Source: an uncultured Nitrospiraceae bacterium
Lineage (GTDB): Bacteria; Nitrospirota; Thermodesulfovibrionia; UBA6902
DNA length: 64,000 nucleotides
NCBI GenBank assembly: GCA_964393845.1
Contig: CAYMUX010000001.1
Coordinates: 17,556-81,555 of the forward strand
Reading direction: 5' to 3'
Part shown: positions 1-64,000 of the stretch, piece after piece
Layout of the letters: every line of letters starts with the position of its first letter
Numbering within the stretch: position 1 is the stretch's first letter
Translations under genes and position numbers: made by a program
Notes under the pieces: model-generated
Seen by the model: only the letters and a program-made list of their open reading frames with translations
Databases searched by the model: none
Told to the model about the DNA's origin: nothing

Positions 1-882
1 ATGCACTCTCCTTTCGAACTACTTACGGTCCCTCTGAAACAAGGCGGAGTATATCCTTTAGTTGAACCTGTGCTCGGCAGCTGCGGAATAGGTGTGGGTA
101 TAGAGTCGTATATGACGAAAGAGAGGTTGCAGGAAGATTTAGAGAATGGGTTATCAAGGATTTTGGAAAGAGCAAAAAATGAAAAGTATATGCCGCAGGG
201 CTGGTGGGCAACCATGGATCCTGATCTTGAAAAACTGAACTGGCCGGAGACACCGAACGTTGTTCGTTTTTTAAAGTATCCTCCTTACGTCCAGGTCAGA
301 TTTCATGGAAGAGACAAAAAATTCAATGATGATTCCCCTTCTGATCCTGGAATATTAGATTCTTTAAAACAAAGGTATGTTGAAAAAATTGGACGGCTGG
401 TTCAAGAGTACGGTTTGATGAAGTATTTTGAAGCGTATCGGCCTTATGAATTTTATAAGGCAGGACCTGTTAAAAAGGACGTTATAGATGCTGTGAGATC
501 TTCCGGACTCAAGTACATGTTTAGCAAGGCGGGATTCAACATGGACCCTCAATCACTATATATTGATAAAGATTTTATAGCCTTGAATTATACTTCAGGT
601 CAGTGGGACGGCTGGACCCCTTTTGAGACTGTTAACGATGTAACGGACTTGAAGAAATCGGAAAAGAGATTCCTCAAAGGAAATAAGCCCGGCTGGATCG
701 TGAGCACCATAGATTCCTGTTTATGGACATTCAGCGGTGAGTTCTGGAAAAGGGGCAGCAGGTTGTACGATATTGCCCGGTTTTGTGCAGATGGCGGAAA
801 TTCAAAAAAAATGATCAATGTAAAACCATATACGGTTGCCAGGTATGCAAGAATAATCGCTGATAAGGGAGGCTGTTATTAG
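1..882 (+). CDS. Hypothetical protein, 5' partial (runs off the window start); no family recognised
   Basis: Long uninterrupted + strand ORF of 293 codons starting at the window edge. Codon usage matches its neighbours. No diagnostic motif seen. Confidence 0.45.
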   Translation: MHSPFELLTVPLKQGGVYPLVEPVLGSCGIGVGIESYMTKERLQEDLENGLSRILERAKNEKYMPQGWWATMDPDLEKLNWPETPNVVRFLKYPPYVQVRFHGRDKKFNDDSPSDPGILDSLKQRYVEKIGRLVQEYGLMKYFEAYRPYEFYKAGPVKKDVIDAVRSSGLKYMFSKAGFNMDPQSLYIDKDFIALNYTSGQWDGWTPFETVNDVTDLKKSEKRFLKGNKPGWIVSTIDSCLWTFSGEFWKRGSRLYDIARFCADGGNSKKMINVKPYTVARYARIIADKGGCY

Positions 883-1057
883 TACGAATAATACACAAAA
901 AGCAAATCGGGATTATGATTGCTGGCTGCATTGGATTCCCACGTACAGATGTAACTTAAATTGTGTATATTGTTTTAGTAATCCCATAAAAAAAAGCTCC
1001 GAAATCTCCAGAATAGATACTTTTGCCATAACAAAAGCCCTCAATGAAACCAATAAA

Positions 1058-1867
1058 GTGTTTAGAATCAGTTTTACCGGCGGGGGGGAACCGTTTTTGA
1101 TACCAAATATGATCGAGGCCTGTGTTGAAATAACAAGAAATCACTTTATTGGTATTAACACCAACTTAACTTCAGGGAAGATTAAAGAATTTTCTGAAAA
1201 AATTAATCCCGAAAGAGTGTTATATATTCAGGCATCGTTACATATTAAAGAATTGGAAAGACTGAATTTGCTGGAAAAATATATACACAATTTCCAGTTA
1301 TGCAGAGTAAAGGGTTTCGATATAACAGCACATGTAGTAGCGTATCCGCCTCTTTTGGATGAAGTTGAAAAATACAAAGAATATTTTCAGGAAAAAGGAA
1401 TAAGCGTGAGATTGGACCCTTTTATCGGAGAGTACAACGGGAAAAAATATCCTGACTTCTACAGTGAGAAAGAAATTAAAATTTTGAGTCAAAGTGATAA
1501 AAATTCGACAACATATAAGCAGAAAGGGAAACTATGCAATGCCGGATACAATGTCGGCGTTGTGAACCCTTATGGATATATAAGCCCTTGTTTTAATATA
1601 TCCAGGTCTATCGGTAAGATACATGATAAAGTTAGATTCAATAAGAAACTTATTCGATGCCCTTTTAAATTTTGTAAATGTCCGCTGAATTTCCTCGACC
1701 CCTATCTTTATGAAAAAGGGAAAAAAGAAGCAGGCACAGATACTATGGCCCCGGTTTTTTTAATAAAGGACTTGTCTAGAGACTATATTAAGGAAGTAGT
1801 TATGAAACATCTGCCGGATGCTATACGCAAAAAAATCTTCAACTTCGCTGTAAGGCATGGCCTTTAA
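1058..1867 (+). CDS. Radical SAM protein with Cys-rich C-terminal (SPASM/twitch-like) region; the real start probably lies upstream near 878 (see findings)
   Basis: GGGEPFL motif immediately after the called GTG start. The CNLNCVYC (CxxxCxxC) 4Fe-4S/SAM motif is in the same frame upstream at about 941-964. C-terminal cysteines CPFKFCKCP. Confidence 0.7.
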   Translation: MFRISFTGGGEPFLIPNMIEACVEITRNHFIGINTNLTSGKIKEFSEKINPERVLYIQASLHIKELERLNLLEKYIHNFQLCRVKGFDITAHVVAYPPLLDEVEKYKEYFQEKGISVRLDPFIGEYNGKKYPDFYSEKEIKILSQSDKNSTTYKQKGKLCNAGYNVGVVNPYGYISPCFNISRSIGKIHDKVRFNKKLIRCPFKFCKCPLNFLDPYLYEKGKKEAGTDTMAPVFLIKDLSRDYIKEVVMKHLPDAIRKKIFNFAVRHGL

Positions 1868-3302
1868 ACTTCAGTCTTATATGTTACGTTTAACGAACAT
1901 GATATTTTTATTGAATAAATTTATTTTTTCACTGTTGCTTGTGTTTACGTTCTATATGATGTGCTTTGTCAGCAGTGTTAACGCTGCGACTCAAGTAATT
2001 GTTGATGAAAGTGTGACCCACCAGAGAATCGACGGGTTTGGCGGCGAAGCAGGAGCTTTACGTGATATTCAAAATATGTCAGCTATCCCTCAGAAAGAGG
2101 TACTGGACTTGCTGTATGATGTGAACAACGGCATAGGCTTAAGCATTGTTCGTGTATATATTTCACACGAGTTCGAGCTATCACCTGATGACTATGATAT
2201 AACAGTTCAAGATAAGGATGCGTGGTTATTAAACGAGGCAAAGAAGCGCGGGGTCACATATTATTTTGGCAGGGTCGGAAGCCCGCCTGCCTGGATGAAA
2301 ACTAATAATGATATCAATAATGGCGGCAGTCTCAAAGTCAGTTTTTACAATGATTTTGCTGAATTTCTCGCCCGCTGGGTAACAGATTTCAAGTCCCGAT
2401 ACAACATTGATATTTCTGCTGTATCACTGCAGAATGAGCCGGACCTTACAACTAAATATCGATCTTGCCGGTGGACCGGGCTCCAGTTTCACGATTTTCT
2501 GAAAAATAGTCTTAAGCCTGTCTGGGACCAGCAGGGCATACAAGCAAAAGTAATTGCAGCAGAACAGATGAAGTGGAGGGGCGATCTTATTAAGGCAACA
2601 CTTAAAGATCCTGCTACAGAGCCTATTCTTGATATCATTGCTGCTCATGGTTACTGGACGGCAACTCCTTTTCAATTGTCCAGTGCAAAGTCATCAAAAA
2701 AGCCGGTATGGCAAACCGAAGAGAATGGCAATTTTGGAACAGGCGCTCCCGCTGATCCAGGCATTGATGACGGGCTCTTCTGGGCAGAAAGGCTTCATAA
2801 ATGGATGACTATTGCCGGGATCAGTGCATGGAATTGGCATTGGCTGACCACCGGCAAGTCCTGGGGTAAAGATTGGGGCGCAAAGATAATCGAAATTGAC
2901 GGGGATACATATAGCTATGCCAGACGTTTGTGGACTATAGGTAACTTCAGCCGTTTTATTCGGCCTGGATACCTTCGAATTGACAGCACTCCAGAGCCTG
3001 CAATAGGAGTATTTACATCGGCCTATAAAGATCCTGCATCAGGCAACTTTGCAATAGTAGCAATCAATAAAAACAGTATTGAGCAAACATTAAATATCAG
3101 CCTCAACAATCTCACGACAAGCTCTGTGACGCCTTATGTTACGACTGATGCCTTGAACCTGGAGGCTTTCTCAAGCATTGCAGTTAATGGGAATGTATTT
3201 ACGGCTGTCCTTCCGGCAAAGAGTGTTACAACATTTACCGGATTGACATTAACAGGCACTGATGCCGTGCCGCCTGCTCCTCCTGCAGTGTCTAGTCAAT
3301 AA
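1857..3302 (+). CDS. Secreted glycoside hydrolase, GH30-like (clan GH-A)
   Basis: N-terminal hydrophobic signal peptide ending VNA-ATQ. IDGFGG motif and the LQNEP acid/base motif typical of GH30/GH5-clan enzymes. Confidence 0.6.
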   Translation: MAFKLQSYMLRLTNMIFLLNKFIFSLLLVFTFYMMCFVSSVNAATQVIVDESVTHQRIDGFGGEAGALRDIQNMSAIPQKEVLDLLYDVNNGIGLSIVRVYISHEFELSPDDYDITVQDKDAWLLNEAKKRGVTYYFGRVGSPPAWMKTNNDINNGGSLKVSFYNDFAEFLARWVTDFKSRYNIDISAVSLQNEPDLTTKYRSCRWTGLQFHDFLKNSLKPVWDQQGIQAKVIAAEQMKWRGDLIKATLKDPATEPILDIIAAHGYWTATPFQLSSAKSSKKPVWQTEENGNFGTGAPADPGIDDGLFWAERLHKWMTIAGISAWNWHWLTTGKSWGKDWGAKIIEIDGDTYSYARRLWTIGNFSRFIRPGYLRIDSTPEPAIGVFTSAYKDPASGNFAIVAINKNSIEQTLNISLNNLTTSSVTPYVTTDALNLEAFSSIAVNGNVFTAVLPAKSVTTFTGLTLTGTDAVPPAPPAVSSQ

Positions 3303-4483
3303 TGAATATCTGTTTTTTTTCTCAGGAATATCCTCCTGAAACTCATGTTGGCGGAATAGGGACCTATACATATAATATGGCCGGTGCCCTAGCCGGGCTT
3401 GGCCATACTGTCCATGTGATAGCATCGACGCAGAATTCTGATAATTCATATGAGGATAACGGCGTCCGGGTCCACAGGGTCAGGATTTACAAAATGAAAC
3501 TGAAAGAATTGGCGCTCTTTAGATATTCCTATGCAGTTGCGAAAAAAGTCTCTCAGATAAATTGCAGGTTTGATATTGTACAGTCGAGTGAATATGGGAG
3601 TGAAGCATTCTATCTTTCCCTGATGAAGAAGTGCCCGCTTGTCACGAGACTGGCCACTCCTTTTTTTCTGATAGAAGAGATGAACGGTAAAGTATTTTTG
3701 GGGCCCCGCCCACTCTTTAACTGGATGGAAAAAACACAGACCTTGCGGAGTGACGGTATCTTCACATCTACAAGGGCCATGGCAAATGCAGTTGTTGATA
3801 AATGGGGGATAGACCCTTCAGGAGTAGAGATAATACCAAACAGCGTAGACTTGTCGCGGGTGATAAAACTCGGGGAGAACAAACCGGCTCCGGACAATCT
3901 GGCTAATATGGATTATGTCTTATATTTCGGACGGCTTGAAGAGAGGAAAGGGGTCCATATCCTGACAGAGGCCCTTCTTTCTGTTTTTAATCAGTTTCCG
4001 AAACTCTATGCAGTGTTTGTCGGTTCCGACATCGGGTTTCGGGGTTTACCCATGAAAGAGTACATGACACGAAAATTGGGCGGCTATATAAGCCGGGTCA
4101 TTTTTTTCGAGAATTTACGACATGAAGACCTCTTCCCTATTGTTAATTCAGCCAGGATGGTGGTCCTGCCTTCTTTATGGGAGGCCTTTGGTTTTGTCTG
4201 TGTAGAGGCGATGGCCCTTGGGCGTCCTGTAGTTGCTTCTTCGGGTTCCGGGTTTGCCGAAATTATTGAAGATGGTATTTCCGGACATCTTGTTGAACCG
4301 GGGAAGAGCGGACTTCTTGCTGAAAAAATGATAAATGCCCTGAAGGACAAGGAAGGTCTCACCAGGATTTCTGAAGGGGCGAGAAAACGGGCACAGGACT
4401 TTGAAGTCTCAAAGGTGGCCTTAAGACTTTTGTCTTACTATGAAAAGACAAAGGACGAATGGCTGAAACAAAGAGGAAACTGA
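3302..4483 (+). CDS. Glycosyltransferase family 4 (GT-B retaining)
   Basis: N-terminal GGIGTY motif. C-terminal EAFGFVCVEAMALGRPVVAS ... GHLVEPG (the E-x7-E region). Confidence 0.85.
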   Translation: MNICFFSQEYPPETHVGGIGTYTYNMAGALAGLGHTVHVIASTQNSDNSYEDNGVRVHRVRIYKMKLKELALFRYSYAVAKKVSQINCRFDIVQSSEYGSEAFYLSLMKKCPLVTRLATPFFLIEEMNGKVFLGPRPLFNWMEKTQTLRSDGIFTSTRAMANAVVDKWGIDPSGVEIIPNSVDLSRVIKLGENKPAPDNLANMDYVLYFGRLEERKGVHILTEALLSVFNQFPKLYAVFVGSDIGFRGLPMKEYMTRKLGGYISRVIFFENLRHEDLFPIVNSARMVVLPSLWEAFGFVCVEAMALGRPVVASSGSGFAEIIEDGISGHLVEPGKSGLLAEKMINALKDKEGLTRISEGARKRAQDFEVSKVALRLLSYYEKTKDEWLKQRGN

Positions 4484-4492
4484 ATACTCTGA

Positions 4493-5209
4493 ATGGGGAA
4501 TAACGGCAGATCAAAAGACCCCGGGCTTAGCCGGGAAATATTTGTAACCGGAGAATATATTAAACACTTTAAACCGGAGGACAAACGGAACCCTTTTTCT
4601 AAAATTTATAAGCAGAAAAAAGAGGACACGATAAATCTCATTAACGGGTCTGAAGGTTCCAGGACTATTCTCGATATCGGCGGTGGAATGGGACGGCTCT
4701 CGCTGGATCTGGCCAGGTCGGACAGGAACGATGTTGTTCTCGTTGATATTTCAACGGACATGTTAAAGCTTGCAATAGAGCGTGCAGACAATTTGAATAA
4801 AATAAAATTAGTAAACTCTGACGCCCACTATCTCCCCTTTAAGGACAAGACGTTTGACTATGTGGTGGGGCTGGATCTGCTCTGTCATCTAAAGAGGCCT
4901 GAGTTGGCGCTGGCTGATTTTCATCGCGTCCTTAAAGACCAGGGAAGATTAATTATGGATTCTACAAACAGCAATCCCTTATGGACAATATTTTATCCCA
5001 GATATCTGGGGAAGAATCCCCTAACCTGGCTGAAGACAATAAAATTTCAGGGGGTATTGCCGGGGTGGGAGAAAATAGTCAGACATTATCCCAGAGATAA
5101 ATTTTTTTCTCTTTTAGAAAAGATGGATTTTGAGATAATGAAGAACTTGAATTACGGACCCAAAATATGCCCCAAGTGGCATCTGGCAGTGTCGAGGAAG
5201 GCAGGGTAA
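4493..5209 (+). CDS. Class I SAM-dependent methyltransferase
   Basis: ILDIGGGMGRL motif I, followed by VVLVDIS and DYVVGLDLLCHL motifs. Confidence 0.75.
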   Translation: MGNNGRSKDPGLSREIFVTGEYIKHFKPEDKRNPFSKIYKQKKEDTINLINGSEGSRTILDIGGGMGRLSLDLARSDRNDVVLVDISTDMLKLAIERADNLNKIKLVNSDAHYLPFKDKTFDYVVGLDLLCHLKRPELALADFHRVLKDQGRLIMDSTNSNPLWTIFYPRYLGKNPLTWLKTIKFQGVLPGWEKIVRHYPRDKFFSLLEKMDFEIMKNLNYGPKICPKWHLAVSRKAG

Positions 5210-6669
5210 TGAAGATCCTTTTATTAGATCCGCCGGGCAAGAATAAGGGGCTGAATACGGGCCTGGGTTATTTATCCGCTGTATTGAAGGACGACCATGA
5301 AGTCAGGGTGCTTGACCTGAATAACATTGATATCGGAATCTGCGGCGACCCAAATCCTGAACTGCCGGTCAAGAGTTTGGAAGAAAGGGTCATCCGTGCT
5401 GTGGAAGAATTTAGCCCTGACCTTTTTGGTATATCAGTAAAGACGTTTACAGCTGATATTGCAAGGCATATGTTTGATCTTGTAAAGGCTAAGCGGCAGA
5501 AAGTCATGACAATTGCAGGAGGCCCGCATATTACCCTGGACGGACTGAATTTTATTAAGGAAAGCAAAATTGATTTTGCTGTCCAGGGAGAAGGGGAATT
5601 TACAATAGTTGAGTTATGCAGAGCCATAAAAGAAAAAAGTGATTTAGGAAATATAAAGGGACTTATCTACTGGAAAAATGGAGAGGTAGCACAAAATCCC
5701 GAAAGCAGCAAAATAGATGATCTGGACGGCCTTCCTTTTCCATGTTACGACAACTTCAGTTCTGTTATTGATAATGGCGGACGTTTACCGGAATATCCTA
5801 TCCTGACAAGCAGAGGCTGTCCTTATAAGTGTACATACTGTTCCATGCCCAGGATTATGGGTAACAGGTGGCGTTATCGGTCGCCGGAAAACGTTGTTAA
5901 AGAACTTCAGCAGACAAAAGAGAAATACAAAAATACATGCTTCGCAGTTGTTGATGATAATTTCACCCTGAATTTAAAAAGGGTTGATAAGGTCTGTGAC
6001 CTTCTTATTTCAGAACGGCTTAATCTTGCATGGAACTGTCAGAATGGAATCCGCGCAGACAGGATTCATGAAGATTTGGCTGACAAAATGAAGCAGTCAG
6101 GATGCAGATATGTATGGATAGGCATTGAGAATGCTGACGAAGAAGTTTTTAATGCAATTAATAAAGGTGAAAAATTAGAAGACATAAAAACAGGAATCAA
6201 GCATCTTCAAAAGGCCGGAATCCGGGTCGGCGGCTTCTTTATTACAGGTTTGCCGTACAGTTCCAGAGAGGCGGATCTAAAGTCGGCCGATTTTGTCAGG
6301 GAAAATGGAATTGATGCATGGTGGTTTAATTTCATCCCCTATCCGCATACAGAAGCCTGGGACTGGGTACAGACAAATGGGAAAATACTTCGTTCTATCC
6401 AGGGAGCGCTCCAATACGGTTCAAACGATATTGATCCGGTTTTTGAGACAGATAATTATCCGAGAGATTCGAGGATAAAGACTTATAATGAAATACACAT
6501 CAGGTTGGGATATTTTGACAGGCTGGCCGATCCATCTTTAAGACAGTGCGACATGTGGTCAAGAGTATTTAAAAAAGTGCGTCCTTACGGTTTAAATGCA
6601 ACGGTTTCTCTTCTCATGTTTATATTGAAGTACAACATCAGATTGGCATTAAAAAAAATTCGCAAGTAA
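5209..6669 (+). CDS. Cobalamin (B12)-binding domain radical SAM enzyme
   Basis: N-terminal Rossmann-like B12-binding region (MKILLLDPP ... GISVKT ... IAGGPH) followed by SRGCPYKCTYCS (CxxxCxxC). Start set at MKIL, which overlaps the upstream stop (TAATG). Confidence 0.8.
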   Translation: MKILLLDPPGKNKGLNTGLGYLSAVLKDDHEVRVLDLNNIDIGICGDPNPELPVKSLEERVIRAVEEFSPDLFGISVKTFTADIARHMFDLVKAKRQKVMTIAGGPHITLDGLNFIKESKIDFAVQGEGEFTIVELCRAIKEKSDLGNIKGLIYWKNGEVAQNPESSKIDDLDGLPFPCYDNFSSVIDNGGRLPEYPILTSRGCPYKCTYCSMPRIMGNRWRYRSPENVVKELQQTKEKYKNTCFAVVDDNFTLNLKRVDKVCDLLISERLNLAWNCQNGIRADRIHEDLADKMKQSGCRYVWIGIENADEEVFNAINKGEKLEDIKTGIKHLQKAGIRVGGFFITGLPYSSREADLKSADFVRENGIDAWWFNFIPYPHTEAWDWVQTNGKILRSIQGALQYGSNDIDPVFETDNYPRDSRIKTYNEIHIRLGYFDRLADPSLRQCDMWSRVFKKVRPYGLNATVSLLMFILKYNIRLALKKIRK

Positions 6670-6706
6670 CCTGCGTAATTTAAGATTAGTCGGAATTCAT
6701 GGTCGA

Positions 6707-7309
6707 GTGTCAGGCTTTAATAGATTAAACAGAATGAATGTTTCTCAGATTGATCTCTTATCCAGTCCGGCAGTTAAGCATAAGTGGTTTTCTCAATTTA
6801 TGATACGAAAAGACAGATGGGAAGTCTTCTCCGGGACATGGGAATTAAAGTCATCCGATAGACTCATATATCTCAAAGAACCGGAAGTTGAAACCGGTGA
6901 AAACATAGCCGTGATAGGTTCACCCGAATGGAATAATTTAACTTTGCAGGTAAGGTTCAGCATACTGACAGATAGTATTAAGCCCCCGGAGGGCGGAGTA
7001 ATCATTTATGTTCTATTTAGAAATATAAGGAATTATTATTCTTATCATTTCTGTCTCTTCAAGAAGAAAGTAGAGTTGATAAAAAGATTCAGAGGTGTAT
7101 GGAGCACCTTAGCAGAACAGGACTATGATTTTGAATCCGGGAAGGATTATCGGGTCAGCATTGACGCTGATTCCGGAATTCACAGATTTCAAATAAACGG
7201 AACAAACCGGATGGAAATTCATGACGGTGATATTTTAAAGGGTTTTGTAGGGATAGGGATAAAATATTGTGACGCCGAGTTCAGAGAGGTTTCAGTTGAG
7301 CCACGGTAG
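6707..7309 (+). CDS. Hypothetical cytoplasmic protein, possible LamG/DUF1080-like jelly-roll
   Basis: 200-aa ORF with no signal peptide. Weak pattern resemblance to concanavalin-like DUF1080 folds. Confidence 0.35.
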   Translation: MSGFNRLNRMNVSQIDLLSSPAVKHKWFSQFMIRKDRWEVFSGTWELKSSDRLIYLKEPEVETGENIAVIGSPEWNNLTLQVRFSILTDSIKPPEGGVIIYVLFRNIRNYYSYHFCLFKKKVELIKRFRGVWSTLAEQDYDFESGKDYRVSIDADSGIHRFQINGTNRMEIHDGDILKGFVGIGIKYCDAEFREVSVEPR

Positions 7310-8735
7310 AAGAATATTAAGAAATACGACTTTTTTGACCGTAGGCGACAAATTCGGTTACCTCCTGCAGTTCGTGTTCTTCCTCTATTTTGCGCGTAAG
7401 TTCGGCGTAGTCCCAACAGGCGAATATTCTTTTGCTTTCTCCTTTACATATGTTTTCTCCGTGTTTGCTGATCTGGGCATTTCAATTTATCTTGTTCGTG
7501 AAATCGCCCGCGACCATTCAGACAGCAGAGAATTGTTTTATGATTGTCTCGTATTAAGGGCAATTTCAATTGTTATAATCTTTTTACTTGCCGCGGCTGT
7601 TCTTATATTGTTCTTTCAGGACAGCTCTATTCAGAAGTTAAGGGTCATAGGATATTTGGGTGTTTACTGGGTTTTTTTCAGTATAGCTGATGTATTTCTT
7701 GCAGAGTTAAACGGCTATCAAAGAATGGGCCGCGTTGCCCTTCTGGGAATATGGTTGAAATTATTAAACACGGCAGCAGGTCTGCTTTTGATATACCTCG
7801 GATTTAATTATGATGCGGTAATGATTGTATTTCCGATAAGCAGTCTGATATATCTCTTTACATGTATTCTGGTATCGTCTTATACATTAGGGCCTGTGCG
7901 GATAAAGTTCAGGAATCCGGCGTATTACAAAAATCTTTTGGGCGAATTAATGCCGTTTTTTTCGGCTCTGATACTGGTCGAAGTATTGTTTTGGCAGGAC
8001 GTATTGTTTTTGGGAATTATTAAAGATGACCAGGCGGTAGGTATATACTCATCTGGAACAAAGATAGCCGGCTTTATTCTTGGTGTGTCTTCATTTATAT
8101 ATATAGCAATCCTGCCCGTCTTATCCAAATTGTTCATAGAGTCCAAAGAAAAGCTGATAGAGACCTCGGAAACAATACTTCGATACCTTGTCCTGTTAAG
8201 TTTGCCGGTAGCCGTTGGATTGGCTGCAATCGCGGATAAAGTTGTCAGCCTCTTTTATTCCGATCTGTTTAAGGACGCGGGCATAGTTCTGAAGATTACA
8301 TGTTGGACAATAGTCGCAGGATTTATCCAGGCCATTTTCTCCGCTCTTTTAACTGCAATAGACCGGCAAAAGGAAAAAGTGGTTTTTATTGTGATTAACT
8401 TTGTAATCAGCACGATACTAAATATTATCTTCATATATTATTTTAATTTTATAGGAGCAGCTATTGTCAAAGTGCTTACTGCGGTAATTGGCTTGATTTC
8501 CTTTGTCTACCTTGTATCCAGGTATTTTATACTGCTTCCGATTATGAGACCATTTGTTAAGCCGTCAATTGCATGCATTGTCATGGCGGTTTTTATCCAT
8601 TTATTTTACAGTTGGGAATTAATATATTTGATACCTGTCTCAGGGTGCATCTACATTGTCTCATTGCTGTTATTTGGCGGTATTACAAAAGATGAAATCA
8701 GGATAATGAAGAGCTTTCTGCCCGGGACAACATAA
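7269..8735 (+). CDS. Wzx-like oligosaccharide flippase (MOP superfamily, polysaccharide biosynthesis protein)
   Basis: About 12 predicted TM helices. N-terminus LRNTTFLTVGDKFGYLLQFVFFLYFARKFG is typical of Polysacc_synt family proteins. GTG start is uncertain. Confidence 0.7.
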   Translation: MTPSSERFQLSHGRRILRNTTFLTVGDKFGYLLQFVFFLYFARKFGVVPTGEYSFAFSFTYVFSVFADLGISIYLVREIARDHSDSRELFYDCLVLRAISIVIIFLLAAAVLILFFQDSSIQKLRVIGYLGVYWVFFSIADVFLAELNGYQRMGRVALLGIWLKLLNTAAGLLLIYLGFNYDAVMIVFPISSLIYLFTCILVSSYTLGPVRIKFRNPAYYKNLLGELMPFFSALILVEVLFWQDVLFLGIIKDDQAVGIYSSGTKIAGFILGVSSFIYIAILPVLSKLFIESKEKLIETSETILRYLVLLSLPVAVGLAAIADKVVSLFYSDLFKDAGIVLKITCWTIVAGFIQAIFSALLTAIDRQKEKVVFIVINFVISTILNIIFIYYFNFIGAAIVKVLTAVIGLISFVYLVSRYFILLPIMRPFVKPSIACIVMAVFIHLFYSWELIYLIPVSGCIYIVSLLLFGGITKDEIRIMKSFLPGTT

Positions 8736-8743
8736 TAATATAG

Positions 8744-10429
8744 TTGCAGGGAAATAAATATTTGATTGATCTTATGAGCGTCGGGAATAAAAAAGTATCT
8801 ATCAGCCTTAAGGAGGCGCTATTTGTTCTATGTATAATTTTATTCGCCGGTATAATCCGTATCCCTTCCCTGACACAGCCTATAGGCCCCGATCAGGGTA
8901 TTATGTCTGTAATCGGCAAGGGCCTCCTGAATGGAGAACTCCCTTATAGAGATAACTGGGAGATGGCTTCACCGGCAATATTTTTCACCTATGCATTGAT
9001 GTTCAAGACATTCGGATTGTCGATGGCCGCAATCCCTGTTACTGATACATTAGTCTCCATGTTGACAACCTTATTGGTGTTTATGCTGGGCAGAACGGTT
9101 TGGGACAATAAGGTCGGCGGTGTCAGCGCGCTGCTCTATGCATTCTTTTCCAATGGCATTCGTATAGGCATGCATTCCGCAGGTGACACTGCATTTGGAA
9201 CATTCTGGTATATTGCTCAGAGGGAGTCTTTTATGGTGCCGCTTATAGCGGGGAGTTTTTATCTCATATATAAATCGGGAAACGGCTCAAGGAATCCATT
9301 GAAATTGATCCTGGCAGGCTTATTGTCCGGGCTGGCCTTTGTATATAAGTTTCCTGCCTTGCTGTTTTTTATGTGCATTATTTTGTACGTGAATGTGAGT
9401 TTTCTGTTCAATAAAGAACGGAAAACAGTTAAGCAGTTAGCAGGTGATAATTTGTCCCTGATATCGGGTTTTATCCTTGCCATTGTCCCCTTTGTTTTAT
9501 TTTTTGCTTCCAAGGGCGCGTTGAAAGATATGACTGATGTAATTTTCAAATACGTTTCCTCTGTCTACGGCCAGGTAGAGCATGATTATCTCGTAATGGC
9601 CAGAATCGGGTTTGAACATACCGTTTTTCTGGCTAAAGAAAATTTTGTGATCTGGTTATTGTGTTTCGCCTCATCAATTTATATTCTTTTAAACGACCGC
9701 AAAAAAGAAAATTTATTGATTGTGCTATGGGCTGCTGCATCTCTATTGTATGTGATCAGTCACAGAGAATTTTTCGGGTATCATTATCTGATTATTTTCC
9801 CCTCATTCTCGATATTGTCGGGCTACGGGATAGCAAAGATATTCGGGCAGGACTTCAATCTTCGCGGTTTCTTCTCAGGACAAACAGGCAAGGCAATGGT
9901 CGGTTTTATTTTAGCCGCCAACCTGCTTTTTTTTGCCACAATCAATCATATGCATTACACAAAGTTTTTCTATTATGTAACCGGTAAGATCTCTCAGGAT
10001 GAGTATTATCAATTCTTCAGTGCTTATCCTGATCACGACTATTCCTTTCCCGCTGATTATAAAGTGGCTCAATATATTAAAAGCCAAACGAAGCCTGACG
10101 ACATGATATATTCCCTCGGCGGAATTGAAAGCGTTATATACTTCCTGACCGACAGAAAATCACCTTCAAGATTCATCTTTTCATGGATTATATTGCAATA
10201 TGCTCACAGCAAGGTAGATATGGCCGCAGAATACAGGAAAGAGCTTCTGGCTGATTTAAAGGCAAAAACCCCAAAGTATATTATAACCGTCCGATCATTA
10301 GAGACCTTTAAGGAGTACGTTGATATTTATGCATTCATAAATAATAATTACCTCCTTGAAAAGACTTTCCCTGACGACAGGTTTGTATATGTTTACAGAC
10401 AACAGGGTGTAAGCAGGATTTCATCTTAA
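8744..10429 (+). CDS. GT-C fold membrane glycosyltransferase (ArnT/PMT, GT39/GT83-like)
   Basis: Polytopic N-terminal domain with a PYRDNWE loop motif. Large TM core plus C-terminal periplasmic domain. TTG start; an alternative ATG lies at 8774. Confidence 0.6.
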   Translation: MQGNKYLIDLMSVGNKKVSISLKEALFVLCIILFAGIIRIPSLTQPIGPDQGIMSVIGKGLLNGELPYRDNWEMASPAIFFTYALMFKTFGLSMAAIPVTDTLVSMLTTLLVFMLGRTVWDNKVGGVSALLYAFFSNGIRIGMHSAGDTAFGTFWYIAQRESFMVPLIAGSFYLIYKSGNGSRNPLKLILAGLLSGLAFVYKFPALLFFMCIILYVNVSFLFNKERKTVKQLAGDNLSLISGFILAIVPFVLFFASKGALKDMTDVIFKYVSSVYGQVEHDYLVMARIGFEHTVFLAKENFVIWLLCFASSIYILLNDRKKENLLIVLWAAASLLYVISHREFFGYHYLIIFPSFSILSGYGIAKIFGQDFNLRGFFSGQTGKAMVGFILAANLLFFATINHMHYTKFFYYVTGKISQDEYYQFFSAYPDHDYSFPADYKVAQYIKSQTKPDDMIYSLGGIESVIYFLTDRKSPSRFIFSWIILQYAHSKVDMAAEYRKELLADLKAKTPKYIITVRSLETFKEYVDIYAFINNNYLLEKTFPDDRFVYVYRQQGVSRISS

Positions 10430-10437
10430 AATATTAA

Positions 10438-12108
10438 ATGAACTCGCAACTCCAGATAAACATAACCGGTGAAAAATTCAGCGCCCGTGAGATATCTATT
10501 CTGTTTTTTATCCTGCTCTCGGTGTTTGTATTAAGATTTCCTTCTTTTCTCCAGCCATGGGGGGGAGACCAGGCGGTATATGGATATATTGCAAAGGAGA
10601 TGCTGGACGGCAAAGTGCCGTACCGGGATATGTATTCGAGTACGGGTTATGGAGTGTTTTTTGCTTATGCCGTGCTGTTAAAAATCTTCGGCAATAATAT
10701 GCTGGCCCTTCATTTAGGTGATTTTATAGCGTCAATTTTGACCGTTATAATTGTTTATTATCTGACCAGGCTGTTATATGGAAAGGAGTGCGCAATTATC
10801 GCAGGGATTATCGCGGCTTTATTCGGAAGCGGCCGGGCCTTCAGCGGTCTCTATGAGATGAAGGGCGCATGGGGAACATACTGGCAGTTGGCCCAGAGAG
10901 AAGTCTTTATGACACCGCTTATTGCAGCCGGTATCCTTCTTTCCTTACTGGCTGACCGGAACAGAAAATGGCATCTCTATTTCTGGGCCGGAGTATCTAT
11001 TGGTTTGGCGGTTGTTTTGAAAATTACTGCCGTTATTATGTTGCCGATTCTCATCTTATATATTGTCATGAGTGAATTCTTCAGCCATGACGGAGGTGGT
11101 TTCAGGTCTTCTCTGTATAAAACAGCAGGCTTGATTTTCGGGGCATTAGTAATTCAACTTCCGTTTCTTTATTACTTCTGGATACATGACAGCCTCTATA
11201 TAATGTACAAGGCTGTCTTTGTTCATACTTCGGTATATGCCAAGCTTTCCAGGGGATTGATGCTGGTCAATGCATTTGAAGGCAATACTTACGTAATGAG
11301 CGAGAACTTGGTGATGTGGGTATTTTCACTGGGTGCAATGTTGCATTTGCTGGCGCATGAAAGGAAGAGGGAAACCTTCCTTGTTTTGGCCTGGACTGTA
11401 GGCATACTGATAATGATATGGGGACAGGGGAAATTTTTTGGTTATCACTTTCTTTTAATTCTCGGACCATTGTCTGTATTAACGGGATATGGCATAAAGC
11501 AGTTTCTGAAGATGGAATCCAGCTGGAAGGACTCAATTATTGCCGCTCGTAATAATATGATTGCTATTGTGCTATGGGTCTTTTTAGCCGGCAGCCTTGT
11601 GGTTTTTTTAGGCAGCAATTATGACTACTATCGCTGGAATATCCAATACCTTACAGGGAAGATAACCAGGGACCAATATTATGAGGTATTTAATGAATTT
11701 CCACTGCATCTGTATTCTTTTCGTTCCGATTATGATGTAGTAAATTATCTGAAAATGCATGCTCAGCCGGGCGATTCCCTCCGTACGATTAATTGCGGAG
11801 GAGATACGATCATTCACTATCTTTCCGGGCTTCGCTCGGCAACAAGATTTACATCTACCTGGTACCTGTTTAATAAGGGGTTATATAATAATACTCTTTC
11901 GGACCAGTTGAGGGACGAATTTATCGAAGGGATAAGTAAGGAAAAGCCGGGATATATCCTGCTGGTTTACTATAATATGGAAGAATTTATGAGAGAATAT
12001 AACAGAGATGATTATGGTGATGTTGCAAGATTGATGGATTACATTAAAGACAATTATGTGGTGGAAAAGGCATTCCGGGACAGGCGCACATTGTATAGAA
12101 GGATATGA
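10438..12108 (+). CDS. GT-C fold membrane glycosyltransferase, tandem paralog of the preceding gene
   Basis: Collinear similarity to 8744-10429 (PYRD loop, YWQLAQRE/FMTPLIA block, FFGYH block). Confidence 0.6.
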   Translation: MNSQLQINITGEKFSAREISILFFILLSVFVLRFPSFLQPWGGDQAVYGYIAKEMLDGKVPYRDMYSSTGYGVFFAYAVLLKIFGNNMLALHLGDFIASILTVIIVYYLTRLLYGKECAIIAGIIAALFGSGRAFSGLYEMKGAWGTYWQLAQREVFMTPLIAAGILLSLLADRNRKWHLYFWAGVSIGLAVVLKITAVIMLPILILYIVMSEFFSHDGGGFRSSLYKTAGLIFGALVIQLPFLYYFWIHDSLYIMYKAVFVHTSVYAKLSRGLMLVNAFEGNTYVMSENLVMWVFSLGAMLHLLAHERKRETFLVLAWTVGILIMIWGQGKFFGYHFLLILGPLSVLTGYGIKQFLKMESSWKDSIIAARNNMIAIVLWVFLAGSLVVFLGSNYDYYRWNIQYLTGKITRDQYYEVFNEFPLHLYSFRSDYDVVNYLKMHAQPGDSLRTINCGGDTIIHYLSGLRSATRFTSTWYLFNKGLYNNTLSDQLRDEFIEGISKEKPGYILLVYYNMEEFMREYNRDDYGDVARLMDYIKDNYVVEKAFRDRRTLYRRI

Positions 12109-12761
12109 AAACATTTACTGCGGAAGATATTGAATCAATAAAGAGAGAAATCATTAAAATTTATTCTCAGGACTTTGTCAGCAAGATGTATACGTTATTA
12201 AGATTAAAACTTGCCCCCATGATTCAGATGATAAAATACGTGCCTGAGAAAGGGGACATCCTTGATCTTGGCTGTGGAAACGGTATCGTTGCAAATATCC
12301 TTTCCTTAGGCGCTCCTGAAAGAAAGGTATATGGAGTTGATCTGTCTGCCGGCAGAATAGAGGCAGCGAGCAGGATTTCCAGGGGGAACCCGAATCTGGA
12401 ATTTGTGGCAGGAGATGTGAACACAGTCCTTTTTGAAAGGTTTGAGATCGTCACCCTCATTGACTTGCTGCATCATATGCCTTTTAAGGAACAGGAGGTC
12501 CTGTTGAATAAAATTTATCGCAAACAGGATGAAGGGGATTTATTAATAATAAAGGATCTTGAAAAATCGCCTTATTGGAAGTATATATTTCATTATATCC
12601 AGGATTCCATTTCTTACAGAGGAAGACTATATTTCAGGAGCGCCGAAGATATGGAAGAGCTGTTGAAGAATACTGGATATCAGGTTGAAACAGTATCGCT
12701 TGCAAGCGGCTATCCACATCCTCATGTACTGTATAGATGTAAAAAAGGTCAAAGTAATTAA
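12105..12761 (+). CDS. Class I SAM-dependent methyltransferase
   Basis: ILDLGCGNGIV motif I. VYGVDLS motif II. Confidence 0.7.
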   Translation: MKTFTAEDIESIKREIIKIYSQDFVSKMYTLLRLKLAPMIQMIKYVPEKGDILDLGCGNGIVANILSLGAPERKVYGVDLSAGRIEAASRISRGNPNLEFVAGDVNTVLFERFEIVTLIDLLHHMPFKEQEVLLNKIYRKQDEGDLLIIKDLEKSPYWKYIFHYIQDSISYRGRLYFRSAEDMEELLKNTGYQVETVSLASGYPHPHVLYRCKKGQSN

Positions 12762-12815
12762 GATATAAATGTTGCCGGGAAATACCGAAAAATATAAAAG
12801 AGCAGGCATAGGATC

Positions 12816-13760
12816 ATGAATAATAAATTAATATCTGTTGTAGTGCCGGTTTTTAATGAAAGCGTGGTTATTGAGGCATCTTATCAGCGCATAAAGAATG
12901 TAATGAACTCGCTTGATCCAATGTCTTATGAGATAATTTTTATAGATGACGGCAGTAAGGATGATTCATATCAAAAAATGGTGCAGTTGGCAGATTTAGA
13001 TTCTAATGTCAGAGTTATTAAATTTTCAAGAAATTTCGGCCATCAGATTGCGATTACAGCGGGCATTGATTATGCGAAGGGAGATGCAGTCATATTAATT
13101 GACGCCGACCTTCAGGACCCGCCTGAAGTTATAAAGGAATTCATTGAAAAATGGGAAGAGGGTTATGATGTTGTGTACGGGGTCCGTGAAAGAAGAGACG
13201 GTGAAGGCAAAATGAAGCTTATTACCGCAGCATTGTTTTACAGGATATTAAGGAAGATCATTAAAATAGAAGTCCCTGTGGACACCGGCGATTTCAGACT
13301 GATGAGCCGGCGTGTAGTCGACAGGTTTAAAGAATTTAAGGAAAAAGACAGATTTGTAAGAGGGTTGGTCAGCTGGGTAGGGTTTAAACAGACAGGAGTG
13401 CTTTATAAAAGAGACAGGCGATTAGCAGGTGAAACAAAATATCCATACAGTAAAATGATCAAGTTTGCCATTGACGGAATTACTTCTTTTTCAAGTGTTC
13501 CGCTGCGGTTGGCTACATGGCTTGGGTACTTTACATCTTTTCTGGCTTTTTTATATTTATTAAGTGTTTTTATTCAGAAGGTCCTCGGGTTCACCGTCCA
13601 AGGATGGGCCACGATTATGGTCGGCATGTTGTTTCTGGGGGGCGTTCAATTAATCTGCCTGGGAATAATAGGGGAATATATCGGACGAATCTTTAATGAG
13701 ACAAAACAGAGGCCCATGTATGTGATAGAGGAGATATATTCTGCCGGAGTGAAGGAATGA
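12816..13760 (+). CDS. GT2 polyprenyl-phosphate sugar synthase (GtrB/ArnC/DPM1-like)
   Basis: VVVPVFNE ... IFIDDGSKDDS ... ILIDADLQDPPE motifs. Two C-terminal TM helices with a GIIGEYIGRIF tail. Confidence 0.8.
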   Translation: MNNKLISVVVPVFNESVVIEASYQRIKNVMNSLDPMSYEIIFIDDGSKDDSYQKMVQLADLDSNVRVIKFSRNFGHQIAITAGIDYAKGDAVILIDADLQDPPEVIKEFIEKWEEGYDVVYGVRERRDGEGKMKLITAALFYRILRKIIKIEVPVDTGDFRLMSRRVVDRFKEFKEKDRFVRGLVSWVGFKQTGVLYKRDRRLAGETKYPYSKMIKFAIDGITSFSSVPLRLATWLGYFTSFLAFLYLLSVFIQKVLGFTVQGWATIMVGMLFLGGVQLICLGIIGEYIGRIFNETKQRPMYVIEEIYSAGVKE

Positions 13761-15133
13761 AAAAGAATCTGTTCATAACAGGCGCCACCGGATTCATAGG
13801 CACGAATCTCCTCACAAAAATTAATCCGGAAGAATACGAAAATATTTACTGTCTCGGCAGAAAAGAAAACGACCTGATAAAACGGCTGTCCGGAAATCAT
13901 AATTTTAAATTTATTAAAGCTGATATATCCGAGCCGGAAAAATATGCGCAGTATTTAAATTCATCCGACATAGTACTCCACCTCGCAGCATTGACAGGGA
14001 AGGCTGAACCGGAAGAATATTTCAGGGTCAATAGTGAAGGCACCAGGAGTTTGCTGGGACAGTGTTTGAAGAGCCGCGTGCAGCAATTTATATTTATCAG
14101 TACGATTGCGGCTGATTTTACAAACATAGAGGGATACCACTATGCAAAATCCAAGATTGAAGCTGAAAAAAACGTACAGAGGAGCGGTATCCCATATACA
14201 ATTTTGAGACCTGCAATTGTCATAGGCAGAGGCGCTTCGATTTTAGTCAGTTTATTGAAACTGGCAAAGGCCCCGATTGTGCCGGTATTTGGAGACGGTT
14301 CAGCAAAGATACAACCAATTTACATCGATGATTTAGTAGCGTGCATCCTGAGTATTATAGGAAACAAGGCCATTGAAAACCAGACCTTGACAATCGCCGG
14401 ACCGGAGCAGATCACTATGGAAGAGTTCATTAAGGTTTTACATGACAGTTCATATAAAAAGAAATTCCGGTTGATCCATCTGCCGGTCGGCCCGATTAAG
14501 AAAGCTTTATTATTATTAGAAAAGAAATTTTTGGCTTATCTGCCCTTTACAGCAGGTCAACTTGCCTCATTTACGAATGACGGCATTACAGACAGTAATC
14601 TCTGTGCCGGCTTGACAGGTTTGAAGTTAAAGAACGTCCATGAAATGATAAGGCTGTCTGCTTCACAAGACGGGCAAGCCGGTGAAACTTCCGTGGACCT
14701 GGAGCTTGAATGCAGCGCGTTCACCAATTATCTGATAAATATCAATCCGGACAAATATATTATAGAAAAATATATACAAGGGCATAAGATCAGCAGTATT
14801 AATAAGGAGACCGACTTTTTCAATGCCTTATTGATTAAGGCAGCCAATAGAAATTCATTTCTGCTTAAACTGGCGGACGCATATACAAGTATTTTTTACA
14901 AGAGCGCAGTCCTGAGAAAAAAGCTGCTGCTTTTGCTTGCTATCATGGAATGCTGTCCATCCACTTATCATCACATCGATACAGTAAATAAAGGGTCCGC
15001 AATATCTCTGTATATGAGAATGGGGCAAAAGGCATTCCTCTTTTTGATGAGTCTTCTTGCATCAATGATAGTGTTTTTACCATTCAGGTTTTATTCATCC
15101 TTAAGAAACGGATCGAGGCAGCAGATTGAATAA
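13757..15133 (+). CDS. NAD-dependent epimerase/dehydratase (extended SDR) with a C-terminal extension of about 180 aa
   Basis: ITGATGFIGTNL Rossmann motif. YxxxK (YHYAKSK). Extra C-terminal region with a hydrophobic end. Confidence 0.7.
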   Translation: MKKNLFITGATGFIGTNLLTKINPEEYENIYCLGRKENDLIKRLSGNHNFKFIKADISEPEKYAQYLNSSDIVLHLAALTGKAEPEEYFRVNSEGTRSLLGQCLKSRVQQFIFISTIAADFTNIEGYHYAKSKIEAEKNVQRSGIPYTILRPAIVIGRGASILVSLLKLAKAPIVPVFGDGSAKIQPIYIDDLVACILSIIGNKAIENQTLTIAGPEQITMEEFIKVLHDSSYKKKFRLIHLPVGPIKKALLLLEKKFLAYLPFTAGQLASFTNDGITDSNLCAGLTGLKLKNVHEMIRLSASQDGQAGETSVDLELECSAFTNYLININPDKYIIEKYIQGHKISSINKETDFFNALLIKAANRNSFLLKLADAYTSIFYKSAVLRKKLLLLLAIMECCPSTYHHIDTVNKGSAISLYMRMGQKAFLFLMSLLASMIVFLPFRFYSSLRNGSRQQIE

Positions 15134-16743
15134 TGGATAAGATATTAATTGTAGGCTGCGGCGCAAGCGCCGTCCATTTTGCCTTGACTGTCCTGCAAAA
15201 GGGATATGAAGTTACCATGCTTGATGTGGGATACGAGAGGCCTGAGGTGATGTATCCGGGGAAGAGCATTGATGAGCTTAAGGAATGTCTGAAAGACCCT
15301 GTTGACTACTTTCTGGGCGGAAACTTTGAGTCTTTTATCCCTCCGGACTACGGAGCCGAGTATTACGGCTTTCCGCCGAATAAGAGTTATGTCTTACAAA
15401 AACCTCAACAGTTCAGTTTCACTTCTTCGGGTTTTGCGCCACTTTTCTCTTTTGCCCAGGGTGGACTTGCAGAGGTCTGGACCGGTGGTATTTATCCTCT
15501 TAATGACAGCGAACTTTCCGATTTCCCTCTTTCCTTTGGAGAAATGCTCCCCTATTACAATAAGGTTGCAGATCGTGTCGGCATAAACGGGGTAGAGGAC
15601 GATATGAGCATGTTTTTCCCCTGGCATGAAAATCTGATGGAACCGCTTAATACAGATAAGCATTCCAGCCTTCTCCTGTCAAGCTATAATCAGAAAAAAG
15701 CTTGTTTAAATAACACGCTTGGTTTTTACATGGGCCGTTCCAGGGTTGCGACACTGAGCCGTGACAAAGGAGAAAGAAAGGCGTGTTCATACAGCGGACG
15801 CTGTTTATGGGGATGCCCGATCGGGGCTTTATATACTCCTTCACTTACCTTGCAGGAGTGTAAGAAATACGGCACATTCAAATATGTTTCCGGTATGTAT
15901 GTCAGACATTTCAACTACGATAAACAAAACAATATCACCTCTGTGACGGCAGAGTCCGTCAAAGATTCCACGTTCCATGAGTTCCCCGTAGATAAACTGG
16001 TGTTAGGGGCCGGCACTGCCTCTTCATCAAAGATATTCCTGGAATCCCTTTTCAGAAAGACAGGAGAGATTTTTAAACTTAAGGGCCTCATGGACAACCG
16101 TCAGATTCTGGTCCCGTTTCTCAATCTGAAAATGATAGGCAAAGACTGTGATCGTGAAAGCTACCAATATCATCAGGTGGCCTTCGGCATCAAAACGGAA
16201 AATCCAAAAGAGCATATTCACGGACAGGTCACGACCTTAAAATCAGCATTGATACATCCGATCATACAGAGCTTCCCATTGGATTTAAAGACCTCAATCT
16301 TTACCTTCAGCATTATTCATTCAGCGTTAGGAGTAATAAACCTGAACTTTCATGACGTCCGCAGGGATGAGAACTATATATCTTTGAGTATTGATAAGTA
16401 CCCGCATCGTCCTGAATTGTTTATAAATTACAGGCCGGTCTCAGGAGAAAAGGCCTTAATGGATAATGCGATGAAAATAGTGGGAAAGGCATTCCTGAAA
16501 TTAGGCTGTGTAGTTGCGACAAAAATGGCTCATATACGTCCGATGGGCGCAAGCGTTCATTACGCAGGCACAATACCCATGTCGGAGAAGAAAGACACAT
16601 TTACAACTTCAAGGCATTGTCAGAGCCATGATTTCAATAATCTCTATTTCGTTGATGGAACGACCTTTCCTTTTTTGCCGGCCAAACAGTTGACCTTTAC
16701 GATGATGGCAAATGCCGTCCGTGTAGCTGACAAAGCGTTTTGA
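15133..16743 (+). CDS. GMC-family FAD-dependent oxidoreductase
   Basis: IVGCGASAVHFA FAD-binding fingerprint. C-terminal GMC block FVDGTTFP ... ANAVRVADKA. Confidence 0.7.
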   Translation: MDKILIVGCGASAVHFALTVLQKGYEVTMLDVGYERPEVMYPGKSIDELKECLKDPVDYFLGGNFESFIPPDYGAEYYGFPPNKSYVLQKPQQFSFTSSGFAPLFSFAQGGLAEVWTGGIYPLNDSELSDFPLSFGEMLPYYNKVADRVGINGVEDDMSMFFPWHENLMEPLNTDKHSSLLLSSYNQKKACLNNTLGFYMGRSRVATLSRDKGERKACSYSGRCLWGCPIGALYTPSLTLQECKKYGTFKYVSGMYVRHFNYDKQNNITSVTAESVKDSTFHEFPVDKLVLGAGTASSSKIFLESLFRKTGEIFKLKGLMDNRQILVPFLNLKMIGKDCDRESYQYHQVAFGIKTENPKEHIHGQVTTLKSALIHPIIQSFPLDLKTSIFTFSIIHSALGVINLNFHDVRRDENYISLSIDKYPHRPELFINYRPVSGEKALMDNAMKIVGKAFLKLGCVVATKMAHIRPMGASVHYAGTIPMSEKKDTFTTSRHCQSHDFNNLYFVDGTTFPFLPAKQLTFTMMANAVRVADKAF

Positions 16744-16756
16744 TTAAAACGCTCTT

Positions 16757-18391
16757 TTGATAATGAATAAGACTGAAGATAATTTGTCATTAAATCCATA
16801 TTCTTTTCATTTGACGCGAGAAGTATGGGGATTAATACTTATAGTGGCATGTTATCTTCTGGCAGGTATGATCGCTTTAAAATTCCATGCAATCCTCTCA
16901 GATTATGAAAGGGATGCAACCGAAATGCTTTTTGATGCAAAGAGAATATTGGCCGGAGAGGGTTATAACAGTGATTTCTGGCCGTTTGGGTACATGGCAA
17001 TGATTGCTTTTACAAAGCTCATCACCGACATAGATTTTTTTACATCTGCAAAATTAATTGCACTTTTTTCCGGAGCCGGAGTCTTAATTCTTACATATTT
17101 AATCGGCAAACAAGTATTTTCGGAAAAGATTGCTGTTTTGGCGGTGTTGATATTGGCAAGTAATCACTTTTTCTTTTCACATTCCTTTTTAGTTGAAATG
17201 GATATGCCGTTTACGTTGCTATTATTATTATCAATATACTTTCTTATAAAAGGAAATGAATGGAGAAATTTCCTCTTGTGCGGGGCATTTGCGGGAATAT
17301 CCTATATGGTGAAATACGGGGCATATGCTCTTTTCCCGGTAGTAGCAGTAGTTGCATTAATTAATATTACAGATAAAGGGATTGTTGATTCTTTGAAAAA
17401 AGTGATGATTTTCTTTGCAGCATTCTTTATCTTTTCATCGCCGTGGCTTATAAATAATACAATAAAAAACGGCAGCCCTTTTTATAGTAAACACTATGTT
17501 AATATCGCATGGGGAATGAATAGACCCCAGCTGATGCCTGACAAATATTGGGTGGAATATTTCAGACTTAATGAAGAGTATTCCTCTATGAAGGATGTCG
17601 TCGCTGACACAAAAAAATTTGTGGGAAATTGGTTAGGCAATATCAGGGGGCTTCCTATAAATATTTTCAACATACTATCTATTACGGGTATTTTTCTGCC
17701 GCTTGCTTTTCTTATGGCTTTTAAAGCTTTGGACAGACGAAGGTTAATTTTAATTTTGCTGACTCTGAGCTATGTAAGCCTGGTAACGATGGCCTATACC
17801 TGGAACAGATATCTGATACCATTAATGCCGGTACTATGTATATTTATTGCATTTTGCATTCATGAAATTTTACCGGAGTCTTTCAGCTTGAAAAAAATAA
17901 TTGAAAGACTTTCTTTTAATATCCCTTTCAGGATAATTATTGTTGCGATGCTGATCTTGTTCTCTGTTATAAAGTCCTTTGGCGTGGTGACTGAATTTAT
18001 GCGGAAGGAGCATATATACGAATGGAAAGTTGCGGGAGAATGGCTAAAGCCTAAATTAAAAAATGACGACTGGATCATGGTGCCTAAACCACAGGCAGCC
18101 TGGTTTGCCGGAACAGATAAATTTGTTAAATATCCTGCTGATGATTCTTTACCGCTTGAAGATGTGGTTAAGAAGCGTGAGCAAAACACTTTTTTCTTTT
18201 GGCAGGAAACTTTGACTACTAAAATAATAACGGATGTTGATTACCTTATTTATGATGAACGGTGGTGGAAATGGTTTCTGCCGTCCCTCATGTCAGAAAA
18301 TGGGCCGATAGTACCGGAGAATTTTTTACCTATATTTTCCACAAAAGGTGCAAAGACTCACATAATTATTTATAAAATTATCCATGAGTAA
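16757..18391 (+). CDS. GT-C fold membrane glycosyltransferase (ArnT/PMT-like)
   Basis: Polytopic membrane protein with an early loop (DAKRILAGEGYNSDFWPFGY) like PMT_2/ArnT enzymes. About 11 TM helices plus C-terminal soluble domain. Confidence 0.55.
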   Translation: MIMNKTEDNLSLNPYSFHLTREVWGLILIVACYLLAGMIALKFHAILSDYERDATEMLFDAKRILAGEGYNSDFWPFGYMAMIAFTKLITDIDFFTSAKLIALFSGAGVLILTYLIGKQVFSEKIAVLAVLILASNHFFFSHSFLVEMDMPFTLLLLLSIYFLIKGNEWRNFLLCGAFAGISYMVKYGAYALFPVVAVVALINITDKGIVDSLKKVMIFFAAFFIFSSPWLINNTIKNGSPFYSKHYVNIAWGMNRPQLMPDKYWVEYFRLNEEYSSMKDVVADTKKFVGNWLGNIRGLPINIFNILSITGIFLPLAFLMAFKALDRRRLILILLTLSYVSLVTMAYTWNRYLIPLMPVLCIFIAFCIHEILPESFSLKKIIERLSFNIPFRIIIVAMLILFSVIKSFGVVTEFMRKEHIYEWKVAGEWLKPKLKNDDWIMVPKPQAAWFAGTDKFVKYPADDSLPLEDVVKKREQNTFFFWQETLTTKIITDVDYLIYDERWWKWFLPSLMSENGPIVPENFLPIFSTKGAKTHIIIYKIIHE

Positions 18392-18437
18392 AATTTGACT
18401 GCTGACATATAACAATAAACATTAAGGAAAAAATATA

Positions 18438-20381
18438 ATGGGAATCAGCGATTTAAGAGAAAGAAGAATAATATTCTTGCTGTCAGCAGGGGTAATTACC
18501 GGTTCAATAATCGGGCTTATTACATCTTTTTATTTCATCCTGTCAAATCGGTATATCCAATATGAAATGTATAGAATAGCGGCTTTTGTTTTTCGAGAAA
18601 ATATGAATTACAGTATTCTCTTTACTCTTGTCGGATTTGCGGGATTGTATATGCTCTGGTTTCTGCTCGTAGAAAAAATAAAATTTAATAAAATAAAAGT
18701 TGAATATTTCTATAAATTGGTAATCGTTATTTCCTTTATATGTATAGTCACTGATTTATTACTTAGGGTATTCGTAGATATTCCTTTACTATACGGGCTA
18801 AAAGATTTATTAAGAATATCGCATCGGTTTCTGCTGGGGCCAATGACGTTCCAGAAATTATTAGATACGGTAAACTCATTTCTTACAGGTTACATTATTT
18901 TAATTTGCATTGGCGCTATTGCCGTTCCCATTATATATCGCTTGCTCAAGAGGTTACCAACGGAAAAATTATCAAACTGTGCACAAAAGAAATATTTTGC
19001 GCATTCAGCTCTTGTTTTAGGTGCTTTTATATTAGTTTTAAACTTGAGTATTGTTATCGATAGAAGGATAAATACTCAGGATGGACCAAATGTTATTTTT
19101 ATTGTTGTTGACGCCCTGCGGGCGGATCATATCAGTAATTATGGATACGACAGATTAACCAGCCCGAATATTGATAGCCTGATCAACGATGGAATAGTGT
19201 TTGAAAATGCTATTAGCCAAGGCAACATGACAACGCTTTCAATGCCTTCCATGTTTACGGGACTATATACATCGGATCACGGAGCTCATATGTTGCGAAA
19301 AATAGAAACCAGATTTGCTCCTGTAAGTGATAGATTCACTACTATCGCAGAAGTTTTTAATAATGCCGGTTATATTACACAGGCGGTATCATGTCAGCCG
19401 TGGGTTTCTCCTGAAACTGGCTATGGCCAGGGATTTGACAGCTTTGAAATAGTCAGCGATTCAAGTGATAACTTATCTGATCAGATAACTGTTGAAAGAG
19501 CGCTTGAATGGATAAATAAGAAATCAGGTAAGAAATTTTTTCTTTTCCTTAATCTAATGGGTCCACATACACCATATAATCCGCCGCCGCCATATGATAC
19601 CCTGTATTTCTCAGAATATAAAAATAAATCAAAATTGATTTCGGATTTGAATAATTTCTATTTGCAGCAGAATCACGGAGAATATTACAAATTATTAATG
19701 GATACTAAAGGGGAGAATATATCCAAAGACGAGTTGAATCAATTAATGTCTTTATATGACGGGAAAATAACCTACACCGACTATCAAATCGGCCGTTTGA
19801 TTGATAAGTTGAAAGCGTTGAATATTTATGACAATACCATGATAGTTTTGACTGCGGACCATGGAGAGGCCTTCCTTGAGCATGGTATGTTTTTACACGG
19901 CAGAAGTCTTTATAATGAAGAACTTCATGTTCCGCTTATTATGACTTATCCGAATAAATTACCAAAGGGAAGGAAAGTAAAAGATATCGTGGAACTTGTT
20001 GATATATTACCTACAATCGCAAGTGTCACAGGCATCCCTGTATCCGGAATAAAAATGCGTGGAGTATCTTTATATCCTATGACTGATAATTCTGATCGTT
20101 TTGTTTATAGCGAAGGGAGCGGTCGCGTGAAATACAGGACTGATAAATGGAGCCTTATTTGTGACAGCAGCGATTGGATTTGTGAGCTCTATGATTTGGA
20201 AAATGACCGCAGCGAATTAAATAACATAATAGAAAGCAATCATAATATTGCTTCTGAGATGAAAAAAGGACTTTTTAAAGTAGTTGATAATAAAATGTAT
20301 CCTTCGGTCAGCACTGTCAAGGCCAGGATAATCCCCGAGGAAACAGAGAAGACTTTAAAATCATTGGGCTATTTGCGATAG
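18438..20381 (+). CDS. Membrane-anchored sulfatase-fold (alkaline phosphatase superfamily) transferase with LtaS/EptA/OpgB-like architecture and a C-terminal LKSLGYLR tail
   Basis: About 5 N-terminal TM helices. PNVIFIVVDALRADH metal-binding block. TSPNIDSL. TADHGEAF ... HG. Nucleophile region TTLSMPSM (no C/S-x-P-x-R). Confidence 0.75.
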   Translation: MGISDLRERRIIFLLSAGVITGSIIGLITSFYFILSNRYIQYEMYRIAAFVFRENMNYSILFTLVGFAGLYMLWFLLVEKIKFNKIKVEYFYKLVIVISFICIVTDLLLRVFVDIPLLYGLKDLLRISHRFLLGPMTFQKLLDTVNSFLTGYIILICIGAIAVPIIYRLLKRLPTEKLSNCAQKKYFAHSALVLGAFILVLNLSIVIDRRINTQDGPNVIFIVVDALRADHISNYGYDRLTSPNIDSLINDGIVFENAISQGNMTTLSMPSMFTGLYTSDHGAHMLRKIETRFAPVSDRFTTIAEVFNNAGYITQAVSCQPWVSPETGYGQGFDSFEIVSDSSDNLSDQITVERALEWINKKSGKKFFLFLNLMGPHTPYNPPPPYDTLYFSEYKNKSKLISDLNNFYLQQNHGEYYKLLMDTKGENISKDELNQLMSLYDGKITYTDYQIGRLIDKLKALNIYDNTMIVLTADHGEAFLEHGMFLHGRSLYNEELHVPLIMTYPNKLPKGRKVKDIVELVDILPTIASVTGIPVSGIKMRGVSLYPMTDNSDRFVYSEGSGRVKYRTDKWSLICDSSDWICELYDLENDRSELNNIIESNHNIASEMKKGLFKVVDNKMYPSVSTVKARIIPEETEKTLKSLGYLR

Positions 20382-20385
20382 GATA

Positions 20386-22251
20386 TTGACATTGAAGAAA
20401 AAAATACCTGTCATTCTATTCCTGATAATCCTCTTTGCCCTTGCTCTGAGATTATACGGAATTAATTTTGATGTCCCCCATCCGGACGATTATATAACTG
20501 TTCAGGGGGCCATGTATTTTGGACCGGCGCACATTCCTCTCAACAGGTTTGGACTTTATGGTCTCTATGTATGGCCGGCATTTACCATGGTCTATATTCA
20601 ATCGGTCCTTTTTTCGCTGTATTTCCTTGTTGGAATGATATTGGGCATATTTCCGGATATAGAGAGTTTTAGAAATCTTTATCTTTCAGATCCATCAAGC
20701 TTTCATCTGATAGGCCGTATAATGAGTGTTTTATTTGGAATAAGTACTGTCTGGGTTTTATATTATCTGGGAAAAAGGTTATATAATCATAATGTCGGCT
20801 TGATGGCCGCACTTTTTCTTTCTGCAAGTTTTATTCACAGCTTCCATTCGCAATATATAAGGCCTGATATTCCTTCGACGTTTTTTTCTGTATTAGCGAT
20901 TTTGTATTGTCTCCTGATCCTGGAAAAAGGAGATTTGAAATTATATGTAATGGCAGGTGTTATGACAGGACTTGCTACAGCGACAAAATTTACATCAGCT
21001 GTTCTTATACTTCCGGTAATTGCAGCACATATTATGGCTGAAGGAAAAGAATTATCAAGCGATAAACATAAGACGAAGGCCAAAGAGCTGCTTCCTGTTA
21101 TCTTAATAATTTCCGGCGCTGTTATGTCGGCATTAAGCATGATGTTCATATTTAATTTAATTAGCCTGGATGGGGTACGCTTTTCTCCTCATGAAGAACT
21201 CAATCAAAAGGTCATTGTTTCCCTGAGGCTCTTAATAAAGGCCCTTGCCGTGCCGGGATTCTTTTTAATTATCGCGGGTGTTTTATGCAAGTGTTCAACT
21301 TCTGTAAGAAATATTACAGTTAACCTGTTGAGTAACAGAAAACTATTATTTAGTATGGCTGCCGCCTTTTTGAGTTTTATGGTTTTTGATCCTATTTTTT
21401 TCCTTGATATCAAAAATCAAATCCGGATATTTCTTACTGACGCTAATTACGGAGGCAAAAATGTCTATTTTATCGGCATAGAAAACCGGGGGTTTTTAGA
21501 TAATATCTGGTGGTATATTAAAGGGCCTATTAACTGGGGATCAGGGCTTCATATTGAGATCATGGCCGGACTTGGTCTATTGATTGTTCTAATCAGGAAA
21601 AGAAGAGAGGATTTGCTTGTCCTTTTGTTCCCGATGATCTTTCTTCTTGTTCTCGGGGCTGGTAAATATAAGTGGGAACGTTATGCAGTAACATTCATGC
21701 CTTTCGTAGCGTTATACGCCGCTTATTTTCTTTACTCTCTTACGGAGAAGATTTTTACATATAGAATGCAAGAGAACCAGAAGGCTGTTGTAACGGCATT
21801 CTTATCAATTATTCTTGTTTTGCCGATGACATACGATATCCTGCGCTATGATTACCTTCTTATCCATAAAGACACGAGGGTGACGGCCAAAGAGTGGGTG
21901 GAAAATAATATTGTTTACGGAAGCAAAATCGGGCAGGATGCATATACATGCGATCTTTCAGATGAAATCTACAAGATCACAAGAAAATATTCTTTAAGTG
22001 ATGTGCCTCTTAATTATTACATTGACAATAACTTTGAGTACTTGATAGTAAGTGATACACAATACAAGAGGTATATGGCGAACGCTTTGAAATATCCTGA
22101 AAACGTTAAGTTTTACACTTCACTTTTTTCGGAAGGAAAACTGATAAAAGAGATAGAGCCGGGAAATGATCTGTGGCCGAAACCCGATGAAAGGTTTTTA
22201 AAGTATCATATGCATGTTTCGCCTACAATAAAAATATATAAAATTAAATAA
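20386..22251 (+). CDS. GT-C-like polytopic membrane glycosyltransferase (PMT_2/DUF2723-like)
   Basis: N-terminal TM helix then a YGINFDVPHPDD loop. Many TM helices plus a C-terminal soluble domain. TTG start. Confidence 0.5.
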   Translation: MTLKKKIPVILFLIILFALALRLYGINFDVPHPDDYITVQGAMYFGPAHIPLNRFGLYGLYVWPAFTMVYIQSVLFSLYFLVGMILGIFPDIESFRNLYLSDPSSFHLIGRIMSVLFGISTVWVLYYLGKRLYNHNVGLMAALFLSASFIHSFHSQYIRPDIPSTFFSVLAILYCLLILEKGDLKLYVMAGVMTGLATATKFTSAVLILPVIAAHIMAEGKELSSDKHKTKAKELLPVILIISGAVMSALSMMFIFNLISLDGVRFSPHEELNQKVIVSLRLLIKALAVPGFFLIIAGVLCKCSTSVRNITVNLLSNRKLLFSMAAAFLSFMVFDPIFFLDIKNQIRIFLTDANYGGKNVYFIGIENRGFLDNIWWYIKGPINWGSGLHIEIMAGLGLLIVLIRKRREDLLVLLFPMIFLLVLGAGKYKWERYAVTFMPFVALYAAYFLYSLTEKIFTYRMQENQKAVVTAFLSIILVLPMTYDILRYDYLLIHKDTRVTAKEWVENNIVYGSKIGQDAYTCDLSDEIYKITRKYSLSDVPLNYYIDNNFEYLIVSDTQYKRYMANALKYPENVKFYTSLFSEGKLIKEIEPGNDLWPKPDERFLKYHMHVSPTIKIYKIK

Positions 22252-22269
22252 AAGTATAAGGAGACGACA

Positions 22270-23685
22270 ATGAAGTGTATATTAGCAATGCCGGCGTGGG
22301 ACCTTTCAGATTCCCACACCAAAGCCATGAGAAGTTCTGTTGCCGGAATATGGCCTCCGCCCGGACTGATGTCCATTGCAGCGGTCTTGAGAGAGGCGGG
22401 ACACGATGTTACTATTCTTGACGGTACCCTCCTTTCAGCAGAAGAGATATTGAAAGGCATCGACGATATTAAACCTGGGTTTCTGGGGATATCCTGTGTT
22501 TCTCTTATGTGGCCGAAGGCGAGGGACCTTGCGAAAGATGTGAAAGAAAAGCATCCTGATGTGTATATTGCGGTCGGCGGACCAGGCCCTTCTTATTTCC
22601 AGGAAAAGTGTTTTGAAGAATCCGGTGACATTGACGCGGTTTGCCTTAGAGAGGGAGAATATACCGCCAGGGAAATCGTGAAAAGACTGGAAAAGGGTGA
22701 AGGCATGGAGGGCTGCGAGGGGACGATAATAAGAACTAAAGAAGGGATCATACGCAATCCTGAAAGGCCCCTGATAGAGAATCTTGACGAGCTTCCACCT
22801 TATGCCCTTGATCTGCTTGATATGCATAAATATCGTCCGCCCGTGGGACATTACAGCAGGCTCCCTATCGCCCAGATGATGAGCGCGAGAGGGTGCCATC
22901 TCAAGTGCATATACTGCTACAGGGTAAACGGCAAGACCATACGGCTTAAATCAGCCAAAAACGTAGTGGATGAGATGGAGCACTATATCAAAAGATTCGG
23001 AGTAAGAGAGATAAAATTCTGGGATGATCTTTTCACATATGACAAACAAAGGGTCCTGGATATCTGCGATGAAATTAAAAAAAGAGGCCTTGATGTTACA
23101 TGGTTCTGTGCTTCGCGTGTGGACACAATCGATGAGATTATGCTGAAAAATATGGCTGAAGCCGGCTGCTGGTGTATTCTTTACGGCATTGAAACAGGGG
23201 TGCCCAAAAACCAGAAAACAATAAAGAAGAACCTGGACTTGTCGAGAGCGCAGGAGACTATACGGCTGACTCACAAATACGGGATAAAAACATTTGCCAC
23301 GTTTATACTGGGGATTCCCGGCGAAACTTACGAAGAGGGATTACAGACCATTGAATTCGCGAAGAAACTCGATCCTTTTTACGCCGAGTTCTTTACATTC
23401 ACTCCGTTCCCCGGATCGCCCGTATATGATGAAATCAGCAAACACGGAACGCTCAGCTCTAATCTTTCCGACATCGGCATGCACAGGATGGGCTTTGTCC
23501 CCTATTCCATGACCAGACAGCAGCTTGCCAAACTCTGCACGATGTCATACAGAAGCGTATACATGAGGCCGAAACATGTTTTGCGCATGCTTCTCAGCAT
23601 CAGGTCATGGCTGGAGCTGAAGAACATGTTCAGGGGGGCCGTGGGTATTTCAAACATGCTTTTCGGAAGACATACCTCTGAATAA
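22270..23685 (+). CDS. Cobalamin (B12)-binding domain radical SAM enzyme (second copy)
   Basis: B12-binding N-terminal region (AVLREAGHDVTILDG ... GISCVS ... VGGPG) then SARGCHLKCIYC (CxxxCxxC). Confidence 0.8.
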   Translation: MKCILAMPAWDLSDSHTKAMRSSVAGIWPPPGLMSIAAVLREAGHDVTILDGTLLSAEEILKGIDDIKPGFLGISCVSLMWPKARDLAKDVKEKHPDVYIAVGGPGPSYFQEKCFEESGDIDAVCLREGEYTAREIVKRLEKGEGMEGCEGTIIRTKEGIIRNPERPLIENLDELPPYALDLLDMHKYRPPVGHYSRLPIAQMMSARGCHLKCIYCYRVNGKTIRLKSAKNVVDEMEHYIKRFGVREIKFWDDLFTYDKQRVLDICDEIKKRGLDVTWFCASRVDTIDEIMLKNMAEAGCWCILYGIETGVPKNQKTIKKNLDLSRAQETIRLTHKYGIKTFATFILGIPGETYEEGLQTIEFAKKLDPFYAEFFTFTPFPGSPVYDEISKHGTLSSNLSDIGMHRMGFVPYSMTRQQLAKLCTMSYRSVYMRPKHVLRMLLSIRSWLELKNMFRGAVGISNMLFGRHTSE

Positions 23686-23695
23686 GGGATCAGAA

Positions 23696-24685
23696 ATGCC
23701 TGGACTGCCTTTTGTTTCAATAATTATTGCCTGCCGGAGCATAGATAAAGACACGTCGATATGCATCCGGGAATGCCTGGCGCTGGACTATCAGGATTTT
23801 GAGATTATCGTTCTGCCTGATCACAGTGAAATAGTGGATAAAGAAAATGTAGTAGTTATCCCTACAGGCGTTGTAAAACCTTCCATAAAGAGAAATCTTG
23901 GCATGATAAAAGCAAAGGGGGAGATTTTTGCCTTTATCGATGCTGATGCGTACCCGGAACGAGATTGGCTTAAAAAGGCTGTTCAGTATTTTATTTCTTC
24001 ACGGGATGTGGGGGCAGTCACAGGCCCGAATATCACTCCGCCTGAAGATAATTTCCGGCAGAAAGTCAGTGGTGATATCTTGAATTCCTATGTGGGCCTT
24101 GGCAAATTCAGCAGGCGTTATCAAATTACAAAAGGAGATTTTGAGACAAAGGATATTATGTCATGCAACTTTATTTTTTCAAGAAGCGTTGCAGAAACAC
24201 TCAACGGTTTTGATGTAACGCTCTTGACAGGCGAGGATTATAAACTGGGACTTGAGATATTAGCATTGGGCAAGAAAATAGTCTATTCTCCAGGCGTGTG
24301 TGTTTATCATCACAGGAGACCCGTATTCCTGCCCCATCTGAAGCAGATGTGGAATTACGGCAGAGATAAGGGAATATTGATGAGGGATTTTTTTTCCATA
24401 GATAAGACAGTATATTTTCTGCCTACAGCATTTATTACCTGGATACTGGGAGGCATGCCCGTGTCCTTTTTAGGACATGGGCATTTAAAGACGCTTTATC
24501 TTGTGACACTTTCCGGATATCTGACAGCTGTGCTTGTGTCAAGTCTGAGTATAGACGATAAAAAACGGTCTGCCTATGTATTTTGCGGCATATGTTTAAC
24601 TCATATAGTGTATGGCATAGCATTTGTTAAAGGCCTGATTGCCCGAAAAGATCCTGACAATCAATCTTCTAATAATAAGAAATGA
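23696..24685 (+). CDS. GT2 glycosyltransferase with C-terminal TM helices
   Basis: VSIIIACRS ... FEIIVLPD ... FIDADAYP motifs. C-terminal hydrophobic segments. Confidence 0.7.
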   Translation: MPGLPFVSIIIACRSIDKDTSICIRECLALDYQDFEIIVLPDHSEIVDKENVVVIPTGVVKPSIKRNLGMIKAKGEIFAFIDADAYPERDWLKKAVQYFISSRDVGAVTGPNITPPEDNFRQKVSGDILNSYVGLGKFSRRYQITKGDFETKDIMSCNFIFSRSVAETLNGFDVTLLTGEDYKLGLEILALGKKIVYSPGVCVYHHRRPVFLPHLKQMWNYGRDKGILMRDFFSIDKTVYFLPTAFITWILGGMPVSFLGHGHLKTLYLVTLSGYLTAVLVSSLSIDDKKRSAYVFCGICLTHIVYGIAFVKGLIARKDPDNQSSNNKK

Positions 24686-25455
24686 TTATGGAGTATGAGA
24701 CAATGGAAAATTCACCTTTCGTATCTTTAGTTATTCCGACTTACAATGAGGAAAAAAGGCTCAAGGACAGCCTGATATCGATACAAAAATACATTGGAGA
24801 AAAACCTTATTCCGTTGAGATAATTGTAGTGGATGACGGCAGCATAGATGAAACCATATCAGTTGCCAGAGAATGCCTGAACGGAAATTGCAGACATTCC
24901 ATATTGACTTCTTCAAGAAACGGAGGCAAGGGTTACGCTGTAAAAAAAGGAATCCTGAATGCAAAAGGGAAATACATTGTTTTTATGGATGCGGATTTGT
25001 CCACTCCGATAAAAGAACTGGACAGGTTCTTGAAAATACTAGAGGAGGGATGTGATGTTGTAATAGGTACCAGGAAAAACAGGGAGGCAAGCGTTATGAA
25101 GAGACAGCCTCTGTACCGGGAATTATTAGGCAAAGGTTTTACCTTCTTGTCGAATATGCTGCTGGTGGAAGGGGTCTCGGATTTTACTTGCGGATTTAAG
25201 GGATTTAAGAAAGAGGCGGGCCAGGACATATTTCGAAGACAGTTAATACAAAATTGGAGCTTTGATGCGGAAATATTGTTTTTAGCAAAAAAGCTTGGAT
25301 ATAAAATAAAAGAGATCCCTGTTACCTGGTTTGATGCAGAAGGATCAAAAGTAAGGTTATCGAGAGACATTATAGGTTCATTAAATGGTATTCTGCGAAT
25401 CAGACTCAATTATGTATTTGGGATTTACGGGTTGAGGGAAAGAGGTAATAAATAA
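24682..25455 (+). CDS. GT2 dolichyl/polyprenyl-phosphate hexose synthase (DPM1-like)
   Basis: VSLVIPTYNEE ... IIVVDDGSIDET ... IVFMDADLSTP. No TM tail (soluble DPM1-type). Confidence 0.8.
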   Translation: MIMEYETMENSPFVSLVIPTYNEEKRLKDSLISIQKYIGEKPYSVEIIVVDDGSIDETISVARECLNGNCRHSILTSSRNGGKGYAVKKGILNAKGKYIVFMDADLSTPIKELDRFLKILEEGCDVVIGTRKNREASVMKRQPLYRELLGKGFTFLSNMLLVEGVSDFTCGFKGFKKEAGQDIFRRQLIQNWSFDAEILFLAKKLGYKIKEIPVTWFDAEGSKVRLSRDIIGSLNGILRIRLNYVFGIYGLRERGNK

Positions 25456-25481
25456 TGTCACGCTATAGGATAGGGGATTAA

Positions 25482-26231
25482 ATGAGAGAAGAGTTTTATG
25501 ATGAATTTTCAACGCTGGTAAATTGGCACTGGTGGTATATAGGCCGTAAGAAAATAGTACTGAAACAAATAGAAAAATACTTTAACACGGAAGGGGCAAA
25601 TATCCTGGATATAGGATGCGGGCCCGGTGGCATGTTAAATGACTTACAAGCCTGTGGAAAAGTGTTTGGAATAGACAGCAGTTTCAAGACCATAAAATTA
25701 TGCAGAGAAAAGGGTTACTTAAATACCTGTAATTCTAATGTGGAAAATCTGCCGTTTGAAGATTCTTCTTTTTCGGCGGTTTTAATGCTGGATGTGCTTG
25801 AGCATGTTAATAATGATAAAGATGTCCTTAATGAAGCGGTACGAGTATGTAAGCCGGGAGGGCTTATACTTCTTACCGTACCTGCGTTCCGGTTTCTATG
25901 GGGTAATATAGATATTGTTACCCATCACAAAAGAAGATATACGATCAATGATCTGAAAATGCTGATGGGAACAAGCGGGGTACGCATTGTAAAGGCGTCG
26001 TACTTTAATTTTTTCTTGTTTCCCTTTATTGCCGCCGTTAGAATTATGGAAAGATTTATGTTCAAGAAATTTCAGGGTGAAGCGCCGGTTAAATCCGATT
26101 TTGCATTCAACAAACCCGGAATTATCAATCAACTGTTGACCGCAGTCTTTGCGGTTGAATCCAAACTGCTTTCCTCATTTAATTTCCCTGTCGGAGTATC
26201 TATAATTTTCTTATTGAAAAAAGCAGCGTGA
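25482..26231 (+). CDS. Class I SAM-dependent methyltransferase
   Basis: ILDIGCGPGGML motif I. VFGIDSS motif II. LMLDVLEHV. Confidence 0.75.
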   Translation: MREEFYDEFSTLVNWHWWYIGRKKIVLKQIEKYFNTEGANILDIGCGPGGMLNDLQACGKVFGIDSSFKTIKLCREKGYLNTCNSNVENLPFEDSSFSAVLMLDVLEHVNNDKDVLNEAVRVCKPGGLILLTVPAFRFLWGNIDIVTHHKRRYTINDLKMLMGTSGVRIVKASYFNFFLFPFIAAVRIMERFMFKKFQGEAPVKSDFAFNKPGIINQLLTAVFAVESKLLSSFNFPVGVSIIFLLKKAA

Positions 26232-27688
26232 ATCATTATATGTCCATACAATACTACCTTGTCAAGGCTGTTAATTCCATGGTTTCAGGTATCATGAGGC
26301 AGATGATAATTAATTCGGAAAAGTACTGTCTTCTGACGGTCATTTCCCTGACGATGATCATAGTTACTGCCGGGTGCCGTGTTTCCGAAAGAAATAAGAA
26401 TTCTGCTGCTACAGAAGGGCTCCGGCCTGTCGTTATTGATGACAGAAACATTGTCGGAGATCATGTAACCACCCGTCCACATAACCGAAAAGTTATATAT
26501 CATGCCGCCGGCGGTTACTGGTATGTTTTTTATGGACATGGCGGTAAAGATCCTGACGGCAAACATCGGGTATCATGGCGCTCGTCGAAAGACGGGATAA
26601 ACTGGTCGGAACGTTATACAGCTTTTGAAGGAGGTTCTCATTCCAGCTCTCTGGATGTTATGGCTACTGATGACAAAATCACAGCATTGATTTTTCGTCC
26701 TGATTACTATCGTGAGCGTGCCAATGTTCCCGAAGAGCGAAACGGAATACTCTGGTTTAAGCGTCAAGACCATGATTTCTATTTGCCTTATGAAATTAGT
26801 CAATATTATATGAGTGAAGGTGACTTAATACCAGGGCCTGTCTATCCGGTTATGGGCGGTACTTCATATGAGGGATTAGTCCATTATGGCTCTTTGACAC
26901 AAGACTCGGATGGATTTTTCTGGGTTGGGGGGCGCATGGAAAGGCACTTGGAAAAAGAACCTTTCGAAGCATGGGTGAGCCGCTCAAGTAAAGCAAACGA
27001 TATATCAAAATGGGAGCCGCATATTATGCTTTATCGTGCTGCTGCGCGCGGCACGGTTGCAGTTCAGGTCGTTGCGCTGGATGGCGGAAAAATCTTTGCC
27101 GTGATCTACTCAAAATCTGATGTGAAGATTTTCGGTTCTTTATACGATCCAAAAACCGGCAGATGGGAAAAACCGTATGTAATTACAGAAGGCAATGCAG
27201 AGAGTAAACGGGCAGTTGCAGCTTTTGATCCCGGGACTAATCGTCTGCACCTCGTTTATATTGATAACTCAGGAGCGCTAAGACATAAAATCTTATCGCA
27301 CCCTTATGAGGGAGATGATTGGTCGCCAAAAGCAGGGAACGGAAGTCCGGGTTTCTTAATTGATTCAAATGTCGTTACAAAAATAAAAGCGGGTAATGAT
27401 ATTTCTCTTTCTGTTGATACCTCAAAAGTTCCGGCCCACTTAGTTGTGGCCTATCAAAAAGAAACTCCCCATTATCGCATACGTTGGTATGACGGTAAGG
27501 AATGGGGAACAGGGGAGTTTCAAATCGGGATACAGGAACCAGACCGTTATACTGATGAGATCAGCTTGATTAGAGACTATTCTGATCAATTGGGCCTGAT
27601 TTATTATGTTAAACCTGATATGAAGCGGAAAGGTGAAGTACACTTTTTGAAGATTCCGAAAGATATTTTTCAGGACAATAAAAATTAG
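26228..27688 (+). CDS. Secreted or lipoprotein beta-propeller-like protein (BNR/Asp-box-like repeats), function unknown
   Basis: N-terminal hydrophobic segment ending in a TAGC lipobox-like site. Repeated SxDGxxW-like motifs (SSKDGINWS). Likely true start at ATG 26240. Confidence 0.4.
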   Translation: MNHYMSIQYYLVKAVNSMVSGIMRQMIINSEKYCLLTVISLTMIIVTAGCRVSERNKNSAATEGLRPVVIDDRNIVGDHVTTRPHNRKVIYHAAGGYWYVFYGHGGKDPDGKHRVSWRSSKDGINWSERYTAFEGGSHSSSLDVMATDDKITALIFRPDYYRERANVPEERNGILWFKRQDHDFYLPYEISQYYMSEGDLIPGPVYPVMGGTSYEGLVHYGSLTQDSDGFFWVGGRMERHLEKEPFEAWVSRSSKANDISKWEPHIMLYRAAARGTVAVQVVALDGGKIFAVIYSKSDVKIFGSLYDPKTGRWEKPYVITEGNAESKRAVAAFDPGTNRLHLVYIDNSGALRHKILSHPYEGDDWSPKAGNGSPGFLIDSNVVTKIKAGNDISLSVDTSKVPAHLVVAYQKETPHYRIRWYDGKEWGTGEFQIGIQEPDRYTDEISLIRDYSDQLGLIYYVKPDMKRKGEVHFLKIPKDIFQDNKN

Positions 27689-27735
27689 TTTGAATAAGGC
27701 AGAAACTTCATTAATTATGCTTTCAGGAGGATATA

Positions 27736-29892
27736 ATGGGAATAAAGACCGGTTCCAGTTCAAGTTATTATAAGGATATCATTAAGTCGGTTGTAATTTG
27801 GACTTTGTGTATCTCCCTTTTTGAATCTTTTAAAATTACAATCAGCACTTCGGTGCGTTATATAGCGCCGTGGGATGTGTTTGTGATTTCTGTTGCCCTT
27901 TTCTTCACTTATTTGGTTATATGGGCGGCAGTCATGTTTCCGGCAGCTTTTTTGCTGAAGTCGTTTTTACAAAAAAGAGATATGTCTGAAGGAAGTCTGA
28001 CGACTATTTATTGCTCCGTAGCGCTGTTTTTGTATGAATTATTCTGGATTGTATATAAGTCCGCTTATGAAGGATTAACAAACACTTCCTACGGGGTGTT
28101 TTTTCCGTTGGCTCAATTAGTCCTTGCCGGTGTTATCGCATACGCTGTATTTCAACTTGCAGAGTTTCTCAGGAATAAGGGGCATCTGAAGCAGTTAGGG
28201 CTTAAATTATTCAGTTTATGGTTGACTGTCTTAGCTTACATGATGTTGAACATTTATTTGAAGTCATCCTTTGAACAGGGATTTAACTCGCTGTATTCTG
28301 TTTCACTCTTTGTATTATTTCTGGTGGTTTATAAAATATTGGTTGCCTTATTCAGAAAAGTCAGACTGAAATCTACCATGTCTGTTTTACTCCTGATTGT
28401 CACAAGAATAAAACTTTTTATAATCATCTCAGTTTCAGCAGCGCTTCTGTTTGGTTTTGCCTATTACGGCATGGCAAAAAAGACCGACATATCCTCAAGT
28501 CCTAATATCTTATTTATTTCAATCGATACCTTAAGGGCCGACCATCTCTCCTGTTACAGTGAAATCAAGGGGAAGACTTCACCTAACATTGACAGGATTG
28601 CTCAGAGCGGATATATATTTTCTAATGCGTATTCACCAACTACATGGACCCTTCCCGGACATGCTTCAATGATGACGGGTTTATTTCCTTCTTCCCATAA
28701 AGCGGACAGGAGCCTTCACCAGACATTAAGCCGTCCTGTAGATCCACTGTCTCCCTCTGTACTGACTCTTGCAGAAATCTTAAGAGAGAAAGGGTATCTG
28801 ACGGCCGGTATTATCAGCAACCCTTTCGTTTCCCGTTCATTCGGCATGGACCAGGGTTTCGAGTTTTATGATGATCAGGTGGATCTCTTCGAAGACGTGC
28901 GGTATTTATCATTGAAAGATGAATCAATGCTCTTTAAGCTTATCGAGATACTGAAGATAATTGATACAAACGATTATGATGGGGAGAGAAGAGTTGTGGA
29001 GGTAAATGAAAAGGCCTTCAGATGGCTTAACGATAACAAGGACAAGAAAGAACCCTTTTTTCTGTTTCTACACTACAATGAACCTCACTATAAATATGAA
29101 CCGCCGTCTCCATATAACAAAAACAGCGGCGGACGGGAGTTGCCTTATTTTGATGACATAGCGAGATTGAATAAAGGAGAATTTACTCTTAGTTCTTCAA
29201 GTCTAAAGGATATGCTGGATCTTTACGATGGAGAGATAACCTATCTGGACCATTACCTGGGATTGCTTTTTAATAAGCTTGATGATTGGCAGCTTCTAGA
29301 AAATACGGTTTTGATAATCACATCAGATCATGGAGAGAGTTTTAACGAGCATGAAGTATGGCAGCATGGAAACAGTTTATATGAAGAGCAGATTCGCGTA
29401 CCATTAATTATCCTCTATCCCAAATTAAAACCTGACGGCGTTATTAATAAAGATATTGTGCAAACTGTTGATTTGATGCCGACCGTTCTGGATCTTCTGA
29501 ACATCCCTGTCCCTGGAAATGTTCAGGGAAGAAGTCTTGTTCCCCTTCTAAAAGGAGAGACGGAACGCAACTTCAATCTCGCCTTTGCGGAAATTCGTCC
29601 GGACATTAACTGGAAGGCCCAAAACCCGAAATATGGAATTGGCATGAGAGCAGTGATTTATAAAGAGTGGAAGTATATTCAATCTGATGACGGAAAAGAA
29701 GAACTTTATAATTTAAGTGATGACCATAACGAAAATATTAATTTGATTCACAAAGAAAAAGAAAAAGCGGATGAAATTCGTAAAATATTAAACTCATGGT
29801 CAAGTGCCGTCACTCTTAATAATGGTGAAAAGCAGGAGAAAATAGACAGCGGCAGGCTGGAACAATTACGCTCGCTCGGGTATCTGAAGTAG
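27736..29892 (+). CDS. Membrane-anchored sulfatase-fold transferase (LtaS/OpgB-like) with C-terminal LRSLGYLK tail
   Basis: Multi-TM N-terminus. NILFISIDTLRADH. TSPNIDRIA. Nucleophile region WTLPGHASMMTG (Thr, His in place of Arg). TSDHGESF. Confidence 0.75.
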   Translation: MGIKTGSSSSYYKDIIKSVVIWTLCISLFESFKITISTSVRYIAPWDVFVISVALFFTYLVIWAAVMFPAAFLLKSFLQKRDMSEGSLTTIYCSVALFLYELFWIVYKSAYEGLTNTSYGVFFPLAQLVLAGVIAYAVFQLAEFLRNKGHLKQLGLKLFSLWLTVLAYMMLNIYLKSSFEQGFNSLYSVSLFVLFLVVYKILVALFRKVRLKSTMSVLLLIVTRIKLFIIISVSAALLFGFAYYGMAKKTDISSSPNILFISIDTLRADHLSCYSEIKGKTSPNIDRIAQSGYIFSNAYSPTTWTLPGHASMMTGLFPSSHKADRSLHQTLSRPVDPLSPSVLTLAEILREKGYLTAGIISNPFVSRSFGMDQGFEFYDDQVDLFEDVRYLSLKDESMLFKLIEILKIIDTNDYDGERRVVEVNEKAFRWLNDNKDKKEPFFLFLHYNEPHYKYEPPSPYNKNSGGRELPYFDDIARLNKGEFTLSSSSLKDMLDLYDGEITYLDHYLGLLFNKLDDWQLLENTVLIITSDHGESFNEHEVWQHGNSLYEEQIRVPLIILYPKLKPDGVINKDIVQTVDLMPTVLDLLNIPVPGNVQGRSLVPLLKGETERNFNLAFAEIRPDINWKAQNPKYGIGMRAVIYKEWKYIQSDDGKEELYNLSDDHNENINLIHKEKEKADEIRKILNSWSSAVTLNNGEKQEKIDSGRLEQLRSLGYLK

Positions 29893-29948
29893 GAATTAAT
29901 ACAAAGTCCTTTATTATTCATTATCATATCAACAACGGTTTAATAGCA

Positions 29949-32039
29949 TTGATTAATACAAGCAACGTAAATGAGAAAAGATATATAAGAGATATAGTCT
30001 TATTATTTTTTATTACCTTTACCATTTATTATTATGCCCTGATCAGTTTTTTTGTGGCTGAAGACCTGGTATGGATTTCACTTTTTAATCAAGTTGGTCT
30101 TAAGGATTTTTTTAAACTATATACACCGTTATCAAAGATCCCGGAGCAAGGCCCGGAGGCATTTATCAGGATTGTGACTATTGGTTTATGGGCATTTGAT
30201 TTCAATGTCTGGGGGCAAAATCCTTTTGGTTATCATTTGACTAATGTCAGTCTTCATTTTATAAATTCAGCTCTGCTTTATTTTATCGTTTATAAAAGCT
30301 CTGGGAACAGGTCTCTCGGCTTGTCCTCAGCTGTTCTTTTTTCAATTTTTCCCGGCAATGTCGAAGCAGTTGCGTGGATATGTGGAAGATTTGATGTTTT
30401 CAGCATATTTTTCTACCTATCTTCTCTTCTTCTCTTCATCATGTTTATTAGAGAAAAGAAAAGAATATTCTATTTTGTTTCTCTAACTGCAGCTTGCTTA
30501 GCTATATTGAGTAAAGAAATTGCTTATACTATTCCCTTCTCTATAATTTTATGGGATAGTTTTTTTGGGAGAGAATTCCGTAATGAAAAGATTCGTCAGC
30601 GGCTGTACTGGTATCTTCCATATTTCATGATGATGATTATCGCCCTTATCTGGCGCCTCTTTATTTTTAACGATGTGGGAGGTTATGGGGATGCAACAGG
30701 GAAATCGCTTCAGTTAACGAGTTACTTTAATAGATGGATTCTTGAGGGTCTGCTTATTAATTTCCCTTTAAGACTTATAGCGCCTTTTAATTATCAGGCA
30801 AATCAGACATATTGGTGGTATTTAGTAATAATTTTTTTAGCGTTCTTCGGTATTTTAATATTCTCAGCTTTCTTAAAAAAGAACATTCCAAAGGGACTTA
30901 TATTTTCTATATTGTTTATCTTTGTATCTATTTCTCCGGTATATAATATGTTGAATGGCGTAAGCCGTAATCTTCAGAGTTCCCGATTTCTATATCTGCC
31001 CTCTGCAGGATTTTGCATGGCTGTCAGTTACTTAATATTTCATGCTTTTAATGATACCCGTCTGCAAAAGAAACTAAAAACTGCCTCATTTGTTTTTTTA
31101 ATCGTAATTTATTCAATCACTGCTTTTCAGAACATAAAAATCTGGCATGAGTCATCTGATCTAGTCAGAGAAGTAACGGTCCAGGTCAAGAAACTCCATC
31201 CTTCCGTATCCGGGGATGCGCAGTTATTTTATCTTTTGCCATATGACATAAAAGGCTGGGTAATACCATTTAGCCCTGGTACCAGGGAGGTTACTTCATA
31301 TGCTTACAACTATTGGAAACCTAAAGGCTCATATGAAAATCTAAAAGAGAATGGTAATTTTAGCGCGTATTCTAAAGCATTCATAGATCAATATGTCAGG
31401 AACTATCCATTTGCCTCAACCATGTTATTAAACTATAACAATAAGACGAGAAATGAAACAATGAACAGGAAAATCCACGTTTCCAAGCTGTTAAAACATA
31501 TAAATCCTGACTCAAAAAATTATTTTTTATTATGGGATAAAGAAGAGCGCAGGCTTATAGACATTAGCGAAGAGTTTATGAATAACTTTACATCAAGGAC
31601 ACCCGTGCAGATTGATCATTATTCGATTCTGGATATGAATAATTTTGTCTACTGGAATATAGAATCTTTAAATGTAGAGAATGATAAAAATAATTTAAAA
31701 ATAATGTCAAACGGCAAAGGTATAAAACTGTCACGGTCCTTTCAAAATATTAATCCTCTGGATTTTGAGGAGATTGAAATAAAGGCCGGCGGCCATAGTA
31801 ATGGAAGAAAGCTTACAGCAATATTATCGTGGAATCAAACCAGGCCTGACAATTTATATGATAAGAAAGAATATCAGTTTGAGATTGTTATGGACAATGA
31901 ATTGAGAAGTTATCGGTTTAATTTAATAGATAATCTGGATTGGGCATTTGAAACAAATATCAGGGATATTGTTCTATCAACGAGCGATTTCGATGGGAAT
32001 TTGAGTATAGAGTGGATCAGGTTTAATAATAATATATGA
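29949..32039 (+). CDS. TMTC/DUF1736-like GT-C membrane glycosyltransferase
   Basis: NPFGYHLTNVSLHFINSALLYF ... PGNVEAVAWICGRFDV block characteristic of the DUF1736/PMT_2 region of TMTC-type O-mannosyltransferases. About 10 TM helices plus a C-terminal soluble domain of about 300 aa. TTG start. Confidence 0.55.
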   Translation: MINTSNVNEKRYIRDIVLLFFITFTIYYYALISFFVAEDLVWISLFNQVGLKDFFKLYTPLSKIPEQGPEAFIRIVTIGLWAFDFNVWGQNPFGYHLTNVSLHFINSALLYFIVYKSSGNRSLGLSSAVLFSIFPGNVEAVAWICGRFDVFSIFFYLSSLLLFIMFIREKKRIFYFVSLTAACLAILSKEIAYTIPFSIILWDSFFGREFRNEKIRQRLYWYLPYFMMMIIALIWRLFIFNDVGGYGDATGKSLQLTSYFNRWILEGLLINFPLRLIAPFNYQANQTYWWYLVIIFLAFFGILIFSAFLKKNIPKGLIFSILFIFVSISPVYNMLNGVSRNLQSSRFLYLPSAGFCMAVSYLIFHAFNDTRLQKKLKTASFVFLIVIYSITAFQNIKIWHESSDLVREVTVQVKKLHPSVSGDAQLFYLLPYDIKGWVIPFSPGTREVTSYAYNYWKPKGSYENLKENGNFSAYSKAFIDQYVRNYPFASTMLLNYNNKTRNETMNRKIHVSKLLKHINPDSKNYFLLWDKEERRLIDISEEFMNNFTSRTPVQIDHYSILDMNNFVYWNIESLNVENDKNNLKIMSNGKGIKLSRSFQNINPLDFEEIEIKAGGHSNGRKLTAILSWNQTRPDNLYDKKEYQFEIVMDNELRSYRFNLIDNLDWAFETNIRDIVLSTSDFDGNLSIEWIRFNNNI

Positions 32040-33925
32040 TGACACTAGATATAGAAAAAGAAAAATCAGGAAAAGATATTATTACAGCCATTACTATTGG
32101 TTTGATACTGGGCGTTTGTTTAGGAATCCTGGGTAGCTTTATCTCAATTTATTCTAACCGTTATTTTGAACAGGAAATGTATAAATTGATGCTGGATACA
32201 GTAGTATTTAATATTAATCTCAGTAGCGGATTTACTGTTTTTGTGTTCATGATGGCTGTTATTATTAAAATTTATTTTAAGAAAGATTTTCTCCAAAGAA
32301 GCGCTGTTACTTTTATAATTTTGAACCTGATATTCTTTCTCATTTTACATTATATAAAATCGGCGGAATTTCCCGACTTCATAGGAAACAGCAGCAATTT
32401 AGCTTATATGCTTATGGTTCCAATTCTTTCTTTGATAACTCTGTTAATTATATTGCTGATTCCCAGACTGATAGAGTATTTGGAGAATAAGAATATTCCA
32501 TCCATACGCTTCTCTCGCGTAAGGTGTATCGTAGTAGCAGCAACGTCTATTATATTAATAAACAGTTTTTATTATTTTATTCATTATAAGCAGAGGGAAC
32601 AGTGGCCGAATATTATTTTTATAAATATTGATACATTGAGGGCGGATCATTTAAGCGCATATGGATATTTCAGGGAAACAAGCCCGAATATAGATAGTTT
32701 TTCCACTCAGGGTGTATTATTTGAAAATACGGTAGTCGAAGCCCCTTTTACGATGGTTTCGGTTGCTTCACTATTTACTTCCCAATATCCATATACGCAC
32801 GGTGTCAGAGATCATCCGGACGTCAGAAATCATACATTAAATAAACAGAGTCTGACACTTGCCGAAGTACTGAATAATGCAGGATATGTTACTGCGGGTA
32901 TTACAGCCAACTCTCTTATTTCTCCCCAAAAGGGGTACGACCAGGGCTTTAATGTATATAAATATGCGGATATTGCCTCGGATGTCAATAATAAAAGTAT
33001 TAAATGGTTAAATAAGAACTTTCAAAAAAAGTTCTTCCTCTATATCCACTATATTGATCCTCACCTTGCATATGCTCCTCCCAATGAACATATTCAAACT
33101 TTTGATAAGGATTATGAAGGTGAGTTTAAATACAGCTTCCAAAGACCGATCAAGGATAAAATATTCGTTAGCGATCTGTCGGAAAGAGACTTTAATCATG
33201 CTATAGCCCTCTATGATGAGGAAATAAAATACACGGATTCTCAGATCGGGATTTTGCTTGTCAAGATAAAAGAATTGGGAATTTTCGATAATTCAATTAT
33301 TATTATCACTGCAGACCACGGAGAGAGCCTTGGGGAACATGGTGTTTATTTTGCGCATGATTTTTATTTATATGACCCAATGGTAAGAGTCCCTTTAATT
33401 ATCAAATTTCCGAATAACCAATATAAAAATAAAAAAATTAATGATGTAGTTCGAGTGATAGATATTATGCCCTCAATTTTGGATATTGCTCATATATCCA
33501 GTGCAAATATATATCAAGGGGTAAGTTTAGTGCCGACGATCAGTGAGGGGAAAAAAATGAATTTCTACGCTTATGCGGAATCATGCTCTTATAGACCTAA
33601 TTATGGATTTACTATTCCTATGGAGCAGCAGCGCTTTTACCTGCCCGGTATAAAGGGGAAAACAAGAATGGTGAGAAACGGAAAATGGAAACTAATCTAT
33701 ATCCCCGGGCGTACAGGAAGATTATTTGAACTTTATAATATTGAAGAGGACCCACATGAATTAAACAATATTTTAGATAATCACCCGGAAACCTTTCAGC
33801 AGTTAAAGCAGAATCTATTTGAATTTCTTGAAAAGGACACGCTGGAGTACGAAGATTACATTAACCCTAAAAAAATTGATCGGGGCACATTGGATGTTCT
33901 TAAGTCATTGGGTTACATAAAATAA
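32036..33925 (+). CDS. Membrane-anchored sulfatase-fold transferase with C-terminal LKSLGYIK tail
   Basis: Multi-TM N-terminus. NIIFINIDTLRADH. TSPNIDSF. Nucleophile region FTMVSVASLFTS. TADHGESLGEHG. Confidence 0.75.
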   Translation: MMTLDIEKEKSGKDIITAITIGLILGVCLGILGSFISIYSNRYFEQEMYKLMLDTVVFNINLSSGFTVFVFMMAVIIKIYFKKDFLQRSAVTFIILNLIFFLILHYIKSAEFPDFIGNSSNLAYMLMVPILSLITLLIILLIPRLIEYLENKNIPSIRFSRVRCIVVAATSIILINSFYYFIHYKQREQWPNIIFINIDTLRADHLSAYGYFRETSPNIDSFSTQGVLFENTVVEAPFTMVSVASLFTSQYPYTHGVRDHPDVRNHTLNKQSLTLAEVLNNAGYVTAGITANSLISPQKGYDQGFNVYKYADIASDVNNKSIKWLNKNFQKKFFLYIHYIDPHLAYAPPNEHIQTFDKDYEGEFKYSFQRPIKDKIFVSDLSERDFNHAIALYDEEIKYTDSQIGILLVKIKELGIFDNSIIIITADHGESLGEHGVYFAHDFYLYDPMVRVPLIIKFPNNQYKNKKINDVVRVIDIMPSILDIAHISSANIYQGVSLVPTISEGKKMNFYAYAESCSYRPNYGFTIPMEQQRFYLPGIKGKTRMVRNGKWKLIYIPGRTGRLFELYNIEEDPHELNNILDNHPETFQQLKQNLFEFLEKDTLEYEDYINPKKIDRGTLDVLKSLGYIK

Positions 33926-34054
33926 TATATGGATTAATATCATGCCCCTGATAAACAAAGACACATTATTCTCCATCTCATAATTGCATATGTCCCACTG
34001 TTTGAAATAAGAGAGGCTGAAGATACCTGCTTAATTCGGTAATATCGAGTCAAT

Positions 34055-36172
34055 ATGAAACATATAAGCCATAGATTGCTGTGCGGATTGGTATTGGGAG
34101 TTATATATTATTTGGCTGAAGTAATATGGAATTTATCATTCGACAGACTTAATGTTGATGTTGTTCCGCTGATGACTGCCTTATTGATATATGCTGCCGG
34201 CTTCGGCCTTTTGGGTTTAATCGGAACCACAGGACTTGAATTGGTTTTCGGTTTAAAGGAGAAGATTGATAATTTCAGAGCCATTCAATGCGCGTGGATA
34301 ACCACTGCTATCGCAAATGCTTTTTTCGGAGGTAGTTACCTGATATTCAAGGTCTTCTTCTTTTCCTCCGGAATAAATAAAATCATTATCATTACAGTAC
34401 TGAGCTGTCTCACGGCGGTTTCATGTTACTTGCTTTACTATCTGATTAATAAATTTTTTATTAAAAAAGCAGACTATTTTAAGACAGTTCATTATTCCAC
34501 TCTTCTTTCGGCCAATATTTTTATGCTGATGGCCATTAAAGTGAATCTTGAATTAAGGACCCCTCCCTGGTCTTCCGGTAATCTGTTCCGGGATTTTATT
34601 ATATTACTTGTGAGTTCGGCTATAGGCGGGGTATGTTTTTTAATCTTAAGAAGTTTCGCAAAGGGGATGCCAAAACTACGGTTAAGCTTAATAATAATCA
34701 TAATGGTATCTGCTGGAATTGTTATATATTCTCTTTATGGTAAAGTTACAAATAATAAATCTATTGGCAGACAGGCTGATAAAATCTTGTCTAAGAATGT
34801 CAGTCCAGTCACTCCTGTTATCTTGATTACTTTAGATACATTGCGTGCTGACCACCTGGGTGTTTACGGATATGGGAGAGAAACGAGCCCGAATATTGAC
34901 AGGTTTGCCAAGGACGGGGTGCTTTGGGAAAATGCAATCGTTCAAGTTCCTCTGACGCGACCTTCTCATTTCTCCATACTATCCGGGAGATATCCTTCAT
35001 CTCATGGTTTGCTTGATAACTTCAGTGCGACACCTGAAAATGTACCATTATTGTCTAATATTTTGGGAGTAAACGGCTATGAGACGGCAGCATTTGTCAG
35101 CGCCGCTGTTTTAAATTCGAGCTTTAATACAAAGCTTGGGTTCCAGGTGTATTCCGACCGGATTGAAAATGTTGTTTTCGATAACAGCTTTTTGCTGGTT
35201 TTCAGTTTAAGAAAGATAGAGGTCATTAGCCGGATAAAGGCCGAGAACAGCGCCAGTGAGACTAATAAAAAGGTTTTTACATGGTTAAAAGAAAATGAGA
35301 AAGGTCCCTTTTTCATGTGGGTGCATTACTTTGATCCTCACACTCCTTATAGTCCTGATCCATCTTTCAGAAAAATGTTCACTGATAGCGATTATGACAT
35401 ACAGAAATATTATAGCTACGAGTGGGAGAAGGAGAATTACGACAGCGTGCAGAAAAAAGTGCATATTGACGAAAAAATTACTCACTATGCTGTTGCTCTG
35501 TATGATGCAGAAATTAGAACTTTAGATAATGAATTGGGCAGTTTGTTTAATCAATTAAAGGAGTTGAAACTGTATGAAAGAAGCTTGATTATATTAACCG
35601 CAGATCATGGAGAGAGTTTTGATCACGGATATTATTTTGATCATGGGGACCGACTCTATGAGGGGCTGATCCGGGTACCTCTAATCATAAAGTTCCCCAA
35701 AGAAAAATGGCAGGGTAAGACAATAGAGACACAGGTTAAGTCCATTGATATTGCCCCGACGATTATAGAATATCTATCTTTAAAACATTCTGAAAAAATG
35801 GATGGTAAAAGTATGATCTCACAGGCCTCAAATAATGATAATAATTTACCGGTGGAGACGAGTTACGCCTATTCTCAAACCCCTTATCAGGGATTTTTCT
35901 ATTACAAGGCAAAAGAACTGCAATCTATCAGGAGCAACAAATGGAAGTACATTTATGATGTCAGGACAGGGGCGCCGGAACTTTACGATATTAATTCTGA
36001 CCCCGGTGAACAAAATAATTTTGCTTCTTCCCGGCCGGATATCCTGAAGGAATTCAATTCAGAGTTGTTAAACTTTACTAATAGTATTAATAAAGATAAC
36101 GGCAGATCGAAAACTATAGAGATAGATAGTACAACAAAGGACCAGTTGAAAAGCCTCGGTTATATTAAATGA
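34055..36172 (+). CDS. Membrane-anchored sulfatase-fold transferase with C-terminal LKSLGYIK tail
   Basis: Multi-TM N-terminus. ILITLDTLRADH. TSPNIDRFA. Nucleophile region PLTRPSHFSILSG (T-x-P-x-H). TADHGESF. Confidence 0.75.
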   Translation: MKHISHRLLCGLVLGVIYYLAEVIWNLSFDRLNVDVVPLMTALLIYAAGFGLLGLIGTTGLELVFGLKEKIDNFRAIQCAWITTAIANAFFGGSYLIFKVFFFSSGINKIIIITVLSCLTAVSCYLLYYLINKFFIKKADYFKTVHYSTLLSANIFMLMAIKVNLELRTPPWSSGNLFRDFIILLVSSAIGGVCFLILRSFAKGMPKLRLSLIIIIMVSAGIVIYSLYGKVTNNKSIGRQADKILSKNVSPVTPVILITLDTLRADHLGVYGYGRETSPNIDRFAKDGVLWENAIVQVPLTRPSHFSILSGRYPSSHGLLDNFSATPENVPLLSNILGVNGYETAAFVSAAVLNSSFNTKLGFQVYSDRIENVVFDNSFLLVFSLRKIEVISRIKAENSASETNKKVFTWLKENEKGPFFMWVHYFDPHTPYSPDPSFRKMFTDSDYDIQKYYSYEWEKENYDSVQKKVHIDEKITHYAVALYDAEIRTLDNELGSLFNQLKELKLYERSLIILTADHGESFDHGYYFDHGDRLYEGLIRVPLIIKFPKEKWQGKTIETQVKSIDIAPTIIEYLSLKHSEKMDGKSMISQASNNDNNLPVETSYAYSQTPYQGFFYYKAKELQSIRSNKWKYIYDVRTGAPELYDINSDPGEQNNFASSRPDILKEFNSELLNFTNSINKDNGRSKTIEIDSTTKDQLKSLGYIK

Positions 36173-36227
36173 CATCATACGATCAGCAGTTTTTCTTTAT
36201 GATCGTAAATCGAAAGCAGTGAAATAG

Positions 36228-38390
36228 ATGAAATTAGAGAAATTGAGCTTCAGAAAAAATTTGTACTCCGGTGCAATACATGGTGCAGTCGCCTGGATAA
36301 TTTACGGGATAGTGGAATGTTTATTTTCGACTATCTTGCCATGGCTGACCAAACCTCATTATGACTATATTCCAATGCACTGGGGTTTTGCGTTTTTATT
36401 GTTATTCGTGATTTATCCCCTTATCGGTTCAATCCTGGGAGGATTATTGGCATTAGTTTTATCTAAAGCAGGGGGGAAGGTCAATTTTCTTCGGGAAAAT
36501 CACATTGAAGGTTTATATCAGTCGGCGGCGGTATTAACGGTCGTTTTGGTATTTTCCGTAAACCTTATCATTCAATTACCCTTAGATGACCTTTCTGTGC
36601 TGCTTGCTTTGTTAATGGCCGTCATATTTACAGTCGCGATTATAATGAGCTTACTCTCGAATAATAATTTCAAGAAGCTTCGATTCCTAACGAATCCCTG
36701 GGTCACGAGTTTATCACTGATCGGATTGCTCTGGGTAAGCAAGGAATTATTGAGAGACCATTCTGTTACCTTCAAAGCTGTTGTAGTCCCGGTTTATCTA
36801 TTTATATGCTTTTTTGTTTCATCTTTAATTCAGAAAAAGATTAATGCGAAAGGATTTAGAGAATCTTCAGACAAAAAGCCTGCAATATCAATCAGCTATT
36901 TTGCCTTCCTCATGGCTGCTTCATTAATACTTATTTGTACAAGTTTAATTATGATCCAGAGCCCTATCAGGACAAAGTGGAGTGTTAAATCGTCCCATAA
37001 AGATCGAGAACGTCCTAACGTAATATTGATATCCATGGATACAGTACGTGCAGACCATCTCTCTTTATACGGATACGAAAGGGACACGACTCCGAATCTC
37101 AAAAAGTTTGCGGAAGAGGCTACCTTATATACCCATGCAGTATCTTCAGGGGACATGACCTTAACTTCTCATGCGTCTATTTTTACTGGTATGTATGCAA
37201 GACAGCATGGAGCACATCGTGAGCCGCCTGATTATGTGGCTGGCCGGCCGTTAGATGAAAAGTTTCATACACTGGCGGAAAAACTGTCTGAAAACGGCTA
37301 TCTTACAATAGGAGTTGTATCAAATTACTCTTATCTTGGAAAGGGTTTTTATCTTGATCAGGGATTCAACTATTACGATTATCGGACACAGGTTCCGTTT
37401 ATTGGAAGAGCACATCAATATTATCTCAGACAAAATATTCGTGAAGCCGCGAAATATTATGCCCCTCCTTCCCTGTATGAGGAAACGCGCTCTGCGGAAG
37501 ACATAAATAATGAAGTTTTCAAGCTCGTTGATAAAGTAAAAAAAGAGAATGCTCCGTTCTTCCTTTTTGTCAATTACATGGACGCACACTGGCCATATAT
37601 CCCCCCTCCTCCGTTCGATTCTTTGTACCCGGGCAAGAAAGGGGTTTTTACTTTATCCCATTATCTGCGACTTAAAAAACAAGTTATGAATTTTGAGCGC
37701 AATATTACAGAGGAAGAACAGCGCCATCTGATATCGCAATATGACGGTGGTATTGCTTACATCGACTTTCAAATCAGAGAATTATGTCAGCGACTGAAAG
37801 AAGCAGGTTTATATCAGAACTCTATCATAATTATTACGTCAGACCATGGTGAGGCTTTTGGGGACAGGAATTTGATGGAACACGGGGTGTCCGTATATCA
37901 GGACCTTGTTTATGTGCCCCTGATTATCAAATATCCGTACCAGAAAAATAACAAAGTAATTGATGAACCTGTCAGTGTTACCGATATTATGCCGACTGTC
38001 CTGGAAGTCCTTGGATACAAAATACCTGAAGACGTCCAGGGAAATAGTTTGTTGAGTAATTCACGCGAAAGGTCATTAAGTGTTGTGAGCGAATCATTTT
38101 TTAAAGAAAAAGGGATCAGGTATAACTCAAGATTTGACCGTATTGAACGTGCAATATATTCCGGCTCTCTTAAATATATCAGTTCCACAACAGGAAAAAG
38201 GGAGCTTTACGATCTTCTTAAGGACCCTAAAGAGAGGGAAAACATATACAATTCTGATAGCAGCATATCTAAGGATTTTGAGAACAGACTTAACCAATGG
38301 CTTGAAATGAATGTTTATAAAGCCGGATCAACCACGGAATTAAAACAAGAAGTTATTGATCGCCTTAAGACATTGGGTTATATCCAGTGA
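36228..38390 (+). CDS. Membrane-anchored sulfatase-fold transferase with C-terminal LKTLGYIQ tail
   Basis: Multi-TM N-terminus. NVILISMDTVRADH. TTPNLKKFA. Nucleophile region DMTLTSHASIFTG. TSDHGEAF. Confidence 0.75.
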   Translation: MKLEKLSFRKNLYSGAIHGAVAWIIYGIVECLFSTILPWLTKPHYDYIPMHWGFAFLLLFVIYPLIGSILGGLLALVLSKAGGKVNFLRENHIEGLYQSAAVLTVVLVFSVNLIIQLPLDDLSVLLALLMAVIFTVAIIMSLLSNNNFKKLRFLTNPWVTSLSLIGLLWVSKELLRDHSVTFKAVVVPVYLFICFFVSSLIQKKINAKGFRESSDKKPAISISYFAFLMAASLILICTSLIMIQSPIRTKWSVKSSHKDRERPNVILISMDTVRADHLSLYGYERDTTPNLKKFAEEATLYTHAVSSGDMTLTSHASIFTGMYARQHGAHREPPDYVAGRPLDEKFHTLAEKLSENGYLTIGVVSNYSYLGKGFYLDQGFNYYDYRTQVPFIGRAHQYYLRQNIREAAKYYAPPSLYEETRSAEDINNEVFKLVDKVKKENAPFFLFVNYMDAHWPYIPPPPFDSLYPGKKGVFTLSHYLRLKKQVMNFERNITEEEQRHLISQYDGGIAYIDFQIRELCQRLKEAGLYQNSIIIITSDHGEAFGDRNLMEHGVSVYQDLVYVPLIIKYPYQKNNKVIDEPVSVTDIMPTVLEVLGYKIPEDVQGNSLLSNSRERSLSVVSESFFKEKGIRYNSRFDRIERAIYSGSLKYISSTTGKRELYDLLKDPKERENIYNSDSSISKDFENRLNQWLEMNVYKAGSTTELKQEVIDRLKTLGYIQ

Positions 38391-38462
38391 TGTTATCTGT
38401 GCGGACATTGATATGGTCAGGCAGTTTTTGCTTCGGGTTTTCCTCCTCTATGAAAGTTCTTC

Positions 38463-40526
38463 ATGACAGCTAAAAAATCTTTCATTTTACTCCAGCGAAT
38501 AATTTTTGTTTCATTTACATTAATATTCCTGAAAGTCGCTTTTTATAAATGGGATGGATATTCCTTTTATATGCGGTTTACAGATTTTCTGCCTGACCTG
38601 TCATTATCATTCATATTGTGGACAATCCCAGGCGTTTTTATTGCCTTTTTCTTATGGCTCATCGCATATGGAATTCACAAAACAATAAAAAGCGTTCCGC
38701 TTGAATACTCGATTGCCTGGATTATTATTATTATTATATTAACTGCAATCAGGCACATTTTCTTTGTTGACAGATTTAATAATAGCTTGACTGGTCTAAA
38801 TGATTTCACAACTTTGTTGATAAGCGGCATTTTATCAGGAGTTATTGTTTTCTTAATCAATAAACATACCGAAGCATTTCTCTCCGGGGTAAATACTCGC
38901 ATAACTCCTTTGGTCTGGCTTTTTGCTGTATTATTGGTAATTGCGTTGCCTTGCTCCGGATGGAGTGTCTTCAGAAAAGAACCTCCAACAGATAAGTACT
39001 TTAAGGATGACAGCGCTCATGCTTCTGGTCTCAATAAAAAAAGTCCCAATATAATTCTGGTAACATGGGATGCTTTAACTGCACTAGATATGGATTTGTA
39101 TGGATATGATAGACCTACCACGCCTTTTCTGTCTGAATGGGCCAAAGATGCGGTTGTATTTAAGCGGGCTTATTCTGCATCCAACTGGACAGTACCAGCC
39201 TCTATGAGTTTAATGACCGGACAAAGGGTCTGGACGCATAAGGTGTGGTATGATGCTTTAAATTCTCCAGTCAAAAATTATGCGAACAATTTACCTCATA
39301 TTTTGAAGGAAAACGGATACAATATTTATGGTTTAGTCCAGAATCCTCATGCTCACCCCGATACTTTAGGGATAGGACCAAATTTTTTAACAAAAGATCA
39401 TGCAACTAAATTTAATAAATTTTTAATCAGAGGTGAGTTTCATAGTATTAAAAAGTTTTTTGAAAAGAGGCCTATCATTATTAAATTTATGAAGAAATAC
39501 CCTTTTATATTTATTATGAAGAATGTTAAAAACCTGACTGAAAGAACTAATATGAAACAGTTTAAAAGTAATTTCATTGAAAGCGAAAAGAGAATCCAGA
39601 ATCAGCAATTAATTCAAAATACCGATGACAATCCCCGGAATGCGTATCCTCCGAAATTGGTCTATAATCGGTTTTTAAGATACATTTCATCTGGAAGTCA
39701 AAGGGCTGATGATAAACAGCTGCACAAACCTTTTTTTGCATGGCTTCATCTTTATCCTCCCCACGAGCCGTATCTTCCCCCGGAATCATACAGAGGTATA
39801 TTCGGTGGAGAAAGCAGTAAACCCGCTGATCTGAAATATACAGATGCGCCGGAAGACTTTGAGTATAAGCCTGAAGATCAACCGAGAGTAGATGCGTTAA
39901 GAAAGCGTTATGATGAATTCATATTATATTCGGACGAACAATTCAGGATTTTCATAAAGAGCCTCTCAAGAAAGATGGATTTATCCAACACGATAATTAT
40001 TTTCTCCGCAGATCATGGAGAAAGTTTCTCTCATGGGTATAAGGGGCATGTCGGTGATTATCTTTTTGAACAACTTGTTCATGTGCCGTTAATAATCAAA
40101 ATTCCAGGTGAAATTCCCGGTAAAGTAATAAATATGCCTGTTGAGCAGATAGACATTGCCCCGACTATTCTTGACCTGGCGGGTATTGCTGTTCCCCCCT
40201 GGATGGAAGGAAGATCTTTGTATCCCTTGATTGAAGGCAAATCACTGGAGCCCCGGCCCCTATTTTCAATGCAGCTTATTAAGAATCGATCCTTTGGTCA
40301 GCCGATTTCTACGGGTACTATATCGATATGGTATGGAGACTATAAGCTTATTTATTACTTAAAAAATAAAAAATCACTGCTCTTTAACCTCAGAGCTGAT
40401 CCTGAAGAAATACAAAATATATTTAACGATGAACCCGAGACAGCGAACAGGCTTTTGAAATTAATAGAAGTCAATCTTTCAGGCGCTAATAATAAGATTA
40501 CACAGTTCATTGAATATAATAATTAG
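38463..40526 (+). CDS. Divergent membrane-anchored sulfatase-fold protein (metal site altered, no LGY tail)
   Basis: Multi-TM N-terminus. NIILVTWDALTALDMD replaces the DTLRADH block. TTPFL. NWTVPASMSLMTG. SADHGESF. Ends ...FIEYNN. Confidence 0.65.
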   Translation: MTAKKSFILLQRIIFVSFTLIFLKVAFYKWDGYSFYMRFTDFLPDLSLSFILWTIPGVFIAFFLWLIAYGIHKTIKSVPLEYSIAWIIIIIILTAIRHIFFVDRFNNSLTGLNDFTTLLISGILSGVIVFLINKHTEAFLSGVNTRITPLVWLFAVLLVIALPCSGWSVFRKEPPTDKYFKDDSAHASGLNKKSPNIILVTWDALTALDMDLYGYDRPTTPFLSEWAKDAVVFKRAYSASNWTVPASMSLMTGQRVWTHKVWYDALNSPVKNYANNLPHILKENGYNIYGLVQNPHAHPDTLGIGPNFLTKDHATKFNKFLIRGEFHSIKKFFEKRPIIIKFMKKYPFIFIMKNVKNLTERTNMKQFKSNFIESEKRIQNQQLIQNTDDNPRNAYPPKLVYNRFLRYISSGSQRADDKQLHKPFFAWLHLYPPHEPYLPPESYRGIFGGESSKPADLKYTDAPEDFEYKPEDQPRVDALRKRYDEFILYSDEQFRIFIKSLSRKMDLSNTIIIFSADHGESFSHGYKGHVGDYLFEQLVHVPLIIKIPGEIPGKVINMPVEQIDIAPTILDLAGIAVPPWMEGRSLYPLIEGKSLEPRPLFSMQLIKNRSFGQPISTGTISIWYGDYKLIYYLKNKKSLLFNLRADPEEIQNIFNDEPETANRLLKLIEVNLSGANNKITQFIEYNN

Positions 40527-40557
40527 GGTAAATCGATTGGCAGGAAGATAATCAATC

Positions 40558-41502
40558 ATGTCATTAAATAATTCTCAAAACATTGATTTAGTCATTCCAA
40601 TATTTAACGAGAAAAAAAATATACAACCATTAATTGATTACACGATATCAACATTGTCACCTGTGTTCAAACAGATAAATTTTATCCTTATAGACGATGG
40701 CAGCACTGACGATACTGAAACTATAATACAGCAGTTAAAAATACAGGGCTCCGGTATTAAACTGAAGTATATTAAATTATCTAAAAATCATGGTAAAGAT
40801 TTGGCAATTAAATGTGGTTTAGATAACTCTTTCTCTCTCTTGTGTGCCATTATCGATGGGGATTTCCAACATCCTCCTGATAAGATCATAGAAGCCGTTG
40901 AAAAAATTAAAGAAGGTTTTAATATTGTAAATATTGAAAAAAGAGAATATGTTGTCGGGTCTAAACATAAAAGGATTGGATCATTTTTTTTCCATAAATT
41001 AATAAATTTGCTCAGTGGAAATGCGATGCCTTTGTCAGACTTCAAGCTGCTTGATATTAAAGCAGTCAATATAATTAAAGAATTTAAAGAAGTTAATTAT
41101 TTTAATCGGGGTATAGTAAATTTGATAGGGCTAAAATCCGCTAACATTACTTATGTGCCTAATAAAAGAACATTCGGAACGTCTAAATATTCTCTGAATA
41201 AATTAATTGGATTAGCTATTGATAGTTTAATTTCCGTGTCTGTCAGGCCTTTAAGAGTGTCTATCTATTTTGGTTTGGTAATGTCGATTGTTAGTTTTAT
41301 TTATGGCCTTTACATTCTCATTGAGAAAATATTCCTGGGGCAGCCTATAGCGGGTTTTGCTACTTTAGGAGCGGCATTGTTTTTTTTGGGGGGGATTCAA
41401 TTGTTATTTCTGGGTATCATCGGTGAATATATCGGCAAGACATTTATGGAATCAAAAAAGAGACCGCAATATATTATCGATTATATAAAAGATGTCAGAT
41501 AA
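40558..41502 (+). CDS. GT2 polyprenyl-phosphate sugar synthase (GtrB/ArnC-like), second copy
   Basis: LVIPIFNE ... ILIDDGSTDDT ... IIDGDFQHPP. C-terminal TM pair and GIIGEYIGKTF tail. Confidence 0.8.
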   Translation: MSLNNSQNIDLVIPIFNEKKNIQPLIDYTISTLSPVFKQINFILIDDGSTDDTETIIQQLKIQGSGIKLKYIKLSKNHGKDLAIKCGLDNSFSLLCAIIDGDFQHPPDKIIEAVEKIKEGFNIVNIEKREYVVGSKHKRIGSFFFHKLINLLSGNAMPLSDFKLLDIKAVNIIKEFKEVNYFNRGIVNLIGLKSANITYVPNKRTFGTSKYSLNKLIGLAIDSLISVSVRPLRVSIYFGLVMSIVSFIYGLYILIEKIFLGQPIAGFATLGAALFFLGGIQLLFLGIIGEYIGKTFMESKKRPQYIIDYIKDVR

Positions 41503-41520
41503 ATATCGTTTTGTAATACT

Positions 41521-42360
41521 ATGAAAATAATTATCATAAATGCTGATGATTTTGGATTATGCGAATCTGTCAATAAAGGCATATTAGAATGCCTTCATCA
41601 CGGCATCGTAAGTGATCTGTCTTTTATGATAAATCATCAGGAATTTGAACATTCGAATAACATGTTAAGACAATCAGGAATCATGAAAGTCGGTTTTCAT
41701 CTTAATCTAACGGTTGGGAAATCCGTTTTAGGTGAGAAATCAAAATTTGTAAATAAAAAAGGATATTATCTGGATTTTAAAAGGCTATTTGTAAGAACAT
41801 TGATTAACAAAATTAACATTGAAAATATATATAACGAAATCAAAGCACAAATGAATTTGTTAATTAGTCATGGATATAAAATTACCCATATAGATTCTCA
41901 CCAAAATATTCATCTTTTGCCGTCTATAATGAAGACTCTGATGCAGTTAAATAAAGAATTTGGTCTAAATGTTCCTATTCGCATGCCATATGGCAGCTTA
42001 GATAATATTCTGCGTGCCGGACACAGGAATCTGTTTAGAATAGCCATATTAAATTTATTGACAGCCTATTGCTGTTTTCGAACGGGATACGATCCGAATA
42101 TAAGGGTAGTCGGGATTGATTTATTTAATAATGCCGACATAATTAACTCATTTGATGAGATGTCTAAAATAATAAGAAAAAGTTCATTTGAGATATATGA
42201 AATACCTGTTCATCCAGGTTACCCATCCAATAAGTTGCTGGAATATGATTGGTATTGTGATCAAAGATTAAGGGAATTGGATTTATTGAAGGATAAAACC
42301 GTCTTACCAAAGATGAAAGATTTCAGGATTACAAGTTTCAACGAGTTGTGCTGCGATTAA
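41521..42360 (+). CDS. YdjC/ChbG-family carbohydrate deacetylase
   Basis: MKIIIINADDFGLCESVNKGILECLHHGIVSDLSFM N-terminal signature of the YdjC-like family. Confidence 0.65.
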   Translation: MKIIIINADDFGLCESVNKGILECLHHGIVSDLSFMINHQEFEHSNNMLRQSGIMKVGFHLNLTVGKSVLGEKSKFVNKKGYYLDFKRLFVRTLINKINIENIYNEIKAQMNLLISHGYKITHIDSHQNIHLLPSIMKTLMQLNKEFGLNVPIRMPYGSLDNILRAGHRNLFRIAILNLLTAYCCFRTGYDPNIRVVGIDLFNNADIINSFDEMSKIIRKSSFEIYEIPVHPGYPSNKLLEYDWYCDQRLRELDLLKDKTVLPKMKDFRITSFNELCCD

Positions 42361-42396
42361 CAGCGATTCATATTCAAATTCTTAGATAGATATGCC

Positions 42397-43710
42397 ATGA
42401 AGATGAGAATAAACATTATCGGCGCAGGGATCACCGGTCTGTCGGCTGCTTACATTCTTACAAAGCAGGGGCATAGCGTAAATATATTTGATCATGCTTG
42501 TGAAGTAGGCGGGCTTTCGGGTTATTTCCCTGTGGAAGGGACTTATCTGGAGAAGTATTATCACCATATCTTTTCCGGCCATCATGAACTTATAGCTCTC
42601 ATGAAGGAGCTGGGACTGGAAAAGTCTGTATTTTTCCAAAAAACAAAAATGGGGTTCTACTATGAGGGAAGCATATATCCCTTTGCTTCTGCAAAAGACC
42701 TTTTAAGCTTTGCTCCCCTGAAGATCAGGGACAGGGTGCGCCTGGGACTGAGTTCTTTGATGATGATGAGTATCAGTGACTGGCGGACTATGGAAAAGAA
42801 AAGCGCACTTGAATGGCTTCGTGTTTATTCCGGTAATGAGTCCTGCAGGATCGTCTGGGAACCTCTCCTGAAAATGAAGTTTGGTAATTATTATGACCGG
42901 ATATCTGCCGCGTGGCTCTGGAACCGTGTAGTAGACAGAAAAAAAACGAAAGGGAACAGCGATGAAAAAGATGCATTGGGATATGTCCGGGGAGGCTACA
43001 AGATATTATTTGATGCATTATTAGAAAAAGTAAAATCTCAAGGTGGAGTAATCCAAATGAATACGCCGGTTGATGAAATTCTAATTACGGATGGAAAGAG
43101 CGCAGGGATCAGATCATCTGATAAAATTTATTCGGCAGACGCTGTCCTGGCAACGATTTCGGTCCCGACTTTTCTTGAAATGACGTCGCAGTTGCCGGAA
43201 GAATATGTTAAACGCATTTCTTCTGTAAGCTATCAGAATTCAGTATGCGTTATCTTGAAATTAAAAAAGAGTCTGAGCGATTACTACTGGATTAATATCA
43301 GCGACCCGGACAGTCCGTTTGTGGGCATTATCGAACATACAAAACTTGTACCGCCTGAAAATTACGGCAACTTTAATCTTGTCTATCTAACAAAATATAC
43401 CTCTTCTAAAGATGAGATGTATTCAAAACCTGACGAAGAGATATATGAAATATTCATTACTCAGTTGAAGCGGATATTCCCTGATGTTAATAATGATGAC
43501 ATTATGAAATACTGGGTTTTCAGGGACCGGTACAGCCAGCCGATTTTTGTTAAGAACTATAGTAAGATTATGCCCGAAATTGCTACTCCTATCAGGAATC
43601 TTTATCTTTTGAATACCAGCCAGTTATATCCTGAGAGCAGGTGTCTGAATTCAAGTATTATGAAATCAAAAGAAGCTGTAAAAGAGATTTTACGTAACAA
43701 TGCGAAATAG
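42397..43710 (+). CDS. FAD/NAD(P)-binding oxidoreductase (amine-oxidase/desaturase-like fold)
   Basis: INIIGAGITGLSAAYIL ... FDHACEVGGL dinucleotide-binding fingerprint. Confidence 0.6.
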   Translation: MKMRINIIGAGITGLSAAYILTKQGHSVNIFDHACEVGGLSGYFPVEGTYLEKYYHHIFSGHHELIALMKELGLEKSVFFQKTKMGFYYEGSIYPFASAKDLLSFAPLKIRDRVRLGLSSLMMMSISDWRTMEKKSALEWLRVYSGNESCRIVWEPLLKMKFGNYYDRISAAWLWNRVVDRKKTKGNSDEKDALGYVRGGYKILFDALLEKVKSQGGVIQMNTPVDEILITDGKSAGIRSSDKIYSADAVLATISVPTFLEMTSQLPEEYVKRISSVSYQNSVCVILKLKKSLSDYYWINISDPDSPFVGIIEHTKLVPPENYGNFNLVYLTKYTSSKDEMYSKPDEEIYEIFITQLKRIFPDVNNDDIMKYWVFRDRYSQPIFVKNYSKIMPEIATPIRNLYLLNTSQLYPESRCLNSSIMKSKEAVKEILRNNAK

Positions 43711-44794
43711 AGATATTCAAACAGGAGATTTGAGTATGGATCGTACCGGCTTTTTTGGAAAACTTCCAACAGCATCTATACCAATCATGATCTGTTTTGC
43801 CATACCTTCTTTTTTACTCATAAGCGCTTATCTCTATATGACTGTCTTTTATCATAAGCTCTGGCTTTTTAATACCGTTGTTCATGAGAATGGAAAATAT
43901 ACACTTCTGGAGGTGATTTTTTATTTCAAACACTTCAATTGGGAGATGCCGATAAAGATTCTATATGCTGTTTTTATCGTAGGGACTTTTTATTACTACG
44001 GGAATCCTTTAGAAACTAAAAGAAAGGTTCTTGCGCGGAGTAATTCTTCAAAGTGGATTTTGATCAGTCTTGTTTCTGTCCTGACTATAATGTCCGTAAC
44101 CACTATCTCAAACGTTATTCAGGATGGTTTCAAGGAAACGGTTCTCGGCTTCTTCCAGTACAAGACCACTGATGCAAGGCCCCCTGAATTCGGTTCTCAC
44201 TGGAGGAATCATTTCCTCAGCAATATTGTCCTTTTTTCAGTCACGGCTGTTGTTATAATGCTTTACCGGTTGATATTTTGTAACGGGATGTGGGAGAGGA
44301 GGAAATTTTATTATCTTCTCCCGTTCTCGATTGCGTTATTTGTCTGCCTTACTTTTATTTACGGATTTACCATGGACCCATTTATTAATCCCAGCTACCT
44401 TGGACATCAATTAAGGGAGATATTCGGGACCGACCTGCCGATCACTATGCTTCTGGCAACAGGACTTTTAATATATATGGAGGGAAAGTTTGATTCGAGA
44501 AAAGAGATTAATGAAATAATGAAGAAAGAAAAGGGCATAATAATCCGGCATCTTTCTGTCCTTATTATTCCGGCGGTTCTGCCGACGGTTTATTTGATTT
44601 TGAAGGTATTATCTCTTGATGTGTCGGGTGAAATAGCAAATATCGGAAGAACTGCAAACTGGTCAGTCCTTGATCTGTTTGCCTGGCACTTTTTTGAACA
44701 TTCACTTGATTATATCCTGGTATGTTCTCTTGTATGTTTTCTCTATCTACTGACTTTAAAGAAGGAATTGAGGCGGACAATAATTGAAAAATAA
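43700..44794 (+). CDS. Hypothetical polytopic membrane protein
   Basis: About 8 hydrophobic segments. No recognised catalytic motif. Start uncertain (an alternative ATG lies at 43736). Confidence 0.45.
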   Translation: MRNRDIQTGDLSMDRTGFFGKLPTASIPIMICFAIPSFLLISAYLYMTVFYHKLWLFNTVVHENGKYTLLEVIFYFKHFNWEMPIKILYAVFIVGTFYYYGNPLETKRKVLARSNSSKWILISLVSVLTIMSVTTISNVIQDGFKETVLGFFQYKTTDARPPEFGSHWRNHFLSNIVLFSVTAVVIMLYRLIFCNGMWERRKFYYLLPFSIALFVCLTFIYGFTMDPFINPSYLGHQLREIFGTDLPITMLLATGLLIYMEGKFDSRKEINEIMKKEKGIIIRHLSVLIIPAVLPTVYLILKVLSLDVSGEIANIGRTANWSVLDLFAWHFFEHSLDYILVCSLVCFLYLLTLKKELRRTIIEK

Positions 44795-45716
44795 CCTGGT
44801 AACGATCTTAAAAGTCCTCGTATCCGGTGTCCTTCTATACCTGATTTCTAAAGAAATTGACTGGAGCCAGTTAATCGTTTCCATAAAGCAGGGACGATTC
44901 ATTTATCTGTTTATCGGGATAATTTTAGGATGCGGATTTAACGTGGTAAAATTTATCAAGTGGCATTATCTGATAAGGACAGGAGACCATAATTATTCAT
45001 TTCTAGATGGAGTAAAATCTTACATGATCGGCAATAGCCTGGGCTTGATCACGCCTATGCGCGCCGGCGACCTCGGCAGGGCCCTGTATTTTCATGTGGA
45101 CGACCGTCCCAGGATCATAGGGCTTACGGTCATGGACAGATTTACCGAGCTTGTTGCTGTTCTGGCTCTCTCTATCGGAGGATGTTTTGTCCTTCTGAAT
45201 AAAGGAGTGGGAATGATCGTCGTATCGCTTGCCTTCTTTGGTATTTTATCGCTTTATGCTGCCGGGTTCCTCCATGGGATAGTTAAAAGAATTATTCCGG
45301 ATGGAAGGATTGGCGGGAAAATAATAAAATTGATGGATATCTTAAGATTACTGGACAAAAATACTGTATCTATTGTTCTGCTACTTTCATTTGTCGCATT
45401 TGTGTTGTGTATTATACAGTTCTACTTTCTCATAATTGCATTCGAGAAAATATCATTGTCATCCGTGTTTCTGGCTACCCCATTAGTGACACTCTCTTCG
45501 ATACTCCCTGTGAGTATTATGGGGCTTGGGGTCCGGGAAGGAATTTCAATTGTCCTTCTTGCAAAATTCAATATATCTGCTGCAACGGCTGTCTCCGCGG
45601 CTTTTCTTTTTTTCCTGATAAATAATGTTTCAATAAGCGGTATTGGAATTTATTATCTGTCAAAGGTTAGAATAAAAACTCAAACTCAAGAGGCAAACTG
45701 TGAATTTAAGATTTAA
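44784..45716 (+). CDS. Flippase-like / lysylphosphatidylglycerol-synthase-TM-region family membrane protein
   Basis: LVSGVLLYLISKEIDW ... NSLGLITPMRAGDLGRALYF, typical of the PF03706-type flippase-like domain. About 8 TM helices. Confidence 0.55.
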   Translation: MKNNLVTILKVLVSGVLLYLISKEIDWSQLIVSIKQGRFIYLFIGIILGCGFNVVKFIKWHYLIRTGDHNYSFLDGVKSYMIGNSLGLITPMRAGDLGRALYFHVDDRPRIIGLTVMDRFTELVAVLALSIGGCFVLLNKGVGMIVVSLAFFGILSLYAAGFLHGIVKRIIPDGRIGGKIIKLMDILRLLDKNTVSIVLLLSFVAFVLCIIQFYFLIIAFEKISLSSVFLATPLVTLSSILPVSIMGLGVREGISIVLLAKFNISAATAVSAAFLFFLINNVSISGIGIYYLSKVRIKTQTQEANCEFKI

Positions 45717-47817
45717 TCGATTTTTAAATATAAAAAGACATCTGCTTACAGGTATCCTTGCTTTATTTCTGATATGCTGCGCAGATTATGCCTTTGCATA
45801 TATCGGTCCCGGTGCGGGCTTTGCACTGGTAACATCGTTTTTTGTAATATTTGTTTCTCTAATTATCGCTTTCGTTTCATTCCTCATATGGCCGTTCCGG
45901 CATATCAGGTGGATGTTTTTAAGGAAAAAACGAGACAGAAAAACGGATGTCAAAAAAGTGGTTGTATTAGGTCTTGATGGTATGGATCCCTGTATTGCCG
46001 AAAAATTTATGGCAGAAGGGAAACTGCCGAATTTTCAGAAGCTGAAAGACACAGGATGCTTTTCGAGACTTCGCACAACATTCCCCGCTGTGTCGCCGGT
46101 CGCATGGTCTTCATTTGCAACGTCTGTCTACCCTGGGAAACATAATATCTTTGATTTCCTCACTCCGAACAGAAACTATTATATAGCCGATTTATCTTCC
46201 GTTCATATAGGCACGGTAAAACGCAATCTGAAAATTGGTAAATACAAGATACCCTTGGGAAAGCCGGAGATCAAACTGCACCGGAAGAGTCAAACTTTCT
46301 GGAAGGTGCTGGGTGAATACGGGATTTTCAGTACGATCTTGAGAGTGCCTATAACGTTCCCGCCGGAAAAATTTTTCGGCAATTGCCTTTCCGCAATGTG
46401 CATTCCCGACCTGAAAGGAACGCAAGGTTCTTTTACTTACTATACGTCTGACTCAAAACAAACAGGCGAGATGTACGAAGGCGAAAGAATCTTCGTAGAA
46501 AATAATAACGGAACAATTACAAGTTATTTCCCCGGTCCGGCCAATCCTATATTGATAGAGGAAGCGCCGTTAAGAATCCCCTTTAAAGTGGAAGTGAAAG
46601 ATCCCGACAACGCGGTCCTGCATCTCCCTGATCAAAAAATAAAATTGAGGCGCGGACATTACTCCGACTGGATCAAGCTGCGTTATAACTTAGGCCTGGG
46701 CATGAAAATATCAGGCATTGCAAGGGTATTGATTAAATCTTTTCAGCCGCACTTTTCAATGTACGTAACTCCGATTAATATCGATCCGGAAAAGCCCGTT
46801 CTTCCCATTTCTCATCCCGGTATATTTTCGGTGTACCAGGCCAAGCTGCATGGAAGTTTTTCTACGCTCGGACTTTCCGAAGATACATGGGCCCTTAACG
46901 AACGAATTATAGATGAGGATGATTTTATTAAACAGGCTTACGATATTCATGAAGAGCGGGAAAAGATGTTTATGCATGCGTTGAAGAGTACCAGCCAGGG
47001 ACTTGTAGTCTCTGTTTTCGATATAACGGACCGCATGCAGCATATGTTTATCCGGTTCCTGTATGATGACCATCCTGCCGTCAAGGACGCAGATGTCAAG
47101 AAGTACAGGAATGTAGTTGAGGACCTCTATGTTAATATGGACAAGCTTCTGGAAAAAACGCTGAGTTCTCTGGACGATGATACGGTCTTATTCGTTATCT
47201 CAGATCATGGCTTTAAACCTTTCATGTGGGGTTTTCACGTAAATTCCTGGTTACACAAAGAGGGCTATATGGTCTTGAAATCGGGAGACGAGAGCAAAGC
47301 CTGGTTTGAAAATGTCGACTGGAGCAAAACAAGGGCTTATTGCCTCGGAATGGCAGGCATCTATATTAATATCAAAGGCCGCGAAGCTAAGGGGATCGTT
47401 GCCAGGGATGGTGAAGAAGCTGAATTAAGAAAAGAAATTAAAGAAAAACTTGTCAAATTTATAAACCCGGCGACAAATCAGCCTGTGCTGAATGATGTCT
47501 TCGATTCAAAAGAGATTTTTTCAGGCCCGTATAAAGAAAACGCCCCTGATCTGATCCTGGGATACAACGAAGGGTACAGGGTTTCCTGGGATGCTGCGAT
47601 AGGAAAGGTCACAAAAGATATTATTGAGGATAACACAAAGAGCTGGAGCGCCGACCACTGCATTGACCCGCGATTGGTGCCGGGGGTGCTTTTTTCAAAC
47701 AGAAAAATTAATTCCGACAGCCCGTCAATCGTTGATATGGGCGCAACCATTTTAAACCTTTTCGGTATCAACCCACCGGCTTATATGGACGGAAAGAATA
47801 TTTTAGAGGAAAAATGA
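45700..47817 (+). CDS. Membrane-anchored type I phosphodiesterase/nucleotide pyrophosphatase-fold (alkaline phosphatase superfamily) protein
   Basis: Two N-terminal TM helices. VVLGLDGMDP. TTFPAVSPVAWSSFATSVYPGKHNIFDF (NPP-like Thr nucleophile block T-F-P ... TG-x-YP-x-HGI). ISDHGF. Confidence 0.7.
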   Translation: MNLRFNRFLNIKRHLLTGILALFLICCADYAFAYIGPGAGFALVTSFFVIFVSLIIAFVSFLIWPFRHIRWMFLRKKRDRKTDVKKVVVLGLDGMDPCIAEKFMAEGKLPNFQKLKDTGCFSRLRTTFPAVSPVAWSSFATSVYPGKHNIFDFLTPNRNYYIADLSSVHIGTVKRNLKIGKYKIPLGKPEIKLHRKSQTFWKVLGEYGIFSTILRVPITFPPEKFFGNCLSAMCIPDLKGTQGSFTYYTSDSKQTGEMYEGERIFVENNNGTITSYFPGPANPILIEEAPLRIPFKVEVKDPDNAVLHLPDQKIKLRRGHYSDWIKLRYNLGLGMKISGIARVLIKSFQPHFSMYVTPINIDPEKPVLPISHPGIFSVYQAKLHGSFSTLGLSEDTWALNERIIDEDDFIKQAYDIHEEREKMFMHALKSTSQGLVVSVFDITDRMQHMFIRFLYDDHPAVKDADVKKYRNVVEDLYVNMDKLLEKTLSSLDDDTVLFVISDHGFKPFMWGFHVNSWLHKEGYMVLKSGDESKAWFENVDWSKTRAYCLGMAGIYINIKGREAKGIVARDGEEAELRKEIKEKLVKFINPATNQPVLNDVFDSKEIFSGPYKENAPDLILGYNEGYRVSWDAAIGKVTKDIIEDNTKSWSADHCIDPRLVPGVLFSNRKINSDSPSIVDMGATILNLFGINPPAYMDGKNILEEK

Positions 47818-49760
47818 AAAATAACTTTTTTACTTCAGGCCTGATATTTATTTTAATAATAATTTCTTTTACCGCTGCTGTTGCAGGGGACAAGAAATTT
47901 ATCATACTCGGGATTGATGGTATGGATTACACCATGTTGAGCGAGATGATAGAACGGGGTGAAATGCCCAATTTTGCAAAATTCAGGGAGTCAGGGGATT
48001 TTAAGCCGCTTTTAAGCAGCATCCCGCCACAAAGCCCGGTCGCCTGGTCGAATTTTATCACAGGGATGGACCCCGGCGGACATGGTATTTTTGATTTTAT
48101 TCACAGAACGCCCGAAGATCTTCTTCCTTACCTTTCTACTTCAAAAACCGAATCACCGTCAAAAGTTCTTTCTATCGGGAAATACCGGATACCTTTAAAA
48201 AGCGAAGAGATAAAATTATTGAGAAAAGGGAAACCTTTCTGGGATATTCTTGAAGAACACGGGGTCCCTACAACGATTATTTCAATTCCCGCGAATTTTC
48301 CGTCAATCAAAAGCGCCGGACGCTCTCTGTCCGGGATGGGAACACCGGATATCCTGGGCTCTTATGGCTCATTCACCTATTTAACATCGGACCCGAAGGA
48401 CAGAGACAAAAAGGTAACCGGCGGCGTAATACATTCAGTTGAAGTCAGAGACAATCAGGTCGATAGTTTTATTCCGGGACCGGCTAATACACTTGTCGAG
48501 GGCAGGCCTTCAACGCGAATTGACGTTAAGACGTATATTGATCCGGAGAACAGTGTTGCAAAAATTGTGGTCAACGGTAACGATATCCTGTTATCCAAAG
48601 GGGAATGGAGCGAGTTTGTCCGGATCAAATTTGAGATGATACCCCATATAGTCAGTGTTTCAGGGATCGTCCGGTTTTATTTAAAAGAAGTCCATCCTTA
48701 TTTTAAACTCTATATTTCCCCGGTCAATATTGATCCCTCTGATCCTGCCATGCCGATTTCAAACCCCGAAGATTATGCAAAAGAATTATATAAGAACATC
48801 GGCTTTTTTTATACTCAGGGGATATCGGAAGATACAAAGGCGCTTGATAACGGCATCTTGTCGGAGGATGAATTTCTGCAGCAGGCCCAGGTCGTGCTGA
48901 GAGACAGGCTGAAGATTCTTGATTATGAATTGAAGAGGTTTAAAAAGGGGCTGCTCTTTTTTTATATTTCTACTATAGATACGAGCAGTCACATGTTCTG
49001 GCGATATATTGCAAAGGACCATCCTGACTATAACACCGAGGAGTACAAAAAATACCGGAATGTCATGTATGACCTCTATAAGAGAATGGACGTTATTCTG
49101 GCCGATGTCCTTAAGCGCGTTGATGATAATACTGTTGTCATGATCATGTCGGACCACGGGTTCGCGGATTTTCAATGGCAGGTGAACATTAATTCATGGC
49201 TGGCAAAAGAAGGGTATATAGCAATGCTGCCCGACTGGACGCCTGAACAGGAATATTTTGAATCAGTGAAATGGTCCGGGACAAAGGCGTATGCGCTCGG
49301 CATCAACGGATTATATATCAATCTCAGAGACCGGGAACTGCACGGCATAGTCGGCCCCGGCAGCGAATATAAAAATCTTGTCGATGAAATAGCTTCAAAA
49401 CTGGAAGCGATGACAGACCCGAAAACCGGAAAGCGGGTCATAAGACAAGCGTTTAAAAAGGATGAGGCATATCATGGTTCCTCCATGGATAACGCTCCGG
49501 ACATAGTCGTCGGTTTTTACCGCGGCTATCGTTCCTCTGATGAAAGCGCGCTCGGTCAGTTTTCCAGAGATATCATAATCGAAAATACAAGAAAATGGGG
49601 CAGTGATCATTGCATGGATTACCGCGAGGTCCCGGGGATTGTTCTTGTAAATAAAAAAATAACTCTGAAAGAACCGGAGCTTTATGATATTGCGCCCACA
49701 ATTCTTAAAGAGTTCGGTATCGATCCTTTACCGGAAATGGTTGGGAAATCCATCTATTAG
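47814..49760 (+). CDS. Membrane-anchored type I phosphodiesterase/NPP-fold protein, tandem paralog
   Basis: Signal/anchor. FIILGIDGMDY. PPQSPVAWSNFITGMDPGGHGIFDF. MSDHGF. Confidence 0.7.
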   Translation: MKNNFFTSGLIFILIIISFTAAVAGDKKFIILGIDGMDYTMLSEMIERGEMPNFAKFRESGDFKPLLSSIPPQSPVAWSNFITGMDPGGHGIFDFIHRTPEDLLPYLSTSKTESPSKVLSIGKYRIPLKSEEIKLLRKGKPFWDILEEHGVPTTIISIPANFPSIKSAGRSLSGMGTPDILGSYGSFTYLTSDPKDRDKKVTGGVIHSVEVRDNQVDSFIPGPANTLVEGRPSTRIDVKTYIDPENSVAKIVVNGNDILLSKGEWSEFVRIKFEMIPHIVSVSGIVRFYLKEVHPYFKLYISPVNIDPSDPAMPISNPEDYAKELYKNIGFFYTQGISEDTKALDNGILSEDEFLQQAQVVLRDRLKILDYELKRFKKGLLFFYISTIDTSSHMFWRYIAKDHPDYNTEEYKKYRNVMYDLYKRMDVILADVLKRVDDNTVVMIMSDHGFADFQWQVNINSWLAKEGYIAMLPDWTPEQEYFESVKWSGTKAYALGINGLYINLRDRELHGIVGPGSEYKNLVDEIASKLEAMTDPKTGKRVIRQAFKKDEAYHGSSMDNAPDIVVGFYRGYRSSDESALGQFSRDIIIENTRKWGSDHCMDYREVPGIVLVNKKITLKEPELYDIAPTILKEFGIDPLPEMVGKSIY

Positions 49761-49776
49761 TTTGTGAGGAGGTCAT

Positions 49777-49968
49777 GTGTTTGGTCCAAAAATAAAACTC
49801 TCAAAAGATTTATATGAAAAGGTAAAACAGCTCGCTGAACTCTCCGGTTATTCATCCGTTGATGAATTTGTTGTGCATGTCCTGGAGAAAGAGATAACAA
49901 AGATCAATCAGGATGACGATGAAGAAAAAGTCAAAGAGCGTCTAAAAGGTCTGGGGTATATTTCATAA
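49777..49968 (+). CDS. Small ribbon-helix-helix-like protein (63 aa) ending in the LKGLGYIS tail shared with the sulfatase-fold paralogs
   Basis: KIKLSKDLYEKVKQLAELSGYSSVDEFVVHVLEKEI resembles a CopG/ParD-type RHH (beta strand plus two helices). C-terminal ERLKGLGYIS. Confidence 0.5.
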   Translation: MFGPKIKLSKDLYEKVKQLAELSGYSSVDEFVVHVLEKEITKINQDDDEEKVKERLKGLGYIS

Positions 49969-49970
49969 TC

Positions 49971-50795
49971 ATGGCACTTATTTTTAATATTATTAACGGT
50001 ATCTTCAGAGTACTGTTCTATCCCTTCGAGAATTTAAATCCGGCATGGGGAATGATATGGATATCTTCAGTGGCCGGTGTCCTAATGCTGATAATTTTCC
50101 GTTTTACATCAAACCAGGAGGGGATCAAAAAGTCGAAAGCAAAAGTAAGCGCCTATATACTTGAGATGCGGCTGTTCAACCATGATCTCGGGAAGATGCT
50201 TGCATCCCTTGGAAGGACCTTATGGGCAAACATGGTGTATCTTCGTTTCATGCTTGTCCCTCTCGGCTTTATTATTATTCCTGTGTTGATAGTTTTAATC
50301 CAAACAAGTTACCGATATGAAAACCGTCCTTTGCAGCCTGGTGAAGCGGTAATAGTCAAGGCCATATTGAAAAAGGATTTTTCCGTTGTCGATACCCCTG
50401 TAGAGTTAAAGGCCCCGGACGGGGTCGTTGTCGAGACGGGCGCATTAAGGATCGCATCTCTGAATGAAGTAGACTGGCGTATAAGTTCTCAGAAAGCAGG
50501 GAATTACGAACTTATCTTTCATGTAAATGGTAAGAAATACAGCAAGAGTCTTCATGCAGAAGAGGGACTGCCCGTTCTCAGTATAGAGAGGGCAGGTTCA
50601 TCATTTGCTTCACTGCTTTTAAATCATTCCGAACCGAGGCTTCAGGATGACTCTCCTTTTATTTCTTTACATGTTTCATATCCTGACAGGGCGTTAAAGA
50701 TAATAGGATTTGAGCTCCATTGGATTATCTGGTTTTGTATCTTCTCGGTAATTTTCAGTTTTGCCTTTAAAGGTATTTTCAAGGTAGAACTGTAA
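49971..50795 (+). CDS. Hypothetical membrane protein
   Basis: 3-4 hydrophobic segments and a soluble domain of about 120 aa. No recognisable motif. Confidence 0.45.
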   Translation: MALIFNIINGIFRVLFYPFENLNPAWGMIWISSVAGVLMLIIFRFTSNQEGIKKSKAKVSAYILEMRLFNHDLGKMLASLGRTLWANMVYLRFMLVPLGFIIIPVLIVLIQTSYRYENRPLQPGEAVIVKAILKKDFSVVDTPVELKAPDGVVVETGALRIASLNEVDWRISSQKAGNYELIFHVNGKKYSKSLHAEEGLPVLSIERAGSSFASLLLNHSEPRLQDDSPFISLHVSYPDRALKIIGFELHWIIWFCIFSVIFSFAFKGIFKVEL

Positions 50796-50864
50796 GCTTT
50801 TGCGTTAATCTATCTAATTCGGTTTAAAGCAATCTTCATCAAAAAGGGCTCAGGCAAAAATATT

Positions 50865-51824
50865 ATGGACTTGTCGATTGTTGTTCCATTGTATAACGAA
50901 TATGAAAGTGTCGGGGAGCTTTATTGGAAGATTAAATCCGAGCTTCAAAAGCTTTCTCTAACATATGAGATCATTTTTATAGATGACGGATCAACAGACG
51001 GGACATGGGACGTTGTTGAAAAATTGAAAGCTGACAATCCCGAATTAAAGGGAATTAAATTCAGACACAATTGCGGCCAAACAAGCGCAATGGTGGCCGG
51101 ATTTAATTATGCATCAGGCAAAATAATCGTCACGCTGGACGGAGACCTGCAGAACGACCCATCCGATATTTCCGTGTTACTGGAGAAAATAAAAGAAGGC
51201 TATGATATAGTGAGCGGCTGGCGCAGAGACAGGAAAGATCATTTTTCAAGGGTCTTGCCGTCAAGGATTGCTAATGCCTTTATCTCAGTAGCAACCGGGG
51301 TGAAATTGCATGATTACGGCTGCACTCTCAAGGCCTACCGCGCCGAATGTATCAAACAGCTCCATGCATACGGAGAGATGCACAGGTTTTTCCCGGCCCT
51401 TGCCAGTATGACCGGTGCAAGGGTCACCGAGATCCCTGTTAAACATCATACAAGGAAGCACGGCGAATCAAAATACGGATTTGAACGCATCTTCAAGGTG
51501 TTCAGCGATATTCTGGCCATGAGCCTGATTATCAGGTTTTCATCCACTCCGCTAAAGGGTTTTGTTTATTGCGCTATCCCGTTTCTGTTCCTGACATTTT
51601 GTTTTGGACTGATGGGATGTTTGGCTGTCCTTTTGGACTTTACCAAGGGGAAAGACACCATTTTTTTTATTGCAACTGCTTTGAGCGGGATGGGGGCCAT
51701 ACATCTTATTACACTCGGAGTTATAGGGGAACTGGTGGTCAGTACCAGCGACCTGACCCACACACAACTTCCTGAGACGACCAAGAAAACAATCACTATC
51801 GATGATGACCGCGAGACAAAATAA
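50865..51824 (+). CDS. GT2 polyprenyl-phosphate sugar synthase (GtrB/ArnC-like), third copy
   Basis: IVVPLYNE ... IFIDDGSTDGT ... VTLDGDLQNDP. C-terminal TM pair and GVIGELV tail. Confidence 0.8.
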   Translation: MDLSIVVPLYNEYESVGELYWKIKSELQKLSLTYEIIFIDDGSTDGTWDVVEKLKADNPELKGIKFRHNCGQTSAMVAGFNYASGKIIVTLDGDLQNDPSDISVLLEKIKEGYDIVSGWRRDRKDHFSRVLPSRIANAFISVATGVKLHDYGCTLKAYRAECIKQLHAYGEMHRFFPALASMTGARVTEIPVKHHTRKHGESKYGFERIFKVFSDILAMSLIIRFSSTPLKGFVYCAIPFLFLTFCFGLMGCLAVLLDFTKGKDTIFFIATALSGMGAIHLITLGVIGELVVSTSDLTHTQLPETTKKTITIDDDRETK

Positions 51825-52773
51825 TTATACTTTAAAGTATTCGGTTATTTTTCTCCTCGAAGACCAGAATAAGGATGTCCTGCGTTTTATGAAGGATATG
51901 TATGATCTTTTTTCTTCAAGACCTGACTCATTTGAAATGATCATCATTGCAAACGGCACAGGAGGTTTTATAAGAAATATGCTGATGGGAGATCCCGTAT
52001 TTGCCGGCAAGATCAAGGCCCTGGAAATGAGCAATAAGGCATCTCAGGCCGTATGTCTTAAATCCATACTGAATGAGTGTAAAGGTGAATTCTTTGTAGT
52101 ATCCGGTTCATATCAGCAATTAATGCCGGAATCATATGGAAAACTTCTCGACAGCGTAGATGATGACACGGATATTGTAAGTCCATGGAGACAGCACAGG
52201 TTTGACCCTTCCATTTACAAGATGCAGTCAAGCGTATTTAATGCACTGGTAAGATGGATTACCGGATTTAATATGCATGATCTGAGTTGTAATGTGAGAA
52301 TATTCCGGCGTGAGGTGCTTGAGCGAACTGATTTGTACGGTAATATGTACCGTTTTCTTCCCATCTTTTCAGCGCTGAAGGGATTCAAAAACAGGGAAGT
52401 TAAATGCGAGCATTTCAAGGAACACGGTGAGCCTCGTAAGGCCCGGGCAGGCTTTTATCATTTATCAATTTATTTAAGCAGGATAATCGATGTTTTTACC
52501 CTTTACTTCAATACATCTTTTACAAAGAAACCGTTGAGATTTTTCAGTTCCATAGGAATTGTTTCCATTGTGATAAGCATAGTCATTAATTGCATACTCT
52601 TTCTTCAAAAAATATTTTATGGCCAGAATATGGCGCTCCGCCCAATATTCATATTGGCTATTTTCCTGTTAGTCGTAGGGGTACAATCTGCCGGTATGGG
52701 TTTACTTGGAGAGATCATTGCATTTACACATGGACGCCGCAAGAAGGAATATATCATAGAGAAGATAATATAG
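51802..52773 (+). CDS. GT2-like paralog with degenerate active-site motifs (probable pseudo-enzyme or divergent)
   Basis: Same length and C-terminal TM pair as the neighbouring GtrB-like gene. The DDG and DxD positions read IIANGTGG and VVSGSYQ. Confidence 0.5.
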   Translation: MMTARQNNYTLKYSVIFLLEDQNKDVLRFMKDMYDLFSSRPDSFEMIIIANGTGGFIRNMLMGDPVFAGKIKALEMSNKASQAVCLKSILNECKGEFFVVSGSYQQLMPESYGKLLDSVDDDTDIVSPWRQHRFDPSIYKMQSSVFNALVRWITGFNMHDLSCNVRIFRREVLERTDLYGNMYRFLPIFSALKGFKNREVKCEHFKEHGEPRKARAGFYHLSIYLSRIIDVFTLYFNTSFTKKPLRFFSSIGIVSIVISIVINCILFLQKIFYGQNMALRPIFILAIFLLVVGVQSAGMGLLGEIIAFTHGRRKKEYIIEKII

Positions 52774-52810
52774 ACGACTGAGGACCCTGAAATAGTATCC
52801 TTTTATCATT

Positions 52811-54448
52811 ATGCTCAATTCTGAACAGACAAATATGAATTTGAAATATCATATGCTTTTTGCCTTCATATTAATATCGGCGGTTGCATTGAGGATTATT
52901 TATTACATGGGGCCCTCCGGTGCCGACGATATGATCTACTTTTCCGTTGTGGAGAAATTATTATCAAATCAGGATGTAGGGACAGCCATAAGCTCGTCAA
53001 CGCATTGGGGTGTAAGGCTTGGCATGGTCCTGCCTGTCTGGGCGGCTATGAAGGTATTCGGCATTTCGGAGTTTTCATCATATTTATTCCCGCTGATTAC
53101 GTCGGCAGGCATATTGGTTTTTGTTTACATTGCAGGTTTGAGACTATTCAATCTTCCGGTGGCACTGTTGTCTTCACTGACTTTTGCCCTGCTGCCGCAA
53201 GATATATATTTGTCTACCGTTATGTATCCGGACGGGCCTGTCGTTCTTTTCAGTGCACTGTTTATTTACTTGTTCTATAAATTGTCGGGAAATAAAGAAG
53301 CAGATGTCAAACAATCAATAATTGCGGGGGTTATTCTCGGTCTTGCTTATTTCATTCGTGAAACTGCTTTGATATTACTGATTACAATACCGATACTTTT
53401 TTTCCATGCGCCGAACAAGAAGCATTTTTTCAGGACAGCGTTTTTTATTTTAACAGGTCTGTTGATTGCAATTGCTTTTGAGATGCTTGTTTTCTGGTTG
53501 CTGACCGGTGATCCCCTTACCAGGTGGGAAATCCTCCTGGGCAAAACAAAAGTCCTTGAACCGCGAGCGTTTACTGTTTACAGTCATGGCAATGTAAAGT
53601 CCGGAAGTTTGATAAGTAAATATTTGTTCGATCCGTTCTTTGTGATCTTCGCTACTCACTGGATATCTCCTCTGATGGTTATAGTAGCGGCTGGAGTTGT
53701 TATTCTACAGATGACCCGAAAAGAGAATTACAAGTTCTTCTCTTTGAAGAAAGGTCATTTTTTATGGCTGTTTATTTTAACGTTTATTACATTGGCTTTT
53801 TATTCTTTCGGGCCTATATATGGTTTTGCCGTGCCGTTAAAAAGGGACGTAAGATATTACCATACCATAACTCCACTGGCATCCTTGCTGTCGGGGGTTA
53901 TTGTCTATGAATTCCTGGTCCAAAAAGGCGTCAAGAGACTTATAGGTTATTCAATGATACTCTTTTATATCCTTGCATCTTCCATTTGTTTAGGGAGCAT
54001 AGTAAACAAGAATGTTCATGGCCTGGACCTGATTGAGGAATTTATTTCCCGAAATCCTGCGGAGAATTACATTATGCCGGTTATGTTGAAAAAGACGCTT
54101 CAATTCAAGAGGGGGGCTGATTTTGAGGATAATAAGATTATTACATATGATTACGACATTCGAAAAAAAATGGAACAGCAATTAAACACCCTCTTAATGG
54201 ACGTCCGTAAAGAAGGCGCGGTCCAATATATTTTTGTCATCCCAAAGATACATGAAATCCAGACTAAATTTAGGAGACAAATTAACTGGCCTATGGAAAA
54301 AATGAGACTTGTTAATGTAATGACTACAGCTCCGGGCCTCAGCTGCCGGATTATAAAATCAAACGACGTATTATTTAAAGTAACGCCGGACGCGATCAAA
54401 TCAAAGATATGCTATACCGCCGACGTTTATGTGTACCAGCTTAGATGA
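52811..54448 (+). CDS. GT-C fold membrane glycosyltransferase (ArnT/PMT-like)
   Basis: Polytopic. An early loop GPSGADDMIYFSVVEKL. About 11 TM helices plus a C-terminal soluble domain. Confidence 0.55.
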   Translation: MLNSEQTNMNLKYHMLFAFILISAVALRIIYYMGPSGADDMIYFSVVEKLLSNQDVGTAISSSTHWGVRLGMVLPVWAAMKVFGISEFSSYLFPLITSAGILVFVYIAGLRLFNLPVALLSSLTFALLPQDIYLSTVMYPDGPVVLFSALFIYLFYKLSGNKEADVKQSIIAGVILGLAYFIRETALILLITIPILFFHAPNKKHFFRTAFFILTGLLIAIAFEMLVFWLLTGDPLTRWEILLGKTKVLEPRAFTVYSHGNVKSGSLISKYLFDPFFVIFATHWISPLMVIVAAGVVILQMTRKENYKFFSLKKGHFLWLFILTFITLAFYSFGPIYGFAVPLKRDVRYYHTITPLASLLSGVIVYEFLVQKGVKRLIGYSMILFYILASSICLGSIVNKNVHGLDLIEEFISRNPAENYIMPVMLKKTLQFKRGADFEDNKIITYDYDIRKKMEQQLNTLLMDVRKEGAVQYIFVIPKIHEIQTKFRRQINWPMEKMRLVNVMTTAPGLSCRIIKSNDVLFKVTPDAIKSKICYTADVYVYQLR

Positions 54449-55290
54449 GAGACTGGAATATCTCAAACTATCTGACAATCGATGTGGAAGATTACTATCA
54501 TGTTTCAGCGTTTGAACGGGTAGTCGGACACAAGAATTGGGACAGCTATGATTCAAGGGTAGAGGTGAATACGAAAGTCATCCTTGATATTCTCGATTCT
54601 TTTGAGGTGAAGGCCACATTTTTTGTGCTCGGCTGGATTGCCCGGAGGTTTCCGAATTTAGTTAAGGATATTTACGGCAGGGGGCATGAAATAGGCTGTC
54701 ACAGCTATTATCATCGTCTCATATACAACCTCTCTCCCGAAGAATTCATGAAGGACACAAAAAAAGCCAAGGATGTCCTGGAGCAGATTACCGGCAGACC
54801 GGTTTCAGGCTACCGGGCCCCGAGCTACTCTATCATTAAGGAGACGTTGTGGGCGCTGGATATTCTGGAAGAACTTGGGTTTAAGTATGATTCAAGCATC
54901 TTCCCGATATTTCATGACCGCTACGGGATTTTTAATTCGCCGAGATTTCAATATAAACTTCCTGACAATAACTTGATGGAATACCCCATTACTACCTCCG
55001 CTTTTTTAGGTCTGAAGATTCCGGTTTCAGGCGGCGGGTATTTTCGGCTGTTACCATACAATCTGACCAGAATGTTTTTAGGCAGGATAAATCAAAAAGA
55101 GAAGCAGCCATTTGTTTTTTACCTGCATCCCTGGGAAATAGACCCGGAGCAACCGAGGATAGACGGGTTGAGTGTCCTTTCGAAATTCAGACATTATAAT
55201 AATCTCAATAGAGCTTCAGGGCGCTTCAAGAGATTGCTTAAAGATTTTAAGTTTGCTCCCATTAATCACTCAATGAATAATTCAGTATAA
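54445..55290 (+). CDS. Polysaccharide deacetylase, PEP-CTERM-locus subfamily (NodB-like with DUF3473-type C-terminus)
   Basis: LTIDVEDYYHVSAFE ... VKATFFVLGWIA ... GHEIGCHSYYH ... GYRAPSYSI ... GGGYFRLLPY ... FYLHPWEIDPEQPR is near-collinear with the exosortase-locus deacetylase family. Confidence 0.85.
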   Translation: MRDWNISNYLTIDVEDYYHVSAFERVVGHKNWDSYDSRVEVNTKVILDILDSFEVKATFFVLGWIARRFPNLVKDIYGRGHEIGCHSYYHRLIYNLSPEEFMKDTKKAKDVLEQITGRPVSGYRAPSYSIIKETLWALDILEELGFKYDSSIFPIFHDRYGIFNSPRFQYKLPDNNLMEYPITTSAFLGLKIPVSGGGYFRLLPYNLTRMFLGRINQKEKQPFVFYLHPWEIDPEQPRIDGLSVLSKFRHYNNLNRASGRFKRLLKDFKFAPINHSMNNSV

Positions 55291-56340
55291 ATGATTATTA
55301 GATTGGCCAATGAGGAAGATAAAAATAATTGGGATGAGTATGTTTACAGCCATCCTGACGCATCCCCCTGTCATCTCTATGCATGGAGAATGACGGTTGA
55401 GAATGCTTATGGCCACAGGGCTTATTATCTGCTGGCGGAAGAGGGCGGTCAGATAACGGGTGTATTACCGTTAATTTATTTAAAACTGCCTTTTATTTCC
55501 GGACAGCTTGTTTCTTTGCCGTTTTGTGATGCAGGCGATTCATTAACCAGAGATGAATACACAAAGGAAAAACTGATACTGGAAGCAGTTTCTTTGGCCC
55601 AAAAATTGAAAGCGAAATATATTGAGCTGAGAAGCAGGGTTTATACATCGTCTTTTGAGTATTTAAAATTTCCGGTAAGCATACAATCACACAAGGTAAG
55701 AATGGTTCTGGAACTTCCTCAATCGTCCGATCTATTATGGGATAGTTTCAAATCGAAACTGCGAAGCCAACTCAGAAAGGCTGAAAAAAATAGTTTAGAA
55801 TTCAAATGGGGTTCTCTTGATAATCTTGAGGACTTCTATGTTGTATTCAGCCGGAACATGAGGGACCTCGGTTCGCCGGTCCATTCAAGGGAATGGTTTT
55901 ATGCTGTTTTGACGTATTACGGAAAAAATATTCGGATGGGTTTGATTTATTACAATAGACAGCTGATCGGAGTCGGCATCATATTAATTATGAATAATAT
56001 GATTTCAATTCCCTGGGCATCAACATTGCGGGACTGCAATAAACTTTCTCCGAATATGCTTCTTTACTGGAATTTCCTGAAATTTGCTTCCGACAGCGGT
56101 TATGCAATATTTGATTTCGGACGTTCTACCCCGAATGAGGGCACTTATCAGTTCAAGGCTCAATGGGGCGCAAAACCGGTCCCTCTCCACTGGCATTACA
56201 TATTAATAAATAATAAGGAGCTGAACTTTGATACGCACAGTTCTGCAAAAAGAGAAAAGATAGCGCGTCTGTGGCAAAGTCTCCCGCTTAAAATGGCTAA
56301 TTATATAGGGCCGGCTATAAGGAAACACATAAGTTTATGA
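55291..56340 (+). CDS. FemAB-like (GNAT-fold) PEP-CTERM system-associated protein
   Basis: Position directly after the PEP-CTERM-subfamily deacetylase. HLYAWRMTVENAYGH ... LPFCDAGD ... FDFGRS motifs of the FemAB-related family. Confidence 0.8.
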   Translation: MIIRLANEEDKNNWDEYVYSHPDASPCHLYAWRMTVENAYGHRAYYLLAEEGGQITGVLPLIYLKLPFISGQLVSLPFCDAGDSLTRDEYTKEKLILEAVSLAQKLKAKYIELRSRVYTSSFEYLKFPVSIQSHKVRMVLELPQSSDLLWDSFKSKLRSQLRKAEKNSLEFKWGSLDNLEDFYVVFSRNMRDLGSPVHSREWFYAVLTYYGKNIRMGLIYYNRQLIGVGIILIMNNMISIPWASTLRDCNKLSPNMLLYWNFLKFASDSGYAIFDFGRSTPNEGTYQFKAQWGAKPVPLHWHYILINNKELNFDTHSSAKREKIARLWQSLPLKMANYIGPAIRKHISL

Positions 56341-58769
56341 CAGCATTTCTTGAAATTGCAGCATTTTTGATGCTTTTTATCCTTTTATATATTTACATAG
56401 GATATCCCCTTCTCTTATTTCTCTTAAGATATATACTCCCTGAAAAGAAAGTCGACAAAAAGGAAATCTTTCCGGAAGTTTCAATTTTGATATCCTGTTT
56501 TAATGAAGAAGCTGTTATCCGTGAAAAACTGAAAAATGCCCTGGCAATCGAGTATCCGAAAGACAAATTCGAAATCATTGTTGTATCAGATGCTTCAACC
56601 GATCATACAGATGAGATAGTGAGGGAATATGAAAAACAGGGAGTGCGTTTAATCAGGCAAAATGAGAACCTTGGAAAGACCTCCGGATTAAATCTTGCAG
56701 TTCCTCAGGCAAAGGGTGAGATAATAGTTTTTTCTGACGCAAATGCCATGTATATGCCGGATGCCGTCAGCAAGCTGGTACGTAATTTTAATGATGAAAA
56801 AATCGGCTATGTCGTGGGAGAGGCGAGGTACAGGGATATAAATATAACTGCCGCAGCCAAGAGCGAATCTACTTATTGGAAGTTTGAGATATTGCTTAAG
56901 AAAATGGAAAGCCATATTCATTCTGTTGTAGGAGGCGACGGGGCCATATATGCTATTCGCCGCGGACTATATGAAAAGATGCTGGATACCGACATCAACG
57001 ACTTTGTTAATCCTCTTCAAATAATATTAAAGGGATACCGGGGTATTTACGAAACAGAGGCTGTCTGCTATGAAGAGTCATCGGGAGAATTTAAAAAAGA
57101 ATTCAACCGGAAGATCAGGATTATAAACCGCAGCTTCAGCGGTCTTATGCGTATGAAGGCTGTATTGAATCCAATTAAGACAGGCTTTTTCAGCCTGGGT
57201 ATTATCTCCCATAAACTTCTGCGCTGGTTTGCTCCTGTCTTTCTTATTGTTTTTGTAGTTTTCTGCCTTGCCCTCTCCTTGTTCAATGTAGTTATATTTC
57301 AGTGGAGTGCATTGCTGCTCGTGATATTTTTTATATTCTCATATATAGGTTATTTATTCTCAGAACAGGATAATGTCTGGCTGTTTTTTTATTATCCTTA
57401 TTATTTTGCACTGGTAAGCACAGCTTCTCTAATAGGCTTGCACAAGAGCTTTAAAGGGGAAATTCAAACAACATGGAGTCCGTCAAGAATTACTGTTAAA
57501 GAACATAGAGAAGACTATAGCTCTGCAAAAAGCGTAATTCATGTTTTGGCATTTATTCTAGTATGGTTTTTCGTTAGGACAATGGGAGCATTTGTTAATA
57601 ATCCTGTTCTCCCCGATAAAATATTTTTCTGGGCAATAGTAGTGTTAATCAGCTATGTTTATTTCGGGTATCCTCTGGCTTTGAAACTCCTTACTAAATA
57701 TTACCAAAAACCCGTACTGAGCGATGAAATAACGCCTGACGTATCTTTACTTGTCTGTGCATACAATGAAGAAGATGTAATCAGGGAAAAGATTGAAAAC
57801 AGTTTCGCACTTGATTATCCGCCTGACAAATTGAAAATTGTAATCGCCTCGGACGGCTCAACTGACAGAACGGACGGCATAGTGCGGCAATATGAAAGTG
57901 AAAGACTGATATTAATGAGTTATCCTGAGCGGAGAGGGAAGATGTCTGTCATCAATGACACGGTTTCAAGGCTCAATAGTGAAATTATTATCTTCTCGGA
58001 TGCCAATACTATGTATCAGAAAGACGCAGTCAGGAAACTGGTCCGAAACTTTAATGATCCGTCAGTAGGCGGAGTCAGCGCCGACGTGATCCTTCATAAT
58101 GAAGAAGCAACTTACGGCAGGTCGGAATCTCTATATTATCTTTATGAACGCTGGATCCAGAAAAAAGAATCGGAATTCGGCTCCATAATAGGCGCGGACG
58201 GCGGTATGTATGCCATCAGGAGAAGTCTGTTCGTCCCTCCCTCGAATAATATAATTCTCGATGATTTCGTAATCTCAATGAATGTGGTTCTGAGCGGACA
58301 TCGGCTGGTTTATGAGAAGGAGGCCATCGGACATGAGAGAAGCTCAAGCTCGTCAAAAACGGAATTTTTGCGCAAATCAAGGGTCATTGCAGGGGCCATT
58401 CAATCGGTCATGCAGAAAGAAGGGGTTCCATCGATTAAACATAAGGGCGTTTTTTTCTGTTATGTTTCTCATAAACATCTCCGCTGGATGATCCCGATAA
58501 TCCTCATATTCTTATATCTTGTAAATCTTCGCCTGTGTTATGTATCAGGAGAATTTATCTACCTGGCGTCATTTTCAGTGCAGACGTTATTTTATCTGTT
58601 GGCAGTCTTAGATATGTTTATTTCAAAAAAATATAAATTTAGGTTAACCTCGATCCCGTTCTATTTCTGCATGGTTAATACTGCAGCACTATACGGGATT
58701 TATAAGGGATTATTTAAGAAGCAGCCTGTCAAGTGGCGGAAATTCAGCCGGGGAATGGAAACGGCTTGA
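56337..58769 (+). CDS. Fused tandem GT2 synthase (two complete TM-GT2-TM modules in one 810-aa polypeptide)
   Basis: Module 1: GYPLLLFLL ... VSILISCFNEE ... IIVVSDASTDHT ... IVFSDANAMY. Module 2: GYPLALKLL ... VSLLVCAYNEE ... IVIASDGSTDRT ... IIFSDANTMY. Each module is followed by TM helices. Confidence 0.75.
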   Translation: MTAFLEIAAFLMLFILLYIYIGYPLLLFLLRYILPEKKVDKKEIFPEVSILISCFNEEAVIREKLKNALAIEYPKDKFEIIVVSDASTDHTDEIVREYEKQGVRLIRQNENLGKTSGLNLAVPQAKGEIIVFSDANAMYMPDAVSKLVRNFNDEKIGYVVGEARYRDINITAAAKSESTYWKFEILLKKMESHIHSVVGGDGAIYAIRRGLYEKMLDTDINDFVNPLQIILKGYRGIYETEAVCYEESSGEFKKEFNRKIRIINRSFSGLMRMKAVLNPIKTGFFSLGIISHKLLRWFAPVFLIVFVVFCLALSLFNVVIFQWSALLLVIFFIFSYIGYLFSEQDNVWLFFYYPYYFALVSTASLIGLHKSFKGEIQTTWSPSRITVKEHREDYSSAKSVIHVLAFILVWFFVRTMGAFVNNPVLPDKIFFWAIVVLISYVYFGYPLALKLLTKYYQKPVLSDEITPDVSLLVCAYNEEDVIREKIENSFALDYPPDKLKIVIASDGSTDRTDGIVRQYESERLILMSYPERRGKMSVINDTVSRLNSEIIIFSDANTMYQKDAVRKLVRNFNDPSVGGVSADVILHNEEATYGRSESLYYLYERWIQKKESEFGSIIGADGGMYAIRRSLFVPPSNNIILDDFVISMNVVLSGHRLVYEKEAIGHERSSSSSKTEFLRKSRVIAGAIQSVMQKEGVPSIKHKGVFFCYVSHKHLRWMIPIILIFLYLVNLRLCYVSGEFIYLASFSVQTLFYLLAVLDMFISKKYKFRLTSIPFYFCMVNTAALYGIYKGLFKKQPVKWRKFSRGMETA

Positions 58770-58790
58770 TCATTAATCTGACGGAGACAC

Positions 58791-59768
58791 TTGTTGGCTG
58801 ACAGAGTCTGGATAAGCTGGAACGAGCAGAGGCGCAATGCAGGATTAGCTGCAGCAGTCAATGCTAAATTATATATGACTGACAGGGATTCCCCAAGATG
58901 GAGGCGTCTTATAACGGAATTCAATGAGTCCCGGAAAATTATAAAAAGGGATAAACCATCGATTTGTTTTACAATGAATCCGTCGATATTCTCAAGCTGG
59001 TGGTTGTCGCTACTCGCTAAAGTCTACCGGTTTCGTCTGGTCACAGACCTCCATACTCCTAATATAGAGCTCAAGGGCGTCAAAAAAAAAATATTTCAGG
59101 TGTTTTTCAATTCAGGGATTAGAAACTCAGATGTAGTTATTGTAACTAATGACGTGTACCGGCAATCCATTTTACCTCTTAATCCAAACATCGTCATTAT
59201 CCCGGACCCTCTGCCGGTATTGCATATGTCACAGAAAGATGCCGGTAATAAATATCGCAGGAAAGACAAAAAAATGCAGATTCTTTTCATATGTTCTTTT
59301 GATCCGGATGAACCGGTCAATGAAGTCCTGGCTATTGATCCTGAAATAGATGATTTTGAGATATTGGTGACAGGAAACTGGAAGAAGATGTTTGCGGTTA
59401 TCCCTGTTGCGAAGAATATCCATTTCATGGGCTTTGTTCCTAAAGATGAATATGATAAGCTGCTTTTTTCCGTTGACGGCATTATGGTATTAACCGGTGG
59501 AGAAGGCTGCCTCTGCTGCGGAGCTTATGAAGCCTTTTCTGCAGGGAAACCGGTAATTTTATCGCTGACTAAAACCCTGCAGGGATTTTTCGGGGATGCT
59601 CCGATTTATGCAAAAAACTCTTCGGAATCAATTTTATCCGCACTGAAGAAACTTAAAGATGAAAAAGAAGAAAGAGCAAAGATGGTCATAAGAGAACGCG
59701 ATGTGCTGAATATTAAATTTAAGAAAGGCATTGCGGATCTTGAGAAAGCGCTTGCAGGGATTGCATGA
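58791..59768 (+). CDS. Short GT-B glycosyltransferase (GT4/GT1-like C-terminal domain)
   Basis: GEGCLCCGAYEAFSAGKPVILS matches the GT4 C-terminal nucleotide-sugar-binding helix. Start uncertain (TTG 58791 or ATG 58875). Confidence 0.5.
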   Translation: MLADRVWISWNEQRRNAGLAAAVNAKLYMTDRDSPRWRRLITEFNESRKIIKRDKPSICFTMNPSIFSSWWLSLLAKVYRFRLVTDLHTPNIELKGVKKKIFQVFFNSGIRNSDVVIVTNDVYRQSILPLNPNIVIIPDPLPVLHMSQKDAGNKYRRKDKKMQILFICSFDPDEPVNEVLAIDPEIDDFEILVTGNWKKMFAVIPVAKNIHFMGFVPKDEYDKLLFSVDGIMVLTGGEGCLCCGAYEAFSAGKPVILSLTKTLQGFFGDAPIYAKNSSESILSALKKLKDEKEERAKMVIRERDVLNIKFKKGIADLEKALAGIA

Positions 59769-60712
59769 GAGGTAACGATTTATATCTCATTGTGAGTATT
59801 GATGTTGAAGAGGACATGCCTGACTGGAAGATAGAGCCCGCCACTACGATCCGCAATCTCGAAGGCATACCACGTCTTCAGGAATTATTTGAGAAGTATA
59901 ATATACGTCCGACTTATTTACTGAATTATGCCTTTGCCTCCAATGAAAAAGCCGTTAAATATTTTAACGGCATCAGCAATAAGTGTGAGATCGGAGCTCA
60001 TATGCACCCGTGGAATACCCCGCCTTTAACTGCGGAAGAATCGACTAAGAACGATTACCCGAGTAATTTGCCGTATGAAAGGCAATATGAAAAGATCAAA
60101 ACGGTGACAGATGAATTGACAAAAGCCTTCAAAAAGTCTCCAACTTCTTACCGCGCCGGCAGATTTGGCTTTAATGATGACACGAAGGACATGCTTATTC
60201 GTCTGGGATATCTTGTGGATTCCAGTATTTCCCCTATGGTTTCGTGGAAAAAGGATAAGGGCCCTTCCTTCCTTAATTACAGGGCAAAACCGTTTTGGAT
60301 GGGTAATTCAGGATCTAAAATATTGGAAGTGCCTGTGACCATAGGGCTGAGCAGGAACCTTCCCGGATTACTTGAAAAGATATATTTACGTCTTCCGAGA
60401 GTTACCAGGATACGGGGTCTTTTGAGTAAAGATCACCTGAATTTATTGGACCTTTTCTGGCTTTATCCGGCTCTTTTTTCAGAAAAGGACATGATAGCGC
60501 TCGTAGATGTAATGATAAAAAAACCGGTAAATGTGTTTAACGTTTTTTTTCATTCAAGCGAGATAAAGACAGGAGAATCCATTTATACCAGGACAGAGAA
60601 TGAGTTGAAGGAATACTATAGACGTCTTGATTTATTTTTTGATTATGCCGTTAATGAGAAAGAGATGAAAAGCATCACTTTATCCGAATACAGAAATCAT
60701 CATGTTGAATAG
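59765..60712 (+). CDS. Polysaccharide deacetylase-like / WalW-like beta-alpha-barrel protein
   Basis: LIVSIDVEEDMPDW ... CEIGAHMHPWNTPP, reminiscent of divergent NodB-fold deacetylases. Confidence 0.5.
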   Translation: MRGNDLYLIVSIDVEEDMPDWKIEPATTIRNLEGIPRLQELFEKYNIRPTYLLNYAFASNEKAVKYFNGISNKCEIGAHMHPWNTPPLTAEESTKNDYPSNLPYERQYEKIKTVTDELTKAFKKSPTSYRAGRFGFNDDTKDMLIRLGYLVDSSISPMVSWKKDKGPSFLNYRAKPFWMGNSGSKILEVPVTIGLSRNLPGLLEKIYLRLPRVTRIRGLLSKDHLNLLDLFWLYPALFSEKDMIALVDVMIKKPVNVFNVFFHSSEIKTGESIYTRTENELKEYYRRLDLFFDYAVNEKEMKSITLSEYRNHHVE

Positions 60713-60742
60713 CGACATGCAGTTCATAGTTTTGGAGGTAAG

Positions 60743-62425
60743 ATGAATATATTGGGAATATCGGCCCTGGATACGGATTGCACAGCGGCTTTAATTCAGG
60801 GAGATAAAGTAACTTTTAGCGCGGGTGAGGAAAGGTTTTCGAGGATCAAGCAGCACGCAGGCTTTCCGCACAAGAGCATAGAATTCATTTTGAACAGGTC
60901 CGGCCTTGGTCCTGAGGACATCGATATTGTCGCATATCCTTTTTTCCCCTGGTATAAGGAAGCGTTTCTGATATCTAAAGGGTATATCCAGAACAACCTT
61001 TTCAATATCTTTAAGCACGATGATCTGAAATCAAAGTTCTATCATTTTGCTTATTATACGAGGTTTTGCAAGCAAGCATTTCTGGACCACAGGAAATTCC
61101 ATATGGACCTCACTCAAAGCCTTCAGAGGTTAGGCTTGGGGAATAAACTTAGAAGAGTTGAGCACCATCTTTCTCACGCCGCATCTGCTTTCTATACTTC
61201 AGGATTTAACGAGGCGCTTATTGTAACCTTTGACGCGTATGGGAGCGAGCTGGCGGGCAGTATCAGCCTTGGCTCGCCTGAAGGTATAAAGAGGGTATTG
61301 GATATAAAGTACCCTCATTCTCTTGGTCTGTTCTATTCCCAGGTAACTGAGGCATTGGGTTTTACTCCGACAAGACATGAGGGTAAGATAGTCGGTCTCG
61401 CCTCTTACGGAAACCCCTCTGTCCTGTTTGATGATGTTTATAAGCGGTTTAACGGCGCTGGCTCATCTTTTTCATATATTTCCGGACTCAACATGAAATT
61501 CTGCAGGCAGTTGGCAAAGAAGTATTCAAGAGAAGATGTTGCTGCCGCATATCAGGCAGTATTGGAGAGGGTAGTAGTGGACATGGTCTCCTCATATTTA
61601 AAGAAATACGGACAAAAGAATGTTGTCCTGGCTGGCGGAGTAACGGCCAATGTAAAACTCAATCAGAGAGTTTTTGAAATAGACGGGGTGGAGAATATAT
61701 TTATATATCCCAATATGGGTGACGGTGGCACTGGCGCAGGAGCAGCGCTGTATTGTGCTTCAGAATTGAACGAAAAGATTATACCGTATGAGCTTGAAAA
61801 TGTTTATTTTGGCCCTTCTTTCTCGGATGAGGAAATCAAAGCCGCGCTTGATAAGGAAAACCTGCGATATTCATTCTCCAGAGAGATTGAAAAAGAGACC
61901 GCGATTCTGATATCACAGGGGAAAGTCGTAGCGAGATTTAACGGAGCCATGGAATACGGACCGAGGGCATTGGGGAACAGATCGGTTTTGTATCACGCGA
62001 AAGACCCCGCTGTTAATGACTGGCTGAATAAGAGGCTTGGACGCACTGAATTCATGCCTTTTGCGCCGGCAACGCTTTATGAATTCCGGGAGCAGTGCTA
62101 CAAAAACATTCAGGGAGCGGAACATGCCGCTACATTCATGACTATCACGTTTGACTGTACTGACTTCATGAAGAAGGTTTCGCCTGCCGCGGTACATGTT
62201 GACGGGACTGCCAGACCCCAACTGGTGCGAAGAGACATAAATTCCAGCTATTACGACATTATCAGTGAATACCACAAATTGACCGGAATACCCAGCGTTA
62301 TCAACACTAGTTTCAATATGCATGAGGAGCCGATTGTCTGCACTCCGTATGATGCCATTAGGGCATTCAAACTGGGCAAGCTGGATTATCTGGCAATTGG
62401 CAGTTACATGGTCAAAGGCGAATAA
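60743..62425 (+). CDS. NodU/CmcH-family carbamoyltransferase
   Basis: MNILGISALDTDCTAALIQGDKVTFSAGEERFSRIKQHAGFP (ASKHA-like N-terminal domain) and the C-terminal YrdC/Kae1-like region of O-carbamoyltransferases. Confidence 0.85.
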   Translation: MNILGISALDTDCTAALIQGDKVTFSAGEERFSRIKQHAGFPHKSIEFILNRSGLGPEDIDIVAYPFFPWYKEAFLISKGYIQNNLFNIFKHDDLKSKFYHFAYYTRFCKQAFLDHRKFHMDLTQSLQRLGLGNKLRRVEHHLSHAASAFYTSGFNEALIVTFDAYGSELAGSISLGSPEGIKRVLDIKYPHSLGLFYSQVTEALGFTPTRHEGKIVGLASYGNPSVLFDDVYKRFNGAGSSFSYISGLNMKFCRQLAKKYSREDVAAAYQAVLERVVVDMVSSYLKKYGQKNVVLAGGVTANVKLNQRVFEIDGVENIFIYPNMGDGGTGAGAALYCASELNEKIIPYELENVYFGPSFSDEEIKAALDKENLRYSFSREIEKETAILISQGKVVARFNGAMEYGPRALGNRSVLYHAKDPAVNDWLNKRLGRTEFMPFAPATLYEFREQCYKNIQGAEHAATFMTITFDCTDFMKKVSPAAVHVDGTARPQLVRRDINSSYYDIISEYHKLTGIPSVINTSFNMHEEPIVCTPYDAIRAFKLGKLDYLAIGSYMVKGE

Positions 62426-62455
62426 GTTACGAGAGGGCTGAATTGAATTCCGAGG

Positions 62456-63946
62456 TTGAGCAGATTGCAGGATATAGGAAGTAAAACCAAAGACAGCCTC
62501 ATATGGAATACTTCTCTGAAACTTGGCTTTCAGGTCTTCAGGTTTGCAATCTCGATCGTAATTGCGCGCATACTCGATCCTAGGGATTTCGGCATAATGG
62601 GAATCGCATCCATGATCATATTATATTCCGATAACCTCACGAGTCTCGGTCTGAACCGGTCATTGATCCGCAATAAAGAGATCAGCGATATGCACGTCAA
62701 TACGGTTTTCACCATCAATTTCAGTATATCCCTGCTGTTCACCAGCATAATTGTGATATTTTCACAGCGCATTGCAGACTTCTTCAATATGCCGGAATTG
62801 AGAAGTGTGATGTTATCTTTATCATGCATATTCATTATAAGCACTTTCTACCAGATACCACTGACCCTAATGAGAAGGCAACTCGATTTCAGGATCGTCG
62901 CTCTGGCCGAACTTTACCGCGGTATAGCGCAGTCGTTGATAACTTTAATTTTAGCTGTGCAGGGACTGAAATACTGGTCTCTCGTGAGCGGCTTTATTTC
63001 ATCCTATATTCTCGCCCTCATTTATGTTCTTATTAAAGTGAAATGGAAGCCGGAGTTCGGCTTTAAGAAAGCTGCCCTGAAAGACGTTTTCAGTTTTGGC
63101 ATATGGAATTTCATGAGGGTACAGATTTCCCAGGTCAATGAATTCGCCGACAAGTTTATAATCGGCAAATTTCTTGGCGCGGACCTCCTGGGTTTTTATG
63201 ACAAGGCTTATTCGACTGTTTCAATGCAGAAAGGTAGTTTTACCGCTCAGATCAGTTCGGTAATGTTCTCTTCTTTCAGCAGGCTCCAGTCCGAAACTGG
63301 CGAGGTGATAAGAAAATATCTTAAAAAGACCCTTTCAGTGACGTCGCTAATAACGTTTCCGCTCAATATCTGTCTGTTTGCTTTAGGAGAGCATTTTGTA
63401 ACACTGCTGCTTGGACCTAAATGGGAGCCCATGATACCCGTGCTGAGAGTCATGTCGATAGCCTATATTTTTTATACTATAAGCGACATGTGTTCAAATA
63501 TTAACATATGCATGGGGAGTTATGTGAAGCAAACTGTGCGGGAAGGATGCTGTAATATCATTTTGGTAATCCTTAGTCTGGTTGCGGTCAATTACGGTAT
63601 TGAATACGTTGCATTTACGGTCCTGGGCATTTACGCTCTGATCTTTTTCATGACCTTTCAACTCACGAAAGAAGTGATAGAGATGACATGGAAAGATCTG
63701 GTGGAAAGCCTTATGCCTGCCTCGATCGGATCGGTCCTGATGCTGGCCGTTATCAGTATATTAAAAAGATATATAATTCAAGAAACTAATTTAGCTAATT
63801 TTGTAATGTTGCTTGTATCAGGGGGGAGTATTTACGGTGTTGCTGTTCTTTTCCCCAGGTATCCATTGATTGAGGAATACAGGTATTCCATGATTTCCCA
63901 TGTGAAAAATATATTCAGCAAAGGTTCAGCGCTGTCCAAGGATTAG
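62456..63946 (+). CDS. Wzx-like oligosaccharide flippase (second MOP-family transporter)
   Basis: About 12 TM helices. LIWNTSLKLGFQVFRFAISIVIARIL N-terminus typical of Polysacc_synt proteins. TTG start. Confidence 0.7.
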   Translation: MSRLQDIGSKTKDSLIWNTSLKLGFQVFRFAISIVIARILDPRDFGIMGIASMIILYSDNLTSLGLNRSLIRNKEISDMHVNTVFTINFSISLLFTSIIVIFSQRIADFFNMPELRSVMLSLSCIFIISTFYQIPLTLMRRQLDFRIVALAELYRGIAQSLITLILAVQGLKYWSLVSGFISSYILALIYVLIKVKWKPEFGFKKAALKDVFSFGIWNFMRVQISQVNEFADKFIIGKFLGADLLGFYDKAYSTVSMQKGSFTAQISSVMFSSFSRLQSETGEVIRKYLKKTLSVTSLITFPLNICLFALGEHFVTLLLGPKWEPMIPVLRVMSIAYIFYTISDMCSNINICMGSYVKQTVREGCCNIILVILSLVAVNYGIEYVAFTVLGIYALIFFMTFQLTKEVIEMTWKDLVESLMPASIGSVLMLAVISILKRYIIQETNLANFVMLLVSGGSIYGVAVLFPRYPLIEEYRYSMISHVKNIFSKGSALSKD

Positions 63947-64000
63947 CGGTTACTCTAATATGCCATTGACTGCAATCGTTTTCATCATTATTTTTATTGC

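Follow-up and report, generated by a model that had tools for sequence, protein, structure and literature searches.

Six genes on the + strand of the 64 kb stretch of DNA analysed here (the window) encode proteins whose translations share the C-terminal pattern L-[KR]-x-L-G-Y-[IL]-x-stop (Table 1). Five are the sulfatase-fold paralogs S1 to S5 and one is a 63-residue RHH-like protein. The stop codon lies one residue past GY[IL] in all six, and neither a transmembrane (TM) segment nor a basic cluster follows the motif. A six-frame search of the 64 kb gives only 11 occurrences of LGY[ILVM], 6 of which are located exactly one residue before the stop of a long + strand ORF. The overall identity between the sulfatase-fold paralogs of the window is only 26-34%. 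The tail codons differ: over the 21 nucleotides encoding the seven conserved residues of the six genes, pairwise nucleotide identity is 9-18/21 versus an amino-acid identity of 4-7/7. What is conserved is therefore the peptide sequence. An earlier note on this DNA had listed the same six ORFs, tails and coordinates and had excluded a DNA repeat; all of this was reproduced, including the stop directly after each tail. Of the proteins that the note lists as lacking the tail, the NPP-fold proteins N1 and N2 have none, and the sixth paralog, S6, has a decayed version, its C-terminus reading ..KITQFIEYNN.

Table 1. Tail-bearing genes of the window and neighbouring genes considered in the text.
Feature	Position	Strand	Description	Evidence
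S1	18438..20381	+	Multi-TM N-terminal region, then sulfatase-fold domain with Thr-type nucleophile site; tail LKSLGYLR at 20355-20378	Pfam Sulfatase 4.6e-56 and SGSH_C, translation
S2	27736..29892	+	S1 paralog; tail LRSLGYLK at 29866-29889	Translation, Pfam, alignment
S3	32036..33925	+	S1 paralog; tail LKSLGYIK at 33899-33922	Translation, Pfam, AF2 model, fold search
S4	34055..36172	+	S1 paralog; tail LKSLGYIK at 36146-36169	Translation, Pfam, alignment
S5	36228..38390	+	S1 paralog; tail LKTLGYIQ at 38364-38387	Translation, Pfam, homolog search
S6	38463..40526	+	Divergent paralog; decayed tail ..TQFIEYNN at 40500-40523; RADH motif lost after first metal-binding Asp	Alignment
N1	45700..47817	+	NPP-fold protein without tail; gene 1 of module N1-N2-RHH-M27x	Pfam Phosphodiest; 83 loci
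N2	47814..49760	+	NPP-fold protein without tail, signal-peptide-like N-terminus; module gene 2	Translation, Pfam
63-aa protein	49777..49968	+	RHH fold, acidic linker, C-terminal helix, GYIS; tail LKGLGYIS at 49942-49965	AF2, fold matches, relatives
M27x	49971..50795	+	274-aa membrane protein, directly after the 63-aa gene	No Pfam/NCBIfam family

The window paralogs match Pfam Sulfatase (1e-47 to 5e-56) plus SGSH_C, corresponding to a sulfatase fold with a C-terminal subdomain. According to NCBIfam and Foldseek, S1-S5 come closest in sequence and fold to choline sulfatase, PMH and dimeric arylsulfatases. For the S3 model the nearest folds are the S1 sulfatases (the known enzymes, not gene S1; Foldseek E about 1e-23), choline sulfatase and phosphonate monoester hydrolases, and not the LtaS-like fold suggested in the earlier note. 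In the LtaS/EptA-type transferases of the AP superfamily, about 5 N-terminal TM helices form a bundle ahead of an extracytoplasmic domain with a Thr nucleophile. The AF2 model of S3 has 5 TM helices and the Thr is present, but the scores for the LtaS, EptA and MCR NCBIfam families are far below the cut-offs. The nucleophile, previously described as Cys/Ser, is Thr in the alignment: the position reads T-x-x-[STA]-H in the window paralogs, with an invariant Thr, and T/S-x-x-[STAG]-H, nearly always Thr, in tail-bearers with a located active-site motif. The formylglycine motif C/S-x-P-x-R was found in 0 of the 131 sulfatase-fold sequences with a located motif. S1-S5 thus share the fold and C-terminal subdomain of the S1 formylglycine sulfatases but not their active-site signature. 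A crude topology vote placed the catalytic domain outside in 42 cases and inside in 33; by the positive-inside rule, read from the sequences of S3 and one homolog, the S1-S5 catalytic domains are predicted outside the cytoplasm.

In the structural models the octapeptide closes a short amphipathic alpha-helix, which is predicted to be capped at both ends. Its extended consensus is [YF]-[ST]-x-[ED]-[ED]-x-x-phi-x-x-R-L-[KR]-x-L-G-Y-[ILV], then 0-2 residues. The Ser/Thr and acidic residues would provide the N-terminal cap, and the invariant Gly a Schellman-type C-cap, with Tyr and Ile/Leu/Val as hydrophobic anchors folding back. Schellman or alpha-L C-capping with hydrophobic contact involves a Gly at C' and hydrophobic residues at C3 and C''; the tail matches this classical pattern with Gly at C', Leu at C3 and Tyr at C''. 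The capping motif accounts for the local geometry but not for a conserved stretch of 16-18 residues, nor for the fixed spacing and the restricted family distribution described below. The AF2 model of S3 comprises the 5 TM helices, the catalytic domain, a last core helix (584-609), a low-confidence linker (pLDDT below 50 at residues 609-611), the tail helix (616-625, in a block of pLDDT 79-87) and GYIK. For S3, queried with 445 residues, the alignments to PDB sulfatases end at query residue 411-424, 20-35 residues short of the end of S3, and in S1-S5 the tail lies beyond the Pfam SGSH_C limit. Since the solved sulfatases are unaligned over the tail, it stands outside the canonical catalytic fold.

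Among the best 150 representatives of 50%-identity clusters in the sulfatase-like subfamily, 118 end in the tail, and 88 of the 104 further S5 homologs that were checked carry it as well. For the 63-aa protein, the tail is kept in 118 of 120 relatives. Its Gly and Tyr are invariant in an alignment of 74 sequences. In 113 of 114 diverged proteins, 41-50 residues separate the tail from the DPxExxN motif, and in 15 of 16 NPP-fold bearers 57-66 residues separate it from DxAPTxL; the spacing is fixed though the linker sequence varies. In tandem two-domain proteins the motif follows each domain at equal spacing, hence internal copies, and such proteins are in effect covalent dimers. After GY[ILV] come 0-2 residues, the last one polar and variable (R, K, Q, S, E or D). 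Tail-bearers include cytoplasmic proteins without signal peptide, lipoproteins and multi-TM proteins, and many NPP-fold and sulfatase-fold bearers begin directly with the catalytic domain, with no signal peptide. When the pattern was matched in a metagenome sample drawn without bias, about 93 of 120 hits terminated real ORFs. Nearly all of the encoded proteins have a sulfatase or NPP fold or are RHH-like, about 85% falling in these three fold classes; DUF2061, APS kinase and PhnC-like proteins make up a few.

The module of about 18 residues also terminates NPP-fold enzymes, several families of RHH-like small proteins, APS kinase, DUF2061 and PhnC-like ATPases, which usually adjoin AP-superfamily or sulfate-activation genes. 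The extended motif is near-identical across folds, as in EYSAEEEEKIKQRLRDLGYI (APS kinase) versus EYSAEESAIVEQRLKDLGYIE (NPP-fold protein), and the similarity spans 16-18 residues including the N-cap and the acidic turn. Position -2 of the tail is family-specific, which suggests vertical inheritance. The tail is a generic mark of a very large Thr-type sulfatase-like subfamily and not peculiar to the window locus. The earlier note had named two outcomes that would refute its reading. The first, a generic sulfatase-fold feature forming part of the catalytic fold, is right as to the Thr-type subfamily and wrong as to the canonical catalytic fold. The second, an unstructured cytoplasmic remnant not conserved outside the locus, is contradicted by the strong conservation elsewhere and the recurrence on unrelated folds.

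The RHH-like assignment of the 63-aa protein, made earlier from its sequence, is confirmed by an AF2 strand-helix-helix model (mean pLDDT 88.5; helices 10-23 and 28-43, C-terminal helix 49-59, then GYIS), by the match to NikR (Foldseek probability 0.99) and by an invariant G-Y-S-S turn. The fold is that of the RHH domains of NikR, ParD, FitA and Arc, VapB also being matched; Pfam RHH_1 scores 17.4 bits, below the cut-off of 20.5. A sequence check found no hydrophobic segment and no signal peptide in the protein. The N2 stop lies 16 nt ahead of its gene, and M27x follows in nearly every locus extending that far. The order N1-N2-RHH-M27x is conserved in 83 loci, and this uncharacterised four-gene module is present in at least 547 species genomes. 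Other tail-bearers in the 83 neighbourhoods are APS kinase (11), a second RHH-like family (8), sulfatase-fold (12), NPP-fold (2), DUF2061 (2) and CysD (1) proteins. In many other genomes, ATP sulfurylase, APS kinase and sulfotransferase-like genes adjoin the module. RHH repressors and antitoxins can carry C-terminal segments for assembly or for binding a partner, Mnt for example a tetramerisation helix; in the 63-aa protein, for which FitA, ParD and VapB were fold matches, an N-terminal RHH fold is likewise joined to a linker and a C-terminal helix. Unlike RHH antitoxin genes, its gene has no adjacent toxin gene, and the operon in which it is fixed also encodes two NPP-fold proteins and a membrane protein.

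Taken as a whole, our analysis suggests that the tail helix of S1-S5 may well be a subgroup-specific docking or oligomerisation arm of the Thr-type sulfatase-like AP-superfamily domain, a reading to which we give an even chance. The helix would sit, as a C-terminal extension, at a fixed distance past the last core helix and pack on a defined surface of a partner protomer or on its own domain; because the tails are interchangeable, the partner could be a paralog. Similarly, the helix past the RHH domain of the 63-aa protein would serve higher-order assembly or partner binding, as C-terminal segments do in RHH repressors and antitoxins. This reading starts from the conservation, position, fixed spacing, predicted helix, compartment independence and internal copies observed above; from them we infer the contact between protomers. 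The docking motif proposed among other options in the earlier note is close to it and stays plausible. In choline sulfatase, PMH and dimeric arylsulfatases, a subgroup-specific extension at the C-terminus docks on the other protomer and so mediates oligomerisation; its deletion by 12 residues lowers kcat/KM 20- to 2500-fold, and PAS, which is monomeric, lacks the extension (PMC5870055). Like those of SmCS, PMH and SpAS1/2 (PMC5870055), the S1-S5 extension belongs to the same fold, is conserved in the subgroup and starts past the last core helix (residue 609 in S3), with fixed spacing. The analogy is functional only: the SmCS (about 60 residues) and PMH arms are longer and unrelated in sequence to the LGY tail, SmCS, PMH and SpAS1/2 use formylglycine where S1-S5 have Thr, and neither an LGY-like helix nor recurrence on other folds is described for their arms (PMC5870055). 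The occurrence of the tail on proteins without signal peptide, lipoproteins and multi-TM proteins fits a protein-intrinsic role, and the native C-termini of solved APS kinases, given below, also count in favour, since they show the motif closing a folded domain. Two observations count against an arm: the segment before the helix is variable, often of low complexity, and more tether-like than fold-like; and a purely family-intrinsic role leaves the module on RHH-like proteins, APS kinase, DUF2061 and PhnC-like ATPases unexplained.

These last proteins are the starting point of a second reading, possible but clearly less probable than the arm, in which the tail is a portable docking tag on unrelated proteins of one pathway (RHH-like, APS kinase, PhnC-like ATPase, DUF2061, AP-fold). 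The common site would most plausibly be a surface of AP-superfamily domains that tail-bearing enzymes fill with their own tail. APS kinase, RHH-like, sulfatase-fold, NPP-fold, DUF2061 and CysD bearers do share the neighbourhoods of the 63-aa gene in the 83 loci, the metagenome bearers are concentrated in three fold classes, and the extended motif is near-identical across folds. In the cases examined, bearers outside the AP superfamily adjoin tail-less AP-fold genes: the RHH-like gene lies by N1/N2, a tail-bearing APS kinase gene is flanked by two short NPP genes (NPPs1, NPPs2), and a PhnC-like one lies next to a sulfatase-NTP-transferase fusion. Antitoxins are also built from an RHH domain, an acidic linker and a C-terminal helix, and bind their partner through the tail. 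However, most stand-alone tail-bearing AP enzymes of the metagenome sample have no RHH-like gene in the sampled flank, and the S1-S5 catalytic domains are predicted outside the cytoplasm whereas the 63-aa protein has no signal peptide, so that in the window the two could not share a partner. Encapsulin cargo-loading peptides, microcompartment encapsulation peptides and beta-clamp-binding motifs are short, terminal, often helical and linker-borne, and are found on co-encoded enzymes of different folds. The LGY tail is similarly short, terminal, helical, behind a linker and on different folds, but no gene for a shell, clamp or other receptor is evident here and several LGY bearers are integral membrane or exported proteins.

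Improbable, though with precedent in solved structures, is a convergent and purely intramolecular cap, in which L-x-x-L-G-Y-phi pins the C-terminal helix to its own domain and the family resemblance is functionally meaningless. Solved APS kinases natively end in the motif (8a8h, ..KLGYL; 7yq0, ..ELGYL), which can therefore close the last helix of a folded domain, and the native C-terminus of CysD is ..KLRSLGYM. APS kinase (PDB 8a8h, 7yq0, 2gks) and CysD share the terminal pattern phi-x-x-L-x-x-L-G-Y-[LI] at the chain end; their helix is an integral domain part, whereas the LGY tail is an add-on behind a variable linker. Isolated thioredoxin-like and other folds with a motif resembling a native last helix, the fairly high tail pLDDT in both AF2 monomer models and the family-specific position -2 also speak for a cap. 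On the other hand, a cap would be expected in many fold classes and not in just three for about 85% of the metagenome real ORFs, and the match between families is 16-18 residues long, N-cap and acidic turn included. Difficult to explain, too, are the APS kinases of one type of locus (L001-type), which have the native copy and a second copy appended after an acidic linker of roughly 15 residues.

Very little speaks for the tail as a signal for sorting or processing, as a degron, or as carrying a modification such as sulfation on its invariant Tyr, even though the motif is at or within 2 residues of the C-terminus in most bearers and ATP sulfurylase, APS kinase and sulfotransferase-like genes adjoin the module in many genomes. 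Like PEP-CTERM and LPXTG, with which the earlier note had compared it, the tail is a short C-terminal signature on many otherwise unrelated proteins. Signals of that type find no support, as no hydrophobic or TM segment and no basic anchor follows the motif, bearers occur in every localisation, including cytoplasmic proteins without signal peptide, and tandem proteins have internal copies. Pfam searches of the window ORFs found no sortase, exosortase or other transpeptidase, PDZ protease, peptidase or PAPS gene. A PDZ ligand, also suggested earlier, or a C-terminal degron likewise finds no support, given the polar, variable last residue, the register shift of 0-2 residues after GY-phi and the internal copies. 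Variable localisation and internal copies therefore do not support a sorting signal or PDZ-type ligand.

We consider equally remote an amphipathic helix of the MinD/FtsA kind anchoring enzymes and regulators on either membrane face: an acidic linker precedes a basic and hydrophobic helix, the mechanism would suit both compartments and many bearers belong to envelope pathways, but the helix, with a hydrophobic moment of 0.10-0.45 and a charge of -1 to +2 net, falls short of the values that the same computation gives for MinD/FtsA targeting sequences, an invariant Gly-Tyr and fixed spacing are atypical of membrane-targeting helices, and many bearers are already multi-TM.

The LGY tail is thus a widespread C-terminal helix, apparently hitherto undescribed. 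Should it act as a docking tag shared by unrelated proteins, it would mean the assembly of hetero-complexes, or a regulator coupled to enzyme abundance.

Six forward-strand ORFs of the window end in L-[KR]-x-L-G-Y-[IL]-x followed directly by the stop codon (hereafter the LGY tail), at coordinates that exactly match those given in an earlier note: S1 to S5, which are five of the six multi-TM sulfatase-fold paralogs of the locus, and a 63-aa RHH protein. Among the tails, 4-7 of 7 amino acids are identical against 9-18 of 21 nucleotides and the codons differ, confirming that conservation lies at the peptide level; the same comparison rules out a DNA-level repeat or gene conversion as the origin of the tail. 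LGY[ILVM] was found only 11 times in the six-frame translation of the window, and in 6 of these cases a single residue separates the match from the stop codon of a long ORF. One of the only five non-terminal matches, ..DMLIRLGYLVDSS.. at window position 60203, is internal to a polysaccharide-deacetylase-like ORF and is probably due to chance. As also claimed earlier, both NPP-fold proteins (N1 and N2) are devoid of the tail and the sixth paralog, S6, has no intact one, its decayed end reading ..KITQFIEYNN.

The window corresponds to a large glycoconjugate island containing GT2, GT4 and seven PMT_2 (GT-C) glycosyltransferase genes, together with flippases, B12-radical SAM enzymes, methyltransferases and deacetylases. 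The seven PMT_2 genes, contained in the five stretches tabulated, and two B12-binding radical SAM genes are interleaved with the sulfatase-like paralogs, in an unusually paralog-rich envelope-modification island.

Features of the window discussed in the text (positions in nucleotides)
Feature	Position	Strand	LGY tail
S1, sulfatase-fold paralog	18438-20381	+	present
S2, sulfatase-fold paralog	27736-29892	+	present
S3, sulfatase-fold paralog	32036-33925	+	present
S4, sulfatase-fold paralog	34055-36172	+	present
S5, sulfatase-fold paralog	36228-38390	+	present
S6, sulfatase-fold paralog	38463-40526	+	not intact
N1, NPP-fold protein	45700-47817		absent
N2, NPP-fold protein	47814-49760		absent
63-aa RHH protein	49777-49968	+	present
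M27x, membrane protein	49971-50795		
PMT_2 (GT-C) paralog(s)	8744-12108		
PMT_2 (GT-C) paralog(s)	16757-18391		
PMT_2 (GT-C) paralog(s)	20386-22251		
PMT_2 (GT-C) paralog(s)	29949-32039		
PMT_2 (GT-C) paralog(s)	52811-54448		
B12-binding radical SAM gene	5167-6669		
B12-binding radical SAM gene	22270-23685		
Polysaccharide-deacetylase-like ORF	59765-60712		internal match

Each of S1 to S6 is made of a multi-TM N-terminal region followed by Pfam Sulfatase and SGSH_C; their NCBIfam matches are all far under the cut-offs. Overall identity to S1 is 29-34% for the tail-bearing enzymes and 26% for S6. At the nucleophile position, the window paralogs exhibit T-x-x-S-H with an invariant Thr instead of C/S-x-P-x-R, and thus they are not formylglycine sulfatases. 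The AF2 model of S3 (mean pLDDT 80.7) predicts five TM helices and, with confidence, a catalytic domain, for which the nearest structures found by Foldseek were sulfatases of class S1, choline sulfatase, dimeric arylsulfatases and phosphonate monoester hydrolases (PMH), not LtaS or EptA. The last core helix of this model spans residues 584-609; residues 609-611 have a pLDDT below 50 and precede a short tail helix (616-625) and GYIK, a block with pLDDT values of 79-87. The sulfatase-like clade as a whole carries T-x-x-[STA]-H in place of C/S-x-P-x-R, yet its fold is nearest to true sulfatases rather than to LtaS/EptA. S6, which may be a pseudo-enzyme, lost the tail through Gly to Glu and Ile/Leu to Asn changes; R-A-D-H, a motif close to the first metal ligand, is also missing, and ~60 residues are inserted. 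In a crude topology vote (hydropathy and positive-inside rule) over 75 multi-TM homologs with 4-10 TM segments, 42 had the catalytic domain outside and 33 inside. The positive-inside reading by hand of S3 and a single homolog suggests that the S catalytic domains lie outside the cytoplasm; if they are periplasmic, they have no partner in common with the cytoplasmic 63-aa protein of the window.

The tail occurs outside this locus as well. Searching with a profile of the five catalytic domains, we retrieved 209,328 cluster representatives at E <= 1e-3, and in 118 of the 150 best ones LGY[ILVMF] plus 0-2 residues formed the C-terminus, most of the others showing near-variants. Similarly, the tail was present in 88 of 104 newly returned and checked S5 homologs, and its Gly and Tyr were invariant in a 74-sequence alignment. 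All sulfatase-fold bearers with a locatable active-site motif are of the Thr type (two with Ser) with His, and none has C/S-x-P-x-R. Solved sulfatases align to the S3 query only as far as residue 411-424 out of 445, which shows that the tail is an addition to the canonical sulfatase fold. It is not covered by any of the Pfam or NCBIfam models that matched bearer proteins, and no mention of the tail strings or of an 'LGY' C-terminal motif was found in the literature searched. The relatives retrieved are all from uncultured bacteria, represented by metagenome-assembled or single-cell genomes, the closest relative being a Nitrospirae MAG.

Across families, the consensus of the module is [YF]-[ST]-x-[ED]-[ED]-x-x-phi-x-x-R-L-[KR]-x-L-G-Y-[ILV]. 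Judging from this pattern and from the models, it would form an N-capped and C-capped amphipathic helix of ~14 residues, ended by the invariant Gly, with the Tyr and the aliphatic residue predicted to fold back. In sulfatase-fold bearers the tail is located 41-50 residues past DPxExxN in 113 of 114 cases, and in NPP-fold bearers 57-66 residues past DxAPTxL in 15 of 16; the linker ahead of it is variable although this spacing is fixed. Tandem two-domain proteins carry an internal copy after domain 1 at the same spacing. Since multi-TM proteins, lipoproteins and proteins without signal peptide are all found among the bearers, the module is independent of cellular compartment.

We performed an unbiased six-frame scan of 83 neighbourhoods of the 63-aa gene (1.17 Mb). 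It detected 120 tail-ending ORFs: 82 of the 63-aa family, 12 sulfatase-fold proteins, 11 APS kinases with an appended tail, 8 members of a second RHH-like family, 2 NPP-fold proteins, 2 DUF2061 proteins, 1 CysD and one protein without family assignment. Metagenomes were scanned with a DNA pattern for R/S-L-K-x-L-G-Y-I-x-TAA, a sample biased to AT-rich genomes and Lys/Ile variants, which yielded at least 120 loci; ~93 among the 120 listed end real ORFs. These real ORFs among the matches listed include 25 sulfatase-fold proteins, up to 25 NPP-fold proteins by blastp (with some small RHH-like ORFs matched only via the tail), ~35 small RHH-like proteins in at least 5 subfamilies, two DUF2061 proteins, one APS kinase, two PhnC-like ABC ATPases and a few isolated cases. 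These counts were taken from blastp and ORF lengths; an NPP HMM containing the tail assigns small RHH-like ORFs to the NPP fold by mistake. Over all loci, the 1863 complete ORFs with a length of 200 aa or more contained 94 C-terminal and 50 internal copies of the motif, against a C-terminal expectation of 0.37 from the internal rate, a comparison that overstates the enrichment because the metagenome loci, unlike the genome loci, were picked for the tail. The bearers outside the alkaline-phosphatase (AP) superfamily (RHH-like, APS kinase, DUF2061, PhnC-like) typically lie beside tail-less AP-fold or sulfate-activation genes. No relevant literature was found on DUF2061.

The APS kinases adjoining the four-gene module described below (L001 3831-4442; L025, L030, L033, L034, L037, L039, L046, L049, L053, L082) contain two copies of the helix: a native C-terminal one (..LELMGYI), an acidic linker and a second copy (..RLRDLGYI). 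Linker and tail are nearly identical to those of NPP-fold enzymes (EYSAEE...), and this resemblance suggests that the appended tail is the captured 3' end of a neighbouring gene. In L100 (2042-7926) and L194, a tail-ending PhnC-like ABC ATPase shares its operon with PhnD, PhnE, an HD-domain protein and a tail-less, cytoplasmic fusion of a sulfatase-fold domain with an NTP-transferase; L194 also has a tail-bearing RHH-like gene close by, and L100 has an RHH2-like ORF not flagged as tail-bearing. Finally, in L089, L158, L162 and L188, CysD genes ending in ..KLRSLGYM adjoin small RHH-like genes ending in ..RLKALGYI[SD], and the RHH-LGY superfamily seems tied to sulfate-activation operons generally. 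No remark on the CysD C-terminus was found in the one paper covered that mentions the CysD-CysN complex.

In the model of the 63-aa protein, an RHH fold with helices at 10-23 and 28-43, which matches NikR, ParD, FitA and Arc, is followed by an acidic linker, a third helix (49-59) and GYIS. The protein has 435 relatives at E <= 0.01, L-x-G-L-G-Y-[IL]-S ending 118 of the 120 best, and at least 547 species-representative genomes, spread over many phyla, encode it. Nearly all of the 83 loci examined showed the same gene order: two NPP-fold genes (~700 and ~650 aa), the 63-aa gene and a membrane protein of ~272 aa (M27x in the window) that matches no Pfam or NCBIfam family. The 63-aa protein thus belongs to this conserved and apparently uncharacterised four-gene module, not to the S paralogs, and its nearness to them in the window reflects the common envelope island. 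In ~10 of the 83 loci, the gene directly upstream of the module is a tail-bearing sulfatase-like one, and sulfotransferase-like, ATP sulfurylase and APS kinase genes often flank the module. N1 proteins (window 45700-45900; L001 5788-6000) start with a signal-like hydrophobic segment, followed by the conserved motif A-Y-I-G-P-G-A-G, of which no mention was found in the literature, by another hydrophobic segment and by a stretch rich in Arg; the positive-inside rule would accordingly place their NPP domain in the cytoplasm. N2, in contrast, has an ordinary signal peptide. In one Entotheonella genome (L011 7991-10192), the reading frame of N2 continues into that of the RHH protein, giving one ORF of 733 aa in which the RHH part still has a Shine-Dalgarno sequence and an ATG of its own; either a true gene fusion or the loss of a stop codon could account for this.

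In choline sulfatase (SmCS), PMH and dimeric arylsulfatases, C-terminal extensions that vary between subgroups dock onto the adjacent protomer; the monomeric enzyme has none, and activity depends on them (PMC5870055). These enzymes are the closest relatives of the S paralogs by sequence and fold. By analogy, the best-supported reading is that the tail serves as a C-terminal arm for docking or oligomerisation that is specific to the subgroup, and for which we infer the protomer contact itself. Four features agree with this picture: the spacing is fixed, the tail is conserved throughout the subgroup, it comes behind the last core helix, and tandem-domain proteins have kept both tails. Assembly extensions at the C-terminus are known from AP-superfamily enzymes; the recurrence across families is undescribed.

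A docking arm leaves unexplained the 16-18-residue tail on RHH-like, DUF2061 and PhnC-like proteins and on APS kinase, where it is a second copy behind a linker. Here, the proteins may have converged on a sequence well suited to closing a helix. The pattern is the native C-terminus of solved APS kinases (8a8h ..KLGYL, 7yq0 ..ELGYL), and CysD ends in ..KLRSLGYM, so the motif is able to close the final helix of a folded domain. We consider it unlikely that the tail is instead an ~18-residue portable docking module, used mutually by AP enzymes and acquired by RHH-type regulators, APS kinase, PhnC-like ATPases and DUF2061; acquired tails would then take up the same site on AP-fold partners that have no tail, for instance N1 and N2 in the four-gene module. 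Among the options of the earlier note, a docking motif is still plausible, and its two others, a sorting signal and a PDZ ligand, are rejected. The lack of a hydrophobic stretch after the motif, the polar, variable last residue, the internal copies and the presence of bearers in every compartment speak against both and also against a degron. A membrane-targeting helix is disfavoured by low hydrophobic moment and low net charge. The window contains no peptidase or sortase gene, the possible companion that the note had proposed looking for, and no PAPS-synthesis gene.

The tail identifies a clade of Thr-type sulfatase-like enzymes that is very large and uncharacterised, and the motif with its fixed spacing provides a simple sequence rule to recognise this clade, whose members are now labelled only 'sulfatase' or 'arylsulfatase A-like' in databases. 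If it is an oligomerisation arm, the five locus paralogs could form mixed assemblies, conceivable because the S1-S5 tails are interchangeable, with a bearing on the decoration of envelope glycoconjugates. Its presence on RHH-like proteins, APS kinase and transporter ATPases offers a concrete, testable handle on an unstudied module found in at least 547 species genomes. Were the portable module real, it would point to a previously unrecognised assembly or feedback regulation of phosphate- and sulfate-ester pathways in many uncultured phyla.

Follow-up and report, generated by a model that had tools for sequence, protein, structure and literature searches.

What do eight alkaline-phosphatase (AP)-superfamily genes contribute to a single glycan locus, and do they act as one set? 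The question arises from a 64-kb stretch (the window) of a contig from an uncultured sediment bacterium of the Nitrospiraceae, in which the original prediction placed an array of eight membrane-anchored transferases, six of the sulfatase fold and two of the NPP fold. All eight open reading frames are present on the + strand, and a Pfam check assigned PF00884 to six of them (E 1e-47 to 5e-56) and PF01663 Phosphodiest to two (45700-47817, E 4e-28; 47814-49760, E 2e-30). The genes and their neighbours are given below; L numbers denote compared loci.

16757..18391, + strand: GT-C (PMT_2/PMT) glycosyltransferase, interleaved with the array
18438..20381, + strand: W18438, sulfatase-fold Thr-type enzyme, 647 aa; PF00884 4.6e-56; about 6 hydrophobic segments; LGY tail
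20386..22251, + strand: GT-C (PMT_2) glycosyltransferase, interleaved with the array; conserved in L001 and L003
26228..27688, + strand: BNR/beta-propeller-like protein; weak BNR_2 and lectin-propeller matches
27736..29892, + strand: W27736, canonical family member, 718 aa; 7 TM helices; TLPGH; tail LRSLGYLK
29949..32039, + strand: weak GT-C (PMT_2-like) membrane protein, 25.4 bits, just below cut-off; conserved in L001; lies between two sulfatase-fold genes
32036..33925, + strand: W32036, paralogue whose site, TMVSV, is degenerate; retains core D/T/H/DH/H; LGY tail
34055..36172, + strand: W34055, paralogue with canonical TRPSH; PF00884; LGY tail
36228..38390, + strand: W36228, paralogue with TLTSH; PF00884; LGY tail
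38463..40526, + strand: W38463, most divergent paralogue; site TVPAS; insert in catalytic domain; without LGY tail
44784..45716, + strand: flippase-like LPG_synthase_TM protein; PF03706 5e-36; TIGR00374 45.3 against a cut-off of 43.2; overlaps the start of the NPP-A gene
45700..47817, + strand: NPP-A (W45700), NPP-fold, 705 aa; PF01663; 2 N-terminal hydrophobic segments
47814..49760, + strand: NPP-B (W47814), NPP-fold, 648 aa; PF01663; signal/anchor segment; Ser74 nucleophile
49777..49968, + strand: 63-aa ORF, weakly ribbon-helix-helix-like; end ...ERLKGLGYIS
49971..50795, + strand: 274-aa membrane protein that matched no family; completes the four-gene NPP module
54445..56340, + strand: XrtA-system polysaccharide deacetylase and FemAB-family PEP-CTERM-associated protein

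The proteins encoded at 54445..56340 (TIGR03006, 395 against a cut-off of 276; TIGR03019, 298 against 260) mark the locus as of the XrtA/PEP-CTERM exopolysaccharide type. Profile searches of the window recovered six GT-C genes and five polyprenyl-P-sugar-synthase-like GT2 genes, which share one co-directional 64-kb block with the six plus two AP-superfamily genes. The domain annotation and the XrtA/PEP-CTERM markers thus agree with the proposal that these genes are embedded in a glycan locus. Within the window we found no sulfotransferase, FGE or anSME-type genes, and no CDP-alcohol genes or other genes for soluble activated phospho-alcohol donors.

Membrane domain and active site of the six sulfatase-fold proteins

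The six sulfatase-fold proteins are pairwise 26-34% identical (E 1e-22 to 1e-84) and all match PF16347 SGSH_C in addition to PF00884; they are real paralogues rather than chance likenesses, and old ones, of one very large branch of the AP superfamily. A Kyte-Doolittle scan detected 5-7 hydrophobic segments within the first 170-245 residues of every one of the six, compared to two segments in W45700 and one in W47814. The AF2 model of W27736, moderate in quality (pLDDT 72), has seven N-terminal helices. Lys and Arg residues of the TM domain are concentrated on alternate loops (14, versus 4 on the remaining loops), which puts the N-terminus on the inner side of the membrane and the catalytic domain on the outer; the signal peptide or lipobox carried by most of the short homologues was counted in favor of the same topology. 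The scan, the modelled helices and the charge bias together bear out the anticipated polytopic N-terminal membrane domain followed by an outside catalytic domain.

The motifs TTLSMP, TLPGH, TMVSV, TRPSH, TLTSH and TVPAS all align with the Cys/Ser column of the sulfatase C/S-x-P-x-R signature; the nucleophile site of W18438 reads NMTTLSMPSMFTG. Among the aligned family members the Thr in the formylglycine column, the Asp and the DH pair were each present in 126 of 126, consistent with the claim that Thr occupies this position without a cryptic C/S-x-P-x-R. In W27736, residues D264, T305, H451, D531, H532 and H544 are invariant across the six paralogues and 13 distant homologues, and the core D, T, H, D-H, E and H are retained by all six, although the canonical T-x-P-x-H is absent from four. 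W38463 has WDALTALDMD where the others have D[TA][LV]RADH, so the altered block (DALTALD) reported for this protein is real: it has lost the R, D and H of DTLRADH, though the first, metal-binding Asp stays.

Residues 414-502 of W18438, containing a DHGE..E.G..LHG block shared with EptC, found their best solved match in C. jejuni EptC (4tn0). At a position beyond DHG in this block the six proteins and EptC have His, compared to Lys in PMH and the sulfatases, including in the alignment with 5g2v. In the six paralogues a His follows Asp-His-Gly-Glu by 11-13 residues, with a spacing of 12 in four of them. Judged from these alignments, the active site has the residue set of the EptA/EptC/MCR-type Thr phosphotransferases, which use one metal: Asp, the Thr nucleophile, a His, Asp-His-Gly-Glu and the His that follows it.

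Family placement and distribution

We compared the six proteins with known enzymes. They resemble EptA/EptC/MCR-1 (and, more loosely, LtaS, OpgB/OpgE and BcsG) in joining an N-terminal polytopic TM domain to a periplasmic AP-fold domain, in the Thr nucleophile and one-metal set (acidic residue, Thr, Asp-His) and, putatively, in decorating envelope glycans. However, the whole-domain similarity is weak and the scaffold and C-terminal SGSH_C subdomain are sulfatase/PMH-like. Their 5-7 hydrophobic segments, compared to 4-5 TM helices in EptA/EptC/MCR-1, have no EptA_B_N match, and the T-x-P-x-H motif and L..LGY tail are specific to their own family. The TM domains matched no Pfam family and showed no detectable homology to those of EptA or LtaS. 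The likeness to LtaS and EptA that was originally proposed therefore stands for the architecture of polytopic anchor and outside domain but not for the catalytic domain as a whole, which is nearer, in sequence and fold, to formylglycine sulfatases and PMH.

These hydrolases ranked first for the catalytic domains in the PDB sequence search, NCBIfam and Foldseek. S1 formylglycine sulfatases/PMH (2vqr, 5g2v, 6ust) gave phmmer E 1e-29, Foldseek E 1e-20 and target-normalised TM 0.6-0.7, with a common two-subdomain architecture and common nucleophile and metal-ligand positions. The six proteins differ in having Thr for Cys/Ser and His for Arg of C-x-P-x-R, His for the sulfate-binding Lys after DHG, and a polytopic membrane anchor. 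No curated NCBIfam cut-off was reached by the six catalytic domains, and the EptA, MCR and LtaS profiles scored 20-70 bits against cut-offs of 500-1250. The nearest matches are thus in the formylglycine clade, but the proteins have neither its C/S-x-P-x-R nor a score above any curated cut-off. This combination of a sulfatase/PMH-nearest scaffold, sub-threshold scores, Thr and an EptC-like His places the six in a huge uncharacterised branch with no member of known activity, which at 50% identity and E <= 1e-30 numbers about 26,600 clusters and is marked by the T-x-P-x-H motif and the C-terminal L..LGY tail.

The 86%-related contig L001 carries orthologues of W27736 (86% identical), W34055 (79%), W36228 (75%) and W38463 (77%), and L003 carries those of W27736 (48%) and W36228 (44%); no orthologue of W18438 or W32036 was found in the compared part of L001. 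The BNR/beta-propeller-like gene is always directly upstream of the W27736 orthologues (synteny, L001-L004). Close relatives hold from 2 to at least 4 sulfatase-fold copies, and tandem arrays of 4-5 such genes occur in unrelated phyla. The copy number, described earlier as far beyond typical, is unusual but not unique.

The family recurs in exopolysaccharide loci of many phyla: one member lies in a Schekmanbacteria Wzx/Wzy/EpsH-EpsI locus, another adjoins GT2, DUF3473 and ALGX genes, and the KSB1 array neighbours GT4, GH39, GHL15 and heparinase-like genes. P0067 is an LPG_synthase_TM::sulfatase-like fusion, after which come NPP-like and GT4 genes. GT-C genes had no detectable association with the family in distant loci. 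A polytopic anchor of 5-7 TM segments is the commonest architecture (65 of the 103 nearest representatives). By contrast, roughly half of the closest homologues are lipoproteins or secreted proteins with 0-1 hydrophobic segments. The domain can therefore do without the polytopic anchor, a property equally compatible with hydrolases and transferases.

The NPP-fold pair does not belong to a single eight-gene array, as had been supposed. NPP-A, NPP-B (40% identical to each other), the 63-aa ORF and the 274-aa membrane protein form a separate conserved four-gene module: the 63-aa ORF is conserved in L008, L057, L060 and L087-89, and homologues of the 274-aa protein follow the NPP pair in L008, L057, L060, L088 and L089. 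The module also turns up where the flanking 10 kb on each side hold neither sulfatase-like nor glycan genes. In 16 of 80 distant loci an NPP-like gene was present no more than 10 kb from a family member. The tail of the 63-aa ORF is the same as the LGY tail of the sulfatase-fold enzymes. NPP-A has D93, D96, S132, D444, H448, D502, H503, D652 and H653; NPP-B has the full bimetallo ligand set and a beta-rich insert at about residues 100-310. Both share with NPP/ENPP and PafA/SPAP an above-cut-off PF01663 match, the complete D/D-H/H plus D/nucleophile/D-H two-metal pattern and the NPP core fold. They differ from these in their low identity (about 11%), a Ser rather than Thr nucleophile, the beta-rich insert of about 200 residues and their pairing as A and B alongside two small partner proteins; neither had a PDB sequence or NCBIfam match.

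Candidate roles of the six enzymes

We infer that the six most likely transfer phosphoryl groups, in the periplasm, to a glycan of the exosortase type. The TM domain would let the enzyme reach a phospho-donor within the membrane; a phospholipid head group is the simplest candidate, because the window holds no CDP-alcohol genes. The metal-activated Thr would take the phospho-substituent as a covalent intermediate and pass it to a hydroxyl of an exosortase (XrtA)-type exopolysaccharide or glycoconjugate, which the neighbouring PgfS/ArnC-like GT2 and GT-C enzymes may build and side-branch at the periplasmic face. Differing residues near the Thr could set donor or acceptor specificity. The NPP module often adjoins sulfatase-like genes and therefore probably shares the phosphorylated substrates of those enzymes, whose phosphodiesters it might, for instance, cleave or edit. 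Taken whole, this picture of TM-anchored Thr phosphotransferases decorating an XrtA-type glycan, with the NPP module on the same substrates, is our best explanation, held tentatively and at somewhat short of even confidence. What the data show directly is the architecture and fold, the conserved residues, the topology bias, the type of locus and the gene association across phyla; the phosphoryl chemistry, transfer as opposed to hydrolysis, and the nature of donor and acceptor are proposals. A combinatorially phospho-decorated polymer with the particular head groups named in the original prediction is a conjecture that goes beyond this.

Counted against transfer is the overall sequence and fold, nearer to hydrolases than to LtaS/EptA. 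The six might be extracytoplasmic phosphodiesterases or phosphomonoesterases that act on phosphorylated glycans, by trimming, editing or releasing them, or that cut lipid-linked intermediates, the TM domain being just a tether and the NPP pair performing related hydrolysis. All the nearest solved relatives are hydrolases, the C-terminal subdomain with which carbohydrate sulfatases bind glycans is part of the scaffold, the nearest folds of the co-occurring NPP-fold enzymes are phosphodiesterases and phosphatases, and glycoside hydrolase and heparinase-like genes adjoin the KSB1 array; the many lipoprotein or secreted family members without a TM domain fit this reading too. We nevertheless consider it rather unlikely, given the EptC-like active-site block, the co-directional position among biosynthetic GT2, GT-C and flippase genes, and the prevalence of polytopic anchors among the nearest representatives, an architecture that in characterised superfamily enzymes accompanies transfer from lipid donors: membrane-anchored members with 4-5 TM helices move phospholipid head groups (bioRxiv 10.64898/2026.09.23.753746). 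Desulfation of an exopolysaccharide by true sulfatases, to which the Pfam matches and nearest S1 sequences and folds might point, is hardly credible: His replaces the sulfate-binding Lys, and the window holds no FGE, anSME or sulfotransferase gene. Moreover, C/S-x-P-x-R is missing, and the Thr in its place is not convertible to formylglycine.

The equal numbers of GT-C and sulfatase-fold genes, interleaved with the five GT2 genes, could instead point to phosphoglycosyl or polymer transfer. Here the target of the Thr would be the phosphate in a sugar or glycan linked to polyprenyl-(pyro)phosphate and supplied by the adjoining GT2 enzymes or the Wzx pathway; the enzyme would then pass sugar-1-phosphate or glycan-phosphate to an acceptor, giving phosphodiester-bridged (teichoic-acid-like) structures or a polymer ligated to an anchor. 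The flippase-like domain fused to a family member and the missing genes for soluble donors are in keeping with this. It is improbable, as we know of no AP-superfamily enzyme that does so, the proposal derives purely from gene content, and the GT-C genes are not associated with the family in distant loci. About as improbable are non-catalytic, PbgA/YejM-like scaffolds or sensors, with W32036, W38463 and W18438 as main candidates. The degenerate T-x-P-x-H of four paralogues, the residues lost from W38463 and weak YejM profile matches favor such a role, but all six still have the Thr, every metal ligand and the two active-site His, and W38463 itself is conserved in L001.

The logic of the locus has a parallel in Gtr-type (GtrB-like GT2 plus GT-C) and Opt-type (plasmid-borne PEtn transferase, Shigella) periplasmic O-antigen modification, where polyprenyl-P-sugar synthases and GT-C enzymes likewise accompany membrane-anchored AP-superfamily enzymes at the periplasmic face. 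The present locus differs in scale (5 GT2, 6 GT-C and 6+2 AP-superfamily genes), in enzyme families and in its XrtA/PEP-CTERM context, and its six enzymes and NPP pair belong to very large families that have so far been uncharacterised.

Domain architecture and scaffold

The window harbors about 47 ORFs on the + strand with short or overlapping junctions, every ORF of at least 200 aa lies on one strand, and neither tRNA genes nor Rfam features were found in the window (1-64000). The original prediction had placed eight genes of the alkaline phosphatase (AP) superfamily in this region, six with a sulfatase fold and two with an NPP fold, and Pfam searches confirmed all eight:

18438-20381, + strand: W18438, PF00884 Sulfatase
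27736-29892, + strand: W27736, PF00884 Sulfatase
32036-33925, + strand: W32036, PF00884 Sulfatase
34055-36172, + strand: W34055, PF00884 Sulfatase
36228-38390, + strand: W36228, PF00884 Sulfatase
38463-40526, + strand: W38463, PF00884 Sulfatase
45700-47817, + strand: W45700 (NPP-A), PF01663 Phosphodiest
47814-49760, + strand: W47814 (NPP-B), PF01663 Phosphodiest

The PF00884 matches had E-values of 1e-47 to 5e-56, and all six of these proteins also matched the C-terminal sulfatase subdomain PF16347 in Pfam. The PF01663 scores of W45700 and W47814 were 99.6 and 107.3 bits, respectively, against a gathering cut-off of 23, and the two proteins share 40% identity. The six sulfatase-fold proteins are 26-34% identical pairwise and are therefore old paralogues rather than recent duplicates.

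A hydropathy scan located five to seven hydrophobic segments within the first 170-245 residues of each of the six sulfatase-fold proteins, two segments in NPP-A and one in NPP-B. The AF2 model of W27736 (pLDDT 72, pTM 0.68) has seven N-terminal helices followed by the catalytic domain. We placed the helix limits by eye on the sequence, guided by these seven helices, and counted 14 K/R residues on the N-terminus and alternate loops versus 4 on the remaining loops, a bias which predicts for W27736 an N-terminus inside, seven TM helices and an external catalytic domain. Most of the short family members start with a signal peptide or lipobox, consistent with an exported catalytic domain. The proposed order of a polytopic N-terminal domain and then an extracytoplasmic catalytic domain was thus upheld by the five to seven segments, the seven AF2 helices and the charge bias. 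The TM domains had no Pfam match at E <= 0.01 and only two sub-threshold DUF matches below E = 1.

The suggested kinship of the catalytic domains to LtaS and EptA did not hold. In phmmer searches of the PDB, S1 carbohydrate sulfatases, arylsulfatases, choline sulfatase and phosphonate monoester hydrolase (PMH) were matched at E 1e-29 to 1e-15, and neither LtaS nor EptA was among the best 60 of 89 matches. The top NCBIfam model was arylsulfatase PRK13759 (154-177 bits), followed by PehA and choline-sulfatase in either order; the EptA, MCR, CptA, LtaS and YejM models scored 18-70 bits against curated cut-offs of 404-1250, and no NCBIfam model reached its curated cut-off with the sulfatase-fold proteins. 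Foldseek searches with the W27736 model recovered PMH (2vqr, 4uph, 2w8s) and S1 sulfatases at target-normalised TM scores of 0.6-0.7, with no phosphotransferase structure, including LtaS, EptA and MCR, in the top 50 matches. The six proteins share the sulfatase fold of S1 formylglycine sulfatases, comprising PF00884 and the C-terminal subdomain. They fall outside the LtaS/EptA families but may function in a similar way.

Active site of the six sulfatase-fold proteins

We aligned the six paralogues with their 120 best database homologues (n=126). The column that holds the nucleophile of C/S-x-P-x-R in formylglycine enzymes was Thr in 126/126, including the six for which the original prediction had read Thr, and the motif strings it had quoted for the six were all found in the translations. 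The first metal ligand was Asp and the second pair Asp-His in all 126 sequences, and the T-x-P-x-H motif was present in 102 of them. D264, T305, H451, D531, H532 and H544 (W27736 numbering) were invariant across the six paralogues and 13 distant homologues, and every paralogue retained the D, T, H, DH, E and H of the active site. A PbgA-like pseudoenzyme reading for the whole array was rejected because the catalytic residues are invariant. The refutation criterion set for the prediction gave a divided outcome: in whole-domain comparisons the neighbours are formylglycine enzymes, which speaks against it, and the cryptic C/S-x-P-x-R signature was absent from all 126 aligned sequences, which speaks for it.

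Sulfatases and PMH carry a sulfate-binding Lys after D-[HNQ]-G, whereas the six proteins have His instead. His544 of W27736 lies opposite the Lys of 5g2v in the phmmer alignment, and PMH 4uph aligns a Lys in the region where W18438 carries His. When the W18438 segment around D-[HNQ]-G was searched alone, its best solved match was the C. jejuni EptC catalytic domain (4tn0, E 7e-9), with which it has a DHGE..E.G..LHG block in common; the segment also matched MCR-1, MCR-2 and NmEptA. Transferases of the LtaS/EptA/OpgB type have a Thr/Ser nucleophile, acidic and Asp-His ligands and a second-shell His after DHG, and the same set is found in the six. On the strength of the fold matches and the Thr and His residues, the catalytic domain is predicted to be a sulfatase/PMH scaffold that carries a one-metal Thr active site of the EptA type.

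In the AP superfamily, Thr and Ser nucleophiles go with phosphoryl, not sulfuryl, transfer. No FGE or SPASM-type anSME maturase was found among the window ORFs, and the two radical-SAM proteins of the window belong to the B12-binding class; a maturase could be encoded elsewhere in the genome. The six proteins are not true sulfatases. They are a new variant in a known class of membrane-anchored AP-superfamily enzymes, and a solved structure of the Thr type was absent from the best 60 matches of each of three PDB sequence searches.

The NPP module, array variation and glycan setting

W47814 had no sequence relative in the PDB or NCBIfam, yet many phyla have proteins that share at least 50% identity with it. 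D35, D38, S74, D389, H393, D447, H448, D598 and H599 were kept in 20/20 aligned sequences, and W45700 carries the full set. Both window proteins therewith have the two-metal site of the NPP/AP type, with six metal ligands and a nucleophile, here Ser, in canonical order; the ligands were assigned by equivalence to NPP residue numbers. The core of the W47814 AF2 model (pLDDT 87, pTM 0.87) matches ENPP1/5/6, Xac NPP, PhnA (phosphonoacetate hydrolase) and SPAP/PafA in Foldseek at ~11% identity. Residues ~100-310 of the model form a beta-rich stretch that classical NPPs (only ~380-410 residues long) lack. Two further genes follow the pair:

49777-49968, + strand: small ORF of 63 aa, weakly ribbon-helix-helix-like, ending ...ERLKGLGYIS, with the tail of five of the six sulfatase-fold enzymes
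49971-50795, + strand: W49971, 274-aa membrane protein with no Pfam/NCBIfam match, fourth gene of the NPP module

In Aminicenantes, the order is an NPP-A type gene, an NPP-B type gene, a 61-aa ORF and a 277-aa W49971 homologue, with no glycan or sulfatase-like genes within 10 kb on either side. The window (45700-50795), KSB1 and two Phycisphaerae MAGs also have this set of four, and in each of them it directly abuts sulfatase-like genes; the W49971-type fourth gene is kept in Aminicenantes, KSB1 and Phycisphaerae alike. NPP-like genes lay within 10 kb of a family member in 16/80 distant loci among the matches listed. One such association is compact:

8001-12696 of locus L085: P0067, a 993-aa fusion of LPG_synthase_TM with a T-x-P-x-H sulfatase-like domain, and its downstream neighbour

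The end of P0067 overlaps the start of a 574-aa NPP-like gene, with a GT4 gene next. This arrangement mirrors W44784 (a flippase-like LPG_synthase_TM protein), W45700 and W47814 of the window and looks like a minimal version of the association. The proposal of one eight-gene array has to be revised: the NPP module sometimes lacks sulfatase-like neighbours, as in Aminicenantes, so the eight genes make up two modules that are often, not always, together.

Orthologues of W27736, W34055, W36228 and W38463 were recovered in conserved order from GCA_020723105.1 (86% identity), and those of W18438 and W32036 were absent from the fetched part of its contig (L001). GCA_963986635.1 (44-48% identity) has the W27736 and W36228 types only. 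The array is plastic among close relatives. Tandem arrays elsewhere comprise five genes in Gemmatimonadota and four each in Thermoanaerobaculia, a deltaproteobacterial MAG and KSB1. The array had been described as far beyond typical in size; given the arrays of four to five genes elsewhere and the fewer copies in relatives, six copies are at the high end, neither unique nor fixed. Within the array and just past it, at 30-34 kb and 40-42 kb, GC content falls to 0.33-0.36, versus 0.40-0.45 elsewhere, in keeping with a mosaic acquisition of some paralogues.

The window is an exosortase-type exopolysaccharide (EPS) locus. Genes of the glycan setting include:

within 54445-56340, + strand: W54445, XrtA-system polysaccharide deacetylase (TIGR03006, 395 bits versus a cut-off of 276)
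within 54445-56340, + strand: W55291, FemAB XrtA/PEP-CTERM-associated protein (TIGR03019, 298 versus 260)
8744-12108, 16757-18391, 20386-22251, 29949-32039, 52811-54448, + strand: six PMT_2-type GT-C glycosyltransferases (coordinates with the GT2 toolkit)
12816-18391, + strand: PgfS/ArnC-like GT2, 458-aa SDR epimerase/reductase, GMC-type FAD oxidoreductase and GT-C in a row
26228-27688, + strand: 486-aa protein with weak BNR/beta-propeller-lectin similarity
5167-6669, 22270-23685, 40558-45716, + strand: two B12-radical-SAM proteins, YdjC, a flavoprotein, a 364-aa unknown protein and LPG_synthase_TM

No exosortase gene (EpsH/XrtA; PF09721) was found among the window ORFs; it may lie outside the 64-kb window, and one is present in the Schekmanbacteria locus L091. 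The window also encodes two Wzx-like flippases, GT4 enzymes, a carbamoyltransferase, methyltransferases and five PgfS/ArnC-like GT2 enzymes of the polyprenyl-phosphate sugar synthase type (below cut-offs). Three of the six GT-C genes are interleaved with sulfatase-fold genes. The GT-C and GT2 genes form an unusually large co-directional periplasmic glycosylation toolkit, and GT-C and sulfatase-fold genes are equal in number (six each). Family members in other genomes have comparable neighbours: in Schekmanbacteria, one sits inside a Wzx/Wzy locus ending in EpsH/EpsI exosortase genes; another family locus adjoins GT2, radical-SAM, DUF3473 deacetylase and ALGX genes; and the four-gene tandem array of KSB1 is flanked by GT4, GH39, GHL15 and heparinase-II/III-like genes.

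The 12816-18391 set resembles a DprE1/DprE2-style oxidise-then-reduce system, which by analogy might epimerise a polyprenyl-phosphate sugar before GT-C transfer. Its SDR, GMC and a GT-C are kept in the 48% relative (L003); the fetched part of L001 starts inside the GMC gene, and GMC and GT-C genes are seen there. The BNR-like gene is directly upstream of W27736 and its orthologues in L001-L004, and its product may be a glycan-binding partner. The two B12-binding radical-SAM proteins had HpnJ as best match, far below cut-off, the YdjC deacetylase is HpnK-like, and the amine-oxidase-family flavoprotein matched PRK07233 (490 bits versus a cut-off of 252). A hopanoid HpnI/J/K/L/E set (GT2, YdjC, B12-radical-SAM, LPG_synthase_TM, amine oxidase) was considered and rejected because all Hpn models scored far below their cut-offs. 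The trio of flavoprotein, 364-aa protein and flippase-like LPG_synthase_TM is kept in L003.

Proposed chemistry and the family at large

Overall, the observation behind the original prediction stands for the genes, motifs, anchors and Thr, and its interpretation is supported in part, the exceptions being LtaS/EptA kinship and the single eight-gene array. From the observed architecture, fold, residue conservation, topology bias and gene association, we infer the chemistry, direction and substrates; the reading with the best support is phosphoryl transfer on the periplasmic side via covalent phospho-Thr. Through its TM domain the enzyme would reach a membrane lipid as donor, whose phospho group would be taken up by the Thr as a covalent phospho-Thr intermediate, and would pass it to the EPS or glycoconjugate of exosortase type that the locus makes. 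The residues beside the Thr, variable among the paralogues, might set the specificity of each, and the NPP module would probably cleave or edit phosphodiesters of these same products. Hydrolysis instead of transfer is the main rival, for which the hydrolase-like scaffold speaks, as does the fact that many homologues are lipoproteins or secreted. On the side of transfer, membrane-anchored AP-superfamily members with 4-5 TM helices transfer phospholipid head groups (bioRxiv 10.64898/2026.09.23.753746).

This very large branch is uncharacterised and carries wrong annotations. When 1.84 billion cluster representatives were scanned in full with HMMER, 26,598 matched at E <= 1e-30 and 76,018 at E <= 1e-10. 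The catalytic Asp motif could be placed in 103 of the best 138 new representatives, and 65 of these 103 have at least four upstream hydrophobic segments. Bacterial members among the matches listed come from Acidobacteriota, Planctomycetota, Gemmatimonadota, Aminicenantes, KSB1, Calditrichota, deltaproteobacterial lineages and Patescibacteria, and archaeal ones from, e.g., Haloarchaeobius and Aenigmatarchaeota. No close relative appeared among GTDB representatives in the matches listed (best 38% identity); among named relatives, MAGs labelled Thermodesulfobacteriota or Nitrospirae are the nearest. Source annotations read ‘sulfatase’, ‘arylsulfatase A-like enzyme’ or ‘sulfatase-like hydrolase/transferase’, and no characterised member was found in the literature on Thr-type sulfatase-like enzymes, Agl7 sulfatase, COG3379 and sulfatases of EPS/PEP-CTERM loci.

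A C-terminal [DE]..L[KR].LGY[ILV]x tail is present in 106/120 homologues and 5/6 window paralogues, and the catalytic domain of TPR-fused homologues ends at this tail. It recurs on an NPP-like subgroup of ~500 aa (L029, L031, L069, L082, L084) and on the 63-aa ORF at 49777-49968, in which a signal peptide is absent; equivalent small ORFs follow NPP-like genes in loci L008, L057, L060 and L087-89 and precede one in L041 and L067. That three unrelated classes of protein from one neighbourhood carry one tail points to a docking or structural role in common. A far-reaching and rather improbable extension would unite the T-x-P-x-H/LGY enzymes, NPP-A/B, the LGY small protein and the W49971-type protein in a hitherto unrecognised extracytoplasmic machinery for phosphoryl transfer, distributed widely across uncultured diderm phyla and present in some archaea. 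It would install and edit substituents in phosphodiester linkage, or even teichoic-acid-like bridges, on polysaccharides or glycoproteins that depend on an exosortase, and the L..LGY tail would be the element by which its parts are docked or sorted.

Three leads stand out as the strongest: the chimera of scaffold and active site, the recurring association with the NPP module and the LGY tail that these proteins share. Database labels of ‘sulfatase’ or ‘arylsulfatase A-like’ are attached to tens of thousands of members, and the nearest 126 all lack the residue that sulfatase chemistry needs. If these proteins are phospho-transferases or phosphodiesterases acting on exopolysaccharides, metagenomic sulfatase counts in Planctomycetota, Acidobacteriota and others would be inflated as a proxy for sulfated-glycan degradation, and environmental biofilm polymers would bear a large class of phosphate decorations that is invisible at present. 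The array of six paralogues, whose orthologues come and go between close relatives, is a ready set of specificity variants; an EptA-like active site on a sulfatase/PMH scaffold would, if true, be a natural experiment that informs nucleophile and specificity switching in the AP superfamily.

Follow-up and report, generated by a model that had tools for sequence, protein, structure and literature searches.

A 63-residue ribbon-helix-helix protein carrying a recurrent C-terminal tail, encoded in a portable cassette with PF01663 enzymes and an EMC3/TMCO1-like membrane protein

The 63-codon open reading frame at positions 49777..49968 (forward strand) of the 64-kb stretch of DNA analysed here (hereafter the window) encodes the product MFGPKIKLSKDLYEKVKQLAELSGYSSVDEFVVHVLEKEITKINQDDDEEKVKERLKGLGYIS, a cytoplasmic protein built of two parts: a ribbon-helix-helix (RHH) domain and an amphipathic third helix ending in L-K-G-L-G-Y-I-S. 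Its gene is a fixed and dedicated part of a portable cassette, inside an operon, in which two genes of the PF01663 family, the 63-aa gene and a gene for an EMC3/TMCO1-like membrane protein follow each other with near-universal synteny. The C-terminal peptide of this protein (the LGY tail) is a module found on three unrelated folds, namely RHH, APS kinase and sulfatase, within one functional neighbourhood, which suggests that it is an undescribed docking tag linking parts of a cell-envelope sulfation/modification system. The reading that we favour, tentatively, is that the 63-aa protein would be a dimeric regulatory adaptor docking through its tail on a partner of this system.

The 63-aa protein, its fold and its conservation

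The initial annotation of this gene had recognised, in the N-terminal part of the product, the strand-helix-helix pattern of CopG/ParD-type proteins, and each of the segments that it quoted agrees exactly with the translated frame. This proposal is borne out: the fold of the 63-aa protein is RHH, an N-terminal β-strand being followed by two helices. The initial annotation had named a missing RHH fold together with a poorly conserved ORF as the outcome that would speak against it, and neither of the two was seen, the topology being that of an RHH protein and the conservation broad. Helix 2 opens with a canonical G-x-S-S N-cap (GYSS), while the ribbon displays a K-x-K motif with invariant K5 and K7. 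The net charge is 0 for the RHH domain and -2 for the whole protein. In the AF2 monomer model, helix 3 reaches a pLDDT of about 85-88 and residues 1-9 are extended and partnerless. As the RHH domain forms an intertwined dimer in every characterised relative, the 63-aa protein would by analogy be dimeric, and as DNA binding is a property of almost all characterised RHH proteins, it may also bind DNA. No promoter or terminator signal above chance was found around the gene, whose features are collected in Table 1.

Regarding its family membership, the protein does not reach the Pfam threshold for RHH_1 (PF01402; E = 0.0043, 17.4 bits versus a cut-off of 20.5), and the sister subfamilies described below score 15.5-16.6 bits against the same model. 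The best-scoring Pfam family, over residues 4-32, is DUF7557 (PF24434; E = 0.0034, 17.2 bits, below the 25-bit cut-off), with a match that spans the strand and helix 1 only; to our knowledge, this family has no known function. The NCBIfam NikR match is also subthreshold (E = 0.049, 13.6 bits versus a cut-off of 83), and the ACT-like tetramerisation and nickel-binding domain of NikR is absent, only a 20-residue stretch of linker and helix being found past the RHH domain. Many homologs are annotated by JGI as CopG/Arc/MetJ regulators, and many of the structural neighbours of the protein are RHH antitoxins (TacA, MazE, ParD). In the PDB, no chain was found that carries the LGY tail or that is a sequence relative of the 63-aa family. 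By fold, the closest known proteins are the CopG/Arc/MetJ RHH proteins (PF01402), especially the N-terminal domain of NikR. Where NikR has its metal-binding domain, however, the 63-aa protein has a helix of 15 residues whose LGYIS end is invariant; its RHH domain is without net positive charge and its gene occupies a fixed position in the middle of an operon.

The family is large and widely distributed. A word-index search returned 435 homologs, nearly all of them 63-64 aa long, from Nitrospirae, Planctomycetes, Acidobacteria, Eisenbacteria and other groups, and in an exhaustive profile search 1,013 cluster representatives scored E ≤ 1e-3, of which 326 also passed E ≤ 1e-10. When species-representative genomes were scanned, the family turned up in at least 567 genomes of more than 10 phyla, nearly all of them uncultured MAGs, which added Gemmatimonadota, Krumholzibacteriia, Armatimonadota, Fibrobacteraceae, Methylomirabilota, Brocadiaceae and Entotheonella to its distribution. 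These hundreds of full-length homologs, conserved at the protein level, rule out a spurious small ORF. In a cross-phylum alignment, K5, K7, L12, G24, Y25, S27, E30, H34, E37, E39, L56, G58, L59, G60, Y61 and S63 are invariant, and M1, F2, G3, P4, S26, F31, L36, K38, K53 and I62 are conserved in at least 90% of the sequences; the invariant positions are thus concentrated in the ribbon, helix 2 and the tail, whereas helix 1 and the linker are variable. Apparent family members devoid of the tail proved to be frameshift artefacts, apparent fusions of the RHH protein with PF01663 (P0123, P0237 and others) were judged to be upstream ORF extensions or read-through, and one homolog (P0121) is a tandem duplication.

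Table 1. Features of the 63-aa gene, its cassette and the other tailed genes of the window
Feature	Position	Strand	Remarks
Cassette gene 1: 705-aa PF01663 (AlkP-superfamily) protein, N-terminal TM hairpin, K/R-rich segment	45700..47817	+	synteny 54/56
Cassette gene 2: 648-aa PF01663 protein, single N-terminal signal/anchor segment	47814..49760	+	synteny 67/67
Shine-Dalgarno GAGGAGG, 4 nt before the GTG, just past the stop codon of the upstream PF01663 gene	49766..49772	+	read from the sequence
CDS, 63-aa RHH + LGY-tail protein (cassette gene 3)	49777..49968	+	GTG start, TAA stop
Ribbon-helix-helix domain, residues 4-43 (strand PKIKLS, helix 10-23, helix 28-43)	49786..49905	+	
Acidic linker NQDDD, residues 44-48	49906..49920	+	sequence and length vary across the family
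Tail module EEKVKERLKGLGYIS, residues 49-63 (third helix 49-59, then GYIS)	49921..49965	+	
Cassette gene 4: 274-aa three-TM protein, EMC3/TMCO1 (DUF106, Oxa1-superfamily)-like	49971..50795	+	synteny 71/72
Tailed sulfatase-family membrane protein, ...EKTLKSLGYLR end	18438..20381	+	
Tailed sulfatase-family membrane protein, ...LEQLRSLGYLK end	27736..29892	+	
Tailed sulfatase-family membrane protein, ...LDVLKSLGYIK end	32036..33925	+	
Tailed sulfatase-family membrane protein, ...KDQLKSLGYIK end	34055..36172	+	
Tailed sulfatase-family membrane protein, ...IDRLKTLGYIQ end	36228..38390	+	

A four-gene cassette with changing surroundings

Synteny was counted in 80 further genomes, at the loci with enough flanking sequence: a PF01663 gene lies directly upstream of the 63-aa gene at all 67 loci and a second one at 54 of 56, and a homolog of the membrane protein directly downstream at 71 of 72, although, as the 63-aa protein served as bait for gathering the loci, part of its association with PF01663 stems from the sampling itself. 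The neighbourhoods read in Eisenbacteria, Planctomycetota, Acidobacteriota and a fourth MAG display an identical four-gene order, with PF01663 proteins of about 690-740 and about 650-680 aa and a membrane protein of 269-275 aa, for which no Pfam match was obtained at these four distant loci. Intergenic gaps around the 63-aa gene are short (10-17 nt upstream and 2-28 nt downstream), the start codon of the 274-aa gene of the window being placed 2 nt past the stop codon of the 63-aa gene. Among the four cassette members, the 63-aa protein is the most conserved, with a median identity to the window copy of 62% versus 48%, 45% and 33% for its three neighbours.

The genes flanking the cassette, in contrast, differ completely between genomes and phyla. 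The 63-aa gene, kept in the same cassette amid changing flanks, therefore belongs to a portable module as a fixed component and is not a regulator of the 64-kb glycan cluster in which the window copy resides. The initial annotation had proposed a transcriptional regulator of the locus, which does not fit with a gene that travels with its cassette, that is located mid-operon and that is tightly coupled to its neighbours. Its description of a gene embedded between enzyme genes is right upstream, where the two PF01663 genes encode phosphodiesterase-type enzymes, but not downstream, where the next gene encodes a membrane protein and no enzyme.

This membrane protein resembles TMCO1/EMC3 both in fold and in sequence. 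It contains a cytosolic coiled-coil hairpin, at the start of which is found its most conserved motif, T-S-N-Q, and a β-sandwich of about 130 aa between TM2 and TM3. Descriptions of DUF106-type proteins come from archaea and eukaryotes, not from bacteria (PMC5868721). As for the paired long PF01663 proteins, for which the PDB contains no sequence relative, crude hydropathy and positive-inside reasoning predict that the catalytic domain of the 705-aa protein faces the cytoplasm and that of the 648-aa protein faces outward. The TM hairpin of the 705-aa protein harbours a conserved Y-I-G-P-G-A-G loop. Together with an insertase/scramblase-like neighbour, these opposite topologies suggest a relay from the cytoplasm to the periplasm.

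In the window, all 46 long genes (positions 1-64000) are encoded on the forward strand, with very short gaps and a positive GC skew throughout, and they form one 64-kb co-directional supercluster for glycan biosynthesis and modification. Its content includes GT2, GT4 and PMT_2-type transferases, B12-radical-SAM enzymes, methyltransferases, YdjC, a deacetylase with DUF3473, a FemAB/GNAT protein and a carbamoyltransferase. The two B12-binding radical SAM enzymes (5167-6669 and 22270-23685) are encoded near SAM methyltransferases and GT2 genes and may carry out C-methylation or another radical tailoring of the polysaccharide.

The LGY tail and its carriers

In a six-frame scan of the window, five further long ORFs were found to terminate in the motif L[KR]xLGY[IL]x, and all of them encode PF00884 sulfatase proteins with SGSH_C and multi-TM N-terminal regions (Table 1). 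Six of the 48 proteins of the window thus carry the tail, versus about 7e-5 expected from its amino-acid composition; the adjoining PF01663 genes (45700-47817 and 47814-49760) are without it. As the synonymous sites differ among the tails, selection acts at the level of the peptide; with unrelated downstream sequences in addition, an RNA element or a repeat is ruled out as the source of the shared tail. The five tailed genes belong to a set of six paralogs, all for membrane proteins of the sulfatase family, that are interspersed with PMT_2/GT-C-like genes between 18438 and 40526; the sixth paralog (38463-40526) is tail-less. True sulfatase activity of the tailed enzymes is doubtful. Indeed, none of the six paralogs matches the C/S-x-P/A-x-R pattern, and at the position of the formylglycine motif (C/S-x-P-x-R) the paralog at 18438-20381 has S-M-P-S-M, which is devoid of Arg. 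To judge from these motifs, the six probably use Ser directly as the nucleophile, as transferases or hydrolases, and are not FGly sulfatases.

Beyond the window, the tail follows the consensus [S/T/D]xEE-h-xx-h-[KR]x[KR]L[KR]xLGY[IL](x). It extends past the kinase domain of APS kinases in 11 fetched loci, ends, in 6 loci, the proteins (about 75-85 aa) of a second RHH-like family, whose gene is usually the first one before ATP sulfurylase, and is present on sulfatase-family proteins in about 10 loci, often directly upstream of the cassette, in addition to the five of the window. The name of sulfatase tail given to it by the initial annotation is hence correct in that the tail is shared with the five sulfatase-family proteins of the window, but too narrow, since APS kinases and RHH subfamilies carry it as well. 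A tail-only profile search, run with a tandem-repeat query, gave 12 matches at E ≤ 10: 9 are small RHH-like proteins that have an acidic linker and end in ...EEEEEIKxRLRxLGY[IL]x, and the remaining 3 are one C-terminal fragment of an APS kinase and two of sulfatases. A 20-kb locus of an Armatimonadota MAG (WVXJ01000176.1) contains about eight LGY-tailed ORFs, including small proteins and C-terminal fragments of sulfatases, and this hotspot could help to define the range of tail carriers. No relevant literature was found on the tail, on the cassette or on links between RHH proteins and sulfation.

The tailed RHH subfamilies are homologous over both domain and tail, as illustrated by the alignment of two of their profiles, A1 and A6 (hhalign probability 99.3%, E 3.8e-20, 59 aligned columns including the tail), and the 63-aa family is one branch of an 'RHH + LGY-tail' superfamily. 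Association with PF01663 and/or sulfate-activation genes was found in the window and in loci L001-L086, L088, L089, L094 and L096/97; neither is present at L090, on a short contig. The gene orders are RHH-tail, Sat, DHH, APS kinase and PF01663 in L088, PF01663, RHH-tail and CysD in L089, and PF01663, DUF2061, RHH-tail and a CysD-like gene in L096/97. In L094, the RHH-tail gene is divergent from a CysD-like gene, while a 73-aa gene in L001 and a 71-aa gene in L088 each precede Sat.

The operons of L001 (1207-5784) and L088 (11434-15747) encode ATP sulfurylase, APS kinase and a soluble PF01663 protein of about 440-460 aa, together with, in L088 only, a DHH phosphoesterase that is likely a pAp phosphatase. 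No canonical sulfotransferase is found in these two operons, and the soluble PF01663 protein may be the PAPS-consuming enzyme, a chemistry which would be unusual for this fold. The natural C-terminus of APS kinase is itself LGY-like (...TLELMGYIP, or ...FLIRNSYI in the tail-less copy; L001 3831-4442, L088 12841-13374), and the appended tail, preceded by an acidic linker, resembles a duplicate of this helix end, a possible clue to how the module arose.

Tailed sulfatases have either five N-terminal TM helices, in an LtaS/EptA-like manner, or lipoprotein signal peptides, and their tails are predicted from these sequences to be extracytoplasmic, with those of the APS kinases and RHH proteins being cytoplasmic. 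With carriers in both compartments, a single cytoplasmic receptor therefore cannot explain all of them. One possibility is a receptor family present on both membrane faces, PF01663 being the only constant neighbour and predicted on both sides; another is that the tail is recognised before export, and a third one that it is a self-contained structural or oligomerisation element. The helix-L-x-x-L-G-Y sequence is also found internally in the threonine synthase of E. coli; helix-LxxLGY is a common helix-end motif and part of the similarity between tails could reflect structural convergence. Recognition of the C-terminus in the manner of HbYX or PDZ-type systems was judged unlikely, as 0, 1 or 3 chemically variable residues follow LGY[IL].

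Possible functions of the protein and of its tail

Several families of proteins offer points of comparison. RHH antitoxins (ParD, RelB, FitA, TacA, MazE-RHH) combine an N-terminal RHH dimer with a helical C-terminal tail, which binds a partner protein from their own operon, and this design may be the best analogy for the way in which the 63-aa protein works. Its gene, however, has AlkP-superfamily enzymes and an Oxa1-superfamily-like membrane protein as neighbours instead of a toxin, and, in contrast to antitoxin tails, the sequence of its tail is also borne by unrelated enzymes. Similarly to the cargo-loading peptides of encapsulins, the encapsulation peptides of microcompartments and the C-terminal tail of SSB, the LGY tail is a short conserved terminal peptide, preceded by a flexible and often acidic linker, on unrelated proteins of one system. 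It differs from them by an unrelated sequence motif and by carriers located on both sides of the membrane, and Pfam scans of most long ORFs of the window revealed no encapsulin or microcompartment shell family. Finally, the Get3-Get1 coiled coil and the cpSRP43-Alb3 tail are reminiscent of the present pair in that a small cytosolic protein is encoded beside, and probably co-translated with, a three-TM coiled-coil protein, but neither in sequence nor in fold is the 63-aa protein related to Get3 or cpSRP43.

Our preferred reading is that the 63-aa protein would function in the manner of an RHH antitoxin that lacks a toxin. Its RHH dimer would form a bivalent core, possibly with an operator-binding ribbon, and each of the tails would dock onto a protein partner of the system. 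Because all tail-bearing proteins have PF01663 as their sole constant neighbour, with members predicted on either side of the membrane, this enzyme family would be the simplest candidate receptor, the cytosolic coiled coil of the EMC3/TMCO1-like protein being an alternative one. APS kinases and sulfatase-family enzymes, which possess the same docking helix, would share or compete for one site; PAPS supply and modifying enzymes would in this way be co-assembled at the membrane, and the availability of the RHH protein would possibly be tied to the state of assembly. An adaptor of, or a competitor for, whatever recognises the tail had been put forward by the initial annotation as well, and it is a viable proposal, to which the tails found in sulfate-activation and PF01663 contexts lend indirect support. 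A more elaborate version holds that the LGY tail is a system-specific tag docking APS kinases, sulfatase-family and RHH proteins onto a trans-membrane modification machine made of the paired PF01663 proteins and the bacterial EMC3/TMCO1-type protein, with the RHH dimer as a bivalent hub or gatekeeper which might couple expression to occupancy; put so specifically, we consider the proposal unlikely.

A possible, though doubtful, alternative is that the protein is a classical RHH repressor of the cassette or of sulfation genes, whose LGY helix would serve for oligomerisation as a dimer of dimers or for co-repressor binding, as in Mnt, AmrZ and NikR, the tails of the enzymes then reflecting cross-talk between enzymes and regulator or convergence. 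The RHH fold with its canonical helix-2 N-cap and its invariant ribbon lysines is consistent with such a function, and so are the regulator labels that JGI assigns to many members and the position of the sister genes in L001, L088 and L094, at operon heads or divergent, which is typical of regulators. Conversely, the 63-aa gene is always the third of its cassette and tightly coupled to the membrane-protein gene, neither its RHH domain nor the whole protein is positively charged and the Pfam RHH_1 score is below threshold. In addition, an N-terminus kept invariant as MFGPK and an identity of 62% over more than 10 phyla would be unusual for a DNA-reading ribbon unless the operator were equally invariant. 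Upstream of the cassette, no k-mer is shared among 57 loci beyond the levels of shuffled sequences, in what is a weak test, and the one enriched k-mer, GAGCTCGA, is coding sequence for the 'EELERL' sulfatase tail of an upstream gene; a stricter search for an intergenic operator met with a clean non-coding gap in one locus only, these genomes being of high GC content. As for a type II antitoxin, to which the many RHH antitoxins among the structural neighbours could point, or a mere artefact of ORF calling, both are most improbable: in about 85 loci no toxin gene lies beside the 63-aa gene and PADLOC returned no match, which rules out a type II toxin-antitoxin or defence system, and the full-length homologs number in the hundreds.

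The immediate vicinity of the EMC3/TMCO1-like protein invites another explanation, which we hold to be improbable, namely that the 63-aa dimer is a soluble cofactor or targeting factor sitting on the coiled coil of this protein, following the logic of Get3/Get1 and cpSRP43/Alb3, the LGY tail being a C-terminal address for clients which would include sulfatases before their export. In line with this explanation, the membrane-protein gene is directly downstream, at a distance of 2-28 nt, in nearly all loci, its product resembles TMCO1/EMC3 in fold and sequence and has its conserved T-S-N-Q at the start of the cytosolic hairpin, and coiled coils of the Oxa1 superfamily dock soluble factors (PMC5868721). 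Nevertheless, the operons of L088, L089 and L096, with RHH-tail or tailed APS kinase genes, have no EMC3/TMCO1-like gene nearby, the tail is amphipathic and is not a transmembrane tail anchor, and the tailed sulfatases already possess N-terminal signal peptides or TM domains. Alternatively, the tail could have no common partner and be a helix cap or self-association element in each carrier, without functional link between the 63-aa protein and the sulfatases. Its presence in both compartments, the frequent L-x-x-L-G-Y helix ends of unrelated proteins, the tail-like natural C-terminus of APS kinase and the pLDDT of helix 3, high even in a monomer, are compatible with this view. We nonetheless give it little chance, as the motif is found only at the extreme C-terminus, after a flexible acidic linker, on three unrelated folds and in the same functional neighbourhoods, with an extreme enrichment in the window, where the tail-less paralog at 38463-40526 is what would be expected for an add-on module.

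Even on a conservative reading, these proteins make up an RHH family that is large, unnamed, distinctive in architecture and set in a clear functional neighbourhood, and that merits its own family model. It is, however, the portable tail and the cassette, more than the RHH domain, that make this system of interest. The conserved cassette contains a putative bacterial relative of EMC3/TMCO1, a branch of the Oxa1 superfamily known so far from archaea and eukaryotes, and for the role of soluble partner of this membrane protein the most obvious candidate is the 63-aa protein. If the docking proposal is true, a C-terminal peptide of 15 residues would be a portable address label, by which small RHH proteins, AlkP-superfamily enzymes and PAPS synthesis would be joined across hundreds of bacteria, mostly uncultured, of at least 10 phyla, and an uncharacterised pathway of envelope sulfation or phospho-modification would become experimentally approachable through the tail peptide and its receptor.
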